Positions 1 through 64,000 of a stretch of 64,000 nt of DNA are shown here, one piece after another. The stretch covers positions 3,846,001 through 3,910,000 of the forward strand of contig OZ249436.1 in the NCBI GenBank assembly GCA_965235115.1. The letters are read 5' to 3'. The stretch comes from Laetmonice hystrix. Its lineage: Eukaryota. Within the stretch, counting starts at the first letter, position 1. Every line of letters begins with the position of its first letter. The position numbers and the translations under genes were made by a program. A model generated the notes under the pieces. The model made no database searches and was not told the DNA's origin. It saw only the letters and a list, made by a program, of their open reading frames with translations.

Positions 1-48
1 GGCGCCTTTAGGCCCCGGTGTTCACATGTTATTGGATCCCATTAACAG

Positions 49-3000
49 GTGATGACGCTTGCTGCACGGTTTATCCAGGACAGAAGTTTAACCCCGAACG
101 ACCTGACCAGAAATCACATAGCTACAATGAATCATATATTCTGTGGCCTCATGCCAGACGACATTACCAAGATCGGTTTGGAAGAGTTACGGTAGGTATA
201 ACTTTGCCTCTGTGATAGGCCTCGCAATACTCGGCCTATTGCCAAAGCTACACAAATGAGAACATTTTAAAACGCGCAGAATGGGATGCTATAGCGCACA
301 TAGCCAATCATTTCAAATGAAGTGTTGCCTTTACCTTCAGCCATTGAGTCCAATGAATTTAGCTCAAGTCCTTCTACAAAGCAGATCAGGTGATTTTTCA
401 AACGAAACGGGCCCTTCGACATCGTCACGGCCGGCGGCCATTTTAAATAAACAAAGGGAGCAGCTATAATATAAAAAGGGGGCCTGGATCTCGGGCCATA
501 ATGGAGGAGTGCTTGGCTCCTTGTGTGATGGTATGCTCCCCGACTGGTCTTCTGTGTGCATGCGCATTAGGACCAACAACATTGCAGGCAACGGAAATCG
601 AACTGCTCGGTTCGCATTTTTAAACGTCTGATTTATTAAATATATGGGATAAAAGCCCCCAAAAAGTGACCTTGCTGTACGGCTTGCTGTGTCCTATCCT
701 ATATGTTGTGTTACAGTGGGGCGGTGGCCGTGTTGGGCTTGCTGTGTCCTATCCTATATGTTGTGTTACAGTGGGGCGGTGGCCGTGTTGGGCTTGCTGT
801 GTCCTATCCTATATGTTGTGTTACAGTGGGGCGGTGGCCGTGTTGGGCTTGCTGTGTCCTATCCTATATGTTGTGTTACAGTGGGGCGGTGGCCGTGTTG
901 GGCTTGCTGTGTCCTATATCCTATATGTTGTGTTACAGTGGGGCGGTGGCCGTGTTAGGCTTGCTGTGTCCTATCCTATATGTTGTGTTACAGTGGGGCG
1001 GTGGCCGTGTTGGGCTTGCTGTGTCCTATCCTATATGTTGTGTTACAGTGGGGCGGTGGCCGTGTTGGGTTTGCTGTGTCCTATCCTATATGTTGTGTTA
1101 CAGTGGGGCGGTGGCCGTGTTGGGCTTGCTGTGTCCTATCCAATATGTTGTGTTACAGTGGGGCGGTGGCCGTGTTGGGCTTGCTGTGTCCTAACCAATA
1201 TGTTGTGCTACAGTGGGGCAGTGGCCGTGTTGGGTTTGCTGTGTCCTATCCTATATGTTGTGTTACAGTGGGGCGGTGGCCGTGTTGGGCTTGCTGTGTC
1301 CTATCCAATATGTTGTGTTGAAGTGGGGCGGTGGCCGTGTTGGGCTTGCTGTGTCCTAACCAATATGTTGTGTTGCAGTGGGGCGGTGGCCGTGTTGGGT
1401 TTGCTGTGTCCTATCCTATATGTTGTGTTACAGTGGTGCGGTGGCCGTGTTGGGTCTGCTCCAGCGGTGTTCGCGACCCGTCCTCCGGACGCTCGCCTCC
1501 CGATATAAAAACGAAATCTACGGCCGCACCGTGTCCGAATGGTCCGAGGACGACTTCGCCGAGGTTGGAATCGTAATAGGTAAGGTGCACTCCCCGCAGT
1601 TATAGATTAGGGTGGTGGGGGATGATTGGGTTGAAACTTCGAAAAGCTCTCAACAAGTAAAAAGAAATATTCCATATGGTGTTTTTCCACGAAAAACACC
1701 ATATATTGCGCCCTATAGGAGGCCAACATCCGGGGTACCCGGTCAGGGTTAGACCTATAGCGCTTTATATAAAATATGGCGTAGGCCTAGCAAAAAAAAA
1801 GAGATTTAATACAGAAACTAATTCGGATCCCAACTCAACTTTTCAACTGCTCCCAATATTTAAAAAAACAATATTTCATTACCAGCTGGACTGTCAGGAC
1901 GGGAGCTCATGTCAGCTGGACAAGCCCCGCTGGATCACATCGATAAAATTGTTGTTTTACACATGGCTGTAGAGGACTTTAAGGTAGGCATAATATTTGT
2001 TCACTATGTCGTAGATATTTTATTATTTGTACCTAGTAGTGTTACTTAAAATAGAACCATTATCTATGGTATTATCAGAGATAATAGATATTTCCTGGTA
2101 GAGAAATGATATTTTCATGCTGCGTTCAAATCCATAGATGCTGACTCCACAAAAACTGAGTTCGTTGCGGAAGGGCGCGGCCAAGGGCGCCCAGCAGAGG
2201 GGGTTCTGTCCACACCTCAGTGAGAAACAGAGGACAGCCGGACATATGAAAGAGGCGTGTCAAAACGACAGGTCTACCTCGAAAGGTGATTACAGGTCAA
2301 AAAGGACAATTATAAATCATGGGATGGATGGGCCGTCGGGTTATTTTTCTCCCATGCACGGAATCTTTAGGGACAGGGAGAGACCGAAGGTGTTGGGTGA
2401 TGCCTGACTCTGTGTTAGGTGTCGGGTTAGGGACAGGGAGAGGCCCAAGGTGTTGGGTGATGCCTGATTCTGTAAGGGTTAGGGACAGGGAGAGACTGAA
2501 GGTGTTGGGCGATGCCTGACTCTGTAAGGGTTAGGTGTCGGGTTAGGGACAGGGAGAGACCGAAGGTGTTGGGTGATGCCTGACTCTGTAAGGGTTAGGT
2601 GTCGGGTTAGGGACAGGGAGAGACCGAAGGTGTTGGGTGATGCCTGACTCTGTAAGGGTTAGGTGTCGGGTTAGGGACAGGGAGAGACCGAAGGTGTTGG
2701 GCGATGCCTGACTCTGTAAGGGTTAGGTGTCGGGTTAGGGACAGGGAGAGACCGAAGGTGTTGGGTGATGCCTGACTCTGTAAGGGTTAGGTGTCGGGTT
2801 AGGGACAGGGAGAGACCGAAGGTGTTGGGTGATGCCTGACTCTGTAAGTGTTAGGTGTCGGGTTAGGGACAGGGAGAGACCGAAGGTGTTGGGTGATGCC
2901 TGACTCTGTGTCGGGTTAGGGACAGGGAGAGACCGAAGGTGTTGGGTGATGCCTGACTCTGTGTCGGGTTAGGGACAGGGAGAGACCGAAGGTGTTGGGT

Positions 3001-4681
3001 GATGCCTGACTCTGTAAGGGTTAGGTGTCGGGTTAGGGACAGGGAGAGACCGAAGGTGTTGGGTGATGCCTGACTCTGTGTTAGGTGTCGGGTTAGGGAC
3101 AGGGAGAGACCGAAGGTGTTGGGCGATGCCTGACTCTGTGTTAGGTGTCGGGTTAGGGACAGGGAGAGACCGAAGGTGTTGGGTGATGCCTGACTCTGTA
3201 AGGGTTAGGTGTCGGGTTAGGGACAGGGAGAGGCCGAAGGTGTTGGGTGATGCCTGACTCTGTAAGGGTTAGGTGTCGGGTTAGGGACAGGGAGAGACCG
3301 AAGGTGTTGGGTGATGCCTGACTCTGTAAGGGTTAGGTGTCTGGTTAGGGACAGGGAGAGGCCGAAGGTGTTGGGTGATGCCTGACTCTGTAAGGGTTAG
3401 GTGTCGGGTTAGGGACAGGGAGAGACCGAAGGTGTTGGGTGATGCCTGACTCTGTAAGGGTTAGGTGTCGGGTTAGGGACAGGGAGAGACCGAAGGTGTT
3501 GGGTGATGCCTGACTCTGTGTTAGGTGTCGGGTTAGGGACAGGGAGAGACCGAAGGTGTTGGGTGATGCCTGACTCTGTAAGGGTTAGGTGTCGGGTTAG
3601 GGACAGGGAGAGACCGAAGGTGTTGGGTGATGCCTGACTCTGTAAAGGTTAGGTGTCGGGTTAGGGACAGGGAGAGACCGAAGGTGTTGGGTGATGCCTG
3701 GCTCTGTAAGGGTTAGCTAGTGTCGGGTTAGGGACAGGGTGAGGCCGAAGGTGTTGGGTGATGCCTGACTCTGTAAGGGTTAGGTGTCGGGTTAGGGACA
3801 GGGAGAGACCGAAGGTGTTGGGTGATGCCTGACTCTGTAAGGGTTAGGTGTCGGGTTAGGGACAGGGAGAGACCGAAGGTGTTGGGTGATGCCTGACTCT
3901 GTAAGGGTTAGGTGTCGGGTTAGGGACAGCGAGAGACTGAAGGTGTTGGGCGATGCCTGACTCTGTAAGGGTTAGGTGTCGGGTGAGGGACAGGGAGAGA
4001 CCGAAGGTGTTGGGTGATGCCTGACTCTGTGTTAGGTGTCGGGTTAGGGACAGGGAGAGACCGAAGGTGTTGAATGATGCCTGACTCTGTAAGGGTTAGG
4101 TGTCGGGTTAGGGACAGGGAGAGACCGAAGGTGTTGGGTGATGCCTGACTCTGTAAGGGTTAGGTGTCGGGTTAGGGACGTACAGGGAGAGACCGAAGGT
4201 GTTGGGTGATGCCTGACTCTGTAAGGGTTAGGTGTCGGGTTAGGGACAGGGAGAGGCCGAAGGTGTTGGGTGATGCCTGACTCTGTAAGGGTTAGGTGTC
4301 GGGTTGGGGACAGGGAGAGACCGAAGGTGTTGGGTGATGCCTGACTCTGTAAGGGTTAGGTTTCTGATATAGGGCCTATTTTCTACCTCAGCGGGAGGTA
4401 CGGGAGGTGCGTTCCCCCTCAAAATGTTTATACCACACAAAAATTGATGCTGAGATTTCGATGTACAACATTATCTTCGCTTAGGACCAAATCTACACTT
4501 GCCATCCGTGCTCAGTGATATGGTTGCAGACCTAAAGTTAGTTTTTAAAGGGGGAGGTGTATAACACATTTTGTAATTGAATATTTTCTTCTTCATTTCA
4601 GGATCTACTGTTAGAGCTGGAGTATTGTGGTGTGTGATCACCCTCATTACTTCCCGAATAACGAGGACGATCGGCACATAG
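49..4681 (+). CDS. Stereocilin/otoancorin-family protein, C-terminal five exons (5' part outside window)
   Basis: Phase-consistent GT-AG exons 49-191, 1434-1579, 1886-1983, 2138-2285, 4602-4681 give VMTLAARFIQ...NHIFCGLMPDDITKIGLEELR/GAVAVLGLLQRCSRPVLRTLASRYKNEIYGRTVSEWSEDDFAEVGIVI/AGLSGRELM...EDFK/MLTPQKLSSL...STSK/GSTVRAGVLWCVITLITSRITRTIGT*. This resembles, from recall, the stereocilin/otoancorin C-terminal region (LCGL...FG..S.W...F.EIG.I.AG). The tail is hydrophobic (GPI-signal-like); the last exon is the least certain. Confidence 0.72.
682..1455 (+). repeat. 55-bp minisatellite, ~14 copies, each carrying a 3' splice acceptor plus exon start
   Basis: Unit GCTGTGTCCTATCCTATATGTTGTGTTACAG|TGGGGCGGTGGCCGTGTTGGGCTT. 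AGs end at 716, 771 ... 1433; the last one leads into the real exon 1434-1579. Confidence 0.95.
2367..4360 (+). repeat. ~64-bp G-rich minisatellite, ~32 copies, intronic, contains TTAGGG/TTAGG
   Basis: Unit GGGTTAGGGACAGGGAGAGACCGAAGGTGTTGGGTGATGCCTGACTCTGTAAGGGTTAGGTGTC, with length variants. Confidence 0.95.
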
Positions 4682-6280
4682 GAAATAGTTATGGTCTCAG
4701 GTTCTAATCTGGGTAATATTTATAATTTATAGATAAAGTGATTAATCGAAATCATAATTAAACTGATACGGGACTGGATTATGAGGACCTGGCGGGGGAG
4801 ATGATCTTATAGGTTTGGGGCCTGAATAGAATTAACTTATACTTAATACTTTAGGTATATTAGACCGATAGACCTGCCTAATTTTCCAACCAGTGAAGAG
4901 TTTGGAAATGTATTTTCTTTTCAAATGGAGGAGAGGGGCAGAGCCCCCCCCCCCCCCCAAAAAAAAGCATCATAACTATACCTAAACCTAAGTTAATTTT
5001 TGTAAATAGGATTCATGGTTAATTCCCACGAAGCTTCATCTCTGCGTCAATGTCTCGAATAAATATTGGTTGTACAGTTTGTATGTGCGGCGATATCATA
5101 GGCCTAGCTATATACATGTAGAGCTCTAGCTACAGCTGTATATTATATAGACCTATATAGTCTATAGGCTTAGTCACTGTAAATAGGAAAGGAGTTTTAT
5201 GTAAAGTATAGGTATAGGCTATAGAAAAAAACCTATGAATTTGTGCACTAAATTACCTCGTAGATGACATATACTTTATAGGTATGGCTGCCTATATAGC
5301 TTGAATTTTGTAGGAACAGTTAGGATATGAAGTTGGGGGGATAGATGTGCGTGTGTGGGGGAGGGTGGGGAGGGTGGGGATAATGAGGGTGGGGGTGGGG
5401 GGTGGGGGGCTGATATGTGCGTGTGTGTGTGTGTGTGTGGGGGGGGGGGGGGTGATAGATGTGGGGAGGGTGGGGGGGATAGATGTGTACACATAGGGGA
5501 GGGGGGGGGGGGGTACCGGTTGTGCTTGGACATGTACGGAAACCTATGGATGGACAATAGGAGTGCATGTAAATTGGAAGCCAATGTTGAATTATTATTT
5601 TCCTATATCAGAAACAAAATAAAAGATAATATATATTACAGTAATTAATGCCTTATTCCATTGTTGTCTATTTCATATTATAGACCTCTACTTCAGGTTT
5701 TTTTTTCACTAAGACTCTCTGTACGAGTTCGTATGGCCTCATAGCTCGTCAACGAGAAAAAAAACTCGTCCTACATTTTGCTATTACATCTATGATCTAC
5801 AGAAAATACGAGGTCGTAACGAGTGTTTAATGAAAAAGCCCCCTGGCCCGTAGCCTGACCCAAATAGGGACCTAGGCATATGCCGGGGCAATGCCTCCTG
5901 AGCAAGAAGGCCTAGGCCTATACCAGGCAGGGGGTATCCAGAAATTGGTTAAGGGTGATTTCCTAAGTTTAAATACTCCCATGCTCCTCTGGAAATTAAA
6001 AAAAAGACATAGAGTCTAGGCCTAGGCCTAGGGGGCAATCTCAGAAAAAAAAATGGAAATAAATGAAGATTTCCTTTGGTTAAAATAATGCACTTTTTAC
6101 ACTCGTATGGAATATTTACCTAGTTTTTCTCCTTTTTTTTTTAGTTTAATCAACTCTATCTCCTAGGCCTATAGATCTAATTAATGTGTCGTTCGACTGA
6201 GCAACGCTCAGACCGCGATCGTTTCGGAATTCCGTTTCAGATGTGAACAGGCCGTTAGTATTTTGCGGGAGCCTCGCGCG

Positions 6281-6345
6281 TATGAATATAATGCATACAG
6301 CCGGACTCGTTTCGACCTCTTTTACCGCATGGTGTCGAGGGGAAG
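6281..6345 (+). promoter_or_regulatory. Putative RPS9 core promoter and non-coding first exon (TCT/5'TOP motif)
   Basis: Pyrimidine tract CCTCTTTT at 6316-6323 with AT-rich TATGAATATAA ~30 nt upstream, then donor AAG|GTACGT at 6345/6346. The acceptor at 9060-9061 lies 13 nt before the RPS9 ATG, typical ribosomal protein gene layout. Confidence 0.55.
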
Positions 6346-7959
6346 GTACGTGTATGAATTACCGGTCTCAGAAATATAGCCTCATATCAAAATTAATGGA
6401 CGACTTTTTGTTATAAACTCAATGCTTTGCTTCAGTGCACTTCCTATACTATACCAAAGTTTTCATAAAATGTAATTTTATTCGGTGAGATTATGTATAT
6501 TAGTGTTTTAGTTGGTTGATGTCCGACTCGGCCTCTCGGTCGAGACACGTGGTCTTGAGTGACTTGACACTACTCGGTGCAGTCCGTATTCCGCCCGCAC
6601 TTACTGGTAGACTGTTACAGTAGACCAGAGACACTTGCTGGTTGGGCAGTAGAATAACGATCGAGTGAAGTGATTGAAATGAATTCAGGTGTTTCAAAAT
6701 TTTGTCAGAGCGGCACTGTGGCCGTCTTCTAAATACACAGGAGTCTCAGTCTGACCCATGGACACTAACGTTAACGTTAGGCCTTGACTTAGGCCAGTTA
6801 GGGCCAGGTGAAATATTACTATAGTCCTGCACCGTAAATTGGGAACTTGGGAGGTCATCCAGTTCAACCCCCACTTGAAACCCCAGAACATGTTATTATA
6901 TCGTTCTAGGTGATAATAGTGTGGGCAGTTAGTCTTAATATTTATGCAAACCCGAATGTTATAAAAATAAATCATTATTTTATAGTTAGAAAGTGTTATT
7001 TTAGAGCGCTGCTGCTCAAAAACCAGTGTACTGGCCGGGTGTCTTGGGCTGGTAGAGCCGTCAACACGTTCGTTGTCATCGCTTGGGTCAGAGACTGGCC
7101 GGCGATAACGTCCTCATAATCTGCATTGGCTACAATTTTATAGCCTAGGTTCGATCTGTTTGTGCTTTCATTGTCACTTGTGACATCATAGAATTGTTAA
7201 CTACGTATTTTGATACATAATATTACAATGTTTCACTGACAAAAAGACGGTGCGTGCCTCGTTAAGTCAACTGTGGCTGTGACGTCATAGATAGGACGTG
7301 CGGCACAGTCGTGACGACTAACGTAGACTGCACTATTCTGCTGTCTAGCTCTCGTTTTATTAAAAGATGGATTAAAATACTACAGAAGCAGAGACTTCGA
7401 AGGTCAGTAGATAGTCTCAGAAAATTATAGCATTATAATACCTCCGTAAACATCACTGTAGGCCTCTGATCCTACACAGCTTAGATTGGAGCCTGGCTGT
7501 CTATTGTGATATTTAACGTCATTATCGAAGTTTTGGGAACTTTTAAATTTCCAAACAAAGCTCGCTGTATTCAAAACTATAAGGAATCTCGCTAAAAGAA
7601 AGATATCTATGGAGACCTTACGACGTGGGGAATAGTTCTGGGTACTTTTTTGTACAGGTCGTCGTGACAGATTTTGCGTGACAAACGCTCGAATCTCGAA
7701 AGGTCATGAGTTTTGCGACTTTTTGAGAAACTTCTACGTTTTTCAAACACCTCTGTAGAAATTATAACTTAGCAACCTGGTGTAATTTTTATACTGATAA
7801 ATAGCCTGCAGTCTCTAGTTTTATTTGCTACCATTCCTTAAGTAATTGACTGAGATTCCGCGTCACGACAAGGGTTTTGATGCGCCGATGTTGAAAAAAC
7901 TAAGTTTTTAGTTCCCAAAACTTGGTGCAGGATTATAGTATTAAGGGGGGAGGCGTGAA

Positions 7960-8267
7960 CAGTGGCGTGGCTAGAATATTTTCCCGGGGGTGGGGGGGAT
8001 TCACCTAAAATTTCCGATTTAAAAAAAAAAATAAAAATCCGCCAAAAACAAAAAAAATGAACATTTTTGCCGAGTACAGCGAGTTTTACGAAATTGGACG
8101 CTTGAAATTTGTGGGGGCACGACGGCACTGGGTCGGGCCTCAGAAATCCCTCAACTTGGGAACACCACACTGTAGTCTGTAGTTTGATTTCACTTGATGA
8201 TCTCATGTCCCAGATGGCAAATTCCCGAATTTTCCAGAGCCAGGGGGGCAATCTAGGTACGCCACTG
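7960..8267. mobile_element. MITE-like element with short terminal inverted repeats
   Basis: CAGTGGCGTGGCTAG ... CTAGGTACGCCACTG termini; no convincing TSD. Confidence 0.55.
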
Positions 8268-8405
8268 CCCATGAACATGCTTGTTATACAGAATCGAGAA
8301 TACCCCTCAAAAAAAAATTGACAAGCAAAAACAAAATTAATTTTTTTTATAGTTTTATATTTTTTTAAAACTCAGCGCAGCAGAGGCGCGTGTCTGCGCC
8401 TTTGG

Positions 8406-8697
8406 CAATCTAATTAAAATTAGGTCTAGTTATTTCGCATGCGCTCCATACTAGGATCTAACGGCATCACGTATGGGGTCACCTCAGGCTGACCTTTGAC
8501 CCAGATTCAAGTGTGCCGTTGAAAATGCCTACGAGCGCACACCGAAGATTTCGTAGGCGACTCGCTGATTGGCTGAATCCAGAGGTCAACCTGAGGTGAC
8601 CCCTAATGGGATGTCCTTAGATCCAGGTATGGAGCGCGGCAGCACTGAAACAGCCGAGAGAGACGCGGAATACCAAGATCTAATTTTAATTAGATTG
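8406..8697. mobile_element. MITE with long imperfect TIRs and 10-bp TSD (Mutator-like)
   Basis: Termini CAATCTAATTAAAATTAG / CTAATTTTAATTAGATTG with ~90 bp imperfect inverted arms; flanked by direct repeat GCGCCTTTGG (8396-8405, 8698-8707). Confidence 0.85.
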
Positions 8698-9074
8698 GCG
8701 CCTTTGGCTACAACCCTAAGTGTTTAAAGGCTGTCGTGTCCAAGCCCCGTTTATATACCTGTGTCGTGGTCTGTGACTCACGCTGTAGGCCCCAACAGGT
8801 TCACTGCCAGTACTGGTGGTAGGGACCAGATGAGCAATGTTCAGTCGGGCAGTGTCGGTCACTCACAGTCACGTGGTGGTTTTGATGCTGTCTGTTCTGT
8901 ATTCAGTCCCCGAAAAAACTCTTTTATAGCAGGAGTATCTCGACTTAGGGGATAATTAAATTGTCTAATAAAATAATGGCCTGATGATTGATGATGAAAC
9001 GAAAGGTTATTCAGATTAAATTACAGAGTTTCAATTTCTTTTTTTCTCTAAACATTTTCAGACACTAATTCACC

Positions 9075-10856
<1,782 letters not shown>

Positions 10857-11872
10857 GTCTAAAGTTTTTGTCTCCCAAGGTGAAGGACAATCCTGGGACG
10901 TGAAAAACGGATGCCCAAATAAAGGTGTAAATAAGAATTGATCTGAATTGTTTTCTGTAATTTACCATCCCAGGCCAAAGGGAGTGTAATCATGCCCACC
11001 CCCCCCCCGCACTTCTAGGTTACTATTTAATACCTTTAACTATTTACTATTTACTACGACAGACGTAGCGTGGGAACTTTATGTAGTAGGAGGTTATAAT
11101 CTACATCTAGGTGTTTGTAAGCCCCTCAAAAAAAGTTGTTGGTCACTTATATCTCGGTTATTTGTGACCTTGTTATATCATATTGGAAAGTCCATTCATT
11201 CTTCAAGACACCAGTTAAATCACTTGTTTTATGGCGCAGTAACTCTGAATGGTGGTGGGGTCTCAAACAATGTATCAAATTTACCATTATCATTCTGTGC
11301 TCAACAAAACAACCAACCCTATCTGATGACCTATTAAGGTAATAAAAGATTGACGTGTTAACGGGAGCAGTCTCGACATGTCCCCCCATCCAACTCGGGA
11401 CCCCCTCCTATATTAAGATAGCCCAAAGATATCTTTGAAAACCTCGCTGGAGCCAGGTGCGAGGTTTTATTGAAACACTTGCGCTCCCCCCCCCCCTCCC
11501 CATCCAGACTGCACTAGTCCAAAAGACATCTCTGACAACGATATCTTTGGCAAAGATACATATCTTCTGATATTGAAACGCAGCTCAGACGGGTTGGTGG
11601 CTTGGCTGCCCCCCTGATAACATATGAAATGTTAAATCCACAGTCTGCCGCGCCTCCCCCTTCCCCAATCCTGCCGACTGTATATTAGCTCGCCATAGTG
11701 CGATAACAGGTTCGAAGTCCGATTCTGATTTGACAGAATCACTGACCGAAATTTCATTGCATTTTAAATCTTGTACCAGTCTGCCCAGAGCCCAGATGAA
11801 GTTGGTCCGGGGCGGACTTGGTTTATCTGTCACGTGGGTACTAGCAGCCAGAGGTGAACGGTGAGTAACAAG

Positions 11873-12476
11873 TAGCCGATACATGTACATATAACGTAAT
11901 TACTCGCGCCATAATATGTTGGGTGAGACACTAGCCGATACATGTACATATAACGTAATTGCTCGCGCCATAATATGTTGGGTGGGACACTAGCCGATAC
12001 ATGTACATATATAACGTAATTACTCGCGCCATAATATGTTGGGTGAGACACTAGCCGATACATGTACATATAACGTAATTGCTCGCGCCATAATATGTTG
12101 GGTGAGACACTAGCCGATACATGTACATATAACGTAATTACTCGTGTCATAATATGTTGGGTGGGACACTAGCCGATACATGTACATATATAACGTAATT
12201 ACTCGTGTCATAATATGTTGGGTGAGACACTAGCCGATACATGTACATATAACGTAATTACTCGTGTCATAATATGTTGGGTGAGACACTAGCCGATACA
12301 TGTACATATAACGTAATTACTCGTGTCATAATATGTTGGGTGAGACACTAGCCGATACATGTACATATAACGTAATTACTCGTGTCATAATATGTCGGGT
12401 GAGACACTAGCCGATAGATGTACAGATACAATGTATAACGTAATTACTCGCGCCATAATATGTTGGGTAGGACACA
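11873..12476 (+). repeat. 59-61-bp minisatellite, ~10 copies
   Basis: Unit TAGCCGATACATGTACATATAACGTAATTACTCGCGCCATAATATGTTGGGTGAGACAC. Starts just after a GTGAGT donor-like site (11861) that may end an ABCG2 5'UTR exon (GC box GGGGCGGA near 11809). Confidence 0.9.
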
Positions 12477-13352
12477 TTTTCAAATTCTCGACCTTTTTCA
12501 ACAAAGGATTAAAGAAAGGTATAATATAAGATTTAGATCGACATTCATGTACATGGATTTGTATTAACATTTCATTATCTTGGGTTCACATAGTTATAGA
12601 CTTATAAACAGATTTGTACTCAGATCAAAAGCTGATCATATAAAATCGCCCCGATAAACACCCCTTCAACGGGTTTCAGAATTTAGGGTATACGTTGAAC
12701 TCGAAGGGCAATTTCTAGTTGTGTTTGAAGATATAGACCTATAGACCTAGGCATATCTGTCTATCTCAGGCTATCTGTAAATAAAGGTAGCGCGTGCCTA
12801 AATGTAGGGGAGGGTCGTGTGATATGAAATATTAGAGTTAGGCCTACCACAGATTGCCGATAGATAGCAACACTGATTAATGCGCATGGCACGAAACACG
12901 TGGACATATTTAGGCCTAACACTTCACCGTTGTAAATTCCTTCAGAAACATAGGCCTAATAACCCCAATTTCCGAGACTAATTTTTATTTCTCGGATTAT
13001 AAAAAAGGAAAGTTCTATTTCGACCTGCACCAAGATTCTTTAAGGCCTAAAATCTGACTTGGATTTTATAACTGAAAATGTTGCCCATCGTAATGCAAAA
13101 GGGACAATGTGTTATAGGCCTATGGACCATGATAGACTACAATGTATGGGAGGTCCAAGGTTTCTTCTACGTTTTTTCTTTCTTTCTATCGTTCTTTCTT
13201 TCTTTAATTGCTTCCCAATTATTTTCCTATTGTAGGCTACTTTTATTGTTTTTAGAGTTTCCCCATTTTTCTTATTTTCATTCTTGTTTCAAGGATCTCG
13301 TTGTCCCTGCCAGCATACAGCTTTCCCCACATGGTATTTGTTCACACGGCGC

Positions 13353-16300
13353 ATGCGTCGTGAGATGTCACTGCAGACGATGCCACCCTCCCGCCATAGT
13401 TACACACTCCGCCACACTCAACCCCCACTGGCTCTGAACACTGCCACAGCCAGTTACCGTGCCGGTACTGTAGCGGGTCAGACAAGGAACAAGTCGGTGA
13501 ATGAGACCACCCTGTCTACCATCAGCACCGCCATGAATGACCACAATCCTCGACCTGACAGCCATAGCAGCACATCCCTTACAGAAGATGGTGCTACCAT
13601 CACGTACCATGACGTTGTCTACTCGGTCCATGTGCGGCACAAATGTTGTGCGTCTTTCCCGAAACATATTATTAAAGGACTTAGGTAAGCACTGAACCCT
13701 CGCAAAGCCTGGAACGTTGTTGGTAAAATATCTAGGCTATATTTAGAGGTCTGGGGGTCATCAACCTGCGGTTGGAGTAGGGCAACCAAGTCGGCGGGAG
13801 ATTCAATGCTCGCTCAGGCCGCGGGGCACTGCAATCGATTGGGCTGCACCAACGAGTTGATTAGGCCTATGCAAAGGTGTCTCTATAGAGCGCTGCCAGA
13901 GACGTATAGGCCCATTAGGCCTATTTGAACGGTGTGTGCAGGTCTGAACTGACAAATAGTTTAAACCATAGAGCAGACTCTATGTAAACCAACAAAGATC
14001 ATGCAGTGGCCAGTATCCAGAATTTTTTTTAAGGGGGGGGGGGGGGGGGTCCGAACTTTCAAGGTACTTCAGAGATGGCCATTAGGCCATGCTCCTCTGG
14101 GAAACTTTAAAAAAGACATCAAATAATGCAATCTCGGGACATATCTTGTGTGGAAATATGAAGATTTCCTTTGGTTAGAACAATGCAATTTACATTCCCT
14201 TTAAAGTTAAATTAAGTTAATAGGCCTATAGTAATTTTTTAAGGGGGGGGGGGGGTCGGGGATACTTAGAAACCCCTCTTGATACGCCACTGGTATTTGT
14301 CAGTTTAGATCCAGGCCTAAACTGACAAACATCAGGGCCGGATCCGGGGGGGGGGGGGGGGGGGGGGGGTTGCACCCCCCCTTAGAAATCCCCCCCCCCC
14401 CAAAAAAAAAGAAAAATAAAGGTGTCAATTGTCCGTCATACAGGAACGACAGTGTGAATCTAAAATCTATAAAGCCATACGTAGCTGATATAGGCCTATA
14501 TATTTCATAAAAATATAATAATTTCGGACTAGACCGCAACCCCCACTTGCCCCCCCCCTTGAAAAATCCTGGGTCCGACCCTGCATAATGATCACTATAA
14601 AAAAATCGCCTAATTTGAACTGATTCTCCATGACAGGAATGTAGCCTGCATTGCTTAGAAAAATATTGAGAGTGCATATATTTACTTCAATTTCAGATCA
14701 TATATATCGAAATTTCTTTTTGAAAAATCAATTAATCTACCTATATTTGAATTGATCAATATAAATTTATTAGTGCTACTTGTTCAGCCTAAACCTTCCA
14801 GGCCCGTAGCTATAGGCCCTTACCCTTGTAGGTATCATTCAATTGCAGTGTGATGCACATGTATCTACATGTGCATCATGATGTATACATTTGCAAACAT
14901 TATGTTTTTATGAATATATAAAGCCATTACTAACTAGGCTTACTATTCCCCACGCAGTGGACACTTCAAACCAGGGATGAATGCCATTATGGGAGCCACT
15001 GGAAGTGGAAAAACATCGTAAGTACATTCTTCATTTCTAAAGCAATCAGCGAGTATCTCTCATTTCAATGACTCCAAAATGTAGACAAAATCGTTGACTT
15101 GGCATTCATTGGTTCATCGTCCGATGATCGAGTTTCATTGGCTCTCCAAGTCAATGCCAGGTCAACAACCATCCATGAAACGTTCGCTTTATGGCGACAA
15201 CAGGAATGTGGAATTTCATTAGATTCCTCCATTTTTGTGGGAAACGTAAATTGACTTATGTAGTCTAAGGCCTTATGTAACCATGTCCATGTCTTCATTT
15301 TTGAGTCATTGAAATAAGAACTACTCGCTGATCGATTGCTTTAAACGTCTTTCCTTCAGGTCAAATTTTACTGATCCAACTGCTAAGATTGGCAGGGGTT
15401 TATATAAATATAATAACCTTAAAAACAAAAATTCCTGGTGTCAGTATTTTCCTAGTGTGGGAGGAAAATATAGCTACAAATAAAAGAATAATCTCATTGA
15501 ACCCATCTAACCCATGCCCCGTAACATGAATTTATTGTGTCGTCTCACCAGTGGTGGTGGTATCAGACACGTGTAAACCTACATGGCCTCCGACACAAAA
15601 CCACCATTACTCACTCACTCACCAACACGGCCACCGACACAAAACCACCATTACTCACTCACTCACCAACACGGCCTCCGACACAAAACCACCATTACTC
15701 ACTCACTCACCTACACGGCCTCCGACACAAAACCACCATTACTCACTCACCAACACGGCCTCCGACACAAAACCACCATTACTCACTCACTCACCTACAC
15801 GGCCTCCGACACAAAACCACCATTACTCACTCACTCACCAACACGGCCACCGACACAAAACCACCATTACTCACTCACTCACCAACACGGCCTCCGACAC
15901 AAAACCACCATTACTCACTCACTCACCTACACGGCCTCCGACACAAAACCACCATTACTCACTCACTCACCAACACGGCCTCCGACACAAAACCACCATT
16001 ACTCACTCACTCACCTACACGGCCTCCGACACAAAACCACCATTACTCACTCACCAACACGGCCACCGACACAAAACCACCATTACTCACTCACTCACCA
16101 ACACGGCCTCCGACACAAAACCACCATTACTCACTCACTCACCAACACGGCCTCCGACACAAAACCACCATTACTCACTCACTCACCTACACGGCCTCCG
16201 ACACAAAACCACCATTACTCACTCACTCACCAACACGGCCTCCGACACAAAACCACCATTACTCACTCACTCACCAACACGGCCTCCGACACAAAACCAC

Positions 16301-19300
16301 CATTACTCACTCACTCACCAACACGGCCTCCGACACAAAACCACCATTACTCACTCACTCACCTACACGGCCTCCGACACAAAACCACCATTACTCACTC
16401 ACCAACACGGCCTCCGACACAAAACCACCATTACTCACTCACTCACCAACACGGCCTCCGACACAAAACCACCATTACTCACTCACCAACACGGCCTCCG
16501 ACACAAAACCACCATTACTCACTCACTCACCTACACGGCCTCCGACACAAAACCACCATTACTCACTCACTCACCAACACGGCGTCCGACATAAAACCAC
16601 CATTACTCACTCACTCACCAACACGGCCTCCGACACAAAACCACCAATACTCACTCACTCACCTACACGGGCTCCGATACAAAACCACCATTACTCACTC
16701 ACTCACCTACACGGCCTCCGACACAAAACCACCATTACTCACTCACTCACCTACACGGCCTACTTGATGTTGGGACGGTCCTGCTAATAGTTCTAATCTA
16801 CCGTTTAATAGGTTGTTGGACATTATGGCCAAAAGAAAGAACCCAAATGGATTGGAGGGAACGATTCTAGTGGATGGGAATGAGCAACCGGAAAATTTTA
16901 AGTGTATGAGTGGCTATGTTGTGCAGGTAAGTCCTCAGAAACTTAGGTAATTGGGCTCATTGTAGGCCATATACTGGCTATAGATTGGTTGTAGGCCATA
17001 TACCTGGCTATAGATTGGTTGTAGGCCCTATACCTGGCTATAGATTGGTTGTAGGCCATATACTGGCTATAGATTGGTTGTAGGCCATATACCTGGCTAT
17101 AGATTGGTTGTAGGCCCTACACCTGGCTATAGATTGGTTGTAGGCCATATACCTGGCTATAGATTGGTTGTAGGCCATATACCTGGCTATAGATTGGTTG
17201 TAGGCCATATACCTGGCTATAGATTGGTTGTAGGCCCTATACCTGGCTATAGATTGGTTGTAGGCCCTATACCTGGCTATAGATTGGTTGTAGGCCATAT
17301 ACCTGGCTATAGATTGGTTGTAGGCCATATACCTGGCTATAGATTGGTTGTAGGCCCTATACCTGGCTATAGATTGGTTGTAGGCCCTATACCTGGCTAT
17401 AGATTGGTTGTAGGCCCTATACCTGGCTATAGATTGGTTGTAGGCCCTATACCTGGCTATAGATTGGTTGTAGGCCCTATACCTGGCTATAGATTGGTTG
17501 TAGGCCATATACCTGGCTATAGATTGGTTGTAGGCCCTATACCTGGCTATAGATTGGTTGTAGGCCCTATACCTGGCTATAGATTGGTTGTAAGCCATAT
17601 ACCTGGCTATAGATTGGTTGTAGGCCCTATACCTGGCTATAGATTGGTTGTAAGCCATATACCTGGCTATAGATTGGTTGTAAGCCATATACCTGGCTAT
17701 AGATTGGTTGTAGGCCCTATACCTGGCTATAGATTGGTTGTAAGCCATATACCTGGCTATAGATTGGTTGTAGGCCATATACCTGGCTATAGATTGGTTG
17801 TAGGCCATATACCTGGCTATAGATTGGTTGTAGGCCATATACCTGGCTATAGATTGGTTGTAGGCCCTATACCTGGCTATAGATTGGTTGTAGGCCATAT
17901 ACCTGGCTATAGATTGGTTGTAGGCCCTATACCTGGCTATAGATTGGTTGTAGGCCCTATACCTGGCTATAGATTGGTTGTAGGCCATATACCTGGCTAT
18001 AGATTGGTTGTAGGCCATATACCTGGCTATAGATTGGTTGTAGGCCATATACCTGGCTATAGATTGGTTGTAGGCCCTATACCTGGCTATAGATTGGTTG
18101 TAAGCCATATACCTGGCTATAGATTGGTTGTAGGCCCTATACCTGGCTATAGATTGGTTGTAGGCCCTATACCTGGCTATAGATTGGTTGTAGGCCATAT
18201 ACCTGGCTATAGATTGGTTGTAGGCCATATACCTGGCTATAGATTGGTTGTAGGCCCTATACCTGGCTATAGATTGGTTGTAGGCCCTATACCTGGCTAT
18301 AGATTGGTTGTAGGCCCTATACCTGGCTATAGATTGGTTGTAGGCCCTATACCTGGCTATAGATTGGTTGTAGGCCCTATACCTGGCATTGTATATTACT
18401 GTTGTTGTGCAATGACAGGAGGGGAGGGGGCAGTTATTGATATAATAAAAACCCCGGTGCGAAAAAAAACCGCCCCGAACTTTAAACTTCAATATTTCAA
18501 AAAGTAATGATTGTAATTCAATGAAAGGTGGTTTTTGAAATATTAAAGTTTAAAGTTCGGGGCGTTTTTTTTATCCACCCGATATATAACTGTTTTTAGA
18601 AAATGAAACATTGAAACAGGTAATTGAGTCGACTATTAATGATTAGAACCAAACACTGACTACTACGGACTACTAATAGACATATACTACTACCGGAAGT
18701 ACAAATATTATTTAACAACCATGACTTTCTTTCAGGACGATGTCGTGATGGGAACACTGACTGTAAAAGAGAACTTTTTGTTTTCCGCCAACCTAAGGTT
18801 GCCATCCTCTGTGGGAAGGCAGGAGAGAGAAAGATGTGTAGACGCAGTCATCAATGAGTTAGGATTGTCAGAGGTTGCTAACTCTAAGGTTTGTAATCAC
18901 GGACCAGATCACGTTTCTGGCGGGAAATATGTTTTTGGCAAAGTGTTGTTTGGAAAAATGTTTTTCCAGCGTCAGTGTTAAACGAGTGCAAGCAGTGAGA
19001 ATTTTAGTGAAACTCCAAAACCACATTGCAAACAAAAGCCGGCGACCGTTTTCGGCATATCGATGAGGTCGGGGCTAGATCATGGTAGGCCGTCTAGGTC
19101 TATCGGCCTATGTTGGGCTATACATGCACTACACTGGACCCGCCATTGATAATAGCCCACTCTTCAGAAAAGGTCTGCAATTTGAGTTAAATTAGGTCTA
19201 AATCTTGAAAGCTTTTAGAGGAGCCAGTATAGGTTTATGTTGCCAAGCTTCCATATTTGGTTAAGTTATGGGATATGCGTTACAAATCGAGAACTTCATT

Positions 19301-22300
19301 GGAGTAGTTGCAGTGGGAGAGTGGGATATGACAGTCCTATCTGAATGTAGACCTTCAAAGTTATCACCGATGAAGATCATATTAGAAATGACACATATCC
19401 TATCGATATAGACCTATAATCAATAAAAACCTGAAGATATTATTGTATAAATGACCAAGCATTCAATATTTAGAACGGTTGACTTTAGGTTGGGAACGAG
19501 TTTATCCGGGGGATATCGGGCGGAGAACGTAAACGGACAAACATTGGTATGGAGTTGATCACGACTCCTAGAGTATTATTCCTGGATGAACCCACGACGG
19601 GTCTGGACGCCAGCACAGCCAACGCCGTCATGCTCATGTTGAAAAGGTGACGCACTCATCGGTTAATCTCCCAGGGTAAATTACCACGCAGTAGGAGGGT
19701 ATAGGTTACTGTGGGGGTGTTTCACTAAGCGCCTCGGACCGTTCGACCGACGACGGACAGTCTGTCGCTTGGTTGCAATTTATTTTCAGGGCCTGCAATT
19801 TTTGGTCGGACGGTCGGACGCGCTTAGTGAAACACCCCCTGGATTATAACCCTTAAATGGTCCTCCCCTTACAGTAAAAGCGAATTAACACACAAAGTGA
19901 GAGTGTTGCATCGTGTGAGAGTTTCCTTGTTTCATGGCAAAGAACTGATCAACTGGCTGTACTATATTTGTACAGGATGGCCCGTAAAGGTCGTACGATC
20001 ATCTTCTCCATCCACCAGCCTCGGTACAGTATCTTCCGACTGTTTGATCACCTAACCCTGCTGTCTCAAGGACTCATGGTCTACCAGGGCCCAGCCCAAC
20101 AGGCACTCGATTACTTCTCTACCATTGGTAATTAACTATACAAATGTACCTTATCTAACCAGGGGTCTGCCTTACTTAGGGCTGGGGTGCGTTTCACAAC
20201 TATCGTTATGTTGAAAATACATTAACGATATGACAAGCTAACGACAGGTTGTGAAACGTACCCCTGAGTATTAACGATAGCCAGTAATAGTTAAATTTAC
20301 CTGGCCGTGAATGAGAGGCCTCTGGATATGGGTTCGTTATTAAACAGAGACTCTTATACAATCCTATTCGCTCCGCCCCAGGATCCGCCATTGCTCTTGA
20401 AAGATAACATTTGTCTAGAATCATCATCAATCTTTTAGTAAGCAAAAGGTAGAATACATACTCGTATATATGTGTGAGTGGATTCTGTTACAGGTTTTGA
20501 ATGTGAACCTCATAATAACCCAGCAGACTTCTTCTTAGATGTTATTAATGGTGACTCTACTGCTGTTAACATGGCAAAAACTGAAGCAAGTAAGTGAGTT
20601 TGTCTGGTGTTCGACTCGCTCTCTCTTGTGTGCCTAAAACACAACAGCTTGTAAAGAGATAATCTGTATGATTCATGGCTACTTTCTCTTTAGATATTTT
20701 TTATTTTCATGACACAATGTCATAAATTGGATTCATAACTAGCTCAGCTCAGCTCAGCTTAGCTCAGCTCAACTCAGCGGAATATGCGATTTTTTTTTCT
20801 TAATATACAAGAGAACCGTGAGAATAAAACACCTTGTGTTGACATCGCAGTGGATGACGATAATACAGAGACTGATATAGAAGTCGGCCGACCCCCCAGT
20901 CCCGAACTCGAGGATGAGCTGGCTGTGGATTTGAGCAACAAGTATAAGGCATCTCAATGGTATCGAGGGTAAGCCTATATAGTTTACATCTCAGTCTCCT
21001 TCAATTTCATTCTTGGATTATAATGTAAAATATGTTTATCTAATAAAGTTTTTAACAGGCCTATCTCTGGTAGGTAAGGTTTGGGTAAGGGTTAGGTTTG
21101 GGACATGGAGCATTGAATTTTAGATATTGTTGTGAATAGTTGTAATATCTTTGAGACTGGTGTTATTGTCAGCTACTAAAAATACTACGGAAGCCCATTA
21201 GAGCATTGAATTTGAGGTATTGTTGTGAGTGGTTGTAATATCTTTGAGAGTGGTGTTTATATTGATTTATCTTGGTGGTCCATGTACAGTGTATATCCAT
21301 CATGTCAGCTACCTCACAAACAATACTACGGAAGCCCATCAGAGCATTGAATTTTAGATATTGTTGTGAGTAGTTGTAATATCTTTGAAATGGTGTTATT
21401 GATGGTCCAGGATGATGGCTGAGGTGGAACCGGTCGTGCAGGTTTATGAACAGGCTGTTCGGGAGGGAAACCTTCAAATAGCCGCCATGGATGGAGGAGA
21501 TTACGCTGTCTCGTTTTTCATACAGGTATGTCCGTCATGTCAGCTACCTCATGGTGCGATACTAATAATATTATTTTACTACGGAAGACCATTAGTAACA
21601 TGCTAAGTAGTCAGTCGTTATTATGAGATCTCCTTATTTTTTTAATCAACGAACGTTATTAAGTCGTAATAACGATTTAATGACGTCACTAAGTCGTTAT
21701 TACGAGATCTTCAGAATATTTTTTTTCACAAGACGAACCTTATTAACTCGTATTAAAGACTTTGTGACGTAACTAATTTGTAATAACGAGTTAATGACGT
21801 CACTAAGTTGTTATTATAGAGATCTCCACATTTTTTTCCTAAATGTCCCCAACCGGCCTCCGTATGCAGTAACTCCAAGACAAACATAAAAATACGACTT
21901 AAGTTTTCGGTTCACCCTCAGACTGTAGCTTTATGAGAGGTCCTGGTATCCTTGGGCCGGATGTAGATAGGTTTATTACCGCACAGTTTCAATATTCAAT
22001 TGTTTGTGGTTGTTTTCAGCTGTTTGTTGTATCAAAACGAGCAGTCCTAAACATAGTACGAAACCCACAAACATCAATTATGCAGGTTGGTAACATAGTA
22101 CGAAACCCACAAACATCAATTATGCAGGTTGGTAACATAGTTCGTAACCCACAAACATCAATTATGCAGGTTGGTAACATAGTTCGTAACCCACAAACAT
22201 CAATTATGCAGGTTGGTAACATAGTTCGTAACCCACAAACATCAATTATGCAGGTTGGTAACATAGTTCGTAACCCACAAACATCAATTATGCAGGTTGG

Positions 22301-25300
22301 TAACATAGTTCGTAACCCACAAACATCAATTATGCAGGTTGGTAACATAGTTCGTAACCCACAAACATCAATTATGCAGGTTGGTAACATAGTTCGTAAC
22401 CCACAAACATCAATTATGCAGGTTGGTAACATAGTTCGTAACCCACAAACATCAATTATGCAGGTTGGTAACATAGTTCGTAACCCACAAACATCAATTA
22501 TGCAGGTTGGTAACATAGTTCGTAACCCACAAACATCAATTATGCAGGTTGGTAACATAGTTCGTAACCCACAAACATCAATTATGCAGGTTGGTATCCT
22601 GTTAAACCTACGTCTTCGAACAAAAAATTCCTGGAGAATTCTGGAGAATGTTGTTGATAAATAATCTTCCGACCTCGGTTGTCGGTGATATAACAAACAT
22701 CAAATTTAAATCTTGATTTGATTCGCTCCAAACACAAAGCCGTTAGTTCTCAGTTTATCCCTGTGACATACAATTAAATAGATCACTTGCCAGTCCCGGC
22801 ACCCGGCAGCTTACATTTAATCACTCGTACTTTCGTATAGCAGTTTTTAAACCTACCTCAGTCCTAGTTCAGATTTATTGACTGTTCATTATATGACATC
22901 TTCAGCTTGTGATTTCAGGTGTTTGTGATGGTAATCTTTGCTTTGTTGGTTGGAATCATTTACTTCCAAATGGAGTTGGACTTTGCGGGGCTACAGAACA
23001 GGTACCGTAATCTGTTAACTTACTCCGCATTTCACGGTCCGTTCAAGGTCATGTATTATAACTGTAGCACCTAAAGGTCATATATTATGAATGGTTTTAT
23101 AACTGTAGCAGGTGGTTTTATAACTGTAGCAGGTGGTTTTATAACTGTAGCAGGTGGTTTTACTAGTTTAGTAAATTTGGATACTGCTCACGGCGCTGAA
23201 GTCAAGAGTATTTTAAGATCTCCTCATAAGGAAGCATTTACCCAGACCTAATTAAAGTCCTTCGTGCAATGATTTCATCGCTTTTAACTTACAGGATCGG
23301 TGCCTTCTTCTTCATCGTCATGAATCAAGTGTTTGGAAATCTCTCAGCAGTTGAACTCTTCATCAAAGAAAGAAAGATTTTCATGTAAGTGATACTGTAA
23401 GGAGACCATTGGATGGGGACCAGCTGAGGCTCGGAGGGGGGGGGGGGGTAAGGAATGTCCCCGGACCGGTCTAGTATGAACATCTCATTGTAATGTCCTA
23501 GATTTACGGTGGGCTGACCGACTTTGACATGATATGTAATCAAGTCCTCTTCATGCAACTTATTTAAAGACAATTACGGTAATGACACAGTTTGGTAGTT
23601 CTACAGGCCTTGCATCTCTTTATACAGCCATGAGAACTCGAACGGATTTTATCGGGTATCAGCATACTTCCTGGCCAAACTCTTCTGTGACGTCATTCCC
23701 ATGAGAATCCTGCCGATCATGGTGTTTTCAGTCATAGTCTACTTCATGATAGGTGAGTCATTTAACCATTGCACTGTGTGTCAAGTCCTCTAGCTGTATA
23801 GCTAAAGCTATAACTGGTCATGGTGTTTTCAGTCATAGTTACTTCATGATAGGTGAGGCATTTAACCATTGCACTGTGTGTCAAGTCCTCTAGCTGTATA
23901 GCTAAAGCTATAACTGGTCATGGTGTTTTCAGTCATAGTTTACTTCATGATAGGTGAGACATTCATACACCAACTTAACCATTGCACTGTGTGTCAAGTA
24001 ATAGCTATAACTGGTCATGGTGTTTTCAGTCATAGTTACTTCTTGATAGGTGAGGCATTCATACACCAACTTAACCATTGCACTGTGTGTCAAGTCCTCT
24101 AGCTGTATAGCTAAAGCTATAACTGGTCATTGTGTTTTCAGTCATAGTTACTTCATGATAGGTGAGTCATTTAACCATTGCACTGTGTGTCAAGTCCTCT
24201 AGCTGTATAGCTATAGCTATAACGCCATGGGGCAATTAAAAATTTCGGCCAAAATCAACCCCTCTGCCCTCCTTAACCATAGAGTCCCCATACGCCCATC
24301 AGTGCCCCCTAGAAGGTTTGCCCATTGAGAACCACTTGAGTAACCCCCCCCCCCCCCTCTTATTTCTGAATCTGGCCTTGATATCAGAGCTGGCTGGTAT
24401 AATACTCTCCTTATTTGTGTGACTGTGTCCATAGGTCTGCAGATAGATGTTGGCAAGTTCTTCACGTTCCTACTCGTCCTCAGTTGTGTATCACTCTCAG
24501 CCTCTGCTCTTGGATTCTTCTTCTCGGCAACAGTTCGGGTGTTTGCCCTGGCCAACTTGTGCATCGCTCTCTGTTACGTCTTCATGATGGTGAGCAAATC
24601 AATCTATACGAGGACTTTTGGCTTAACCCTTAAAGCGTGAAGCGTGATCCATTAATTTGATGTGACTCTAACTACCTTATTTTAAGTGATTCGTGAATTA
24701 AACGTCAAAGATCGTAAATGATTGACAGTCAGGTGTTCGGGTGTTTGCCCTGGTCATTGCTTCCTCTTACGTCGTCATAGTAACGAAGTAAGAACTTGTC
24801 AAACGACATGATGGATTGAATGCTGCAAAGATTGACATTGATGATTGAATTGGCGGCCCCAGAGGATCCCAAGTTTTAAAAAACCTGTTTTGTTTCTCAG
24901 GTGTTTAGTGGACTTCTTGTTAACCTAAACTCGATGCTCAGCTGGCTCTCCTGGATCAAATGGTTCTCGATCTTTAGATATGGCATGAACGTAAGTGTTT
25001 ACCACACTGACATATTTATTGTGCTGTAGGCCTGCGGTTGTGTTTGATCACAGAATAAACGAGGAACTGTTTATCAAGCCCTCCGGCGAGAAAGAACATT
25101 ATAGGAGGTCTGATGTGGTACATTTTGATAATAATAAATTAGTTGTTTATTTGTTACCATTACTATCCTGTCAGAATGTGTTCCATGTACACTTTTCTTT
25201 TTTTCAGGCTCTTTATGTGAATGAATTAACAGAGCTTGTGTTCTGTGGATTTAAACCCAATGCAACAGGCATCCCAGTGTACAAGTGGTAAGTGGTGTGT

Positions 25301-26115
25301 TCAGTTTACAAGCGGTAAATGGTGTGTTCAGTTTACAAGTGGTAAGTGGTGTGTTCAGTTTACAAGCGGTAAATGGTGTGTTCAGTTTACAAGTGGTAAG
25401 TGGTGTGTTCAGTTTACAAGTGGTAAATGGTGTGTTCAATTTACAAGTGGTAAATGGTGTGTTCAGTTTACAAGTGGTAAGTGGTGTGTTCAGTTTACAA
25501 GTGGTAAGTGGTGTGTTCAGTTTACAAGTGGTAAGTGGTGTGTTCAGTTTACAAGTGGTATGGTGTGTTCAGTTGACAAGTGGTATGGTGTGTTCAGTTT
25601 ACAAGTGGTAAATGGTGTATTCAGTTTACAAGTGGTAAGTGGTGTGTTCAGTTTACAAGCGGTAAATGGTGTGTTCAGTTTACAAGCGGTAAGTGGTGTG
25701 TTCAGTTTACAAGTGGTAAGTGGTGTGTTCAGTTTACAAGTGGTATGGTGTGTTCAGTTTACAAGTGGTATGGTGTGTTCAGTTTACAAGTGGTAAATGG
25801 TGTGTTCAGTTTACAAGTGGTAAATGGTGTGTTCAGTTTACAAGTGGTAAGTGTTGTGTTCAGTTTACAAGTGGTATGGTGTGTTCAGTTTACAAGTGGT
25901 ATCCTGTGAACGGTAGCCGACTCCCAGCTGTTGTTTGTAATATTCTGAACCGTTCCTTTGACAGTGAGAAAGGCACAACATACTTGGACGAGCAGAAGAT
26001 ACCATACGGGGAACCGTTTGATCTTTGGTCAAATATTGTTGCTCTTATCTCCATGACGGTAGTCCTCCTCACCCTCACCTACATTCAACTACGGAGGGTT
26101 AACAAGTACTCGTGA
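13353..26115 (+). CDS. ABCG2: ABC transporter subfamily G member 2-like half transporter
   Basis: Exons (start ATG uncertain: 13353/13365/13380)-13684, 14958-15017 (Walker [10 protein letters not shown]), 16812-16926, 18736-18888, 19489-19646 ([19 protein letters not shown]), 19976-20127 (SIHQPR), 20494-20589 (NPADF), 20812-20968, 21411-21525, 22020-22085, 22919-23001, 23295-23384, 23628-23752, 24435-24589, 24901-24990, 25208-25287, 25965-26115. All phases are consistent; NBD precedes TMD. Confidence 0.93.
15577..16762 (+). repeat. 44/40-bp C/A-rich minisatellite, ~27 copies, ABCG2 intron
   Basis: Unit ACACGGCCTCCGACACAAAACCACCATTACTCACTCACTCACCA; ends ~50 nt before the acceptor at 16811. 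Confidence 0.95.
16960..18388 (+). repeat. 30-bp minisatellite, ~47 copies, ABCG2 intron
   Basis: Unit AGATTGGTTGTAGGCC(A/C)TATACCTGGCTAT with three interspersed variants. Confidence 0.97.
18451..18582. mobile_element. Small palindromic MITE-like element
   Basis: AAAAAAACCGCCCCGAACTTTAAACTTCAATATTTCAAAAA ... TTTTTGAAATATTAAAGTTTAAAGTTCGGGGCGTTTTTTT inverted arms. Confidence 0.65.
19713..19841. mobile_element. Palindromic MITE-like element
   Basis: GGGGGTGTTTCACTAAGCGC ... GCGCTTAGTGAAACACCCCC termini; a similar smaller element lies at ~20182-20266 (GGGGTGCGTTTCACAAC ... GTTGTGAAACGTACCCC). Confidence 0.7.
22049..22596 (+). repeat. 42-bp array, 13 copies of ABCG2 exon end plus donor, in-frame ([14 protein letters not shown])n
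   Basis: Unit AACATAGTTCGTAACCCACAAACATCAATTATGCAG|GTTGGT; donors every 42 nt from 22085 to 22589. Confidence 0.97.
23717..24220 (+). repeat. ~100-bp array, 5 copies of ABCG2 exon end plus GTGAG donor
   Basis: TCATGGTGTTTTCAGTCATAGT(C)TACTTCATGATAG|GTGAG at 23752 (real), 23852, 23953, 24049, 24161. Confidence 0.92.
25275..25901 (+). repeat. 27/25-bp array, ~23 copies, seeded on ABCG2 donor
   Basis: Unit TACAAGTG|GTAAGTGGTGTGTTCAGTT beginning at the real donor 25287/25288. Confidence 0.95.
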
Positions 26116-26727
26116 GGAGTTCATCCTCCTCACCCTCACCTACATTCAACTACGGAGGGTTAACAAGTACCCGTGAGGAGTTTATCCTCCTCACCCTCAC
26201 CTACATTCAACTACGGAGGGTTAACAAGTACTCGTGAGGAGTTCATCCTCCTCACCCTCACCTACATTCAACTACGGAGGGTTAACAAGTACTCGTGAGG
26301 AGTTCATCCTCCTCACCCTCACCTACATTCAACTACGGAGGGTTAACAAGTACCCGTGAGGAGTTTATCCTCCTCACCCTCACCTACATTCAACTACGGA
26401 GGGTTAACAAGTACTCGTGAGGAGTTCATCCTCCTCACCCTCACCTACATTCAACTACGGAGGGTTAACAAGTACTCGTGAGGAGTTCATCCTCCTCACC
26501 CTCACCTACATTCAACTACGGAGGGTTAACAAGTACCCGTGAGGAGTTCATCCTCCTCACCCTCACCTACATTCAACTACGGAGGGTTAACAAGTACTCG
26601 TGAGGAGTTCATCCTCCTCACCCTCACCTACATTCAACTACGGAGGGTTAACAAGTACCCGTGAGGAGTTAACCCTCCTCACCCTCACCTACATTCAACT
26701 ACAGAGGGTTAACTCGTGAGGAGTTCA
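26063..26727 (+). repeat. 61-bp array, ~11 copies of the ABCG2 C-terminal codons plus stop
   Basis: Unit TCCTCCTCACCCTCACCTACATTCAACTACGGAGGGTTAACAAGTACTCGTGAGGAGTTCA; the first copy is the real CDS end. Confidence 0.95.
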
Positions 26728-26994
26728 CTCTATGACGGACCGGAGGTGGGCCTGTCAGCAAACCGTCACTAAGTCACCTGGAAGTCGGGGTGCACGGCAC
26801 AGTTGTTCAAAACTTAAGTTATTTCTTAGGCTTAAGCTTAAGGAAATCGGAAACGTTAAGCTTAAGCTGATTTAAGAACTTCAGTTTGAAGAACCAGACC
26901 TTGAAACTATCATGGAGTTATTTTCCTGGGTTCTGGTAGTCTAGGATAACGGGTCAGTAATTGTAAACTTTATCGGTTGCACACAATGGGTCTA

Positions 26995-28906
26995 AGGTCA
27001 ACATGTCCCACAATATCACCAGGTCAACACGTCCCACAATATCACCAGGTCAACACGTCCCACAATATCACCAGGTCAACACGTCCCACAATATCACCAG
27101 GTCAACACGTCCCACAATATCACCAGGTCAACACGTCCCACAATATCACCAGGTCAACACGTCCCACAATATCACCAGGTCAACACGTCCCACAATATCA
27201 CCAGGTCAACACGTCCCACAATATCACCAGGTCAACACGTCCCGCAATATCACCAGGTCAACACGTCCCGCAATATCACCAGGTCAACACGTCCCGCAAT
27301 ATCACCAGGTCAACACGTCCCGCAATATCACCAGGTCAACACGTCCCACAATATCACCAGGTCAACACGTCCCACAATATCACCAGGTCAACACGTCCCA
27401 CAATATCACCAGGTCAACATGTCCCACAATATCACCAGGTCAACATGTCCCACAATATCACCAGGTCAACATGTCCCACAATATCACCAGGTCAACATGT
27501 CCCACAATATCACCAGGTCAACATGTCCCACAATATCACCAGGTCAACATGTCCCACAATATCACCAGGTCAACATGTCCCACAATAGATCTATCACCAG
27601 GTCAACATGTCCCACAATATCACCAGGTCAACATGTCCCACAATATCACCAGGTCAACATGTCCCACAATATCACCAGGTCAACATGTCCCACAATATCA
27701 CCAGGTCAACATGTCGCACAATATCACCAGGTCAACATGTCCCACAATATCACCAGGTCAACATGTCGCACAATATCACCAGGTCAACATGTCGCACAAT
27801 ATCACCAGGTCAACATGTCCCACAATATCACCAGGTCAACACGTCCCACAATGTCACCAGGTCAATATGTCCCACAATATCACCAGGTCAACATGTCCCA
27901 CACACCAGGTCAACATGTCCCACAATATCACCAGGTCAACATGTCCCACAATATCACCAGGTCAACATGTCCCACAATATCACCAGGTCAACATGTCCCA
28001 CACACCAGGTCAACATGTCCCACAATATCACCAGGTCAACATGTCCCACAATATCACCAGGTCAACATGTCCCACAATATCACCAGGTCAACACGTCCCA
28101 CAATATCACCAGGTCAACATGTCCCACAATATCACCAGGTAAACATGTCCCACAATATCACCAGGTCAACATGTCCCACAATATCATCAGGTCAACATGT
28201 CCCACAATATCACCAGGTCAACATGTCCCACAATATCACCAGGTCAACATGTCCCACAATATCACCAGGTCAACACGTCCCACAATATCACCAGGTCAAC
28301 ACGTCCCACAATATCACCAGGTCAACACGTCCCACAATATCACCAGGTCAACACGTCCCACAATATCACCAGGTCAACACGTCCCACAATATCACCAGGT
28401 CAACACGTCCCACAATATCACCAGGTCAACATGTCCCACAATATCACCAGGTCAACATGTCCCACAATATCACCAGGTCAACATGTCCCACAATATCACC
28501 AGGTCAACACGTCCCACAATATCACCAGGTCAACACGTCCCACAATATCACCAGGTCAACACGTCCCACAATATCACCAGGTCAACACGTCCCACAATAT
28601 CACCAGGTCAACATGTCCCACAATATCACCAGGTCAACACGTCCCACAATATCACCAGGTCAACATGTCCCACAATATCACCAGGTCAACATGTCCCACA
28701 ATATCACCAGGTCAACATGTCCCACAATATCACCAGGTCAACATGTCCCGCAATATCACCAGGTCAACATGTCCCGCAATATCACCCACAATATCACCAG
28801 GTCAACATGTCCCACAATATCACCAGGTCAACATGTCCCACAATATCACCAGGTCAACATGTCCCACAATATCACCAGGTCAACATGTCCCACAATATCA
28901 CAATAT
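26995..28906 (+). repeat. 26-bp minisatellite, ~73 copies
   Basis: Unit CCAGGTCAACA(T/C)GTCCCACAATATCA. Confidence 0.97.
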
Positions 28907-29745
28907 CCTCATTAATAACTCTTGCCGGGATCATGTTTGTATTCGTATTCAGTCTCGGGTATATCCATGACAGAACTGAAAGAAGTACTTTAAACCACTA
29001 GTTTCTCGAGGTCATTGAACGTTTTAATTTTTTTGCTGCCATTATACTCCATGTATGCATGACAAACTCATGAATAAACGGGTGAATTGAATTAACCGTT
29101 TTGTTATCTCTATATACAAATTCTCATTATCCCTTCCCTCTGCAAGGAGGATGGGATCTTGAAATTGTCGAGTTTAAATTGTCGAATTATTATGTAGTAG
29201 TAGGCAGATTCTGTAAGCATATCGTACAATAGCTCATTTTTCAAGATATCTCAAACTTGGCACACATCTTGAAAATGACAAAGTCTCGTCAGCCAGTGAA
29301 TGACGTCATGTGACGTCACGTCATGACGTGTTTTTTGTTTAACACGTTAAGGTAATTTTTTAAGCTCATTTTTGGAATTTCCAAAAAAACATTATGCCAT
29401 TATAATCGGGGAAGGTTATTGCCTAAATCTGACTCTTGATTTCACCCTTGACCTTTGACCTCGGAGAGAACTGGGTCCTTGGTTACAATTCGGTTAAATC
29501 GCTACTTGTTCACCGTTTCCTGTTAAAATTTGACAATATCTGGCAGAAACACTCTCTAACAAAAGATTTACAACTTGCATCCAAGGATAAGCGATTTGAC
29601 TTATTTTCGCTGAATCACGTGACCTTGAAATTTTGAACATTGGTCAGTTTAGATATTTATGGCTGTAACTCATAAATGGTGACAGATAGGTCGATAGTTA
29701 GTATTGAACACGAACAGGAAGTCGTATACACCATGTATACTCATT

Positions 29746-30115
29746 CAATGAGGGACTTTGTTACCGTCTTTTCCGCGTGGCGGCAGCACTATCAACCCGG
29801 TCCCCTTGGGCCACATTATTATGACCTTAGATAGGTCGACGAAATGCTAATCTATCGCTAGGTGCCGTAGTGCTATTTGCTATGAAATATTATGGTACCT
29901 TTAGAAGTTCTACAACATGGTGAAGCCTATCAAGTTATTATTTTTCAAAACAAATAGTCTAAACACATCCTGCCACAGATTAGCATTTCGTCGTCCTATC
30001 TAACGTCATACTAATGTGTAGCCAAGAGGACCGGGCGACAGTGCTGCCGCCACGCGGATATGACTGGAAATGTGCCGTTGCGCATGCGTCTCAAGGAGTG
30101 TGAAGTCCCTCATTG
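29746..30115. mobile_element. MITE-like element with long imperfect inverted arms
   Basis: CAATGAGGGACTT ... AAGTCCCTCATTG termini and internal arms CCGCGTGGCGGCAGCACT...GACGAAATGCTAATCT / AGATTAGCATTTCGTC...AGTGCTGCCGCCACGCGG. Confidence 0.75.
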
Positions 30116-30799
30116 ACATTATTTTTTACGTCACGTGATCTATGACGTCATAATGATGTCATCCCTATTTTATCAGTGCTATAACTTTAAAATGGTTACT
30201 GTGCTATGTTATACGATGTTAGACTGTCTATACGATACAGGTCGGCAGATCCATCATGGCCGTAGAGTCTGGTAGGCACTATGGAACGCAACAATCCGTC
30301 CCTTTCTTTGCCTTCTTCCACCCCTACCTCCCTCTCTCAATTTCTCTTGTTACATGATTCTACTAGTTCGTTATTATATAGATCTGTGTGTATCCTTTGT
30401 GCAAATGGCCTCCCATCACTCCATCGACAGCTAGCTGTGTGTCAGCTATGTGCCGCTATAGGTGGCAACTCCACGATAGAGGGCGCCTTGAGAGGTCGTG
30501 TATGTTGATCTCATATCTTTCCATATCCGTTTATTCGTCTAGAAAAATTTAATTCCAAATCTGAAGTACTGAAGATTTGCTCTCTCCAACCAATAGCTTT
30601 TGTCTTTTGAGGCGGTGGCTTATGGAGAGGGGGGCGGGGCGGGGCGTATGCACCCTTTACACCCCCTCCTGCGTATTGGCCTGTTAGGATAGGGATAGGA
30701 CGGTGAAGAAATATTTAAATATTACAACACAGATAGGCCTATCAAGGAATGCAGGTCCATCGGACTTGAACTTCAGGGGGACTTGGAAATCTGTTAGAC

Positions 30800-31291
30800 C
30801 TGGGCCCGGTTTTTTTTGTTTACTTATTTCCACCGTGAGCAAGGGTGACCTCAGCTGAGCAAGGGTGAGCATGAACTCATTCTCACTGTTTTCGCGGGGT
30901 TTTTTTTGGGGGGGGGGGGGGTTGCTTTTTTCCATGAGGCGTGCTCATGGTGAGCAAGCTTGCGAAAAAAAAACACACAAAAAAAACGAAAACGGTGAGC
31001 AAAACGGTGAGCATGAGCTTTTGGGCCGGGTTTTTTTTTGTTTACTTTTCCACCGGGAGCAAGGGTAAGCTGAGCTGAGCAAGGGTGAGCAGAAGCTCAT
31101 GCTCACCGTTTTGCTCACTGTTTTCGTTTTTTGGGGTGTTTTTCCGCGAGCTTGCTCACCATAAGCACGCCTCATGGAAAAAAGCAACCAAAAAAAGCAC
31201 GAAAACGGTGAGAATGAGCTCAAGCTCACCCTTGCTCAGCTCAGCTCACCCTTGCTCACGGTGGAAAAGTAAACAAAAAAGCCCGGCCCAG
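30800..31291. mobile_element. Palindromic MITE with internal duplication, GGGCCCGG-type termini
   Basis: CTGGGCCCGGTTTTTTTTGTTTAC ... GTAAACAAAAAAGCCCGGCCCAG; the left end recurs at ~31022. Confidence 0.75.
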
Positions 31292-31698
31292 GAACCGGGA
31301 GCCATTGAGGCCGGGGTATAATTGGTTGCCGAGTACCATGTTGCACATTTTCTTCAATCAGGGAAACAAATTAATTTTATACTCAGTCTGGGGGAACCCC
31401 CGTAATCTTAGAAGTGACCACAGCTGGTTACGTTCCGAACTTCCTGGGGATAAGTCAATAATCTGTTCCAGAACGCAGGTGTCTCATCCAAGTATACGCC
31501 CCGGGTCTTGACTCTGCCGTCCTCAATTACGCAACACTATACCGCCAATTCGAGATAGTATTTCCATAAATAAGGCGTAGGTCTGTAACCATCTGTAGAC
31601 CTACGTATGTCCTTGAGCGCTAGTTCGTGTAAAATAGCAATCCGCACAATGAGAGTGACTTTAAATATTTGACATTGACAGACACCGACAACCATGTA

Positions 31699-32471
31699 GG
31701 GGAAAGCGGGGCATGGCGGGACTCGGGGCATGAAGGGACATGGCTCTAGTTCCTACACTTTCCATCAGATGGGGCTGGGATTCCCTATAGTTGTCACAGC
31801 CTTGATGGAAGACATATTGGTGTTGACGGATCCGAACGTCAGACCCACATTTATCTGTAATCATCTACAGACTGAAATTCTTGGCACCCAAACTTCCGCC
31901 AGGTAAATACTTAACACCCCCTGAGTCTCTAGAACTAAGAATGACTGACTATTCTCACACCAACAGTTAGTGTCGGCATTATAGAGTAAACATTCATTAC
32001 GTAGCTCGTGATGCATCATCTACTCTGGCGGGAAGAGGACATCTTTGTGACGTTAAGGGTGGGGCATAATGGGACAGTGGCTTATGGGCCACAATGGGTA
32101 ACTGTCCCATCATACCCCATGAGTAGTTAGCGCATGGGCATCCACGGAGGGCGGGGGGCAGGGCAATGGGGGCAGTCCCCCTGCATATAACGTCTGTGAT
32201 TTGTGTCTGTAAACTGACTGTACCGGTCAGCCCCGACCCTGTGTTAACAGCGTCCCGTAATACCCCGTACTCAAGGGGCACGATGGGACAGTGTTTAATA
32301 TTTTAAAAGTTGTGTTTTTTATTTCCTAGAAGTTAAAACTGTTTCTAATCAGAACTGGTAATAAAGGTTGGTAGTAGGTATACTGCTGTACTATTTTTAT
32401 GTTCCAGGTGGGTAATGATTTTTCAAAAAACACATTTGAAAAAGTGTGGCCCGTTATGCCCCGCTTTCCCC
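31699..32471. mobile_element. Non-autonomous DNA transposon (Tc1/mariner-pogo-like, TA TSD), 773 bp
   Basis: TIR GGGGAAAGCGGGGCAT / ATGCCCCGCTTTCCCC, flanked by TA (31697-8, 32472-3) inside a repeat unit whose uninterrupted neighbours read CATG-TA-CGTCCC. Confidence 0.85.
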
Positions 32472-32838
32472 TACGTCCCTGACATTGACAGACACCGACA
32501 GCCATGTACGTTCCTGACATTGACAGACACCGACAGCCATGTACGTCCCTGACATTGACAGACACCGACAGGCATGTACGTCCCTGACATTGACAGACAC
32601 TGACAGGCATGTACGTCCCTGACATTGACAGACACCGACAGGCATGTACGTCCCTGACATTGACAGACACCGACAGGCATGTACGTCCCTGACATTGACA
32701 GACACCGACAGGCATGTACGTCCCTGACATTGACAACCACCGACAGCCATGTACGTCCCTGACATTGACAGAAACTGACAGGCATGTACGTCCCTGGCAT
32801 TGACAGAAACTGACAGGCATGTAGGCCTACGTCCCTGA
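32472..32838 (+). repeat. 35-bp minisatellite, ~10 copies (first unit split off at 31670-31698 by transposon)
   Basis: Unit TACGTCCCTGACATTGACAGACACCGACAGGCATG. Confidence 0.92.
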
Positions 32839-35160
32839 AGGCATAATATAAGGTAACATTCTTTACGGCAATGTTAAGAAATACCGGCATTGCTCAGGTG
32901 AAGTTCTATGAAGGCTTTCTTTTTTAGACCAACGGAACACGCGATGCTGTATTACTCATTTTATAAGCGAAACAGTTCAGATTGAAGGATGATGTTTTTA
33001 TTGCCGACAAAGGTCGGGCATTTTATTCGACGTCTACAGCATCATCCGTCACGTGGTATGGCGTACGACTCGAAATAAACATGGTTCAAACAGGCGTTCA
33101 AACTGAAAGAACGACGCAGGTCGTAACAAACGTCGACAACATAGCAGTGGATATATGCCTGACGGCGTCATTATTGACGTGACAGTTTGTACCACACGTC
33201 GGTAGCGCCGTCCGACCTCACGTCAAACCCCACGTTATAAGTTTTAACGTGGGGTTCGACGGTGACGGTGTCGGTGACGGTGACGGTGACGGTGACGTGG
33301 GAATGGATACCCGGCTTTATATCTGTTCAAATCTTTTCTAACTTGCTTAAAATTTCACGGCCTGTGTGCTTGGCCTGTACAAACTGGTGCCAGCCTTTTC
33401 TTTTAACTAAGTCTACATGTCATGCTGATTGCTGTAAGTTTCAACATTAAAAAAGATAGATAATAAAACGTGAAGCATGCAAACTTTTATTCATGCTTTC
33501 CGAAACACGCTTTTGAAATCAAACAATAACATGCAGTTCCTCAGCTGGTTTAATAGAAAAGAAGTCAGTTCAGCGGCCAGTCGTGCGTTCCATTTCATAT
33601 CGTCGGCGTCGCCTTGCGCACAATCCTTTTACTAAACGTCAATGGACAGAGCATCACTTTTTCTGACAATAAAGTATGCAGAATGCCTGTTTTTTTGTGT
33701 GGGAGTTCAGGTATGAGTATTAACCGTGTATTCCACCAAATTTCCAGCGGCCTCCTTATCTCTGAGATTCAAGTTAATCTCCTAAAAGAAGTATTTTACA
33801 TATTTTCGGAATTAATACCATGTTCCTCTGAAATGATATATCATACTATCGGACAATGCAACATTTCTATCAAAATTTGAATCAGTCGATTTGCATGACA
33901 GAATGGCACGCCCACGGTTAATAAGGACTTGTGCTCACTGGACCTCTTCCTCTGGATAGTTGTTTCCTGCTCTTTCCCGCTGGACCTTTGCCCCCCGAAA
34001 CTTTGACCCATGAGGCCGTTGGCTGCTTAGACCGTTGCCCCAACATGTTTGGTCCCTGAAGTTTCTGACCTTATTATTCATAAACAGAATTTCCTGCAGT
34101 TCACCAATTTCCACTGAGCTTGCGGCCGTGCGATTTTCCTTGCGATGCGGCAGTCGCCCAGCCTAAAAGGCTCTCTGACTGCCGCATCGCAAGGGAAATC
34201 GCACGGTCGCAAGCTCAGTGGACAAGGCGGCTCTTTTACATTCACCACTACAAGGACAAGAGTGACACGTCGGGCCTTTGATGATCTAGTTGGAGAATTG
34301 AGAGGAGGAGGCTGCACCGGCAGCGGGAAGCCAACCCTTTACCCCACTCGGCCACCCACCCCTTCTAGTTGACCGTGCTTGTAGCCATGTACGGTGGTCC
34401 ATAAGGGGCATGCATGTGTTATTTGTTATTTCTAAGGAAATACTTTCATCAACACTTGGGCTCTTTTAACCGAAGTGGAAATATTCCTTCCGTTTTTCTG
34501 TCTTTCCAATTGTTATCACTAGCTCGTTCTCCTCTATCCGCCATAAAAGAAAGCGAAATCGTTGATATTTAGAAGTGAAAACCCGAAAAACCTATAGTGA
34601 TTTCTTTGGAAACACACACATGTATGTCCCTTAAGGGCCATAGCCATGAGACATTGTTTGAAACAAAACTCGCTTGCATGTCACACACTGTGAACAAAGG
34701 GTTCCCCTTCTTTTCCATGGTTCTAGCCTGTACGTATTTAACATAATTAGATACTGGATTGAATTAAGATTGCTAAATAGTGGGTACAGTATTTTTTTTA
34801 AAAACAGGACTCTAGCAACAGGTATAATAGGCGTGAATCCAACCCCGAGGACTTTGCTCGAGGACAAACCTTAAACATCACAAGACGGCAGCTTAGAGCA
34901 GAGGAAGTTGAAATCCGAAATCTTGGGAGTACCTTTTCGCATCCTAATGGCTGCCTTTAGTAATCAGTCTACGCCAATACTTGAAGAATTGGATAAATTC
35001 ACTGCGTTTTATTTCCTTGCGCGAAATGGCTCATCAAATTTCTAATCACCAGAAGCCTTTGAAATTGTGCATCTCGCCGTGCGCGTCTTCCAAGGATTTC
35101 TGGCGATAGGGGCCTCTTAATTTTTCTGTCTGGATCAAAATTTGTATGACTGAACAAGTT

Positions 35161-35353
35161 CTTATACCGTTGACACACCGACGCTATAATGCGCTTTAAA
35201 TCACTTTAAATCGTATTGATACGGCTCGTGACACACCCAACACGGTTCCCAATGCGCATTGAATCGCATTGAACCCAAATCACATCCATATGTGGATTCA
35301 ATGCGCATCGAAGCGCATTAAAAAAACCGTTTTTGGTGTGTCAACGGTATAAG
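35161..35353. mobile_element. MITE inserted in GPCR pseudogene
   Basis: Perfect 19-bp inverted termini CTTATACCGTTGACACACC / GGTGTGTCAACGGTATAAG. Confidence 0.8.
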
Positions 35354-35749
35354 TCTGGCGACCTCTGGACTGAATGTATCGCCTACAAACTTCATGTATC
35401 GCCTACAAACTTCATGTATCGCCTACAAACTGCATGTATCGCCTACAAACTGCATGTATCGCTTACAAACAAGCACAGGCAATTCAAAGTGGACATGTGA
35501 GTGGGTTGTTTTAGTTTTTATTTTCTGATTCAGAAAAGAAATACGTAGGGTTGAAATTAGAACCCTCTATGCACCCGTAACCTGTATTTACGTAAGCCAT
35601 GAGGGTGTTGTCGTTTGTCGCATAACAAAACCATCGAGTGCAAGAACGATCTGAAACGTAAAATGCAAGAGCTCAATGAAAAGTAAGCTGTCTTTTTCGA
35701 CTTGTGCTAGGACATTTGAGAATATCTGCTGTACAATTTTTTTCCTTTG

Positions 35750-35893
35750 CCGGAGTGTCGGCTGCTCAAAGCCTTTACCTTTGCTGGAGTGTCGGCTGCT
35801 CAAAGCCTTTACCTTTGCTGGAGTGTCGGCTGCTCAAAGCTTTTACCTTTGCTGGAGTGTCGACTGTTCAAAGCCTTTACCTTTGCTGGAGTG
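35750..35893 (+). repeat. 35-bp tandem repeat, ~4 copies
   Basis: GCTGGAGTGTCGGCTGCTCAAAGCCTTTACCTTT repeated. Confidence 0.85.
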
Positions 35894-38107
35894 TGGTGAT
35901 GTTACTGCTTTATTGAGACTTTAATCCGGTACTGGACTATTAGGTTTACCGGTATATAAATAGTTTTTTTTAAGTTTATTGTTATGGTCAGCATTATAAG
36001 GATCTTCCTGCAATTAAGACGCTTCACTGTCTTCAGACGACAGTCGATCAGCAACCCTGCCGGGAACGTAAGATCACCAAAATGATGGCAATCGTTCTCG
36101 GGGCACACTCCGTTTGCTACGCGCCCCAAATGTTGGTAAGTTTTTCGTTTAAACGTCCGTTTCCAGTCCACATTTATGTAATAGAAAGAGTAAGTTAGTT
36201 TCACGTATAAACCTTACACGTTAATTTACCATGCACTTAGTTACGAAAACCATTGTCTTTAACACCTTGAACAAGACCAGTAGGCTATAATGGTATATTG
36301 GTGCTCTTCGCAACCAATAATACGTTCTCTCTTCCCGTCAAATAAGCTGGGTTCTATCCCTCATTATAAAAGATCAAATGAAAGGAATTACACTGCGTTC
36401 CCGCTCTTGTCAACCTGGTTGTGGTAGGTCTTGGATCAACCCTTTCATCTATGCCTGGAAGAGCGCTGACTTCAGGAAGGCCATGAAGGAACTTCTTGGC
36501 ATGAAGAGATGTCGACTACTGTTACGAGATCGGAGGCGGGAATCCGTCACGACCACGACTTGCACCCAGTGAAACGTCAGCTCGACCTACGCGGTTCAGG
36601 GCCCGGTTCACAAACAAAGTCAGGTCAATTTTAATTGACTTGAAGTCCATTTTACTTGAATCTGATTGGTTAAAATGGATTTCAAGTTAATTAAAATTGA
36701 CTTGACTTTCTTTGTGAACTGGGCCTTGGAGAAGCTGGGGGGGGGGGGGGGCTTTGGGGGCTTAATCCCCCCCCCAGCTGACTCCAGGCTTATCATTTTG
36801 CAGTGTGTCTACCACGCACCTAAGAGGTTATTATACATACAACAAGCCCCCCCCCCCCATTGCAAAATCCTGGATCCGCCCCTGGTTGTCTATACTAAGA
36901 CACGTGACGGGCGAAGATATGGTACATTTTAAACAAACAGGCACTTGCACTGGGTTCCGCACGTTGGTGTCCACAGGAGGGCCAAGAGGCCGCCTGTGTC
37001 ACGGGAAATCATATTCGCCCAATTTGTCACTAGCTTACTATGTATGTTGAGCCGCAGAACAGGCAACCCGATAACGGAATATGCTAAGTGAGATGTCAAG
37101 TTTACACCAGTGGACTTAGCGAATAATGTATTTTGTATTCTGATAGACCCTGATTGGCAGAGAATTGTCTTGGCTAATACAAGATGATTCAGAGATAAAC
37201 TGTAACATTTTGTTGTATTAATTTAAATTGAAGGTAAATATATACAGAGGTCAGAAATGTTCAACTAAAATTCTATCACCAGAGTTCTACAATGGTATTC
37301 ACAATTGAGTAGACAACGAAAGTGTTTTACCTGACCACAAGCTATCATCAGAACAGCAGCTCTAACGCACTCCTTCCAGTTTCAAACACGTATCCACTTG
37401 TAGTGCTCTATTATAATGTCTAAAAGAAATCGCGAATAATGAAATTTTACCAAAATCTTTATAAGACTAGTTTTGTGTGGAGGGAGGAAATAATTTATTT
37501 ATATTAATCTTTGTTTACCCCCCCCCCCCTTAAGAGAAAGAAAACATTACCCAGGATCGCTCTCCTAGGGGTAACCAAGCCTTTCCCGCGTTGGAATTTC
37601 GAATTTGTAGATCATCAAGCAATACCATGCAGAAGTCTACTCATTTCATCGCTGTGTGCTGAGTGTTCTGCAGAAGACTGATAAATAAGGTGGACTATGA
37701 CTACAATAAGGAAATACATTTCCAAATAGGGGCGTACATGATAGCTATCGTGTACATACATTAATGGTAAGTGGTCTTTTAAAAGAGAGGGATGGCCTCA
37801 ATACGTTTCCGTAGTTTTCAGCGTGATCGCGTGTCGTTTCTGCTAACCAATAGAAATGCAAACGGAAAAGGTCGACCATGAAGCATGAGCGGACCGTTCT
37901 ATTCAGTCACTGGAATAAATTAAATCGAGCAACAGCAGGGGGCATGCATGAATATAAGGATGCCCGTAATATTATAATGGTGTTTGGCAGATCTGCCAAG
38001 CATCGTTCTGGAGTCCTGCAATATCGGAAGCCAGAAGCTAAGACAGAGGCAATCGGGATCAAAAGACTAGCAAAAATCTTGGAGTGAAAGCCAGGACATT
38101 TCCAATC

Positions 38108-41100
38108 ATGGCTGCCTTTTATAATCAGACCACACCATTATATGAAGACTTGGACAACTCCACTGATTTTGATTTCCTTGCGGGGAACGTCACACTTAAA
38201 TTCAGATTATCAGGACCATTTGAAATTGTCCATCTCATCGTGCGCGTCCTCCAGGGATTCCTGGCGATAGGAGGGAACGGCCTCACGATTGCCGCTATAT
38301 TGAAATTTGAATACCTTCGAACAGCAACAAATTACCTTCTTTGTAATCTTGCAGTTACGGACCTTCTTGCAGGAATTTCCCCTTTGCTCCTGGTTATTCA
38401 TGAAGTTGTGCCTCTTAATTTCTCAACTTGGATCAAAATTTGTATTTCCAAAGAAGTTCTTAGTCTCGGGACCTCTTGCATGAACGTCCTTTCAATAGTG
38501 CTTATCTCTATTGACCGTCTGATCTTCATCCAGTTTCCGCTTCGGTATAACAGTATCACCAAGGGTTCGTACGCCATTGGTGTAGTGGTTTTCACATGGG
38601 TAGCACTTGTTGCGCAAATAGCCGCCGTAGCTTCACTGGGTCCAGACCTACATCCTGGGATAAGCTGCCGTTCACAAGACATCTTTAGGAGCCTCTTGTA
38701 TACCATCCTGATCACCGGCGGATTTCTGGTGTACAGTATCATCATATTTATTATCTACCTGAGGATTGCATGCATTGCCTACAGACAGGCACGTGCAATT
38801 GAAAGTGGACATGTAAGTAGTTTCCTTTAATTTTGATTTCTAGGATTCAGAAATGAAATCCAATCTTGTATATCAAAAACATCTATGTATCTATACTGTT
38901 TAATAATGAAGGTAATTACGGGTGAGCTAGGCCTGCCCCTCACGTTATGTACGGGTGAGCTGGGCCTGCCCCTCACGTTATTTACGAGTGAGCTGGGCCT
39001 GCCCCTCGCGTTATTTACGGGTGAGCTAGGCCTGCCCCTCGCGTTATTTACGGGGTGAGCTTTATTTTAAGCACATTCCTCATATAATATTGAGGTATAC
39101 CATATCCCCGAGAACTCTAGATGGTTCCAGTCATTGTCTGAATCTTCTTTTTGTTCGATTCCTTCATTCCGGTAGTTGAGCGGTTAGAAGTGCAAGCTAA
39201 ATGTGTGAAGTATAATCCCGTAGCATTTGTGTGCTGAAATTTACTCTTTTTTTTTCTTTATCGGGTTGATTTGGGATGCCATTATTGGAAAATGATGGGG
39301 TTCAAACTTTCCCGTCCTATGGGTATGTCCGTCCCAGGACCGTTCAGGATATCCCTGTGCCTATCTTCGTCTTTTAGAGGGGTTCTTTGACGTCATTTAT
39401 GACACTTTCAAAGCGACCGGACTTCCGGTTATGATTGAAGTCGATGTCAAGGTTATTATCAAACCCAATAAACTTACTCAAGGGGCGAGAGCAGTTCGGC
39501 CCCGAATTTGATTGTAATGCCCTAAATATCAGTGACAAACTATGAAAATTGTAGAAAATTGTAGTCAAGTAAAGAGTGTTCCAGACACAGCGGAACCAAC
39601 TCTGCCGAGAACGCCTGGTCCGGCCTTGCAATTTTTGACACGAATTTTTAAAAATGGCCCTATTTGTAGACGATTTGGCCTATTTATCTGAAATTTGTAC
39701 CAACGACCCCAAATAACCAGATGATATCATGTTCTAAATATGACATTGGGGTAAAAATTATAGAAGATACAGTCAAGAGAAGAGTGTTCCAAAATGTTTT
39801 GGCCCACCCGATATTTACTTGAGAGAGTAAAAAGGCAAGCAGCAACCGAAAGAGTGAATCGTTTTTTACATTGCAGTATGCAGTAAAACATGTTTTTTAC
39901 ATCTATCGTATTTATTTTTTTTACATTTAACGGAGGGTAGTGTTTACATATGGGGTAGATTTGTTACATATGACGACGTTTATACGTTTAGCGGAATTTT
40001 TACATTTGAATGTACTACCTATGCCTCGTGGATAGTGCAAAGGAGTAATGTTGAAGCAACGTCGATGCCATGTCAAATGCGGCAAATGATGAGCTCTAAT
40101 GCTAAGAGAGCACCGCTGGGTCTTGGGGGTCTTGGAACGGGCAGGACCCCCACCCCCCCACCCCCCCCAAAAAAAAGAAGAAGAAGAAGAAGAAAAATCA
40201 ATCTTAGGACACAAATCCTACGGGAGTTATTTTCAGGACACTTCATACCCCACTATAACGCCGTCTATACATTGTTGAAGGTTAAAGAATGCGTCCTTCT
40301 TCCAAAGGACTGCTTCTGGTTCTGAAGGACTATTTGAAAGGCTATAAAACCTCCAGGATAAAAAAAATACGTTTCCTTTCAGATGACAGTCGATCAGCAA
40401 CCCTACCGCCGCGGACGGAAGATCACCAAGATGATGGCCATCATTCTCGGGGCATACTTTGCTTGCTACGCGCCCCAAATATTGATAATTATGTTTTTTA
40501 AACGTCCGCATCCATTCCCCATCTATGTAGCAGAAAGGGTAAGATACACTCTAAAACAGTGTTTGTAACAGAAAGGGTAAGATACACTCTAAAACAGTCT
40601 TTAGCAATTAAACACGTATAACACACGTCAGGCTCTAAACATGTGTTACTTTGTGATTAAACCCTCCTCACAATCTTCCCAAAACGTGTTTAACTTTATA
40701 CGTGTTTAGCATTAAAACATGAGGCTTGATCAGAACAAATATGCTAAACACATGCTAAACACATCGGTTCACAAGGTAACCTAAACATATTTAGCATGAG
40801 TCATGTTGAAAAATCGGGGACAAGGAACGTGTTTAGCTTTATGTTTAGGATCTAAACACGTTTTTTACAGTGTAGTCTTACGTAGAAACCTTACACGTTA
40901 ATTTACCACATTACATTTTTACTTATACTGGGTTATGACTCAACCGATTGTACACACATTTTGATGATTTAAATTAATAAAGAATCTCACTATCTCTTCA
41001 GTGTCCCCTGATGCAAAGAGTCCACTGACTCTATATGCATCAACTGGATTCAACTTTTATCTAAGTAAACCCTTATATATCACATTAAATGCTGATTTTT

Positions 41101-41314
41101 ACTGAAAATGATCACAATTTTTCCGTCTTTTTAGGTGGCAAGCTGGATTTGGTGGGTTAACTCTTGGATCAACCCATTCATCTATGTCTGGAAGAGCGCT
41201 GACTTCAGGAAGGCCATGAAGGAACTTCTTGGCATGAAGAGCTCAGCGGTGTCTGACTTGGCGACTACTGGTACAAGGCCAGAAGCTCTCACATTAAATA
41301 ATGGCAACGTCTGA
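38108..41314 (+). CDS. Rhodopsin-family (class A) GPCR, 346 aa, ligand unknown
   Basis: Phase-0 exons 38108-38812, 40383-40538, 41135-41314. Motifs: TM1 GN, TM2 NLAVTD, TM3 SIDRL, TM4 W, TM6 CYAP, TM7 NSWINPFIY, helix 8 FRKAM; N-terminal N-glycosylation sequons. Confidence 0.93.
38917..39061 (+). repeat. 33-bp tandem repeat, 4-5 copies
   Basis: TTACGGGTGAGCTAGGCCTGCCCCTCGCGTTAT repeated. Confidence 0.85.
40585..40872. mobile_element. TA-flanked MITE at start of GPCR intron 2
   Basis: TA|CACTCTAAAACAG ... AAACACGTTTTTTACAGTG|TA; the paralogous pseudogene intron shows the empty site (36190-36230). Confidence 0.75.
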
Positions 41315-42554
41315 TCTTCACGACCGCCACCTGAACCCCTCGATCCCCACAGTCCACACGAGGGGCGCCGCCAAAACACAGCCACGACCTACAGCTACTA
41401 CTTACTCTATAGGAGCGCCATATGTATCGCAACATGTGCCCGACCATCAGCACCAAATTTATAGCATGATTGATAAGTTTGTTGTTAGGTTAAGGAGCCA
41501 CACTTTTGGATTTTTTTGTCGCTCGTTTAGGAGTTGCGGTAATGATCTGTAGTATTACAATGATTATCCCATCCCCCGATCTTGAAATTGTGTGGTTTCG
41601 TCTTCTGTATTATTATTATCCCATCCCCACACTGGCTGAGCCCGTCTTAACTACAGGATGATAAGCTCACACAAACCTTTGAATATTTACAAGGTGGGGA
41701 CGTCAAACACTCTACTTTAACAGATTATAAAGTTCAATTAGCAACATATATAATTAACAACACAGAGACCAATTATTTAGGAGAAGGACGTGAAGACAGG
41801 CGGTGAATTTGACCATTCGACCCCCACCATCTGGTTACCGATCTGGAACATTTAGTGCTCAAAGTCCACCTCACATTTGCTCCAAAAGTATTCATCTTAT
41901 ATCATTGATAAATACCATACGTGATGCCTAATCTGTCCTCTTTTAGAAAATATAAAATTCACTTTTGGGAAAGCTATATTTATTATGAAAACACCGATTT
42001 ATGAAGAAAAGTTTTAAGTAGGAGAGACGCGTGGTGGCTGCAAGTTATTATATCACTCGAGCGGGTGCGTGGAAGGGAGAGGGGGTCCTGGACAGAGGAT
42101 AATATTAATAAGGGTGTGCTATGAGGGGGCTATCATTTGATATTTTATCCCTGTAATCTGTCGTAGGGTTGGCATAGCATGTATTTTCTTGTGGTATACC
42201 ATCTATTGTATTGCAGTGTATTGTATGTATCTCTCAGCTTTGACCGCTATGTAGTACTGAACAAGCGCATATAACATGCCCGCCATCAGGTCAGTCAGTC
42301 AAAGGAGCCGGTCAGCGGGCCACCGGCCAATAACCAGTGTCCATCCTTTAGACTGGGACAGGGACAACCCAGTAAACGAGGGGATATATATAGGAGCACC
42401 AAGAGAGAGAGACTTGGGGAGAAGGAGGAGAGAAAGGACAGAGATATATAGATTTGACGATGAGGGACACTGACCGCGTGGCATATTGGTCGAAGATAAC
42501 CGTGTGCCTCAGCAATTAAAGCTTCAAACCTCAAACGACGACTCTACTGAGTTA

Positions 42555-42950
42555 TTCTCCCCACTATCATAGAGAAATGTTAACAAAGGTTTCTCCCAAC
42601 TATCATAGAGAAATGTTAACAAAGGTTTCTCCCCACTATCATAGAGAAATGTTAACAAAGGTTTCTCCCAACTATCATAGAGAAATGTTAACAAAGGTTT
42701 CTCCCAACTATCATAGAGAAATGTTAACAAAGGTTTCTCCCAACTATCATAGAGAAATGTTAACAAAGGTTTCTCCCCACTATCATAGAGAAATGTTAAC
42801 AAAGGTTTCTCCCAACTATCATAGAGAAATGTTAACAAAGGTTTCTCCCAACTATCATAGAGAAATGTTAACAAAGGTTTCTCCCAACTATCATAGAGAA
42901 ATGTTAACAAAGGTTTCTCCCAACTATCATAGAGAAATGTTAACAAAGGT
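42555..42950 (+). repeat. 36-bp minisatellite, 11 copies
   Basis: Unit TTCTCCCAACTATCATAGAGAAATGTTAACAAAGGT. Confidence 0.95.
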
Positions 42951-43960
42951 GAATATAGCTAGCAACTCTGATTGGCAAGCAATACCGGTAGGATCCCATT
43001 CCCCCCAGTGGATTTCTATCACTATCTACATTTTACTGTCATTTAATTTGACCCTTCTGTGATCCGGCCGCCTGTTCCCCGTTTATGTGGAAGATGATAT
43101 TTTCTAGGGTATCTTCATTTAAATGACATTTTGCAAGTTTTAAATTATTATAGTCGCCATGCATTACCTTTCAAGGCATTTAAAACACTAACCACAGATA
43201 TCAAGTAGCCCCTGGCCATCCCAGTGGCATATAAAGACAGTGGTGAAATCTATTCACACCACTGGCTCACTGAACCAACGGCAGATAGATCAGAAAGAAT
43301 GATCTATTAAATTTTAAATAGAAGGCAGCCTAACAGAGTTTTGTTTTATTGCTCCCCTCCAATATAAGATTCCAGAAAATATGTAGTACTCCGACAGTTA
43401 GTTACACGTTCAGCTCTAAAGCACCATTCAGTCGCTAGGTTCGTTGTGTACATAGAGATTCCACCAAACCCACTCTGACTGGGAGGGCCCAGGGAGTCGT
43501 CACGAACGGCCCTTATCAGCAGCAGTACGAGAGTCGGGCGGCGACCTCACAGTAAGCGGTCTGTCAGAGACCCCTCAACCATCCTCGTAACAAACATTTT
43601 ATTCTGAAGACTATACCCATTAAAACTTACAATTCTTGCCTCATTACCTTTTCATAAAAAGAACTAAAGTGGTATACTTGACTCTATACACTTTGTAATT
43701 ATTGTATGCACATCGCTATCTTAAACACGTTTCAAGACAGACATTTATGCAAAAAAAAAGCAAAGTGACCAATCTTTAATAGATTCCTATCTCATTGAAG
43801 CAGTTTTAGTACAATGTGCCAAAAGTGACTAATTTCAAAGTCACGTGACTTATCTTAATATTGGTCAAATGCCTGATTTCAAAACGTTCCTATAAAGAGC
43901 CATTTTGTGAGATTCTTCAGAGAGATTTTCACTACAGGTTTCAAAATATCTATAAGATAT

Positions 43961-44006
43961 AGAAGAAGAAGAAGAAGAAGAAGAAGAAGAAGAAGAAGAA
44001 GAAGAA
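43961..44006 (+). repeat. (AGA)n microsatellite
   Basis: ~15 AGA units. Confidence 0.95.
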
Positions 44007-46050
44007 TACATCTGTTTTACATAATATTAGGTCATTATTGCAATGTTTGTATCCATATCTGGTATTGTAATTCGCTCCTGGAATTTTTGCATAGTATTCG
44101 TCACGTACGTTCGCTCATAAAAAAGAGAGCACTTCAGTCTTCACTTTAAGGGGCATCGAAGTATTTCTATATCAAAACCATGTAATATGACTACCTCCAT
44201 CTGTTGGCATTGTATAAATATGGTGTGCTTCTTGAAATTATTCAAAATAACTGTAAAACATTTCCGTCACGTACGTTCGCTACAGATAAATGGTTGTGAA
44301 GTGTATGCTTCCCATTTGAGTGTCTTCTCCAAATATTAACAGTAGATGCACCTCACCTACAGCTTTCATTTCCGCTACCTCACTGTACTGTTTGCTTGGG
44401 TACTAGGCCAGCCAGTACCATGTAGGGACTTCTCACAGTACTGTGGCCTCACTGTACTGTTTGGCCTCACTGTACTGTTTGCTTGGGTACTTGGGCAGCC
44501 AGTACCATGTAGGGACTCCTCACTGTACTGTTTGGCCTCCCTGTACTGTTTGGCCACACTGTACTGTTTGCCCTCACTGCATTGTTTGACCCTCACTGCA
44601 TTGTTTGGCCTCACTGTACTGTTTGCTTGCGTACAACGGTAGCCAGTAGTGTAGGGACGCCTCACTCTACTGTTTGGCCTCAATGTACTGTTTGCCCTTA
44701 CTGTACTGTTTGGCCTTACGGGTTACAGAGGGGTCTAATCACAAAGAAAAACTACAGTTAGGTCGGGTATATGGCCCTAATCACTACAGTCAGGTGAGGT
44801 ACATAAGGTCCACAGTCAGGTGGGATATATAGGGCCCTAATCACTACAGTCAGGTGGGGTATATTTAGTGGTTAGATCCTGGCCTTTGGTGGTCGCCCGA
44901 GGGTCTGGTGTCAGATAACCCTTCCCGGGGGGCGAAGCCCCGAGGGAATGGTTATCTTACGCCAGACCCGAGGGCGACCACCAAAGGCCAGGGTCTAATG
45001 CCTTTATAAACCAAATTTTCAAGCGCTTGACACTACATTTACTCACATTTTTTGGCGTTTGTTTGTGCATGCCCGTTACGCCTTCCCGTGGCCATTCCGT
45101 TGTGTCATCCATTGACATCCCATAATATGTTCGACCCATATGCAAATTTTCAAACCTCTAACCTTATTGGTGGAGCCGTCTTTATGTCCCGCCCACCTTG
45201 TTGGCTGCCAGTTTGGCGACTTTAGGCTCGCTCCAACATGTAAACAAACACAATCTAACATAATGTTGGCAAGATATGTCTATTTTATACAGCCAATCTT
45301 CAGTTCTTGGCCGTAGATCCTTTTCATGATATCTATACATATAAAGCATGTTCAGGCTTTGGTAAACGTCGGCGGAGACCGAGTTGGAGTTGGCGAACTT
45401 TTAATTTATGCAGACGTCATAGACAGGTCACGTGATTGATAACCCTCCCTCCATGGAGATAGGTAGGCCTATATGGCAAGATAACCCCCTCCGGTGACGT
45501 CACAGAGCGTGACATAGTCCATCAACTACATATGGATAACGAAGTGCGACGGATATACTACGGCTAAGCGGTTTATAAGGGTTCCTAATCACTCCCTGGA
45601 GGCAGGTGGCGTATATGAGTCATAATTTTAAACCATGTACATTTGCCTATTTTTAGACTTTCTGCAACTCAAGGTCAAATAAAATCAAACGAAATGCATA
45701 AATATGTGATTTTCCTTGAAATCTTTCCTATGAATGTCATTGCTACCTCCTTCAGTGTGCACAAATATGCTTGTACTGGCCAGGGAATGATTTAAAACGC
45801 TAAATAGGCCTACATCTGTTTTACATAATATTAGGTCATTATTGCAATGTTTGTAGATCTGGTATTGTAATTCGCTACTGGAATTTTTGCATAGTGTTCG
45901 TCACGTACGTTCGCTCATAAAAAAGAGAGCACTTCAGTCTTCACTGTTTAAGGGGCATCGAAGTATTTCTATATCAAAACCATGTAATATGATTACTTCC
46001 ATCTGTTGGCATTGTATAAATATCGTGTGCTTCTTGAAAGTATTCAAAAT
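44007..46050 (+). repeat. ~240-bp dispersed direct repeat (44007-44248 and 45811-46050)
   Basis: TACATCTGTTTTACATAATATTAGGTCATT...TATTCAAAAT present twice, nearly identical. Confidence 0.9.
44872..45580. mobile_element. Element with ~60-bp terminal hairpin and short sub-terminal inverted repeats (Helentron/HINE-like)
   Basis: Hairpin 44872-44998 with GCGAAGC loop; TTATAAACC (45004-45012) / GGTTTATAA (45570-45578); interrupts a CCCTAATCACTACAGTCAGGTGG tandem repeat. Confidence 0.55.
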
Positions 46051-46797
46051 GACCTAAAGAAAATGTTCTCTCGAAAAGACGTGTGATTTCAAAGACCACC
46101 GTCCGCAGCCGTCTGCTGGATATGCCGATGCCACCTGGTGGCCATCATGATAACTATGGGCCTACATCTATCATATCAATAAGACGTAGCGTTCCCGACC
46201 CCGTCGCTGTGTGTGAAATCATGCATACATTTTTAAGGCCCGGCCACACAGGCACGTCAATAACACATGCCCGTCTACATGACATGCCCGGGGGGGGGGG
46301 GGGGGGGGTAATTCAGCATTCCCCTGGTAGGCCTACCTAATTAAGTAGTTCTAAAATATGTGATTTGGCAACGTTCAGCAAAACATACATGAATCGCGAG
46401 CGGCGTCCGCCTGTTCTGAACGCCCATGGACTTTGCCGAAATTGACGCACCCGACTCTTGACGTACCGTAGGCCTACGTATACCGGGTCGGAGTCGTATC
46501 CAATGTGACCAGCCCCGTTTAACATGGCGACTGAACAATTCTTGAGTCAGTTCAGACGTCAAGGGACGGATACCCATCCTGTCTGGCGATTGGCCAGGCT
46601 ACCCCGGGACACGTGGCTCCGTCTGTCGGAGAGACGTGTGCACAATAAAATATCCAGTCGATTGTATATGAATATTCATTTAATTGAGCTCAGAACAGGC
46701 AGTCGGTGCCTGCTAACCACATCTAGCGCTTTCCATGAAACTGTCACGATTGCAATGTAGCCTACAGTTCGAAGCATTTACTAAAGTAACAACTGTA

Positions 46798-49700
46798 ATG
46801 GCGAAAGTGCAGAAGAGGTGTTTCTTGCCATATTTGATTCTTGTCCATACGAACATATTGTACAGCATAGCGGGAACCACTATTTCTGATCCAAGATTAC
46901 TCCATCCACCCGCATGCCTCGGCCTGCCGCCTGGGGCGCCGACAGAGGCGTACGTCAAGGTCGGCGATGTCATGGTGGGTGCGATTCTGTCGATCCGACA
47001 CGTCAGTCATACTGACGTCAATCATCCGTGCAGTACCAGTGTCTCCGACTCGCGTCTCCAGCAGAGCGTGGAAGCGTTCGTATACGCCGTCAGGGAGATT
47101 AACCGAGACGTGACGATTTTACCGAATGTGACCTTGGGGTTTGTCATTCAGGACGACTGCAGACGACCGTCAGTGGCTTTAGCAAGGGCCATTAGTCTTG
47201 TAGCAAACTATGACGTCCCGGGGCAGGACCAGACGTGTGGAGTCCGGGCCAACTGGAGTCAATATGGCGGGGATGGCGGTGGGCCGGGGCAGGGGCCAGC
47301 GGGGCAGGGGCAGGGGCCGGCGGGGCAGGGACCGGCGGGGCAGGGGCCAGCGGGGCAGGGACCGGCGGGACAGGGACCGGCGGGGCAGGGACCGGCGGGG
47401 CAGGGACCGGCGGGGCAGGGGCCGGCGGGGCAGGGACCGGCGGGGCAGGGACCGGCGGGGCAGGGACCGGCGGGGCCTGTGCCCCCCTCCCCCGGCAGGA
47501 TCCCGGCAGGGGTGGTGGCAGTGATAGGACCCACGGCCAGCCACAGAGTGGCAGCGGTGTCCACCTTCCTCAGCCTCTACCGGGTCCCCATCCTGAGTCC
47601 GGAGGCGACGAGTGACGAACTTGACGACCAGTTCGAATACCCATTCTTCATGCGAGTTGTGCCCCCTGACAGGTTCCAAGCGGACGCCATCGCCGACTTC
47701 ATCAGCTTCTTTAACTGGACCTATGTGTCCTTAGTGCACAGCGACAACAAATATGGGATTAATATAGCACGGCGATTAATTTTCGGGTTTAAAAGTCGTA
47801 ATATCTGCGTCGCGCTTACAACTGACATAAGTACGTCAAAAGCAAGCCACTCTGCGGAAAGTCTACTTGAACAGCTCCGTCATTACAGCAGTGCTCGGGT
47901 CGTGATCCTGGCTCTGTCACTGGCAGAAGGCAGGGATTTTCTGCACGCCGTACGGGTCCTCAAGGCAGCGGGGGAATTCATATTTATTGCAACCGAGACC
48001 TTCGATCAGAGAATTACTTCAGGATATGAAGACGAAGTCCTTGGTCTTTACTCGCTCGCTATTCCGTTGGGCAGAGACGAGGGGTTTGCAGAGCATTTCG
48101 CTAATCTTAATCCCTGGAATAACCAAGCCAATCCATGGTATTCGGAGCTATGGCAAAATGTCTGTAACTGTACTTGGAACCCGGGAGATAGGGAAGGTAG
48201 AACACATTGTTCCAGTTTTAGACAAATCCAAGATTGCGGCGATTACACTTTCTCTGAATGGACCTCCAAGTTGATAGATTCGGTCTATGTGGTGGCGCAT
48301 GCCTTGAACAAACTTGCTGAGAGTGATTGTTCTGTCCCTGCCGCCTTCTCTCCGACCGCCTTCCGTAACTGTATATCTGGACCTCTGCTCCTGGCTGAAA
48401 TGGCGAAGGTGAACTTTACCGGTGTTTCCGGTCAGGTGACCTTTGACGGCGGAAGCAGTCCGCTAGCACGGTACGACATTATGCAGCAAGGTCATTCTAA
48501 CGGGGGCTATACCCGGCGGACGGTGGCGACTTGGAGACAGGCAATGGATGGGATAAACGGGCTGACCCTGACAGGTACTCCAGAATTTTACCTGAAGGAC
48601 AAAGAGAGGCCGTTTGGTGACCAGGGAAAGATTACTCGGACCCTGGTAGTTCCGTTATCCGAGTGTAGCCGGCCGTGTGAGATAGGGTTTGCATACGCCA
48701 TGCACCACGCACCTTGCTGTTGGCACTGCCAGCAATGTCAGAAAAATGAAATCGTCAACGACAATGAGACATCATGCCTCCAATGTCCTCGGTTCCACTG
48801 GCCTGAGCCAAGATTACGAAAGCAATGCCTGCAAATCACACCAACCTATCTGGACTGGAAAACTTCCTTCGGAGTCGCCCTGGTGGCGACCGCCGCGGTG
48901 GGACTATGTGCCATCATTATTTGGATACTGATCACAGTGACAGTCAAAGAAAGAATAATAATAAAGGCCTCCAGTCTGCCCCTGTTAATATTCACATCCA
49001 CCGGCATCCTTCTCATGTTTATCAGCGCTGTGTCCTTCACGCTGCCACCAACCCTGATCCGGTGTAACCTCAGTCACTTTGGTTTCCATGCAAGCTCCAC
49101 CATGTTGTACGCGCCACTCCTCCTGAAGACCGCCATGATACACCGCATCTTTATGTCCTCAAAAAAATGTCGCCGACCACGGCGTCTCATCACTGTTCGA
49201 GCTCAACTGATCATGGCGGCGGCGATCGTCGTCTTCCAGGTTCGTATGACACTACACATCTGTATTTTCTTTTTTTGTCAATAGAATTTAACGAAATACG
49301 TTCAGTTATTCGTGATTATAGACCTCCACTCTGTGCCAAGCCTGACCTGCCAATAAGAAAGTCCACAGAAAGTGAACGTAATAGGCTCAGATATACCAGG
49401 CCCGGTTTCTTGGTGGAGCTTGAGCTGAAATTCTTGGCTCAAGCTCAAGGATTTGAAGCTTGAGCCAAGGATTCTCGGCTCAAGCTCAAATTTGGGTTTC
49501 ACAGTCATGTCCCAGCTCAAGCTCAAGCTCAACGGCCGTCTGACTGTGAAACCCAAATTTGAGCTTGAGCCGAAAATCCTTGGCTCAAGCTCCAAATCCT
49601 TGAGCTTGAGCCAAGAATTTCAGCTCAAACTCCACCAAGAAACCGGGCCCTGACTGTGTTGACTTGTCTTATATAATACTCAATGTACACGTATATGTGA

Positions 49701-50406
49701 TATATCCAAGCAAACAGTAGGAAGTGTGTAACAGCCGTATTCTTCCTCTGTTTATCCTTGCAGTGTCTCCTCATTGAGACTGTATCTACAGTTGTGTGGC
49801 TGGTTAATGAGCCCAGCGAAGAGTCGGTGATTGGTAACACCCGTATTCTGCCTCTGTTTATCCTTGCAGTGCCTGCTCATTGAGACAGTATCTACAGTCG
49901 TGTGGCTGGTTAATAACCCTAGCGAGGAGTCGGTGAATGGCGACATGCCCCTCCCCACGGTTCCTCAACGATTCATGCCACCAAGTTCACGTCAAGTCGT
50001 CCTGTTCTGTGCCACGTACACAGCCTCGTTTTACACGCCCATCTTGTTCAATCTCCTCCTGATATTATTGTGTCTAACCTTCGCCTTCCTCACACGGAGT
50101 TTACCCGAGGCTTTCAATGAGACTTGGTATATCTTACTAACAGTTATTAGTACGTTAGTGGTTTGGTTATCGTTTCTAACATCACATGCTATCGTACCAC
50201 AGAGGGAGTACAAGGAGGCCCTCCTGTCCCTGGCCCTGTCCGTCGGCGGCCACTCGGCTCTTCTCTTTCTATACGCTCCCAAGATCTACGCCTTAATGTT
50301 CCTGAATGATACGGATATTGTTATTTCAAAGTTTTCTAATGAAAACAAATCTAGGCCATCTCTAACGATTACCTCCGGTGGAGACCAGGGCGGATCACTG
50401 AAGTGA
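46798..50406 (+). CDS. Class C GPCR, metabotropic glutamate receptor-like (VFT + cysteine-rich + 7TM)
   Basis: Exons 46798-49239 (start could be 46735) and 49870-50406. Motifs: ILPNVTLG..IQDDC, VVAVIGP, ATSDEL, YPFFMRVVPPDRFQA, FNWTYVS, NPWY.ELWQ, SECSRPC, CCWHC, KASS, LLLKT..I.RIF, TRSLPEAFNET, YAPKIY. Confidence 0.93.
47284..47477 (+). repeat. Coding 15-bp repeat, (QGPAG)x12
   Basis: CAGGGACCGGCGGGG units in frame inside the class C GPCR exon. Confidence 0.93.
49397..49652. mobile_element. Near-perfect ~250-bp palindromic MITE in class C GPCR intron
   Basis: CAGGCCCGGTTTCTTGGTGGAG ... CTCCACCAAGAAACCGGGCCCTG; ~110-bp arms; CAG/CTG flanks. Confidence 0.85.
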
Positions 50407-52088
50407 TGGTGAGATTATTACTTTAAAAATGTTATTGATGTAAACGTACGGTATACTGCAATTGCAAATGTGTAGGTGCAGCTTTATACCAATGAACCAG
50501 GTCACCCCTGTAGGGCGGAAATGATGTTTTTTGTCGTATAAACCTACATAAAATAGGATCGTTTCCCGCGCAGCCCTTCTTATGTTGATGCAAGCTAGTA
50601 AAGTTGTATGATTTCATAAATACTGCAAACTGAATGTGTCGCGGCTGCTAAGAACGATCGAGACTGCAAATCCAGTCATGGCCGGGCTTGGATGACCGAA
50701 TCGGAAACATAGATGTGCGACATCGATTGAATGGGAGAGATCTACGGCTGAGGAGAACTGTGGTCTCCCAGACTGCATATAACCTCATTCCCTACTCGGG
50801 GATAGTCATAAAGACTAACAGGGATAGTCAGAAAGGCTAACATTATAGACGAAATGACTGATTACTTTCGCCGGAAATGCATGCTGATCACGTCGTGATT
50901 GTCAGGAAGATCAAGATCCGGCGTGGAAGCATAGGCTAGCCCTCGTAAGTGAATCCATCTTGAAACATCCATTGCTGTTTGCTACAGAAGGTTAAAGATC
51001 AGTCATCAACGATTCTTACAGACTAAGTTTATGCCAAGTTAATAGATGTTCTGTCGAAGAACGGCAATAATAGAGACGTAGTTGAGTCGTTGGGCCTAAT
51101 GCTAGATCTAGAAATTTTGGGGGGAGTAGCTGAAAAAAGGGCCTGCAGGAAACCTGTATACAATAACAATATAGTGTAGTGTAGTCATTTTGACCATGAG
51201 GTTAGTCATTTTGACCAACACATTTGACTAGTTTAGAAAACAGGAATACAACGGTCCAAACTGACCAACCATGTTAGGAGGGTGCGGAAAGGGAGGTGAT
51301 CCGGACGCTTCGCTCTGAAGTGGTGTTTTTATTATTGGATTTCCAAAGTATTTTTCCAATGCCTCTATGCTCAGCAATGCTTGTATCTATCATTTTATCA
51401 TCACGGAGAGGAAGACAGTTCATTACATACATGCCTATACTAGACCTGGGGAGTGTGCATTGTTACAGAAACATTATACAGTAGTGTGCATTGTTGAAGA
51501 AACATTATACAGTACCTTGTAACATGTTGGCATTCAGTATACTCACACACTCCCGTAAAATAACAGCCGTATAATGGCGACTCACACGGCAGTGTATATA
51601 CTCAGTGGGGATGACTATCCACCTATGTTCCCTGTCAGTGTACACCAACCAATATTCTGAACAAATCAGTAATAAACCTTGGGAACAGGCCTTTGTAATC
51701 CGAGCTCTGTTTCACTTAGGTTTGGGTTTTGCAACGGGTGAGATGCTCACGTGATTGCGGCTATAGTCGCGCGTTCTGTGAAAAGGGTGTAAAGTCGCCC
51801 GGCCAACACTCTATCGCGTAGGTGGGCTGCAGGTCTAGAAAAAGACGCGCGTCATTCCAAATTTGCTGGTTTTAAATATTTAAAAAAAATAGTCACGAAA
51901 TCCAATTAGGCAAGTAGGCAGTGCTATGGAACATAATTACCAGACTATATTATACAAGCAGTATTTTCGCCAATTTGTAAAATCTACATATATGAAATAA
52001 GTGCCATGATTCCTTTAACTTTACTTGTTCCCATGTTCCGCTGGCTATACGAAAAAGTCACGTATATATTTGTTTTATGGTGTTTTGA

Positions 52089-55000
52089 TCACGAGAGAAG
52101 AGAAAACTTGCGGTCCTTCCTGGAAGGGGTACGAGCAAACATGGGCGAGCCTGGGGAGGCCAGCTGGGCCATGTTATCATACACAGACAGCTGGTCCGGG
52201 TTGCCGGTGGCTGAGGCACAGTCTGGGGCCAGGTAGTCGATCTTGAGACGGGCCCCGATCTGCTGCAGGAGTACTGTCTGCTGCTGGGCACACACTTGAA
52301 GACCTCGTAACCTGTGCGCCACAAAACGAAAACCACACTAGGAGGTCAACATGGCACACTTTCACGAAAGTTGGTGGTAAATACATGTAATAAAAAATTA
52401 TCGTTATCTTTGGCCCCTAACCCCGCCGCCCAGACATCCACCAACCTCTAGCCCTGCCCCTAACCTCACCACCCAGACATCCACCAACCTCTAGCCCTGC
52501 CTCTAATCCCGCCGACCAGACATCCACCAACCTCTAGCCCTGCCCCTAACCCCGCCACCCAGACATCCACCAACCTCTAGCCCTGCCCCTAACCCCACCA
52601 CCCAGACATCCACCAAGCTCTAGCCCTGCCCCTAACCCCGCCACCCAGACATCAACCAACCTCTAGCCCTGCCCCTAACCCCGCCGACCAGACATCCACC
52701 AACCTCTAGCCCTGACCCTAACCCCGCCACCCAGACATCCACCAACCTCTAGCCCTGCCCCTAACCCCACCACCCAGACATCCACCAACCTCTAGCCCTG
52801 CCCCTAACCCCGCCACCCAGACATCCACCAAGCTCTAGCCCTGCCCCTAACCCCGCCACCCAGACATCCACCAACCTCTAGCCCTGCCCCTAACCCCGCC
52901 ACCCAGACATCCACCAACCTCTAGCACTGCCCCTAACCCCCCGCCACCCAGACATCCACCAACCTCTAGCCCTGCCCCTAACCCCGCCGACCAGACATCC
53001 ACCAACCTCTAGCCCTGACCCTAACCCCGCCGCAGAGACATCCACCAACCTCTAGCCCTGCCCCTAACCCCGCCGCAGAGACATCCACCAACCTCTAGCC
53101 CTGCCCCTAACCCCGCCACCCAGACATCCACCAACCTCTAGCCCTGCCCCTAACCCCGCCGCCCAGACATCCACCAACCTCTAGCCCTGCCCCTAACCCC
53201 ACCACCCAGACATCCACCAACCTCTAGCCCTGCCCCTAACCCCACCGACCAGACATCCACCAAGCTCTAGCCCTGCCCCTAACCCCACCGACCAGACATC
53301 CACCAACCTCTAGCCCTGCCCCTAACCCCGCCACCCAGACATCCACCAAGCTCTAGCCCTGCCCCTAACCCCGCCACCCAGACATCCACCAACCTCTAGC
53401 CCTGCCCCTAACCCCCTGCCGACCAGACATCCACCAACCTCTAGCCCTGCCCCTAACCCCGCCACCCAGACATCCACCAACCTCTAGCCCTGCCCCTAAC
53501 CCCGCCACCCAGACATCCACCAACCTCTAGCCCTGCCCCTAACCCCACCGACCAGACATCCACCAAGCTCTAGCCCTGCCCCTAACCCCACCGACCAGAC
53601 ATCCACCAACCTCTAGCCCTGCCCCTAACCCCGCCACCCAGACATCCACCAAGCTCTAGCCCTGCCCCTAACCCCGCCACCCAGACATCCACCAACCTCT
53701 AGCCCTGCCCCTACCCCCCCCCCCACCAGACATCCACCAACCTCTAGCCCTGCCCCTAACCCCGCCGCACAGACATTCACCAACCTCTAGGCCTGCCCCT
53801 ACCCCCCCCCCCCCCACCAGACATCCACCAAGCTCTAGCCCTGCCCCTAACCCCGCCACCCAGACATCCACCAACCTCTAGCCCTGCCCCTACCCCCCCC
53901 CCCCCACCAGACATCCACCAACCTCTAGCCCTGCCCCTAACCCCGCCGCACAGACATTCACCAACCTCTACCCCCCCCCCCCCCATCACGCCCATGTTGG
54001 ATAAGAAAAACATCGCGCCCTGACCTGCTTTGATGTTGGCGGAACTCGCGCTCCATTCGTTCTAGTCGTTCTGCCAGACGATCGCGCTTGTCGCGTTGTA
54101 TAAAGTGGACGTTCTGCGAACTCCCAATGGCCAGTCGTTTTAGCTGCGGGAAGTTAGACAGAAACAAGTATCATTAACGGATAACGTTAGACAAAAGGTT
54201 AGACAGAAACAAGTATCATTAACGGATAAAGTTAGACAGAAACAAGTATCATTAACGGATAAAGTTAGACAGAAACAAGTATCATTAACGGATAAAGTTA
54301 GACAGAAACAAGTTTTAGCTGCGTCAAGTTAGACAGAAACAAGTATCATTAAATAATGTTAGACAAAAACAAGTTTTAGCTGCGGGAAGTTAGACCAGTA
54401 GATCATTTCGTTACACACTCATACCTTGTGCCACCACCAGTGAATCGTTTCGTTACACAGTCATACCTTGTGCCACCACCAGTGGATCGTTTCGTTACAC
54501 AGTCATACCTTGTGCCACTACCAGTGGATCGTTTCGTTACACAGTCATACCTTGTGCCACCACCAATGGATCGTTTCGTTACACAGTCATACCTTGTGCC
54601 ACCACCAGTGGATCGTTTCGTTACAAAGTCATACCTTGTGCCACCACCAGTAGATCGTTTCGTTACACTGTCATACCTTGTGCCACCACCAGTGGATCGT
54701 TTCGTTACACAGTCATACCTTGTGCCACCACCAGTGGATCGTTTCGTTACACTGTCATACCTTGTGCCACCACCAGTGGATCGTTTCGTTACACAGTCAT
54801 ACCTTGTGCCACCACCAATGGATTGTTTCGTTACACAGTCATACCTTGTGCCACCACCAGTGGATTGTTTCGTTACACTGTCATACCTTGTGCCACCACC
54901 AGTGGATTGTTTCGTTACACAGTCATACCTTGTGCCACCACCAGTGGATCGTTTCGTTACACAGTCATACCTTGTGCCACCACCAGTAGATCGTTTCGTT

Positions 55001-58000
55001 ACACTGTCATACCTTGTGCCACCACCAGTGGATCGTTTCGTTACACAGTCATACCTTGTGCCACCACCAGTGGATCGTTTCGTTACACTGTCATACCTTG
55101 TGCCACCACCACTGGATCGTTTCGTTACACAGTCATACCTTGTGCCACCACCAGTGGATTGTTTCGTTACAGTCATACCTTGTGCCACCACCAGTGGATC
55201 GTTTCGTTACACTGTCATACCTTGTGCCACCACCAGTAGATCGTTTCGTTACACTGTCATACCTTGTGCCACCACCAGTAGATCGTTTCGTTACACTGTC
55301 ATACCTTGTGCCACCACCAGTGGATCGTTTCGTTACACAGTCATACCTTGTGCCACCACCAGTGGATCGTTTCGTTACACTGTCATACCTTGTGCCACCA
55401 CCAGTGGATCGTTTCGTTACACAGTCATACCTTGTGCCACCACCAGTGGATTGTTTCGTTACAGTCATACCTTGTGCCACCACCAGTGGATCGTTTCGTT
55501 ACACTGTCATACCTTGTGCCACCACCAGTGGATCGTTTCGTTACACTGTCATACCTTGTGCCACCACCAGTGAATCGTTAGGTACACAGTCATACCTTGT
55601 GCCACCACCAGTGGATCGTTAGGTACACAGTCATACCTTGTGCCACCACCAGTGGATTGTTTCGTTACACAGTCATACCTTGTGCCACCACCAGTGGATC
55701 GTTTCGTTACACAGTCATACCTTGTGCCACCACCAGTGGATCGTTTCGTTACACAGTCATACCTTGTGCCACCACCAGTGGATCGTTTCGTTACACAGTC
55801 ATACCTTGTGCCACCACCAGTGGATCGTTTCGTTACACAGTCATACCTTGTGCCACCACCAATGGATCGTTTCGTTACACTGTCATACCTTGTGCCACCA
55901 CCAATGGATCGTTTCGTTACACTGTCATACCTTGTGCCACCACCAATGGATCGTTTCGTTACACAGTCATACCTTGTGCCACCACCAGTGGATTGTTTCG
56001 TTTGGTTTGATGACGGCCCTCCGGACGTATACCTTCCGTTGTAACCACCGTGGCATTGTGTTCTCAAAGTTGTACAATAAATCCACCTGCAAGACAACAC
56101 AGGCATGTTTACTTCACAAACCAGCAGGATCTATATTATATCTCACAATGCACTCAGTGATAACGCCTGTAGGACTACTATATCTCATAATGCACTCAGT
56201 GATACCGCCTGTAGGACTATTATATCTCATAATGCACTCAGTGATAACGCCTGTAGGACTATTATATCTCACAATGCACTCAGTGATACCGCCTGTAGGA
56301 CTATTATAATTCGATCAGTTATACCGACCTGTAGGGCTATACGTTTTAAGTACGCATTCCTTTGGATCTTTTCAATGTCACCAACAGCTATACCGATCTG
56401 TAAAGAAAAGATATCGTATCGTATGTTGGCATGTTTTTGTTTGTGTGTTAAGGTTATAAATGTGACAACTTCTATAGATTTTGCCAAGAAACTGGGCAGT
56501 TTGTGAACAATATGGAATATAAAGGGCCTTATCCACTAAGCCGGTCAGCCGATTCTGAAAATACACCAGTATGGTTGGCTCTACTATACTGAGGACGTGA
56601 ACGGTGAAGCTCAGTTTTTGTCCCTTTACTGTCCGATTACGCCTCCCTTTTCTAGTTCGTCCACAGAAGTCAGCAGTGCTTGATATGGCCGGAGGTGATC
56701 AGGCTGGGGAAGGTCATGTATGGCAACATCTCCATTTGGTGGTTACAACTCAAAATCTATAATCACAATGTCAACCTCCATCCAAAACCTATCGGCATCC
56801 CTACCCCCAGACAAAGCCCTCTGTCCCTGCCCCTGCACCCAACCCCCAATTGTGAAGAAATGTCACCATAGGTTACCCACCATGTCACCAAGGGTTACCC
56901 ACCATGTCACCAAGGGTTACCCACCATGTCACCAAGGGTTACCCACCATGTCACCAAGGGTTACCCACCATGTCACCAAGGGTTACCCACCATGTCACCA
57001 AGGGTTACCCACCATGTCACCAAGGGTTACCCACCATGTCACCAAGGGTTACCCACCGTGTCACCAAGGGTTACCCACCATGTCACCAAGGGTTACCCAC
57101 CAGGTCACCAAGGGTTACCCACCATGTCACCAAGGGTTATCCACCATGTCACCAAGGGTTACCCACCATGTCACCAAGGGTTACTCACCATGTCACCAAG
57201 GGTTACCCACCGTGTCACCAAGGGTTACCCACCATGTCACCAAGGGTTACCCACCATGTCACCAAGGGTTACCCACCATGTCACCAAGGGTTACCCACCA
57301 TGTCACCAAGGGTTACCCACCGTGTCACCAAGGGTTACCCACCGTGTCACCAAAGGTTACCCACCGTGTCACCAAGGGTTACCCACCGTGTCACCAAGGG
57401 TTACCCACCGTGTCACCAAGGGTTACCCACCGTGTCACCAAAGGTTACCCACCGTGTCACCAAGGGTTACCCACCATGTCACCAAGGGTCACCAAGGGTT
57501 ACCCACCATGTCACCAAGGGTTACCCACCATGTCACCAAGGGTTACCCACCATGTCACCAAGGGTTACCCACCATGTCACCAAGGGTTACCCACCATGAG
57601 GTTCATGAGGACAAGGGGCATGAGGAAGAGGAAGATGACGAGCAGGATGTAAACATCCGCTTGGAACGGTTTGAGGTCAGGGGTGACGAAGTTATCGACG
57701 AACTCGATCTCTCCCAGCGTCATGACGAACGTATTGAGGACGGCCGTCCCGATACTCCCGAATACTTCCTGTAACCAAGACAACGGTTTACCAAACCCTG
57801 GCATAACATATGGTCACGACAATTATAATAAAGACGATTTATTTAGTGTGTGATGGGTCTACACCATTTATAGTTGTTACAAGCGTTCGTACAAGAGTGT
57901 GAATCTTGTTAGGACACCAAGTATAACATTAAGATCCACTGTTACTAACTGTCAAACAGTTTTGATGACTTTTAACTGAATTACAGATAAGATGTAATAC

Positions 58001-61000
58001 TTTGAGCATGTTTCCATTATTTTGGATTATCATTAGATCAATCAATGATAAAAGCATGCAAATAAACTGTCGAGAGGGTTTGAGGAATTAGGTATGTATA
58101 CACCACTAGTCGAGAACATATAATATTATACGTCTCAAGTCAACACCCTTCTATAAGAATGGACTCTCTCCTTTTGTTAGTGACAACGAATGAACTCATG
58201 AACATCATCGTTCGGCCCCATGCCTCTTTAGTACAGTCAGAATGAGAAACATAAAACTATCTTTACTTACCCAACGCTCCTAAAACACGTGTTAATGACA
58301 GCAGAAAATAGGAAGGTCTTTAGTTTCTCCACTAATACACCGAACATTAGCACAATTAAACAGCTCAAAAGAAGAAGATTAGCCTATCTCTTCGATTTAA
58401 TAATATTGTTAGCAGATTAATTGTTAGAAAATAATCAAATAAAATGTTTTCAATTGTTAATTTCTGAAGACACTCCCTATGATAGCTGAACGCCTCGCCT
58501 GGACCCGACCTGACAGAATATGCGAGATCACACTTAGCCAAAATTGGTGGAGAAGAAATTGGGTTTCCAGGACGCACTTGTTAGCAATTTAAAGGGGCAC
58601 CTAAATGTCCAAAATGACACTATTTCAGAATTTTCGGAAGGGTTAACTGTCTCCCCCCCCCCGGTCCAGGATATTGGAAAGAGGAGGGGTGGTCATGAGG
58701 ACCAACTGGCAAAAGGGGGTCAAACGGGGATCATTCGGAAAGAACTAACTTGAACAGAAAATGGAGAAAACTTGGTGCCAAAGAGGATGGGTCAGACCTC
58801 GTGAACCCCCTATGTTCGCCCCTGCCCTTCTCATGCACCTGGATGTAACCAACCTTTTGGTCACCCTTCTCCTGGGTGTACATGAGGACGTAGAAGGACC
58901 CGGCAAAGGCCCAGCAGAAGAAGAAATAGACGAGAACAGCCTATCCGAATCAAAGAGATGTTAAATATTATTTCCACTATGACCATGGCATGAAGTGCTG
59001 TTGGGAACCAAGAAGGCAGTGTGATGTGTAACGTCGTGATAAAAGCGCGCCAGAACGTACACTGCTTCTCCAAAATTCATGTTCCGCTCAAGAACAGGAA
59101 AACCAGAAGAGCCTGTGGCAAGAAACCGTCAGTGTATAGAAGTGCTATGTGACCGACGTGACGGGTGTATAGAAGTGCTATGTGACCGACGTGACGGGTG
59201 GACAAACACACGATGGGTCCAGTATCTGAAACCTAAAACCCAGTGGCAGCAGCAGCAGCAGGTGTTGGCCACCTACCGGTAAAATAAGACGCATGGTGCC
59301 GTAAAAGGCATTGGCAAACGCACAGCTGAAGAACAGCCACAGCGACGACACCTGCAAATTAGGGTCCGACAAAAAATGACAATGAAACATACAATTTTCA
59401 TCATTTAATAGAAGTACTAAACAGAACTACATAACTTGTTACACAATTATCTTACATCTGCTGTCTTTAAATTATGCACGTCTTGCCTAGGATGTGTATC
59501 TTGATACACTTGTACAATCATGTAACTTTTATACCTGTTGTACTTATCTGTCGTTTGCATCTTCAAAAAACACCAGGCCCATTCAGAAAGATTTCACTCT
59601 TTGATTTTGTTAACACATTCCAGATCAACGAAATTCCTGTAATCTTCTAGCTAACTAAAACTGATTACGACGAAAGTGTTCTTGTACATTTGTTTGTTTA
59701 ATTTCGTATAAACTATTATGTGGCTTCACGTCTAGTCACCAATGCACTTAACGTACACTGACACTGCGACTTGTTTGTAAGTGATTTACTTAGTAATGGT
59801 AACTTTCTGGGAAATGTACAATACAAAAATACCTTACCTTTAATAAACTGCTTAGCACGGTCACAAACATTATGACGTATATTCCTACAAAGTCGATCCT
59901 GTAAAATTAGAAGCCATGATGTGATTCGTAGTGTTGAAGGACAAAGAAAGGTCATAACGTGTCTTCTCATACAAATCAAGAATTCGGGTGAATCTGTCGT
60001 TACTTTGTCTCAACTATTGACACCGTTTTCTGCCGCAGATGTTATAGAACAGTTAAATGACATGTTTTGATGAAAAACGCTTCCATTGTTGTTGAAAGCC
60101 CTCAGTAGATTTAAAACATCGACCCTGCACACTTTGTCAACTAAGGCCATCTACACATGGAAAATAAAATAAAATCACTTCAAGATGAAATTGCCATCAA
60201 AGTATAAGTATGATAAAGTTTATGCTAAGATGGTGAGTGTACACCTATCGGCGGAGGTACATGATAAAGTTTATCCTAAGATGGTGAGTGTACACCTACC
60301 GGCGGAGGTACATGATAAAGTTTATACTAAGATGGTGAGTGTACACCTATCGGCGGAGGTACATGATAAAGTTTATACTAAGATGGTGAGTGTACACATA
60401 CCGGCGGAGGTACATGATAAAGTTTATCCTAAGATGGTGAGTGTACACCTACCGGCGGAGGTACATGATAAAGTTTATACTAAGATGGTGAGTGTACACA
60501 TACCGGCGGAGGTACATGATAAAGTTTATACTAAGATGGTGAGTGTACACCTACCGGCGGAGGTACATGATAAAGTTTATACTAAGATGGTGAGTGTACA
60601 CATACCGGCGGAGGTACATGATAAAGTTTATACTAAGATGGTGAGTGTACACATACCGGCGGAGGTACATGATAAAGTTTATACTAAGATGGTGAGTGTA
60701 CACCTACCGGCGGAGGTACATGATAAAGTTTATACTAAGATGGTGAGTGTACACCTACCGGCGGAGGTACATGATAAAGTTTATACTAAGATGGTGAGTG
60801 TACACATACCGGCGGAGGTACATGATAAAGTTTATACTAAGATGGTGAGTGTACACCTACCGGCGGAGGTACATGATACAGTTTATACTAAGATGGTGAG
60901 TGTACACCTACCGGCGGAGGTACATGATACAGTTTATACTAAGATGGTGAGTGTACACCTACCGGCGGAGGTACATGATAAAGTTGATGCTAAGATGGTG

Positions 61001-63673
61001 AGTGTACACCTACCGGCGGAGGTACATGATAAAGTTGATGCTAAGATGGTGATTATACACCTATCGGCGGAGGTACATGATAAAGTTTATGCTAAGATGG
61101 TGAGTGTACACCTACCGGCGGAGGTACATGATAAAGTCTATACTAAGATGGTGAGTGTACACCTACCGGCGGAGGTACATGATAAAGTTTATACTAAGAT
61201 GGTGAGTGTACACCTACCGGCGGAGGTACATGATAAAGTTTATACTAAGATGGTGAGTGTACACATACCGGCGGAGGTACATGATAAAGTTTATACTAAG
61301 ATGGTGAGTGTACACCTACCGGCGGAGGTACATGATACAGTTTATACTAAGATGGTGAGTGTACACCTACCGGCGGAGGTACATGATACAGTTTATACTA
61401 AGATGGTGAGTGTACACCTACCGGCGGAGGTACATGATAAAGTTTATACTAAGATGGTGAGTGTACACCTACCGGCGGAGGTACATGATAAAGTTTATAC
61501 TAAGATGGTGAGTGTACACATACCGGCGGAGGTACATGATAAAGTTTATACTAAGATGGTGAGTGTACACATACCGGCGGAGGTACATGATAAAGTTTAT
61601 GCTAAGATGGTGAGTGTACACCTACCGGCGGAGGTACATGATAAAGTTTATGCTAAGATGGTGAGTGTACACCTACCGGCGGAGGTACATGATAAAGTTT
61701 ATGCTAAGATGGTGAGTGTACACCTACCGGCGGAGGTACATGATAAAGTTGATGCTAAGATGGTGAGTGTACACCTACCGGCGGAGGTACATGATAAAGT
61801 TGATGCTAAGATGGTGAGTGTACACCTACCGGCGGAGGTACATGATAAAGTTGATGCTAAGATGGTGATTATACACCTATCGGCGGAGGTACATGATAAA
61901 GTTTATGCTAAGATGGTGAGTGTACACCTACCGGCGGAGGTACATGATAAAGTCTATGTTAAGATGGTGAGTGTACACCTACCGGCGGAGGTACATGATA
62001 AAGTCTATGCTAAGATGGTGAGTGTACACCTACCGGCGGAGGTACATGATAAAGTTTATACTAAGATGGTGAGTGTACACCTACCGGCGGAGGTACATGA
62101 TAAAGTTTATACTAAGATGGTGAGTGTACACCTACCGGCGGAGGTACATGATAAAGTTTATACTAAGATGGTGAGTGTACACCTACCGGCGGAGGTACAT
62201 GATAAAGTTTATACTAAGATGGTGAGTGTACACCTACCGGCGGAGGTACATGATAAAGTTTATACTAAGATGGTGAGTGTACACCTACCGGCGGAGGTAC
62301 ATGATAAAGTTTATACTAAGATGGTGAGTGTACACCTACCGGCGGAGGTACATGATAAAGTTTATACTAAGATGGTGAGTGTACACCTACCGGCGGAGGT
62401 ACATGATAAAGTTTATACTAAGATGGTGAGTGTACACCTACCGGCGGAGGTACATGATAAAGTTTATACTAAGATGGTGAGTGCACACCTACCGGCGGAG
62501 GTACATGATAAAGTTTATACTAAGATGGTGAGTGTACACATACCGGCGGAGGTACATGATAAAGTTTATACTAAGATGGTGAGTGTACACCTACCGGCGG
62601 AGGTACATGATAAAGTTTATACTAAGATGGTGAGTGTAAACCTACCGGCGGAGGTACAGGATAAAGTTTATACTAAGATGGTGAGTGTAAACCTACCGGC
62701 GGAGGTACATGATAAAGTTTATGCTAAGATGTACACCTACCGGCGGAGGTACATGATAAAGTCTATGCTAAGATGGTGAGTGTACACCTACCGGCGGAGG
62801 TACATGATAAAGTTTATACTAAGATGGTGAGTGTACACCTACCGGCGGAGGTACAGGATAAAGTTTATACTAAGATGGTGAGTGTAAACCTACCGGCGGA
62901 GGTACAGGATAAAGTTTATACTAAGATGGTGAGTGTAAACCTACCGGCGGAGGTACATGATAAAGTTTATACTAAGATGGTGAGTGTAAACCTACCGGCG
63001 GAGGTACATGATAAAGTTTATACTAAGATGGTGAGTGTAAACCTACCGGCGGAGGTACATGATAAAGTTTATACTAAGATGGTGAGTGTAAACCTACCGG
63101 CGGAGGTACATGATAAAGTTTATACTAAGATGGTGAGTGTAAACCTACCGGCGGAGGTACATGATAAAGTTTATACTAAGATGGTGAGTGTACACCTACC
63201 GGCGGAGGTACATGATAAAGTTTATACTAAGATGGTGAGTGTACACCTACCGGCGGAGGGACATGATAAAGTTTATACTAAGATGGTGAGTGTAAACCTA
63301 CCGGCGGAGGTACATGATAAAGTTTATACTAAGATGGTGAGTGTAAACCTACCGGCGGAGGTACATGATAAAGTTTATACTAAGATGGTGAGTGTACACC
63401 TACCGGCGGAGGTACATGATAAAGTTTATACTAAGATGGTGAGTGTAAACCTACCGGCGGAGGGACATGATAAAGTTTATACTAAGATGGTGAGTGTACT
63501 ACCTACCGGCGGAGGTACATGATAAAGTTGATCCATGCCATGAAGAGAGCGAGCCAGCCAGCCCGCCACTGACGCAGACACGGATAGTACCCGATCGGGT
63601 AGATGAACGCGTATGTAGTCGCAACCAGAATCAACGCTATCAGATTGAAGACGTTGAAAAAATATTTAAATCC
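52089..63673 (-). CDS. TRPA1: TRPA1-like transient receptor potential channel, S3 to C-terminus (ankyrin region outside window)
   Basis: Exons 63673-63507 (QWRAGWLALFMAWINFIMYLRR), 59898-59838 (IDFVGIYVIMFVTVLSSLLK), S5 exon 59351-59277 or 58940-58854, 57768-57595 (NTFVMTLGEIEF...MPLVLMNLM), 56397-56329 (IGIAVGDIEKIQRNAYLKRIALQ), 56086-55973, 54143-54025, 52311-52089. Phases are consistent; matches recalled TRPA1 S4-S6 and TRP-like helix. Orthology within TRPA is not established. Confidence 0.9.
52413..53975 (-). repeat. 43-bp G-rich (on pre-mRNA strand) minisatellite, ~36 copies, last TRPA intron
   Basis: Plus-strand unit CCCCTAACCCCGCCACCCAGACATCCACCAACCTCTAGCCCTG. Confidence 0.95.
54138..54396 (-). 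repeat. Degenerate array copying a TRPA acceptor region
   Basis: Plus-strand TTTTAGCTGCGGGAAGTTAGAC (acceptor GCAG|CTAAAA on minus) at 54138, ~54313, ~54374, with AAGTTAGACAGAAACAAGTATCATTAACGGATA units between. Confidence 0.8.
54396..56002 (-). repeat. 42-bp array, ~38 copies of TRPA exon end plus donor
   Basis: Minus-strand unit AACGAAACGATCCACTGGTGGTGGCACAAG|GTATGACTGTGT; real donor at 55973/55972. Confidence 0.96.
56132..56342 (-). repeat. ~43-bp array, ~4 copies with inactivated donor copies
   Basis: Minus-strand ATAGTCCTACAG|GCGGTAT or GCGTTAT copies versus the real ATAGCCCTACAG|GTCGGTAT at 56329. Confidence 0.75.
56861..57598 (-). repeat. 22-bp array, ~33 copies seeded on TRPA S6 donor
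   Basis: Minus-strand unit CATG|GTGGGTAACCCTTGGTGA; real donor at 57595/57594. Confidence 0.96.
58271..58279 (-). CDS. Candidate 9-nt microexon (ERW) of TRPA1-like gene
   Basis: Minus strand: TTTTCTGCTGTCATTAACACGTGTTTTAG|GAGCGTTGG|GTAAGTAAAG in a phase-0 intron. Confidence 0.45.
58854..58940 (-). CDS. TRPA S5 exon, variant B
   Basis: GATAG|...AAG|GTTGGT, 87 nt, AVLVYFFFCWAFAGSFYVLMYTQEKGDQK. Confidence 0.8.
59277..59351 (-). CDS. TRPA S5 exon, variant A
   Basis: TTTGCAG|...CCG|GTAGGT, 75 nt, VSSLWLFFSCAFANAFYGTMRLILP. Confidence 0.75.
60209..63533 (-). repeat. 51-bp array, ~65 copies of TRPA S4 exon end plus donor
   Basis: Minus-strand unit AAACTTTATCATGTACCTCCGCCG|GTAGGTGTACACTCACCATCTTAGTAT; real donor at 63507/63506. 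Confidence 0.97.
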
Positions 63674-64000
63674 CTAAAAAAAGAAAGAAGATCATTGGCC
63701 TACTCCATTTGGCTATAAGGGGAGGCAAGAATAAAGTGATCATACTTCCTCCGGGTATAGACTGTCTATCATATTCTGTGCACACTGTATGTACCGAAAT
63801 GGTGATTTTGTTGAATTCAAAAGGTCACAATGTCGACGATTCACACTCTTGACGATTAAAACGAAGGTTAAACACGACGAATTGTAGACCTAAATTAGTC
63901 AAAAATACCTCTTATAATGGCCATCTTGTTGTAGGCCAATTTATCACGGATTATATATTTACCTTATATCCTAAATATCGTACAAATGTCATCGATTTCC

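What the first reader, a model, noticed from the sequence alone, without database searches (positions are those of the whole stretch)
682..63533. Window-wide pattern: tandem arrays built from exon-intron junctions (splice-site amplification)
Seen: in five intact genes, repeat units straddle a real splice junction. Acceptors: 1434 (55 bp x14), 49870 (106 bp x2), 54143 (x3). Donors: 22085 (42 bp x13), 23752 (~100 bp x5), 24589 (decayed copy ~24735-24782), 25287 (27 bp x~23), 40538 (38 bp x2), 55973 (42 bp x~38), 56329 (x~4), 57595 (22 bp x~33), 63507 (51 bp x~65). The units are unrelated in sequence, so this is a recurring process, not one repeat family. The exon-proximal copy preserves the protein, and all stages from a 2-copy duplication to a 3.3-kb array are present. 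Inference: either a mutational mechanism that prefers junctions (transcription, R-loop or splicing coupled) or survival bias, together with a spliceosome that picks the exon-proximal site among dozens of near-identical ones.
Basis: partly seen in the sequence, partly recalled or inferred. Interest (0 to 1): 0.88.

Follow-up and report, generated by a model that had tools for sequence, protein, structure and literature searches.

The report
Splice-junction "mirage" minisatellites across several genes
In this invertebrate genome many introns are filled with tandem copies of their own exon edge plus splice signal, a repeat type already named "mirage" in lancelets and seen before in this scan, so it is a dense, clean example and not a new kind of element.

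Summary
All 12 listed arrays exist at the stated coordinates. Spliced mapping against homologous proteins supports 11 of the 12 junctions. The acceptor at 1434 is only plausible.

The units are unrelated in sequence. They carry 4 to 71 bases of exon next to the splice signal.

This is the "mirage" minisatellite of amphioxus (PMC3087553, PMC3902484). It also resembles the human F7 intron 7 VNTR (PMC1557585). This scan has already reported the same thing on other DNA: once in this genome (LIG1), and in sea urchin and annelid genes.

New here:
- The same kind of array sits over the stop codon of the ABCG2-like gene, and also over the stop codon of its paralogue on another contig.
- The rest of the TRPA-like gene, outside the window, shows three more donor arrays.
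- I ran a placement null. Donor-straddling arrays number 10 of 34 against 3.7 expected (P about 0.001). The excess weakens to P about 0.06 if the ancestral introns were half as long.
- Acceptor arrays are not enriched (2 against 3.7).

Most likely reading: ordinary minisatellite birth in a repeat-rich genome with short introns, filtered by selection. No RNA data exist for this animal, so which splice site is used remains inferred.

The parts
681..1454 (+). 55-bp x 14 array. Each unit holds a polypyrimidine tract, AG, and about 21-27 bases like the start of the exon that begins at 1434. There are 13 decoy acceptors with AG.
   Evidence: The exon is conserved (P0123, E = 1.5e-6). The acceptor is plausible but unproven.
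22050..22596 (+). 42-bp x 13 array: 36 bases of ABCG2-like exon end plus GTTGGT. There are 12 decoy donors identical to the real one (last exon base 22085). It is the only array open in frame throughout.
23717..24223 (+). About 100-bp x 5 array: 36 bases of exon plus 64 of intron. Real donor after 23752, with 4 decoys keeping GT.
24533..24778 (+). Exon end 24533-24589 (donor after 24589) and its decayed, gapped second copy at 24735-24778.
   Evidence: 0 of 300 shuffles reach the score
25275..25901 (+). 27-bp x 23 array: 13 bases of exon plus 14 of intron. Real donor after 25287. The intron without the array would be about 77 bases.
26063..26713 (+). 61-bp x 10.7 array whose unit is the last about 51 coding bases of the ABCG2-like gene, its TGA stop and 7 bases beyond. 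It straddles a stop codon, not a splice site.
40522..40602 (+). 38-bp x 2.1 duplication: 17 bases of exon plus 21 of intron of a rhodopsin-type receptor gene. Real donor after 40538, with 1 identical decoy.
47307..47476 (+). 15-bp x 11 array in frame inside the large exon of the class C receptor gene (GQGPA repeats). It shows that arrays also arise inside exons.
49728..49940 (+). 106-bp x 2 duplication: 36 bases of intron end plus 70 of exon of the class C receptor gene. The real acceptor gives first exon base 49870; the decoy is at 49764.
54144..54395 (-). Acceptor-side repeat of the TRPA-like gene: polypyrimidine tract, AG and 7 exon bases, present three times (2 decoys plus the real one; first exon base 54143).
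54394..56002 (-). 42-bp x 38 array: 30-32 bases of exon plus 10 of intron. Real donor after 55973 on the minus strand, with 37 identical decoys. Together with the acceptor repeat it fills the whole 1829-base intron.
56134..56340 (-). 42-bp x 4 array plus the diverged junction copy (donor after 56329). The array copies read CAGGCGG where the junction reads CAGGTCGG, so they have no GT.
56860..57598 (-). 22-bp x 33 array that begins at the donor (last exon base 57595) and shares only 4 exon bases. It has 32 decoys with GT.
60210..63529 (-). 51-bp x 65 array: 23 bases of exon plus 28 of intron. Real donor after 63507, with 64 decoys, 60 of them with GT.
15577..18387 (+). For contrast: two large arrays (44 x 27 and 30 x 48) inside ABCG introns 2 and 3. 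They do not reach a junction (50 and 33 bases away) and show no likeness to it.
52413..53974 (-). For contrast: a 43-bp x 36 G-rich array inside a TRPA intron, 50 bases from the donor and about 100 from the acceptor.

Best explanation
These are 'mirage' minisatellites: local tandem duplications whose unit happens to include an exon boundary.

Shown:
- The genome is rich in minisatellites.
- With the arrays collapsed to one unit, the host introns are short (about 50 to 650 bases).
- The units are unrelated to one another.
- Each unit is an exact or near-exact copy of the neighbouring exon edge plus its splice signal.

Inferred:
- A first duplication arises by replication slippage or unequal exchange at a more or less random place.
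- It then grows by the usual minisatellite dynamics.
- If it lies wholly inside a coding exon it survives only when it is in frame and tolerated. If it lies in an intron or UTR it is free.
- If it crosses a boundary it survives because the machinery uses the first signal it meets: the first donor after the exon, or the first stop codon. The extra copies then stay in the intron or the 3' UTR.

Short introns make boundary hits geometrically common. Copies upstream of an acceptor are tolerated less well, which gives the surplus of donor over acceptor arrays. A residual donor-side excess remains unexplained.
For: Array anatomy in register.
Junctions from homologous proteins.
Units unrelated.
Collapsed intron lengths 52-653 bases for the introns holding straddling arrays.
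The placement null already expects 3.7 donor and 3.7 acceptor straddlers among 34 arrays.
Exon share of the unit runs from 0.18 to 0.86 and fits a uniform spread (KS P = 0.52).
The same structure occurs at a boundary that has nothing to do with splicing: the stop codon of the ABCG2-like gene (61 bp x 10.7) and of its paralogue on contig 11 (33 bp x 3).
An in-frame coding array.
The introns at 22085 and 23752 are shared with the paralogue, so they predate the arrays.
Reading through to a decoy donor meets an in-frame stop within 1-57 bases in 7 of 8 window donor arrays and 3 of 3 outside. Misuse would therefore give transcripts with premature stops.
A transcript-like protein of a relative (P0121, 83% identical over the pore exon) is contiguous across four of the junctions.
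Arrays cover about 31% of the window (my sum coordinates), 12.7% of 80 kb taken at fixed places, and 8.8% of a 219-kb sample.
Literature: amphioxus mirages do not disturb splicing (PMC3087553 section 16; PMC3902484). Experiments on F7 intron 7 show 5'-to-3' scanning that takes the first of identical donors (PMC1557585 abstract).
Against: Donor-straddling arrays exceed the uniform null (10 against 3.7, P = 0.0013). A pure filter can only remove arrays and cannot produce an excess.
Donor arrays also have more copies than internal ones (median 21 against 4.8, one-sided Mann-Whitney P = 0.016).
Outside the window, 7 of 10 TRPA arrays have an edge within 12 bases of a junction, against 2.7 expected (P = 0.003).
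No RNA of this animal was available, so use of the proximal site is inferred from homology alone.
The first duplication and its mechanism are not observed.
Copy numbers rest on one assembly.
Confidence: 0.7

Rival explanations
1. A mutational process coupled to the 5' splice site makes tandem duplications start preferentially at exon-intron donors. Candidates are transcription-replication conflict, R-loops, or pausing at exon ends.
For: Donor straddlers are 10 of 34 against 3.7 expected, P = 0.0013.
The donor to acceptor ratio is 10:2.
With a stricter overlap of 9 bases or more the count is 9 against 3.1, P = 0.0012.
Donor arrays are larger.
Against: The excess falls to P = 0.059 if the ancestral introns were half as long.
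It is 3 against 1.14 (P = 0.09) outside the ascertained window.
The ABCG paralogue has 0 straddlers among 5 intronic arrays.
Breakpoints show no preferred distance from the junction.
Stop-codon arrays in two paralogues cannot be splice-coupled.
In 219 kb of other DNA, donor-like motifs in array units are not significantly enriched: 11 of 46 against 7.4, P = 0.10.
Confidence: 0.2
2. The arrays are kept because they do something. They could be U1-binding decoys that protect long introns or tune splicing. At 22085 they could act as a dial that adds 14-residue blocks to the protein.
For: GT is kept in nearly all decoys: 12 of 12, 37 of 37, 60 of 64, 32 of 32.
The 22085 array is open in frame for 170 codons.
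Its only two variant positions are synonymous.
Against: Young, homogenised arrays keep every position, not only GT. The donor 9-mer is no more and no less variable than other 9-base windows (ranks 0.05 to 1.0 across 9 arrays).
At 56329 the copies have lost GT.
10 of 11 arrays would give premature stops if a decoy were used.
Homologous proteins show no insertion at 22085.
Confidence: 0.06
3. The introns themselves were created by tandem duplication of an exonic AGGT segment (the Rogers model, which the amphioxus globin paper proposes for mirages).
For: The intron 55973 to 54143 consists almost only of junction copies; its collapsed length is about 52 bases.
The intron 24590-24900, which holds a decayed exon-end copy, is absent from the paralogue.
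Against: The introns at 22085 and 23752 are at the same positions in the paralogue.
Every array is followed by unique intron sequence before the acceptor.
In the intron 24590-24900 the exon copy lies 122 bases from the acceptor, and the intron start does not resemble the next exon (score 24, reached by 129 of 300 shuffles).
Confidence: 0.02
4. The arrays are assembly artefacts.
For: Copy numbers come from a single assembly. The only runs found are short k-mer contigs of one sample, and these cannot span an array.
Against: The arrays carry ordered internal variants and higher-order periods.
They are flanked by unique sequence.
The same architecture is found at many loci and on two contigs.
Comparable arrays were confirmed by resequencing in amphioxus (PMC3902484 passage).
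Confidence: 0.02

Closest known systems
Amphioxus 'mirage' minisatellites (Adh3, globins BflGb6 and BflGb9, troponin C, PGBD5). The term is from Canestro et al. 2002, which I know only through Ebner et al. 2010 (PMC3087553) and PMC3902484.
   Same: Tandem repeats whose unit spans an exon-intron boundary, at either the 5' or the 3' side. Units run from tens to about 160 bases, many copies keep AG or GT, several occur in one gene, and the boundary copy stands apart from the homogenised interior.
   Different: The host is not a lancelet. Its best named protein matches are molluscan, at 29-70% identity. The density is higher here: at least 10 boundary arrays in 64 kb and up to 65-91 copies. The same structure over stop codons is not mentioned in the passages I read. 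Normal splicing and length instability were shown there and not here.
Human F7 intron 7 37-bp VNTR (Borensztajn et al. 2006, PMC1557585; abstract and outline read)
   Same: The first repeat element spans the exon-intron boundary, so the true donor is followed by identical pseudo-donors.
   Different: That is a single locus in a mammal with few copies, and silence of the pseudo-sites was shown with 50 constructs. Here there are many loci and no expression data.
Intron gain by tandem duplication of an AGGT-containing exon segment. Rogers is cited in PMC3087553. The potato RdRp case is PMC4974935 (search listing and start of abstract only). Zhuo 2007 and Gao and Lynch 2009 are recalled, not seen.
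   Same: A local tandem duplication that includes splice signals.
   Different: In that model the duplication creates the intron. Here the arrays sit in introns that are older than the arrays (shared with a paralogue), and unique intron sequence follows each array.
Ordinary intronic and coding minisatellites (VNTRs)
   Same: Unit sizes, homogenisation, higher-order variants, and G-rich members with a GGGGCAGGG core.
   Different: Only the position of the unit relative to an exon boundary.

Membership tests
Mirage minisatellite | Head-to-tail tandem repeat with a unit of minisatellite size | tested here: met
   TRF periods 22-106 and 2-65 copies; register prints.
Mirage minisatellite | The unit spans an exon-intron boundary, holding exon sequence plus the splice signal | tested here: met
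   Met for 10 window arrays with 7-70 exon bases. Marginal for 57595 (4 bases). The junction at 1434 is unproven.
Mirage minisatellite | Regular splicing is not disturbed; only the authentic site is used | not testable with these tools
   No RNA holder is listed. Indirect support only: homologous proteins, and a relative's transcript-like protein, match the proximal-site product.
Mirage minisatellite | Length instability between haplotypes or individuals | not testable with these tools
   The only runs are k-mer contigs of one sample.
F7 intron 7 type pseudo-donor array | The true donor is followed by pseudo-donors identical in sequence | tested here: met
   Identical 9-mers: 12 of 12 (22085), 37 of 37 (55973), 51 of 64 (63507), 20 of 32 (57595). 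Not met at 56329 (0 decoys).
F7 intron 7 type pseudo-donor array | Pseudo-sites are functional but silent because of 5'-to-3' scanning | not testable with these tools
   Needs minigenes or RNA.
Intron created by tandem duplication (Rogers model) | The intron consists of the duplicated exon segment, and its position is new | tested here: not met
   Intron positions at 22085 and 23752 are shared with the paralogue. Unique intron sequence follows the arrays. For 24590-24900 the expected end-to-end likeness is absent.

The most novel reading that the evidence does not exclude
The donor-side surplus is real across the whole genome. In this animal, and perhaps in marine invertebrates with many minisatellites generally, tandem arrays are born or grow preferentially at 5' splice sites through a process tied to transcription or splicing. 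They are then tolerated because the first donor always wins. The arrays would thus mark a junction-specific kind of genome instability.
Probability: 0.2. Interest if true: 0.65.

Novelty: new member of a known kind. Interest (0 to 1): 0.35.

Why it matters
Natural genes with up to 64 near-identical decoy donors behind the real one are ready-made tests of how splice sites are chosen. They extend the F7 case from a handful of copies to dozens, and from donors to acceptors.

Boundary arrays occur at stop codons as well as at splice sites. That suggests one simple rule: extra copies are harmless wherever the first signal ends the reading.

If the donor excess holds genome-wide, it would point to a link between splicing or transcription and repeat instability that has not been described. 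The searches turned up no genome-wide test in the library.

For annotation, such arrays are a trap: they offer gene predictors many false splice sites.

Tried and rejected
RNA evidence: the look-up of sequencing runs listed no RNA holder. The three runs are DNA-like k-mer contigs of one sample. Laid on 38000-52400, they break at repeats and say nothing about copy number or decoy use.

Because of that, a planned sample of the one conserved intron in at least 45 class C receptor paralogues could not be fetched.

Annotation-free test: I scored a donor weight matrix, trained on 33 array-free donors, on the units of 46 arrays from 219 kb of other DNA. At the 25th-percentile threshold the result was 11 against 7.4 expected, P = 0.10. 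At higher thresholds it was 4 against 2.3 and 2 against 0.7. None is significant, power is low, and one locus in that sample overlaps the TRPA gene.

Selection on decoy donors: per-position variability across 9 arrays shows no consistent excess or deficit at the donor 9-mer.

Hidden junction origin of the internal arrays at 16960, 15577 and 52413: no likeness to the nearby junction beyond chance (285 of 500, 497 of 500 and 95 of 500 shuffles reach the score).

Gene X: Pfam finds nothing. The library-wide HMMER search gave one credible 69-residue homologue and two repetitive hits.

Homology could not fix the class C junction on its own, because relatives are only 27-31% identical. It rests on reading frame, Pfam coverage and HSP ends.

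Synonymous-only differences between copies (22085 array; 6 of 8 changed codons in the 106-bp pair) are too few to mean anything.
Full report
WHAT THE WINDOW IS

The window is G000 contig 1, 3,846,001-3,910,000, from a 627-Mb animal genome in 35 contigs. Pfam and homology searches identify these genes:
- a conserved exon of an unidentified gene at about 1434-1581;
- ribosomal protein S9 at about 9069-10840;
- an ABCG2-like transporter at 13557-26116 on the plus strand;
- two rhodopsin-type receptor genes at about 34900-36570 and 38108-41300;
- a class C receptor at about 46800-50406;
- the 3' half of a TRPA-like channel gene on the minus strand, from the window's end down to about 52113.

The best named protein matches are molluscan or vertebrate at 29-70% identity. 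The host is therefore an invertebrate of unsettled phylum. It is not a lancelet or a sea urchin with close relatives in the protein collection.

THE OBSERVATION

TRF finds 58 rows, about 38 distinct arrays. By my own sum of their coordinates they cover about 20 kb, 31% of the window.

I mapped exons with tblastn, using six ABCG2 proteins and two TRPA-like proteins. I then chose, for each pair of neighbouring exons, the GT-AG pair whose joined translation aligns best to the homologues.
- Donors after 22085, 23752, 24589, 25287, 55973, 56329, 57595 and 63507.
- Acceptor at 54143.
- The donor after 40538 follows from the frame and the GTAAGA site of the three-exon receptor gene.
- The acceptor at 49870 follows from frame, Pfam coverage (7tm_3 positions 1-132 in exon 1 and 119-251 in exon 2) and HSP ends. 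The homologues are too distant to decide it alone.
- At 25287 homology scores did not single out the site. I prefer it because it has the GTAAGT consensus and, with the acceptor at 25965, keeps a cysteine in the extracellular loop.

Printed in register, the units are plainly copies of exon edge plus signal:

| Junction | Unit (bases) | Exon part | Intron part |
|---|---|---|---|
| 22085 | 42 | 36 | 6 |
| 23752 | about 100 | 36 | 64 |
| 25287 | 27 | 13 | 14 |
| 40538 | 38 | 17 | 21 |
| 55973 | 42 | 30-32 | 10 |
| 63507 | 51 | 23 | 28 |
| 49870 | 106 | 70 | 36 |

At 54143 there are three copies of tract, AG and 7 exon bases.

Decoys with a 9-base donor identical to the real one number 12 of 12 (22085), 37 of 37 (55973), 51 of 64 (63507) and 20 of 32 (57595).

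Two claims need trimming. The 57595 array shares only 4 exon bases. The copies at 56329 are homologous to the junction (0 of 500 shuffles) but have lost the T of GT.

The decayed copy at 24735-24778 is real (0 of 300 shuffles).

The array at 681-1454 is real, and its last unit runs into a conserved exon. Whether that exon starts at an acceptor (1434) or at an in-unit ATG (1420) is open. The one credible homologue starts aligning at the proposed exon start.

- A 61-bp x 10.7 array at 26063-26713 is built from the last about 51 coding bases of the ABCG2-like gene, its stop codon and 7 bases beyond.
- The ABCG paralogue on contig 11 has a 33-bp x 3 array over its own stop codon, with an unrelated unit.
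- A 15-bp x 11 array lies in frame inside the class C receptor exon.
- Large arrays also lie inside introns without touching a junction: 15577-16761, 16960-18387 and 52413-53974. They show no likeness to the nearby junction.

OUTSIDE THE WINDOW

I fetched the next 40 kb and mapped the rest of the TRPA-like gene. Five of the 18 exon pairs gave no plausible or no homology-decided junction. For three of them I used approximate positions, and the two ankyrin-repeat pairs were left out.

Ten arrays of period 22 or more lie in these introns:
- Three straddle donors: after 67443 (40 bp x 19), 75249 (30 bp x 91) and 79773 (52 bp x 3), in window-extended coordinates.
- One straddles an acceptor by 6 bases.
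- One touches an acceptor by 2 bases.
- Two end 8-10 bases short of an acceptor.
- Three are internal.

The ABCG paralogue has five small intronic arrays. None straddles a junction, and one starts 9 bases after a donor.

IS IT MORE THAN PLACEMENT BY CHANCE?

For each of 34 arrays (period 15 or more) in mapped introns, I collapsed all arrays in that intron to one unit. I then asked how often a unit-long seed, placed uniformly wherever it overlaps the collapsed intron, would cover at least 3 exon bases at the donor or at the acceptor.

Left out of the test:
- arrays of period under 15;
- the ABCG linker region 20562-22019, whose exons I could not map (two small arrays);
- all intergenic arrays and gene X.
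Two TRF rows of one acceptor repeat were merged. One internal array in the S9 gene was added by hand.

Collapsed introns are short, 52 to 653 bases where straddlers occur, so chance alone predicts many hits.

| Set | Arrays | Donor observed | Donor expected | P (donor) | Acceptor observed | Acceptor expected |
|---|---|---|---|---|---|---|
| All | 34 | 10 | 3.7 | 0.0013 | 2 | 3.7 |
| Window only | 19 | 7 | 2.5 | 0.005 | 1 | 2.5 |
| Outside the window | 15 | 3 | 1.14 | 0.09 | 1 | 1.14 |

With collapsed lengths halved, the donor excess over all 34 arrays is P = 0.059, and acceptors show a deficit (P = 0.03). Requiring 9 exon bases changes little.

Other measures:
- Donor arrays have more copies than internal ones (median 21 against 4.8, P = 0.016).
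- The exon share of the unit is evenly spread.

The window is itself an extreme. Arrays cover 31% of it, against 12.7% of 80 kb taken at fixed coordinates on eight contigs and 8.8% of a 219-kb sample. In that sample, donor-like motifs in array units are not significantly enriched (11 of 46 against 7.4, P = 0.10).

The robust result is the asymmetry between donors and acceptors. The donor excess over chance is suggestive and not settled.

HOW IT MOST LIKELY WORKS

Shown:
- independent local duplications of exon boundaries;
- short host introns;
- introns older than the arrays, because positions are shared with a paralogue;
- the same structure at stop codons;
- in-frame arrays inside an exon.

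Inferred: seeds arise anywhere and expand. Selection removes those that change the product. A seed that crosses a boundary is harmless, because the first donor after the exon, or the first stop codon, ends the reading.

Use of a decoy donor would bring an in-frame stop within 1-57 bases in 7 of 8 window arrays and in 3 of 3 outside. Only the 22085 array is open throughout.

That the first of identical donors is taken was shown by experiment for human F7 intron 7 (PMC1557585, abstract). Here it is inferred from protein homology and from a relative's transcript-like protein that is contiguous across four junctions.

Decoy donors are neither more nor less variable than the rest of the unit.

COMPARISON WITH WHAT IS KNOWN

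Ebner et al. [quoted passage not shown] These occur at both boundaries, with units of 150-160 bases there and 10-72 bases in Adh3. Many copies keep AG or GT, splicing is normal, and lengths differ between haplotypes. The authors call the mechanism unclear (PMC3087553, abstract, section 16 and legends). The PGBD5 paper adds further lancelet cases (PMC3902484, one passage). I did not see the founding paper, Canestro et al. 2002.

Earlier notes of this scan report the same structure in this genome's LIG1 gene and in sea urchin and annelid genes. Those notes gave me the name and the F7 reference, which I then read. Two of them report RNA showing that the last acceptor copy is used. I did not check that.

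My searches for a genome-wide test of junction enrichment (listings only) found none.

VERDICT

This is a real, dense and well-preserved example of a known oddity in one more animal lineage. The additions are the stop-codon arrays and a first, fragile estimate of a donor-side excess.

Noticed in passing
window 26063-26713; L036-L038 (paralogue, oriented coordinates 22009-22110): Both ABCG2-like paralogues carry a tandem array that starts in the last coding bases and includes the stop codon. The units are unrelated (61 and 33 bp).
   Followed up: partly
G000, many contigs: At least 45 class C receptor genes share the window gene's structure: one large exon ending near residue 712 of the query, then a second exon. 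They would give a ready unbiased sample of one conserved intron. I could not fetch them.
   Followed up: no
window 49281-49856: The class C receptor intron holds sequence with k-mer depth about 100 times the single-copy level in the DNA runs, so it is probably a dispersed repeat. Unitigs break at 49280 and resume at 49857-49876.
   Followed up: no
window 47286-47465, 52452-53937, 56825, 32155: The 9-mer GGGGCAGGG occurs 44 times against 0.5 expected, almost all of them in two arrays: the coding 15-bp array and the 43-bp intronic array. Other G-rich arrays in this genome carry TTAGGG-like cores. As I recall it, this resembles the classic human minisatellite core.
   Followed up: partly
window 24590-24900: This ABCG intron is absent from the paralogue, where the two exons form one (oriented 21011-21262). 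That means intron gain or loss since the gene duplication. The intron holds the decayed exon-end copy.
   Followed up: partly
window 22050-22596 and 49728-49940: Differences between copies are mostly synonymous: both variant positions in the 42-bp array, and 6 of 8 changed codons in the 106-bp pair. The numbers are too small to test.
   Followed up: partly
window 34900-36570: An upstream paralogue of the rhodopsin-type receptor gene has its first exon spread over several frames, so it may be a pseudogene. It holds two small arrays (35369-35470 and 35740-35894) that do not touch a junction.
   Followed up: no
L033 (extended coordinates 82393-82461): A (GACA)17 microsatellite begins at position +5 of the TRPA donor after 82465. 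It was not counted because its period is under 15.
   Followed up: no
window 2476-4361 and 26995-28901: Two large arrays (64 bp x 30 and 26 bp x 73) lie outside any mapped exon structure. Their relation to gene X and to the ABCG 3' UTR is unknown.
   Followed up: no

Follow-up and report, generated by a model that had tools for sequence, protein, structure and literature searches.

Thirteen in-frame splice donors in a minisatellite spanning an exon-intron boundary of a predicted ABCG2-like transporter gene in Laetmonice hystrix

Introduction

Tandem repeats that take in a splice donor have been described in human and lancelet genes, and the accounts given here are drawn from parts of the cited reports. 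In intron 7 of the human F7 gene, the first unit of a 37-bp VNTR spans the exon-intron boundary, so that the same donor is repeated along the intron (Borensztajn et al. 2006, PMC1557585). In mammalian cells the most upstream donor alone was used, even where later ones give no premature stop, and each later donor was active only if the earlier ones had been mutated. The same study notes that older experiments with duplicated donors had given opposite results (PMC1557585).

In lancelets, boundary tandem duplications known as 'mirages' were found in the Adh3 gene and in the globin genes BflGb6 and BflGb9, on either the donor or the acceptor side, with units of 10-160 nt and variable length (Ebner et al. 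2010, PMC3087553). Normal splicing is undisturbed by them, and they have been suggested as one way in which introns are gained (PMC3087553). In intron 18 of human ABCA7, the donor in the second unit of a 25-bp VNTR is detectably used, and the length of the VNTR has an effect on skipping of the exon that follows (De Roeck et al. 2018, PMC5954066). In the tandem-duplication model of intron gain, an exonic AGGT is duplicated and the new intron restores the coding sequence (reviewed in PMC3443670).

Here, an array of 13 units across a splice donor is described from a 64,000-nt stretch of the L. hystrix genome (GenBank assembly GCA_965235115.1, contig OZ249436.1; positions 3,846,001 to 3,910,000), referred to below as the window.

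Results

Host gene

The gene containing the array (Table 1) was modelled as an open spliced frame with GT-AG junctions and no stop or frameshift. Walker A, signature, Walker B/D-loop and H-loop motifs were found at residues 123-285, ahead of the membrane part, and Pfam matches above the cut-off were obtained for PF19055 at 20013-20129 (exon 6) and for PF01061 at 23620-23799 (exon 13). In a search with PF00005, the ABCG locus was not among the 18 candidates scored of 382. The predicted nucleotide-binding domain precedes the predicted ABC2-type membrane domain, the order that characterises an ABCG half transporter.

The protein predicted from donor 1 is in exact register with residues 373-477 of human ABCG2, as a single constant offset brings 10 of 15 named human residues (F373 to D477) into agreement and the next-best offset accounts for 4 of 15. 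From the Pfam hits and the published residue numbers the gene appears to be ABCG2-like, several of the 10 matched residues being common to other ABCGs. Its exon lengths are presumably similar to those of human ABCG2.

Table 1. Features of the ABCG locus, with positions numbered from the first base of the window
Feature	Positions	Strand	Details
ABCG-family half transporter gene, predicted ABCG2-like	13353..26115	+	17 coding exons modelled, 725 aa; true first exon may be further upstream
Exon 10	22020..22085	+	66 nt, phase 0/0; predicted elbow (connecting) helix and first residues towards TM1, by register with human ABCG2 residue numbers (PMC5653816)
Minisatellite	22050..22595	+	13 x 42 nt; unit is the last 36 nt of exon 10 plus the first 6 nt of the intron; single genomic site
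Copies 1-2 (A-type)	22050..22133	+	match the true exon end exactly
Copies 3-13 (T-type)	22134..22595	+	11 identical units with 2 synonymous differences; T-type unit in DNA contigs of 3/3 runs
Donor 1	22083..22091	+	putative authentic donor; mid strength, rank 18/30 from weakest
Donor 13	22587..22597	+	original downstream intron retained; one more match to the U1-complementary consensus (9/11 vs 8/11)
Unique intron remainder	22596..22918	+	ends in the exon 11 acceptor
Exon 11	22919..23001	+	83 nt; predicted TM1 hydrophobic core; hydropathy peak in the stretch from residue 465

Anatomy of the array

The array proposed in the initial annotation is real, but it begins one base later than the 22049 given there. 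Its first unit contains the real donor at 22085 and so spans the exon-intron boundary, and CAG/GTTGGT donors follow 22085, 22127 and so on to 22589 with a spacing of 42 nt in all 12 intervals. The 9-mer is the same at all 13 donors, the 12 extra copies being identical to donor 1 from -3 to +6. The length of the intron ranges from 833 nt when counted from donor 1 to 329 nt from donor 13.

Translation in the frame set by the exon that starts at 22020 meets no stop in the array and gives a repeated 14-aa unit, with all 13 donors in frame. The arithmetic of the initial annotation, in which each donor preserves the frame, was therefore borne out, as was its observation that copies 1-2 and 3-13 differ only synonymously. 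The A-type and T-type units differ at the third position of two codons, GTA>GTT (Val) and CGA>CGT (Arg), and no frame-breaking or non-synonymous variant was present in the 12 extra copies. When the 627-Mb genome was searched with the 42-nt unit at up to 3 mismatches, 13 matches were found, all inside the array. The unit is locally derived and private to the ABCG locus.

Other donor arrays

Arrays spanning a donor were found at six of the 30 annotated donors in the window, where 0.65 would be expected, and at one of 29 acceptors. This excess is the more curious point, though the numbers are small. The other five donor arrays run into stops or frameshifts on read-through, so the ABCG array had rightly been set apart as stop-free. 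However, a unit that is a multiple of three, the other distinction drawn, is unremarkable, as three of the five have periods of 27, 51 and 42 nt and differ from the ABCG array only by a stop at or just past the donor. As the frames of these five genes could be preserved only via the first donor, it is likely that donor arrays are tolerated here.

Further loci were taken from around Pfam matches (6 ABC2, 30 kinase and 30 myosin, some overlapping and many of the kinase ends not being splice junctions). Among these 66, one more clear donor array was found on a different contig, in a myosin gene (locus L055), together with one decayed donor array and one array reaching an acceptor. The share of sequence in tandem arrays is 32% in the window and 8% in the 66 loci.

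Chance expectation and synonymous differences

A unit with 36 exonic and 6 intronic nt would be stop-free at 21 of the 30 donors in the window. The probability of an open in-frame unit was 0.138 on average over the 30 donors and 0.33 at the ABCG exon 10 donor, and that of one or more of 6-7 arrays having such a unit was 0.59-0.65, indicating that the open frame of the ABCG array is expected by chance.

That two of two changes are synonymous has a probability of 0.057 when taken alone. However, three stop-carrying arrays also show synonymous majority differences between exon and copies (in 21/21, 59/64 and 31/37 copies), and because a stop follows at once in these arrays, the ABCG pattern can be accounted for without any translation of the copies. 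This control was mixed: the 51-nt array has a non-synonymous difference at one of its edge positions, and all five majority differences of the myosin array are non-synonymous. In the six other arrays, 21 of 24 minor variants are non-synonymous, unlike the ABCG array, which has no such variant. The absence of non-synonymous and frame-breaking variants is explained by youth, and constraint would explain it too. Neither the open frame nor the synonymous pattern goes beyond chance, and the hints of downstream donor use do not hold.

Donor strength, RNA folding and DNA reads

Donor 1 is not weak, to judge from its rank among the donors of the window (Table 1), and masking of the later donors by RNA structure is unsupported, as the region 21990-22300 folds no more stably than shuffled versions (z -0.80; 20 of 100 shuffles as stable).

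DNA reads were available from three runs, all from one sample, which may be the source of the assembly itself. In contigs aligned over 21430-22133, both unit types were present in 3/3 runs, which makes an assembly artefact unlikely. The majority unit was found at 6.6-9.0 times the flank depth compared with 11 copies assembled, a comparison confined to a single sample and to contig depth, which is no measure of copy number. A T-type allele of the exon was not seen, as the contigs of this sample contained no alternative letters at the two variant positions within copy 1.

Discussion

Donor 1 as the probable main splice donor

It is likely that the ABCG array is a neutral, locally born donor-spanning minisatellite, or 'mirage', with the main splicing from donor 1. 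For the history of the array and the choice of donor we infer the following. The array would have arisen when 42 nt around the exon 10 donor were duplicated and then amplified to 13 copies by ordinary minisatellite turnover, probably in the setting of a repeat-rich region close to the end of a chromosome. The other 12 donors, further downstream, are probably competent and would normally be outcompeted by the most upstream one, and the main mRNA would join 22085 to 22919 and encode a normal transporter. Use of the authentic site is indirectly supported by the intact gene and by the residue register with human ABCG2, and F7 and the lancelet mirages behave in this way (PMC1557585, PMC3087553). 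The open frame may be incidental, since coding sequence makes up 6/7 of the unit and the GTTGGT donor is stop-free in phase 0. The synonymous differences may be due to purifying selection on the real exon copy, through a later change there or an allele swap, rather than to the copies being translated. Splicing perhaps leaks to donor 2 at a minor level, adding 14 aa; this is plausible, and the product would escape nonsense-mediated decay.

Several observations count against dominance of donor 1. The same 9-mer is present at all 13 donors, and donor 13 has an extra U1-type match and the original intron. The second donor is used in ABCA7 (PMC5954066), the older experiments with duplicated donors gave opposite results, and the F7 rule comes from mammalian cells (PMC1557585). 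The lack of non-synonymous and frame-breaking variants, for which constraint is an alternative to youth, and the mixed synonymous control also count here.

Alternative readings

Alternatively, the identical donors could compete, so that the transporter would carry, between the elbow helix and TM1, from 0 to 12 additional 14-aa units, with copy number tuning the share of normal protein. The frame is open for 13/13 donors, no premature stop would clear such mRNAs, both variant sites are synonymous, none of the 12 copies is frame-breaking, and the second donor of ABCA7 is in use (PMC5954066). However, the open frame is expected by chance, the stop-carrying arrays share the synonymous differences, and in-frame pseudo-sites in F7 are unused according to the consulted part of that report (PMC1557585). 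Judged from the Pfam hits and the published residue numbers, extra units would also extend the hinge between the elbow helix and TM1. The site neighbours the equivalents of R383 and N387, two residues that matter in human ABCG2 for folding and coupling (PMC5653816). The initial annotation had predicted an intact protein from any donor, and this applies to the reading frame only, as the insert would fall at the hinge. Such competition is considered unlikely.

It is likewise unlikely that the downstream donors are used measurably and in a copy-number-dependent manner, the minisatellite then acting as a heritable dial on a working ABCG2-like pump in 14-aa steps at the hinge. No description of a donor ladder in 14-aa steps at such an array was found in the parts of the articles consulted, and none appears in the consulted parts of PMC10078293 and PMC13196383.

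Use of the last or a late donor, favoured by nearness to the next acceptor, would lead mostly to a transporter with a long insert that is probably defective. Donor 13 has 9/11 U1-type matches compared with 8/11 as well as the original intron context, and earlier duplication experiments favoured either copy, as noted in the consulted part of the F7 study (PMC1557585). However, this reading is very unlikely, as the gene is intact over its 17 exons and free of stops and frameshifts, exon 10 would be enlarged from 66 nt to 570 nt, and such a rule would wreck the five other array-bearing genes in the window.

It is also highly improbable that the internal AG/GT sites serve as acceptors, whether for 42-nt micro-exons, for recursive splicing or for a nascent intron. 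CAG/GT is present in every unit, the T-type units carry GTAAC ~23 nt upstream of the AG, which weakly resembles a branch point (identified by eye), and intron gain via mirage repeats has been proposed (PMC3087553). However, the AG of the unit is a poor acceptor, with a score of -0.5 that is lower than those of 26 of the 27 real acceptors in the window and equalled or exceeded by 72% of 326 intronic decoy YAGs, and with 4 T in -20..-4 compared with 5-12 before real acceptors. Re-splicing would yield an unchanged mRNA, and a retained unit would add 14 aa. The suggestion that a later AG could be an acceptor, making the array the classical substrate for intron gain, was therefore not upheld; the piece duplicated is an existing donor, whereas the classical model requires duplication of an exonic AGGT that restores the coding sequence (PMC3443670).

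That the array is an assembly artefact of collapsed or inflated reads is extremely unlikely because, although the majority-unit depth is below that of 11 assembled T-type copies and no aligned contig bridges the whole array, A-type and T-type units both occur in the contigs of all three runs at several times the flank depth, and the shortfall, in a measure that gives no copy number, is compatible with a shorter second allele.

Significance

If splicing does proceed mainly from donor 1, the locus is one further mirage, of little consequence. The array nevertheless offers a test, provided by nature, of competition among donors whose outcome nonsense-mediated decay would not mask, as all 13 products would survive, whereas in out-of-frame arrays the use of later donors is masked by that process. 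Reads can also be assigned to copies 1-2 or to copies 3-13 by two synonymous marks. With surviving products that can be told apart in this way, the locus could show whether the 'first donor wins' rule of F7, established in mammalian cells, holds in an invertebrate.

Comparison with known systems

The ABCG array is of a known kind, that of the lancelet mirages and the human F7 and ABCA7 VNTRs, which are compared here from the consulted parts of the reports cited above. As in F7, identical donors are lined up behind the authentic one. However, most later donors of the 37-nt F7 unit shift the frame whereas all those of the ABCG array keep it, and F7 was tested in mammalian cells whereas donor use at the ABCG array is a prediction from sequence. 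The lancelet mirages are likewise minisatellite-like copies of an exon-intron boundary in an invertebrate, but a stop-free in-frame donor ladder is not described in the consulted part of that report (PMC3087553).

A segment containing AG/GT is present in tandem copies, as in tandem-duplication intron gain. However, no exonic AGGT is duplicated here; the array copies an existing donor inside an existing intron that has its own acceptor at 22918, and its AG is without a pyrimidine tract. Human VNTRs that alter splicing are reportedly the subject of Mukamel et al. 2023 and are a possible closer precedent. ABCA7, like the ABCG locus, is an ABC transporter gene with a VNTR that includes a donor, but the ABCA7 unit begins at the GT with no exonic share and its second donor is out of frame, whereas the unit described here includes 36 nt of exon and keeps the frame at every donor.

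The donor array in the ABCG gene

The ABCG gene was modelled as 17 exons (13353-26115) with GT-AG junctions and an open frame of 725 aa, and Walker A, signature, Walker B/D-loop and H-loop motifs were found N-terminal to the membrane part of the predicted protein. Pfam matches above the curated cut-offs were obtained for exon 6 (PF19055) and exon 13 (PF01061). When the protein made using the first donor of the array was compared with the human ABCG2 residues named in PMC5653816 (F373-D477), 10 of 15 matched at a constant offset of 70, whereas the next best offset gave 4 matches. These motifs, Pfam matches and residue register suggest that the gene belongs to the ABCG family and is ABCG2-like. 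As matching residues lie on both flanks of the exon junction, the first donor yields the conserved spacing without an insertion.

The last 36 nt of exon 10 and the first 6 nt of the intron form the unit of an array of 13 exact 42-nt copies (22050-22595), with CAG|GTTGGT donors spaced 42 nt apart, the first two after 22085 and 22127 and the last after 22589. No stop codon was found in the frame of the exon starting at 22020, confirming the 13 in-frame donors reported in the initial annotation, and copies 1-2 (A-type) indeed differ from copies 3-13 (T-type) at two third positions, both synonymous. The unit corresponds to human ABCG2 residues 387-398, where the elbow helix ends and the connection to TM1 follows, and exon 11 encodes the hydrophobic core of TM1. 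The elbow helix of human ABCG2 (F373-G390) is described in PMC5653816 as a hinge required for folding and coupling; extra units are predicted to damage the protein. The array is probably a neutral minisatellite spanning the donor, with the first donor predicted to dominate and perhaps a minor leak adding 14 aa.

Donor arrays in the window and genome

Tandem arrays (period at least 10) made up 32% of the window, compared with 8% of 66 loci around Pfam matches elsewhere. The first unit of an array spanned 6 of the 30 window donors annotated by eye, namely those of ABCG exons 10, 13 and 16 and of three exons of a minus-strand channel gene that its motifs suggest to be TRP-like. Random placement of the 25 arrays would give 0.65 donor arrays (Poisson P 6e-5), and within the two genes 3 were seen against 0.60 expected and 3 against 0.39. 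Acceptors, also annotated by eye, were spanned in 1 of 29 cases (0.63 expected). This contrast between donors and acceptors would be expected if the most upstream site always won, as donor arrays would then be harmless and acceptor arrays harmful, but such a rule does not explain the above-chance frequency of donor arrays.

Among the 66 loci, 14 copies of a 34-nt unit form a donor array at a myosin exon on another contig (L055:1649-2122 on contig C12), another ABC2-family gene has an array that resembles a donor array but is decayed (L011, oriented 1696-1907), and a 61-nt array with acceptor look-alikes reaches the acceptor of a myosin exon (L072, oriented 680-1500). Together with the 6 of 30 window donors, these arrays suggest that donor arrays are a habit of the Laetmonice hystrix genome.

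Other arrays and repeated features of the window
Feature	Position	Strand	Unit x copies	Remarks
Acceptor-spanning array	681-1454		55 nt x 14	Last copy at 1434; 14 tandem acceptor look-alikes
Diverged copies up to acceptor of ABCG exon 9 (by eye)	21110-21410		60-130 nt x 3	Possibly an old acceptor-side duplication
Short element in ABCG intron upstream of exon 10	21650-21850			Very high-copy interspersed repeat; summed contig depth 20,000-200,000
Two further ABCG donor arrays	23717-24223; 25275-25901	+	~100 nt x 5; 27 nt x 23	Both lead to stops on read-through
Array of ABCG final codons and stop codon	26063-26713		61 nt x 10.7	Repeated into the 3' UTR
Tandem pair of related class A GPCR-like genes	34900-36570; 38090-41315			First apparently broken (by eye)
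Array with units ending AAG|GT	42555-42950		36 nt x 11	Good donor (GTGAAT) after last copy; one frame without stops; candidate second donor ladder (first or untranslated exon)
Coding minisatellite	47307-47476		15 nt x 11	In frame, inside the large exon of a presumed class C GPCR-like gene (by its motifs)
Donor arrays at three exons of TRP-like gene	52089-63620 (gene)	minus	51 nt x 65; 22 nt x ~33; 42 nt x 38	All lead to stops on read-through

Predicted donor use

As the five other donor arrays, with their stops or frameshifts, lie in apparently intact genes, the first donor is predicted to win in the genes of the window. In strength the exon 10 donor lies in the middle of the range (18th of 30, counted from the weakest), its 9-mer is identical in all 13 copies, and RNA folding of the array region gave nothing beyond shuffles.

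Use of several of the 13 donors is unlikely, although detectable use of the donor in the second VNTR unit of human ABCA7, reported in PMC5954066, speaks for it. No published case of a used, stop-free donor ladder was found in a literature search, most subscription papers lying outside its reach. The unit had been set apart from the other arrays as a stop-free multiple of three; its freedom from stops is distinctive, but periods divisible by three occur in three of the five others (27, 51 and 42 nt), each of which hits a stop at or just past the donor, while the remaining two shift the frame. The mean probability of an in-frame, stop-free unit was 0.138 over all unit geometries at the 30 donors. 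At the exon 10 donor it reached the maximum possible, 0.33, since no stop comes early in the intron, and 21 of the 30 donors give an open unit with the 36+6 geometry. With 6 or 7 arrays, the probability that one or more is open is 0.59 or 0.65, and selection is therefore unnecessary to explain the open frame.

Of the 126 single changes 30 are synonymous, so that two random ones would both be silent with P 0.057; the two observed may be a single event. The synonymous pattern does not require translation of the copies, as three untranslatable arrays likewise depart from the true exon by a synonymous change in most copies (21/21, 59/64 and 31/37). Contrary cases are the 51-nt array, with one non-synonymous position at its edge, and the myosin array, in which 5/5 majority differences are non-synonymous (2 at the unit edge); among the minor variants of six control arrays, 21 were non-synonymous and 3 synonymous. 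Most simply, the real exon or an alternative allele of it was free to depart from the array at silent sites only; a T-type copy 1 was not among the variants listed for the DNA contigs of this one sample. The 12 extra ABCG copies carried no minor variants, which fits youth or homogenisation, and constraint could also be the cause.

Copy 13 has one extra U1-type match, but it is very improbable that this late donor wins. It is just as improbable that the internal AGs serve as acceptors, as the initial annotation had proposed. With a matrix built on 27 window acceptors (leave-one-out scores for real sites), the AG of the unit scored -0.5, lower than 26 of 27 real acceptors and equalled or exceeded by 72% of 326 intronic decoy YAGs, and it has 4 T in positions -20 to -4 compared with 5-12 in real acceptors. 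A presumed branch-point look-alike ~23 nt upstream of the AG in T-type copies, recognised by eye, weakly favours such use, as does the proposal in PMC3087553 that lancelet mirages, minisatellites spanning boundaries, are a route of intron gain.

An assembly artefact can practically be dismissed, as both unit types were present in contigs from 3/3 runs of one sample, the majority type at 6.6-9.0x flank depth, where the runs are possibly the source of the assembly itself and contig depth does not equal copy number. In the genome (627 Mb, 35 contigs), the unit matched at up to 3 mismatches at 13 sites, all within the array. Other matches on the same contig extend beyond 67 Mb, placing the window near one end of it.

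Comparison with known systems

The array belongs to the known class of donor-spanning minisatellites, and the locus has a modest use as a place where competition between donors could be tested without masking by nonsense-mediated decay. It does not represent the classical substrate for intron gain that had been suggested, since in that model, as outlined in PMC3443670, an exonic AGGT is duplicated and the new intron restores the coding sequence, whereas here an existing donor has been copied into an existing intron. Lancelet mirages are described in PMC3087553 as leaving normal splicing undisturbed. Human F7 offers the best precedent: its exon 7 donor is repeated by a 37-bp VNTR, as that of exon 10 is by the present array. 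According to PMC1557585, the most upstream F7 site alone is used, 50 further clones gave no other product and later in-frame sites were idle, which also speaks against use of several donors here.

Follow-up and report, generated by a model that had tools for sequence, protein, structure and literature searches.

Two tandem S5 exons, probably spliced as alternatives, in a TRPA1-like channel gene of Laetmonice hystrix

A TRPA1-like channel gene of Laetmonice hystrix contains two adjacent exons for the S5 helix of the pore domain, both lying between the exon for the S4-S5 linker and the exon for the pore helix and S6. Mutually exclusive splicing of these two exons is the best explanation of the arrangement, and was judged probable by a modest measure. 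According to this explanation, a small S5 exon would have been duplicated in tandem; one of the resulting exons (exon B) would encode the standard S5 helix and the turret, and the other (exon A) a divergent S5. Each mRNA would then take exactly one of the two, and so give rise to two channel subunits that would be identical except in S5. If this is true, one gene would supply sensory channels that differ in how they gate or in the chemicals to which they are tuned, and mixed tetramers might also form.

The window, i.e., the whole stretch of 64,000 nucleotides that was analysed (positions 3846001-3910000), comes from a 627-Mb assembly of 35 contigs. It contained the 3' half of the gene, apparently intact, on the minus strand, as identified by tblastn with three related proteins (P0003, P0005 and P0006). 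When 40 kb more DNA was added, to give a stretch of 104 kb, the same three queries traced the gene from ankyrin exons at extended coordinate ~82,666 to a last exon near 52,089. The ankyrin exons were located by tblastn on the same strand, from extended coordinates ~69,400 to 82,666, and therefore extended up to ~18.7 kb past the end of the window; two of them matched Pfam Ank families (E 1e-9 to 3e-18). The features of the pore-domain region are collected in Table 1.

Table 1. Exons of the S3-S6 region and the intron between the two S5 exons, in window positions.
Feature	Positions	Strand	Length	Encoded sequence	Phase, donor and remarks
S3-S4 exon, 3' part	63506..63655	-		ends ...WINFIMYLRR	donor CCG/gtaggt; tblastn with P0003 and P0005
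S4-S5 linker exon	59838..59898	-	61 nt	(R)IDFVGIYVIMFVTVLSSLLK, ends ...SSLLK	phase 0; donor AAG/gtaagg
S5 exon A, divergent	59277..59351	-	75 nt, 25 codons	VSSLWLFFSCAFANAFYGTMRLILP	phase 0 at both ends; donor CCG/gtaggt
Intron between A and B	58941..59276	-	336 nt		perfect 33-bp tandem duplication (59132-59197) and a CAG run
S5 exon B, standard, with turret	58854..58940	-	87 nt, 29 codons	AVLVYFFFCWAFAGSFYVLMYTQEKGDQK	phase 0 at both ends; donor AAG/gttggt
Pore-helix/S6 exon	57598..57768	-	171 nt, 57 codons	starts EVFGSIGTAVLNTFVMTLGEIEF...	phase 0 at both ends; donor ATG/gtgggt
Exon after S6, TRP-like helix	56320..56400 (boundaries approximate)	-		IGIAVGDIEKIQRNAYLKRIALQV	tblastn

The identity of the gene was established through several comparisons. 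Fly TRPA1 (7ykr, E 7.7e-4) was the best match of the pore exon in the PDB, followed by human TRPA1 chains. A protein search with the same exon found the full-length relative P0003 (1153 aa), which matched human TRPA1 over residues 90-1064 (E 4e-131) and also matched Pfam Ion_trans. A Pfam search with single exons of the window (pore and S3-S4) returned no families, these exons being too short. The layout typical of TRPA1 was present across the gene, i.e., a long N-terminus of ankyrin repeats and a six-helix ion-transport domain that includes the pore helix and S6 and is followed by a TRP-like helix. The linker exon was 91% identical to both P0003 and P0005 over 22 residues, and the splice chain was coherent at this point; once the end of the S3-S4 exon (...CTCCGCCG/gtaggt) is joined to the opening G of the linker, the encoded residues are YLRRID, as in relatives. 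The Lineus longissimus relative bears the RefSeq name 'TRPA1-like', and since the named relatives come from Owenia fusiformis, L. longissimus and Pinctada imbricata, the family is spiralian. Judged by these matches, the gene is a member of the TRPA1-type channel family. The original prediction had claimed as much, and the claim is upheld by the matches of the pore exon and P0003 to TRPA1 structures and sequence, together with the ankyrin exons on the same strand. Two further TRPA-type pore exons, distant in sequence (37-42% identity), were observed in the same genome. These TRPA-type paralogues were considered for comparison and set aside as too distant; in one of them S4, linker and S5 are fused in a single exon.

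On the minus strand the exons follow in the order linker exon, exon A, exon B, pore/S6 exon, and every junction is in phase 0. The splice sites of both S5 exons are canonical AG/GT. The acceptor of exon A (...cattttttgtcggaccctaatttgcag/G, i.e., ...tttgcag/G) has a strong polypyrimidine tract, stronger than the tract at the acceptor of exon B (...ctctttgattcggatag/G, i.e., ...cggatag/G). The donor 9-mer of exon A (CCG/GTAGGT) matches exactly that of the S3-S4 exon, which is constitutive. Both exons are single-copy in the genome and exon A lies outside any repeat family. The turret of exon A is four residues shorter than that of exon B and is without the charged EKGDQK. On re-reading and re-translation, the coordinates and translations originally given for the two exons were all correct, as was their ungapped alignment. 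The accompanying claim, that they are tandem S5 homologues of compatible phase, also stands: the exons are adjacent, occupy the same intron position, are in phase 0/0, and have a homologous core in register.

The evidence for homology was examined at both the protein and the DNA level. Exons A and B have 8 of 25 aligned residues in common, all of them in codons 7-20 (FF, AFA, FY and M). Their DNA core comprises 42 nt, lies equally far from the acceptor in each exon, and has 31 of 42 bases identical. The alignment score of this core was 29, compared with a mean of 18.6 (SD 2.2) and a maximum of 28 among 200 shuffles; this was significant, although by a narrow margin. An S5 profile was then made from seven sequences that did not include A and B (P0003, P0005, P0006, P0007, P0008, the S5 exon of the metagenome contig L009, and the same-genome paralogue L003), and was used to scan 63,394 windows of 25 residues from all six frames of the 104 kb. 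Exon B ranked first with 28.0 bits and exon A second with 13.5 bits (E 0.17), followed by a third window with 8.8 bits. Scored alone against 4,374 targets, exon A gave E 0.012 and exon B E 5e-7. When the profile was applied to whole stop-to-stop fragments, exon A was absent among the matches listed. Because A and B rank second and first, the match exceeds chance, though exon A by itself is a modest match; and because the second-best S5-like window falls within the one intron that should contain S5, keeps the frame and is bordered by splice sites, the observation was taken as real. From score and position combined, both exons are S5 homologues, with exon B the standard form and exon A a divergent one.

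A single, B-like S5 (AFAGSFY, AFASAFY or AFTSAFY) was present in all five family proteins, i.e., P0003, P0005 and those from Owenia, Lineus and Pinctada. The protein search with the pore exon also produced P0001, which is 84% identical, begins at the pore exon and is without S5, as well as P0002 and P0004, which are open-frame calls on short contigs. The clusters of these three proteins contained no further members, and when genome contigs were searched with P0002, none of 119 pattern matches was confirmed. A search of metagenome contigs found two loci, both distant. In the metagenome contig relative L009, the pore exon of which is 46% identical, the S3-S4, linker, S5 and pore regions are encoded by separate exons. 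The S5 exon of L009 (69 nt, phase 0, VLVLFMLFILAFATTFYLLIDEH) begins directly after the final K of the linker, and a motif scan of the introns that flank it identified no second S5. Since L009 has a separate and single S5 exon, the separate S5 exon would be old, and its duplication would be confined to the lineage of the present species. Searches for an A-like S5 elsewhere were likewise negative: a word-indexed search of 5.8 billion proteins with a profile of A and B yielded nine candidates, none at E <= 10, while a full HMMER scan of 1.84 billion representatives yielded two matches, both repetitive and unrelated. These blanks carry little weight, since isoforms differing by 25 residues in 1,150 would merge into one cluster.

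The foremost alternative to exclusive splicing is that exon A is an unused, or merely noisily spliced, leftover of the tandem duplication, so that B is constitutive and the gene makes one channel. This is a serious possibility but was considered unlikely. It would accord with the single S5 of the relatives and with the absence of an A-like S5 from both protein searches. It would also accord with the position of exon B as the standard form, since B shares 12 of 21 residues with P0003 and A shares 9 of 21 (hand count on tblastn alignments), and B scores 27-28 bits against the S5 profile where A scores 13.5. The nucleotide similarity of the two exons, moreover, is barely above the best of the 200 shuffles (29 vs 28). 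The fate expected of such a leftover was simulated with 20,000 copies of the opening 25 codons of B (75 nt), each mutated at 39 randomly chosen positions, the number at which A and B are observed to differ. The reading frame was still open in 31.9% of copies (~6,388); an open frame is therefore cheap evidence by itself, when 32% of decayed copies retain one. The S5 score was another matter, as none of the open copies reached the 13.5 bits of exon A (mean -1.9, SD 2.2), and only 3.3% of them had at least 8 identical residues.

Other properties of exon A also argue against uniform neutral decay. First, the differences between A and B are strongly uneven, affecting 11 of 42 nt in the core and 28 of 33 nt in the flanks (Fisher p = 4.9e-7); past gene conversion that refreshed the core alone would likewise yield such a pattern. 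Second, the G-C content at third codon positions (GC3) of exon A is coding-like, at 0.68. The value for the coding matches of the gene was 0.645 (867 codons), while intronic windows of 75 nt had 0.39 +/- 0.125 and reached 0.68 or more in 2.1% of 1,682 cases. Third, both splice sites of A are intact and its donor is that of a constitutive exon, such that recognition of A is expected; if A were harmful, loss of these sites would have been expected. The family-invariant residues (A, F, F, Y) that A has retained, and its presence as a single copy, tell in the same direction. No classical dN/dS signal is seen, because the differences in the core mostly change residues (2-3 synonymous vs ~8 non-synonymous, by hand count). 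On balance, exon A does not look like a uniformly decayed neutral copy, and its sequence bears apparent signs of constraint.

Polymorphism was assessed over 2,321 nt with DNA contigs from three sequencing runs, all made on a single sample of this organism. The contigs show no splice joints, which, for DNA, has no bearing on expression; no RNA run with the locus was found, nor did the protein searches bring up a transcript-derived protein of the species. At least 40 single-base variants were observed, with 7 more beyond those listed; of the 40, 36 are intronic (1,907 nt) and 4 exonic (394 nt). The four exonic variants listed were all synonymous; three belong to the pore exon and one, TTA>TTG, to exon A, and exon B had none among those listed. 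As the intron between A and B also had just one listed variant in 336 nt, polymorphism is without power as a test of constraint on the two exons.

Regulatory, non-conducting splice forms have been described for mouse TRPA1, and a further alternative supposes something similar here. In this case exon A would be spliced in, but not for a second working pore; forms containing A, both exons or neither would be non-conducting or dominant-negative regulators. Exon A is indeed atypical, in that its residues include several that are small or polar (S, S, S, C, N, G, T), its turret is shorter and its profile score is half that of B, and all exon combinations would be in frame. Nevertheless, the residues that A and B have in common include those (A, F, F, Y) that do not vary between the family and the TRPA1 of human and fly, and their retention in A suggests that its helix still takes its place in the packing of the pore domain. 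This alternative was regarded as improbable. Lastly, it is extremely improbable that the second exon is an assembly artefact (e.g., a collapsed haplotype or misjoin). None of the contigs listed from the three DNA runs bridged both S5 exons, the breaks falling at the 33-bp tandem duplication, but every one of the three runs yielded contigs that contain each exon together with its flanks, with only 0-2 letters different. The 627-Mb assembly contains each exon once, and A and B, being just 48% identical in DNA, are not alleles.

Returning to mutually exclusive splicing, the case for exclusivity concerns the protein. A protein that included both A and B would have a seventh helix, and its pore loop would lie on the wrong side. 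The choice is not forced by the reading frame, since each exon has a length divisible by three; an mRNA with both exons, or with neither, would remain in frame and evade nonsense-mediated decay. No barrier to joint inclusion was found at the RNA level, given lengths that are multiples of three, an intron of 336 nt between the exons, and sites that are all GT-AG. The introns were also inspected for docking and selector pairing, and none stood out by the crude method applied. There were five short inverted repeats with no evident pattern, while whole-intron duplex energies of -143.1, -172.8 and -163.9 kcal/mol were within the range of shuffles (means -131.5, -186.6 and -158.9 respectively, SD 7-8).

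The likely effect of an S5 exchange was considered by reference to human TRPA1. P0003 aligns to the human protein without gaps in the S5 region, where the K of LLK corresponds to R872; the S5 exon therefore starts at the position of S873 and continues past Y889 into the turret. Both exons keep the family-invariant packing residues that correspond to human A883, F884, F888 and Y889. At six of six human S5 positions (873, 874, 875, 877, 878 and 881) the two exons differ, with V, S, S, W, L and S respectively in A, and A, V, L, Y, F and C in B. In the available text of one study of human TRPA1 (PMC6926016), the pocket that accepts piperidine carboxamides and A-967079 is formed in part by the S5 residues at these positions, and V875 underlies species-specific responses to menthol and cold (citing Xiao 2008 and Chen 2013). 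More generally, the same text assigns to S5 of TRPA1 the residues on which the responses to antagonists, anaesthetics, menthol and cold depend, together with the differences between species in these responses. The original prediction had taken S5 to set ligand sensitivity and species differences, and this agrees with the control of these responses by the matching positions in that account (PMC6926016). Isoforms with A and B would thus be expected to respond to ligands or to gate in different ways, with the residues for helix packing retained in both. If that were so, a gene that swaps exactly S5 would amount to a ready-made chimera experiment, with isoforms that differ at pocket-lining positions.

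Exchange within the pore domain may have a parallel in the same family. The Lineus longissimus family cluster includes four RefSeq isoforms, of which X1 and X2 (XP_064641020 and XP_064641028) are both 1144 aa long and have nine differences, all of them in the block that matches the pore/S6 exon (~57 residues); X3 and X4 have short deletions in the ankyrin region. Although these are annotation models, the pattern in X1 and X2 is what a pair of alternative pore/S6 exons would be expected to leave. Like the present gene, they belong to the spiralian TRPA1-like family (RRID-GIYVIMF linker, VMTLGEI pore helix), and they are isoforms of the same length with differences confined to one exon-sized block of the pore domain. 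Unlike the present gene, the block that is swapped is the pore-helix/S6 region and not S5, and the two versions are far more alike than A and B. The pore/S6 exon of the present gene is also in phase 0 and a multiple of three. It is tentatively suggested, with slightly more doubt than belief, that exon swapping serves to diversify the pore domain of spiralian TRPA1-like genes, repeatedly and at different exons, S5 here and pore-helix/S6 in Lineus.

In insects, exon choice is an established means of tuning the same gene family. The accessible part of one account (PMC11471635) describes mutually exclusive exons of TrpA1 that are located at the N-terminus and ahead of the transmembrane region. In Drosophila and Anopheles, the choice at exon 1 (A/B) and exon 10 (10a/10b) tunes the chemical or thermal response, in the terms of that part of the account. 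As described there, these alternative exons do not encode a helix of the pore domain, unlike A and B, and the expectation that variation in Drosophila TrpA1 would spare S5 is accordingly supported. In that portion of the literature the insect isoforms were shown by RT-PCR and electrophysiology, while the present pair was identified in genomic DNA. Two other candidates for a precedent were rejected; in a crayfish paper, considered for a TRPA1 pore-exon case, mutually exclusive exons are merely an analysis category, and the TRPA5 forms of the codling moth are truncations. No case of TRPA1 exon swapping inside the pore domain was found in the literature searched, which had subscription journals outside its scope.

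Pore exons are exchanged in more distant channels also. Four-domain invertebrate channels such as NALCN make an exclusive choice between tandem pore exons, according to the available text of PMC3557258. Selectivity-filter exons of NALCN, and S5/S6 or turret exons of Cav and Nav channels, are likewise tandem duplicates that alter the pore or turret without gene duplication, so far as the sources at hand describe them. These channels belong to another branch of the superfamily and consist of a single long polypeptide with four domains, whereas a TRP channel is a tetramer. A swapped S5 in a tetrameric TRP channel would, unlike the changes in NALCN, Cav or Nav, alter all four subunits or give mixed tetramers. 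Within TRP channels, the pore-loop variants of TRPM3 arise by the use of alternative splice sites. The pharmacology of TRPM3 depends on splicing inside the pore region and on the length of the pore loop, as stated in the portion of PMC9290681 that was available; it resembles the present case as a TRP channel with pore-region splicing, but in that portion it is the loop that varies in length, and not a whole helix that is replaced. In the literature searched, tuning of TRPA1 by exon choice has so far been known just for cytoplasmic parts, and in insects. If the present explanation is true, it would indicate, with the Lineus isoforms, that invertebrates tune TRPA1 by exon choice inside the pore as well. 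Exon choice in insect TrpA1 and swaps of pore exons in NALCN-type channels were known already; what would probably be new here is the proposed swap of S5 in a TRPA1-like channel.

In Lineus longissimus, two predicted proteins, XP_064641020 and XP_064641028, were RefSeq isoforms (X1 and X2, respectively) of a single TRPA1-like gene. These isoforms differed at 9 residues, every one of them inside the block encoded by the pore-helix/S6 exon; this confinement points to two putative alternative pore exons in the Lineus gene. Two further isoforms, X3 and X4, were without 8 and 9 residues of the ankyrin region. A distant relative, an animal TRPA1-like gene located at 7659–10177 of a 20.7-kb metagenome contig (L009), had the same exon layout as the Laetmonice gene, i.e., S3-S4, linker, one S5 exon of 69 nt and the pore exon. 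Encoding S5 in a phase-0 exon of its own is therefore an old arrangement.

The Laetmonice locus was highly diverse between positions 57590 and 59910 of the window, such that comparison of the assembly with contigs from one sample identified at least 36 single-base variants in 1,907 nt of intron. Within the intron separating the two S5 exons there was a perfect 33-bp tandem duplication (59132–59197), at which all short-read contigs broke, and a CAG run (at approximately 59245) that displayed a 3-base length variant in one sequencing run. The same intron contained an open frame on the minus strand (59089–59229), which tblastn aligned weakly with the pore/S6 segment of P0003, a full-length relative of 1153 amino acids (33% identity, E = 0.34, including the motif LLVFLFL). 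This similarity probably arose by chance; if the original duplication was larger, the open frame could instead be a remnant of it.

Several successive introns of the TRPA1-like gene began with a minisatellite that was seeded at the 5' splice site and copied it (listed below). At the S3-S4 exon, an array of 65 copies of a 51-bp unit started within the exon itself; since the unit comprised the last ~22 exon bases followed by GTAGGT and then intron sequence, both 'INFIMYLRR' and the donor were repeated about 60 times. Similarly, the donor of the pore exon formed the start of a 22-bp array (CATG/GTGGGTAACC..., the slash marking the splice site). The region of the gene contained 16 arrays, 6 of which ended no more than 25 nt from the 3' end of an exon, as located by tblastn.

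Minisatellites at intron starts in the TRPA1-like gene (L005 and L006 are further stretches)
Stretch	Coordinates
Window	60210–63529
Window	56860–57598
Window	54394–56002
Window	56134–56308
Window	52413–53974
L005	2704–3454
L005 to L006	L005 8536 to L006 1257

No description of a series of donor-seeded minisatellites within one gene was found in the literature searched. One human case of such an array has been published, the minisatellite in intron 7 of F7 (PMC1557585).
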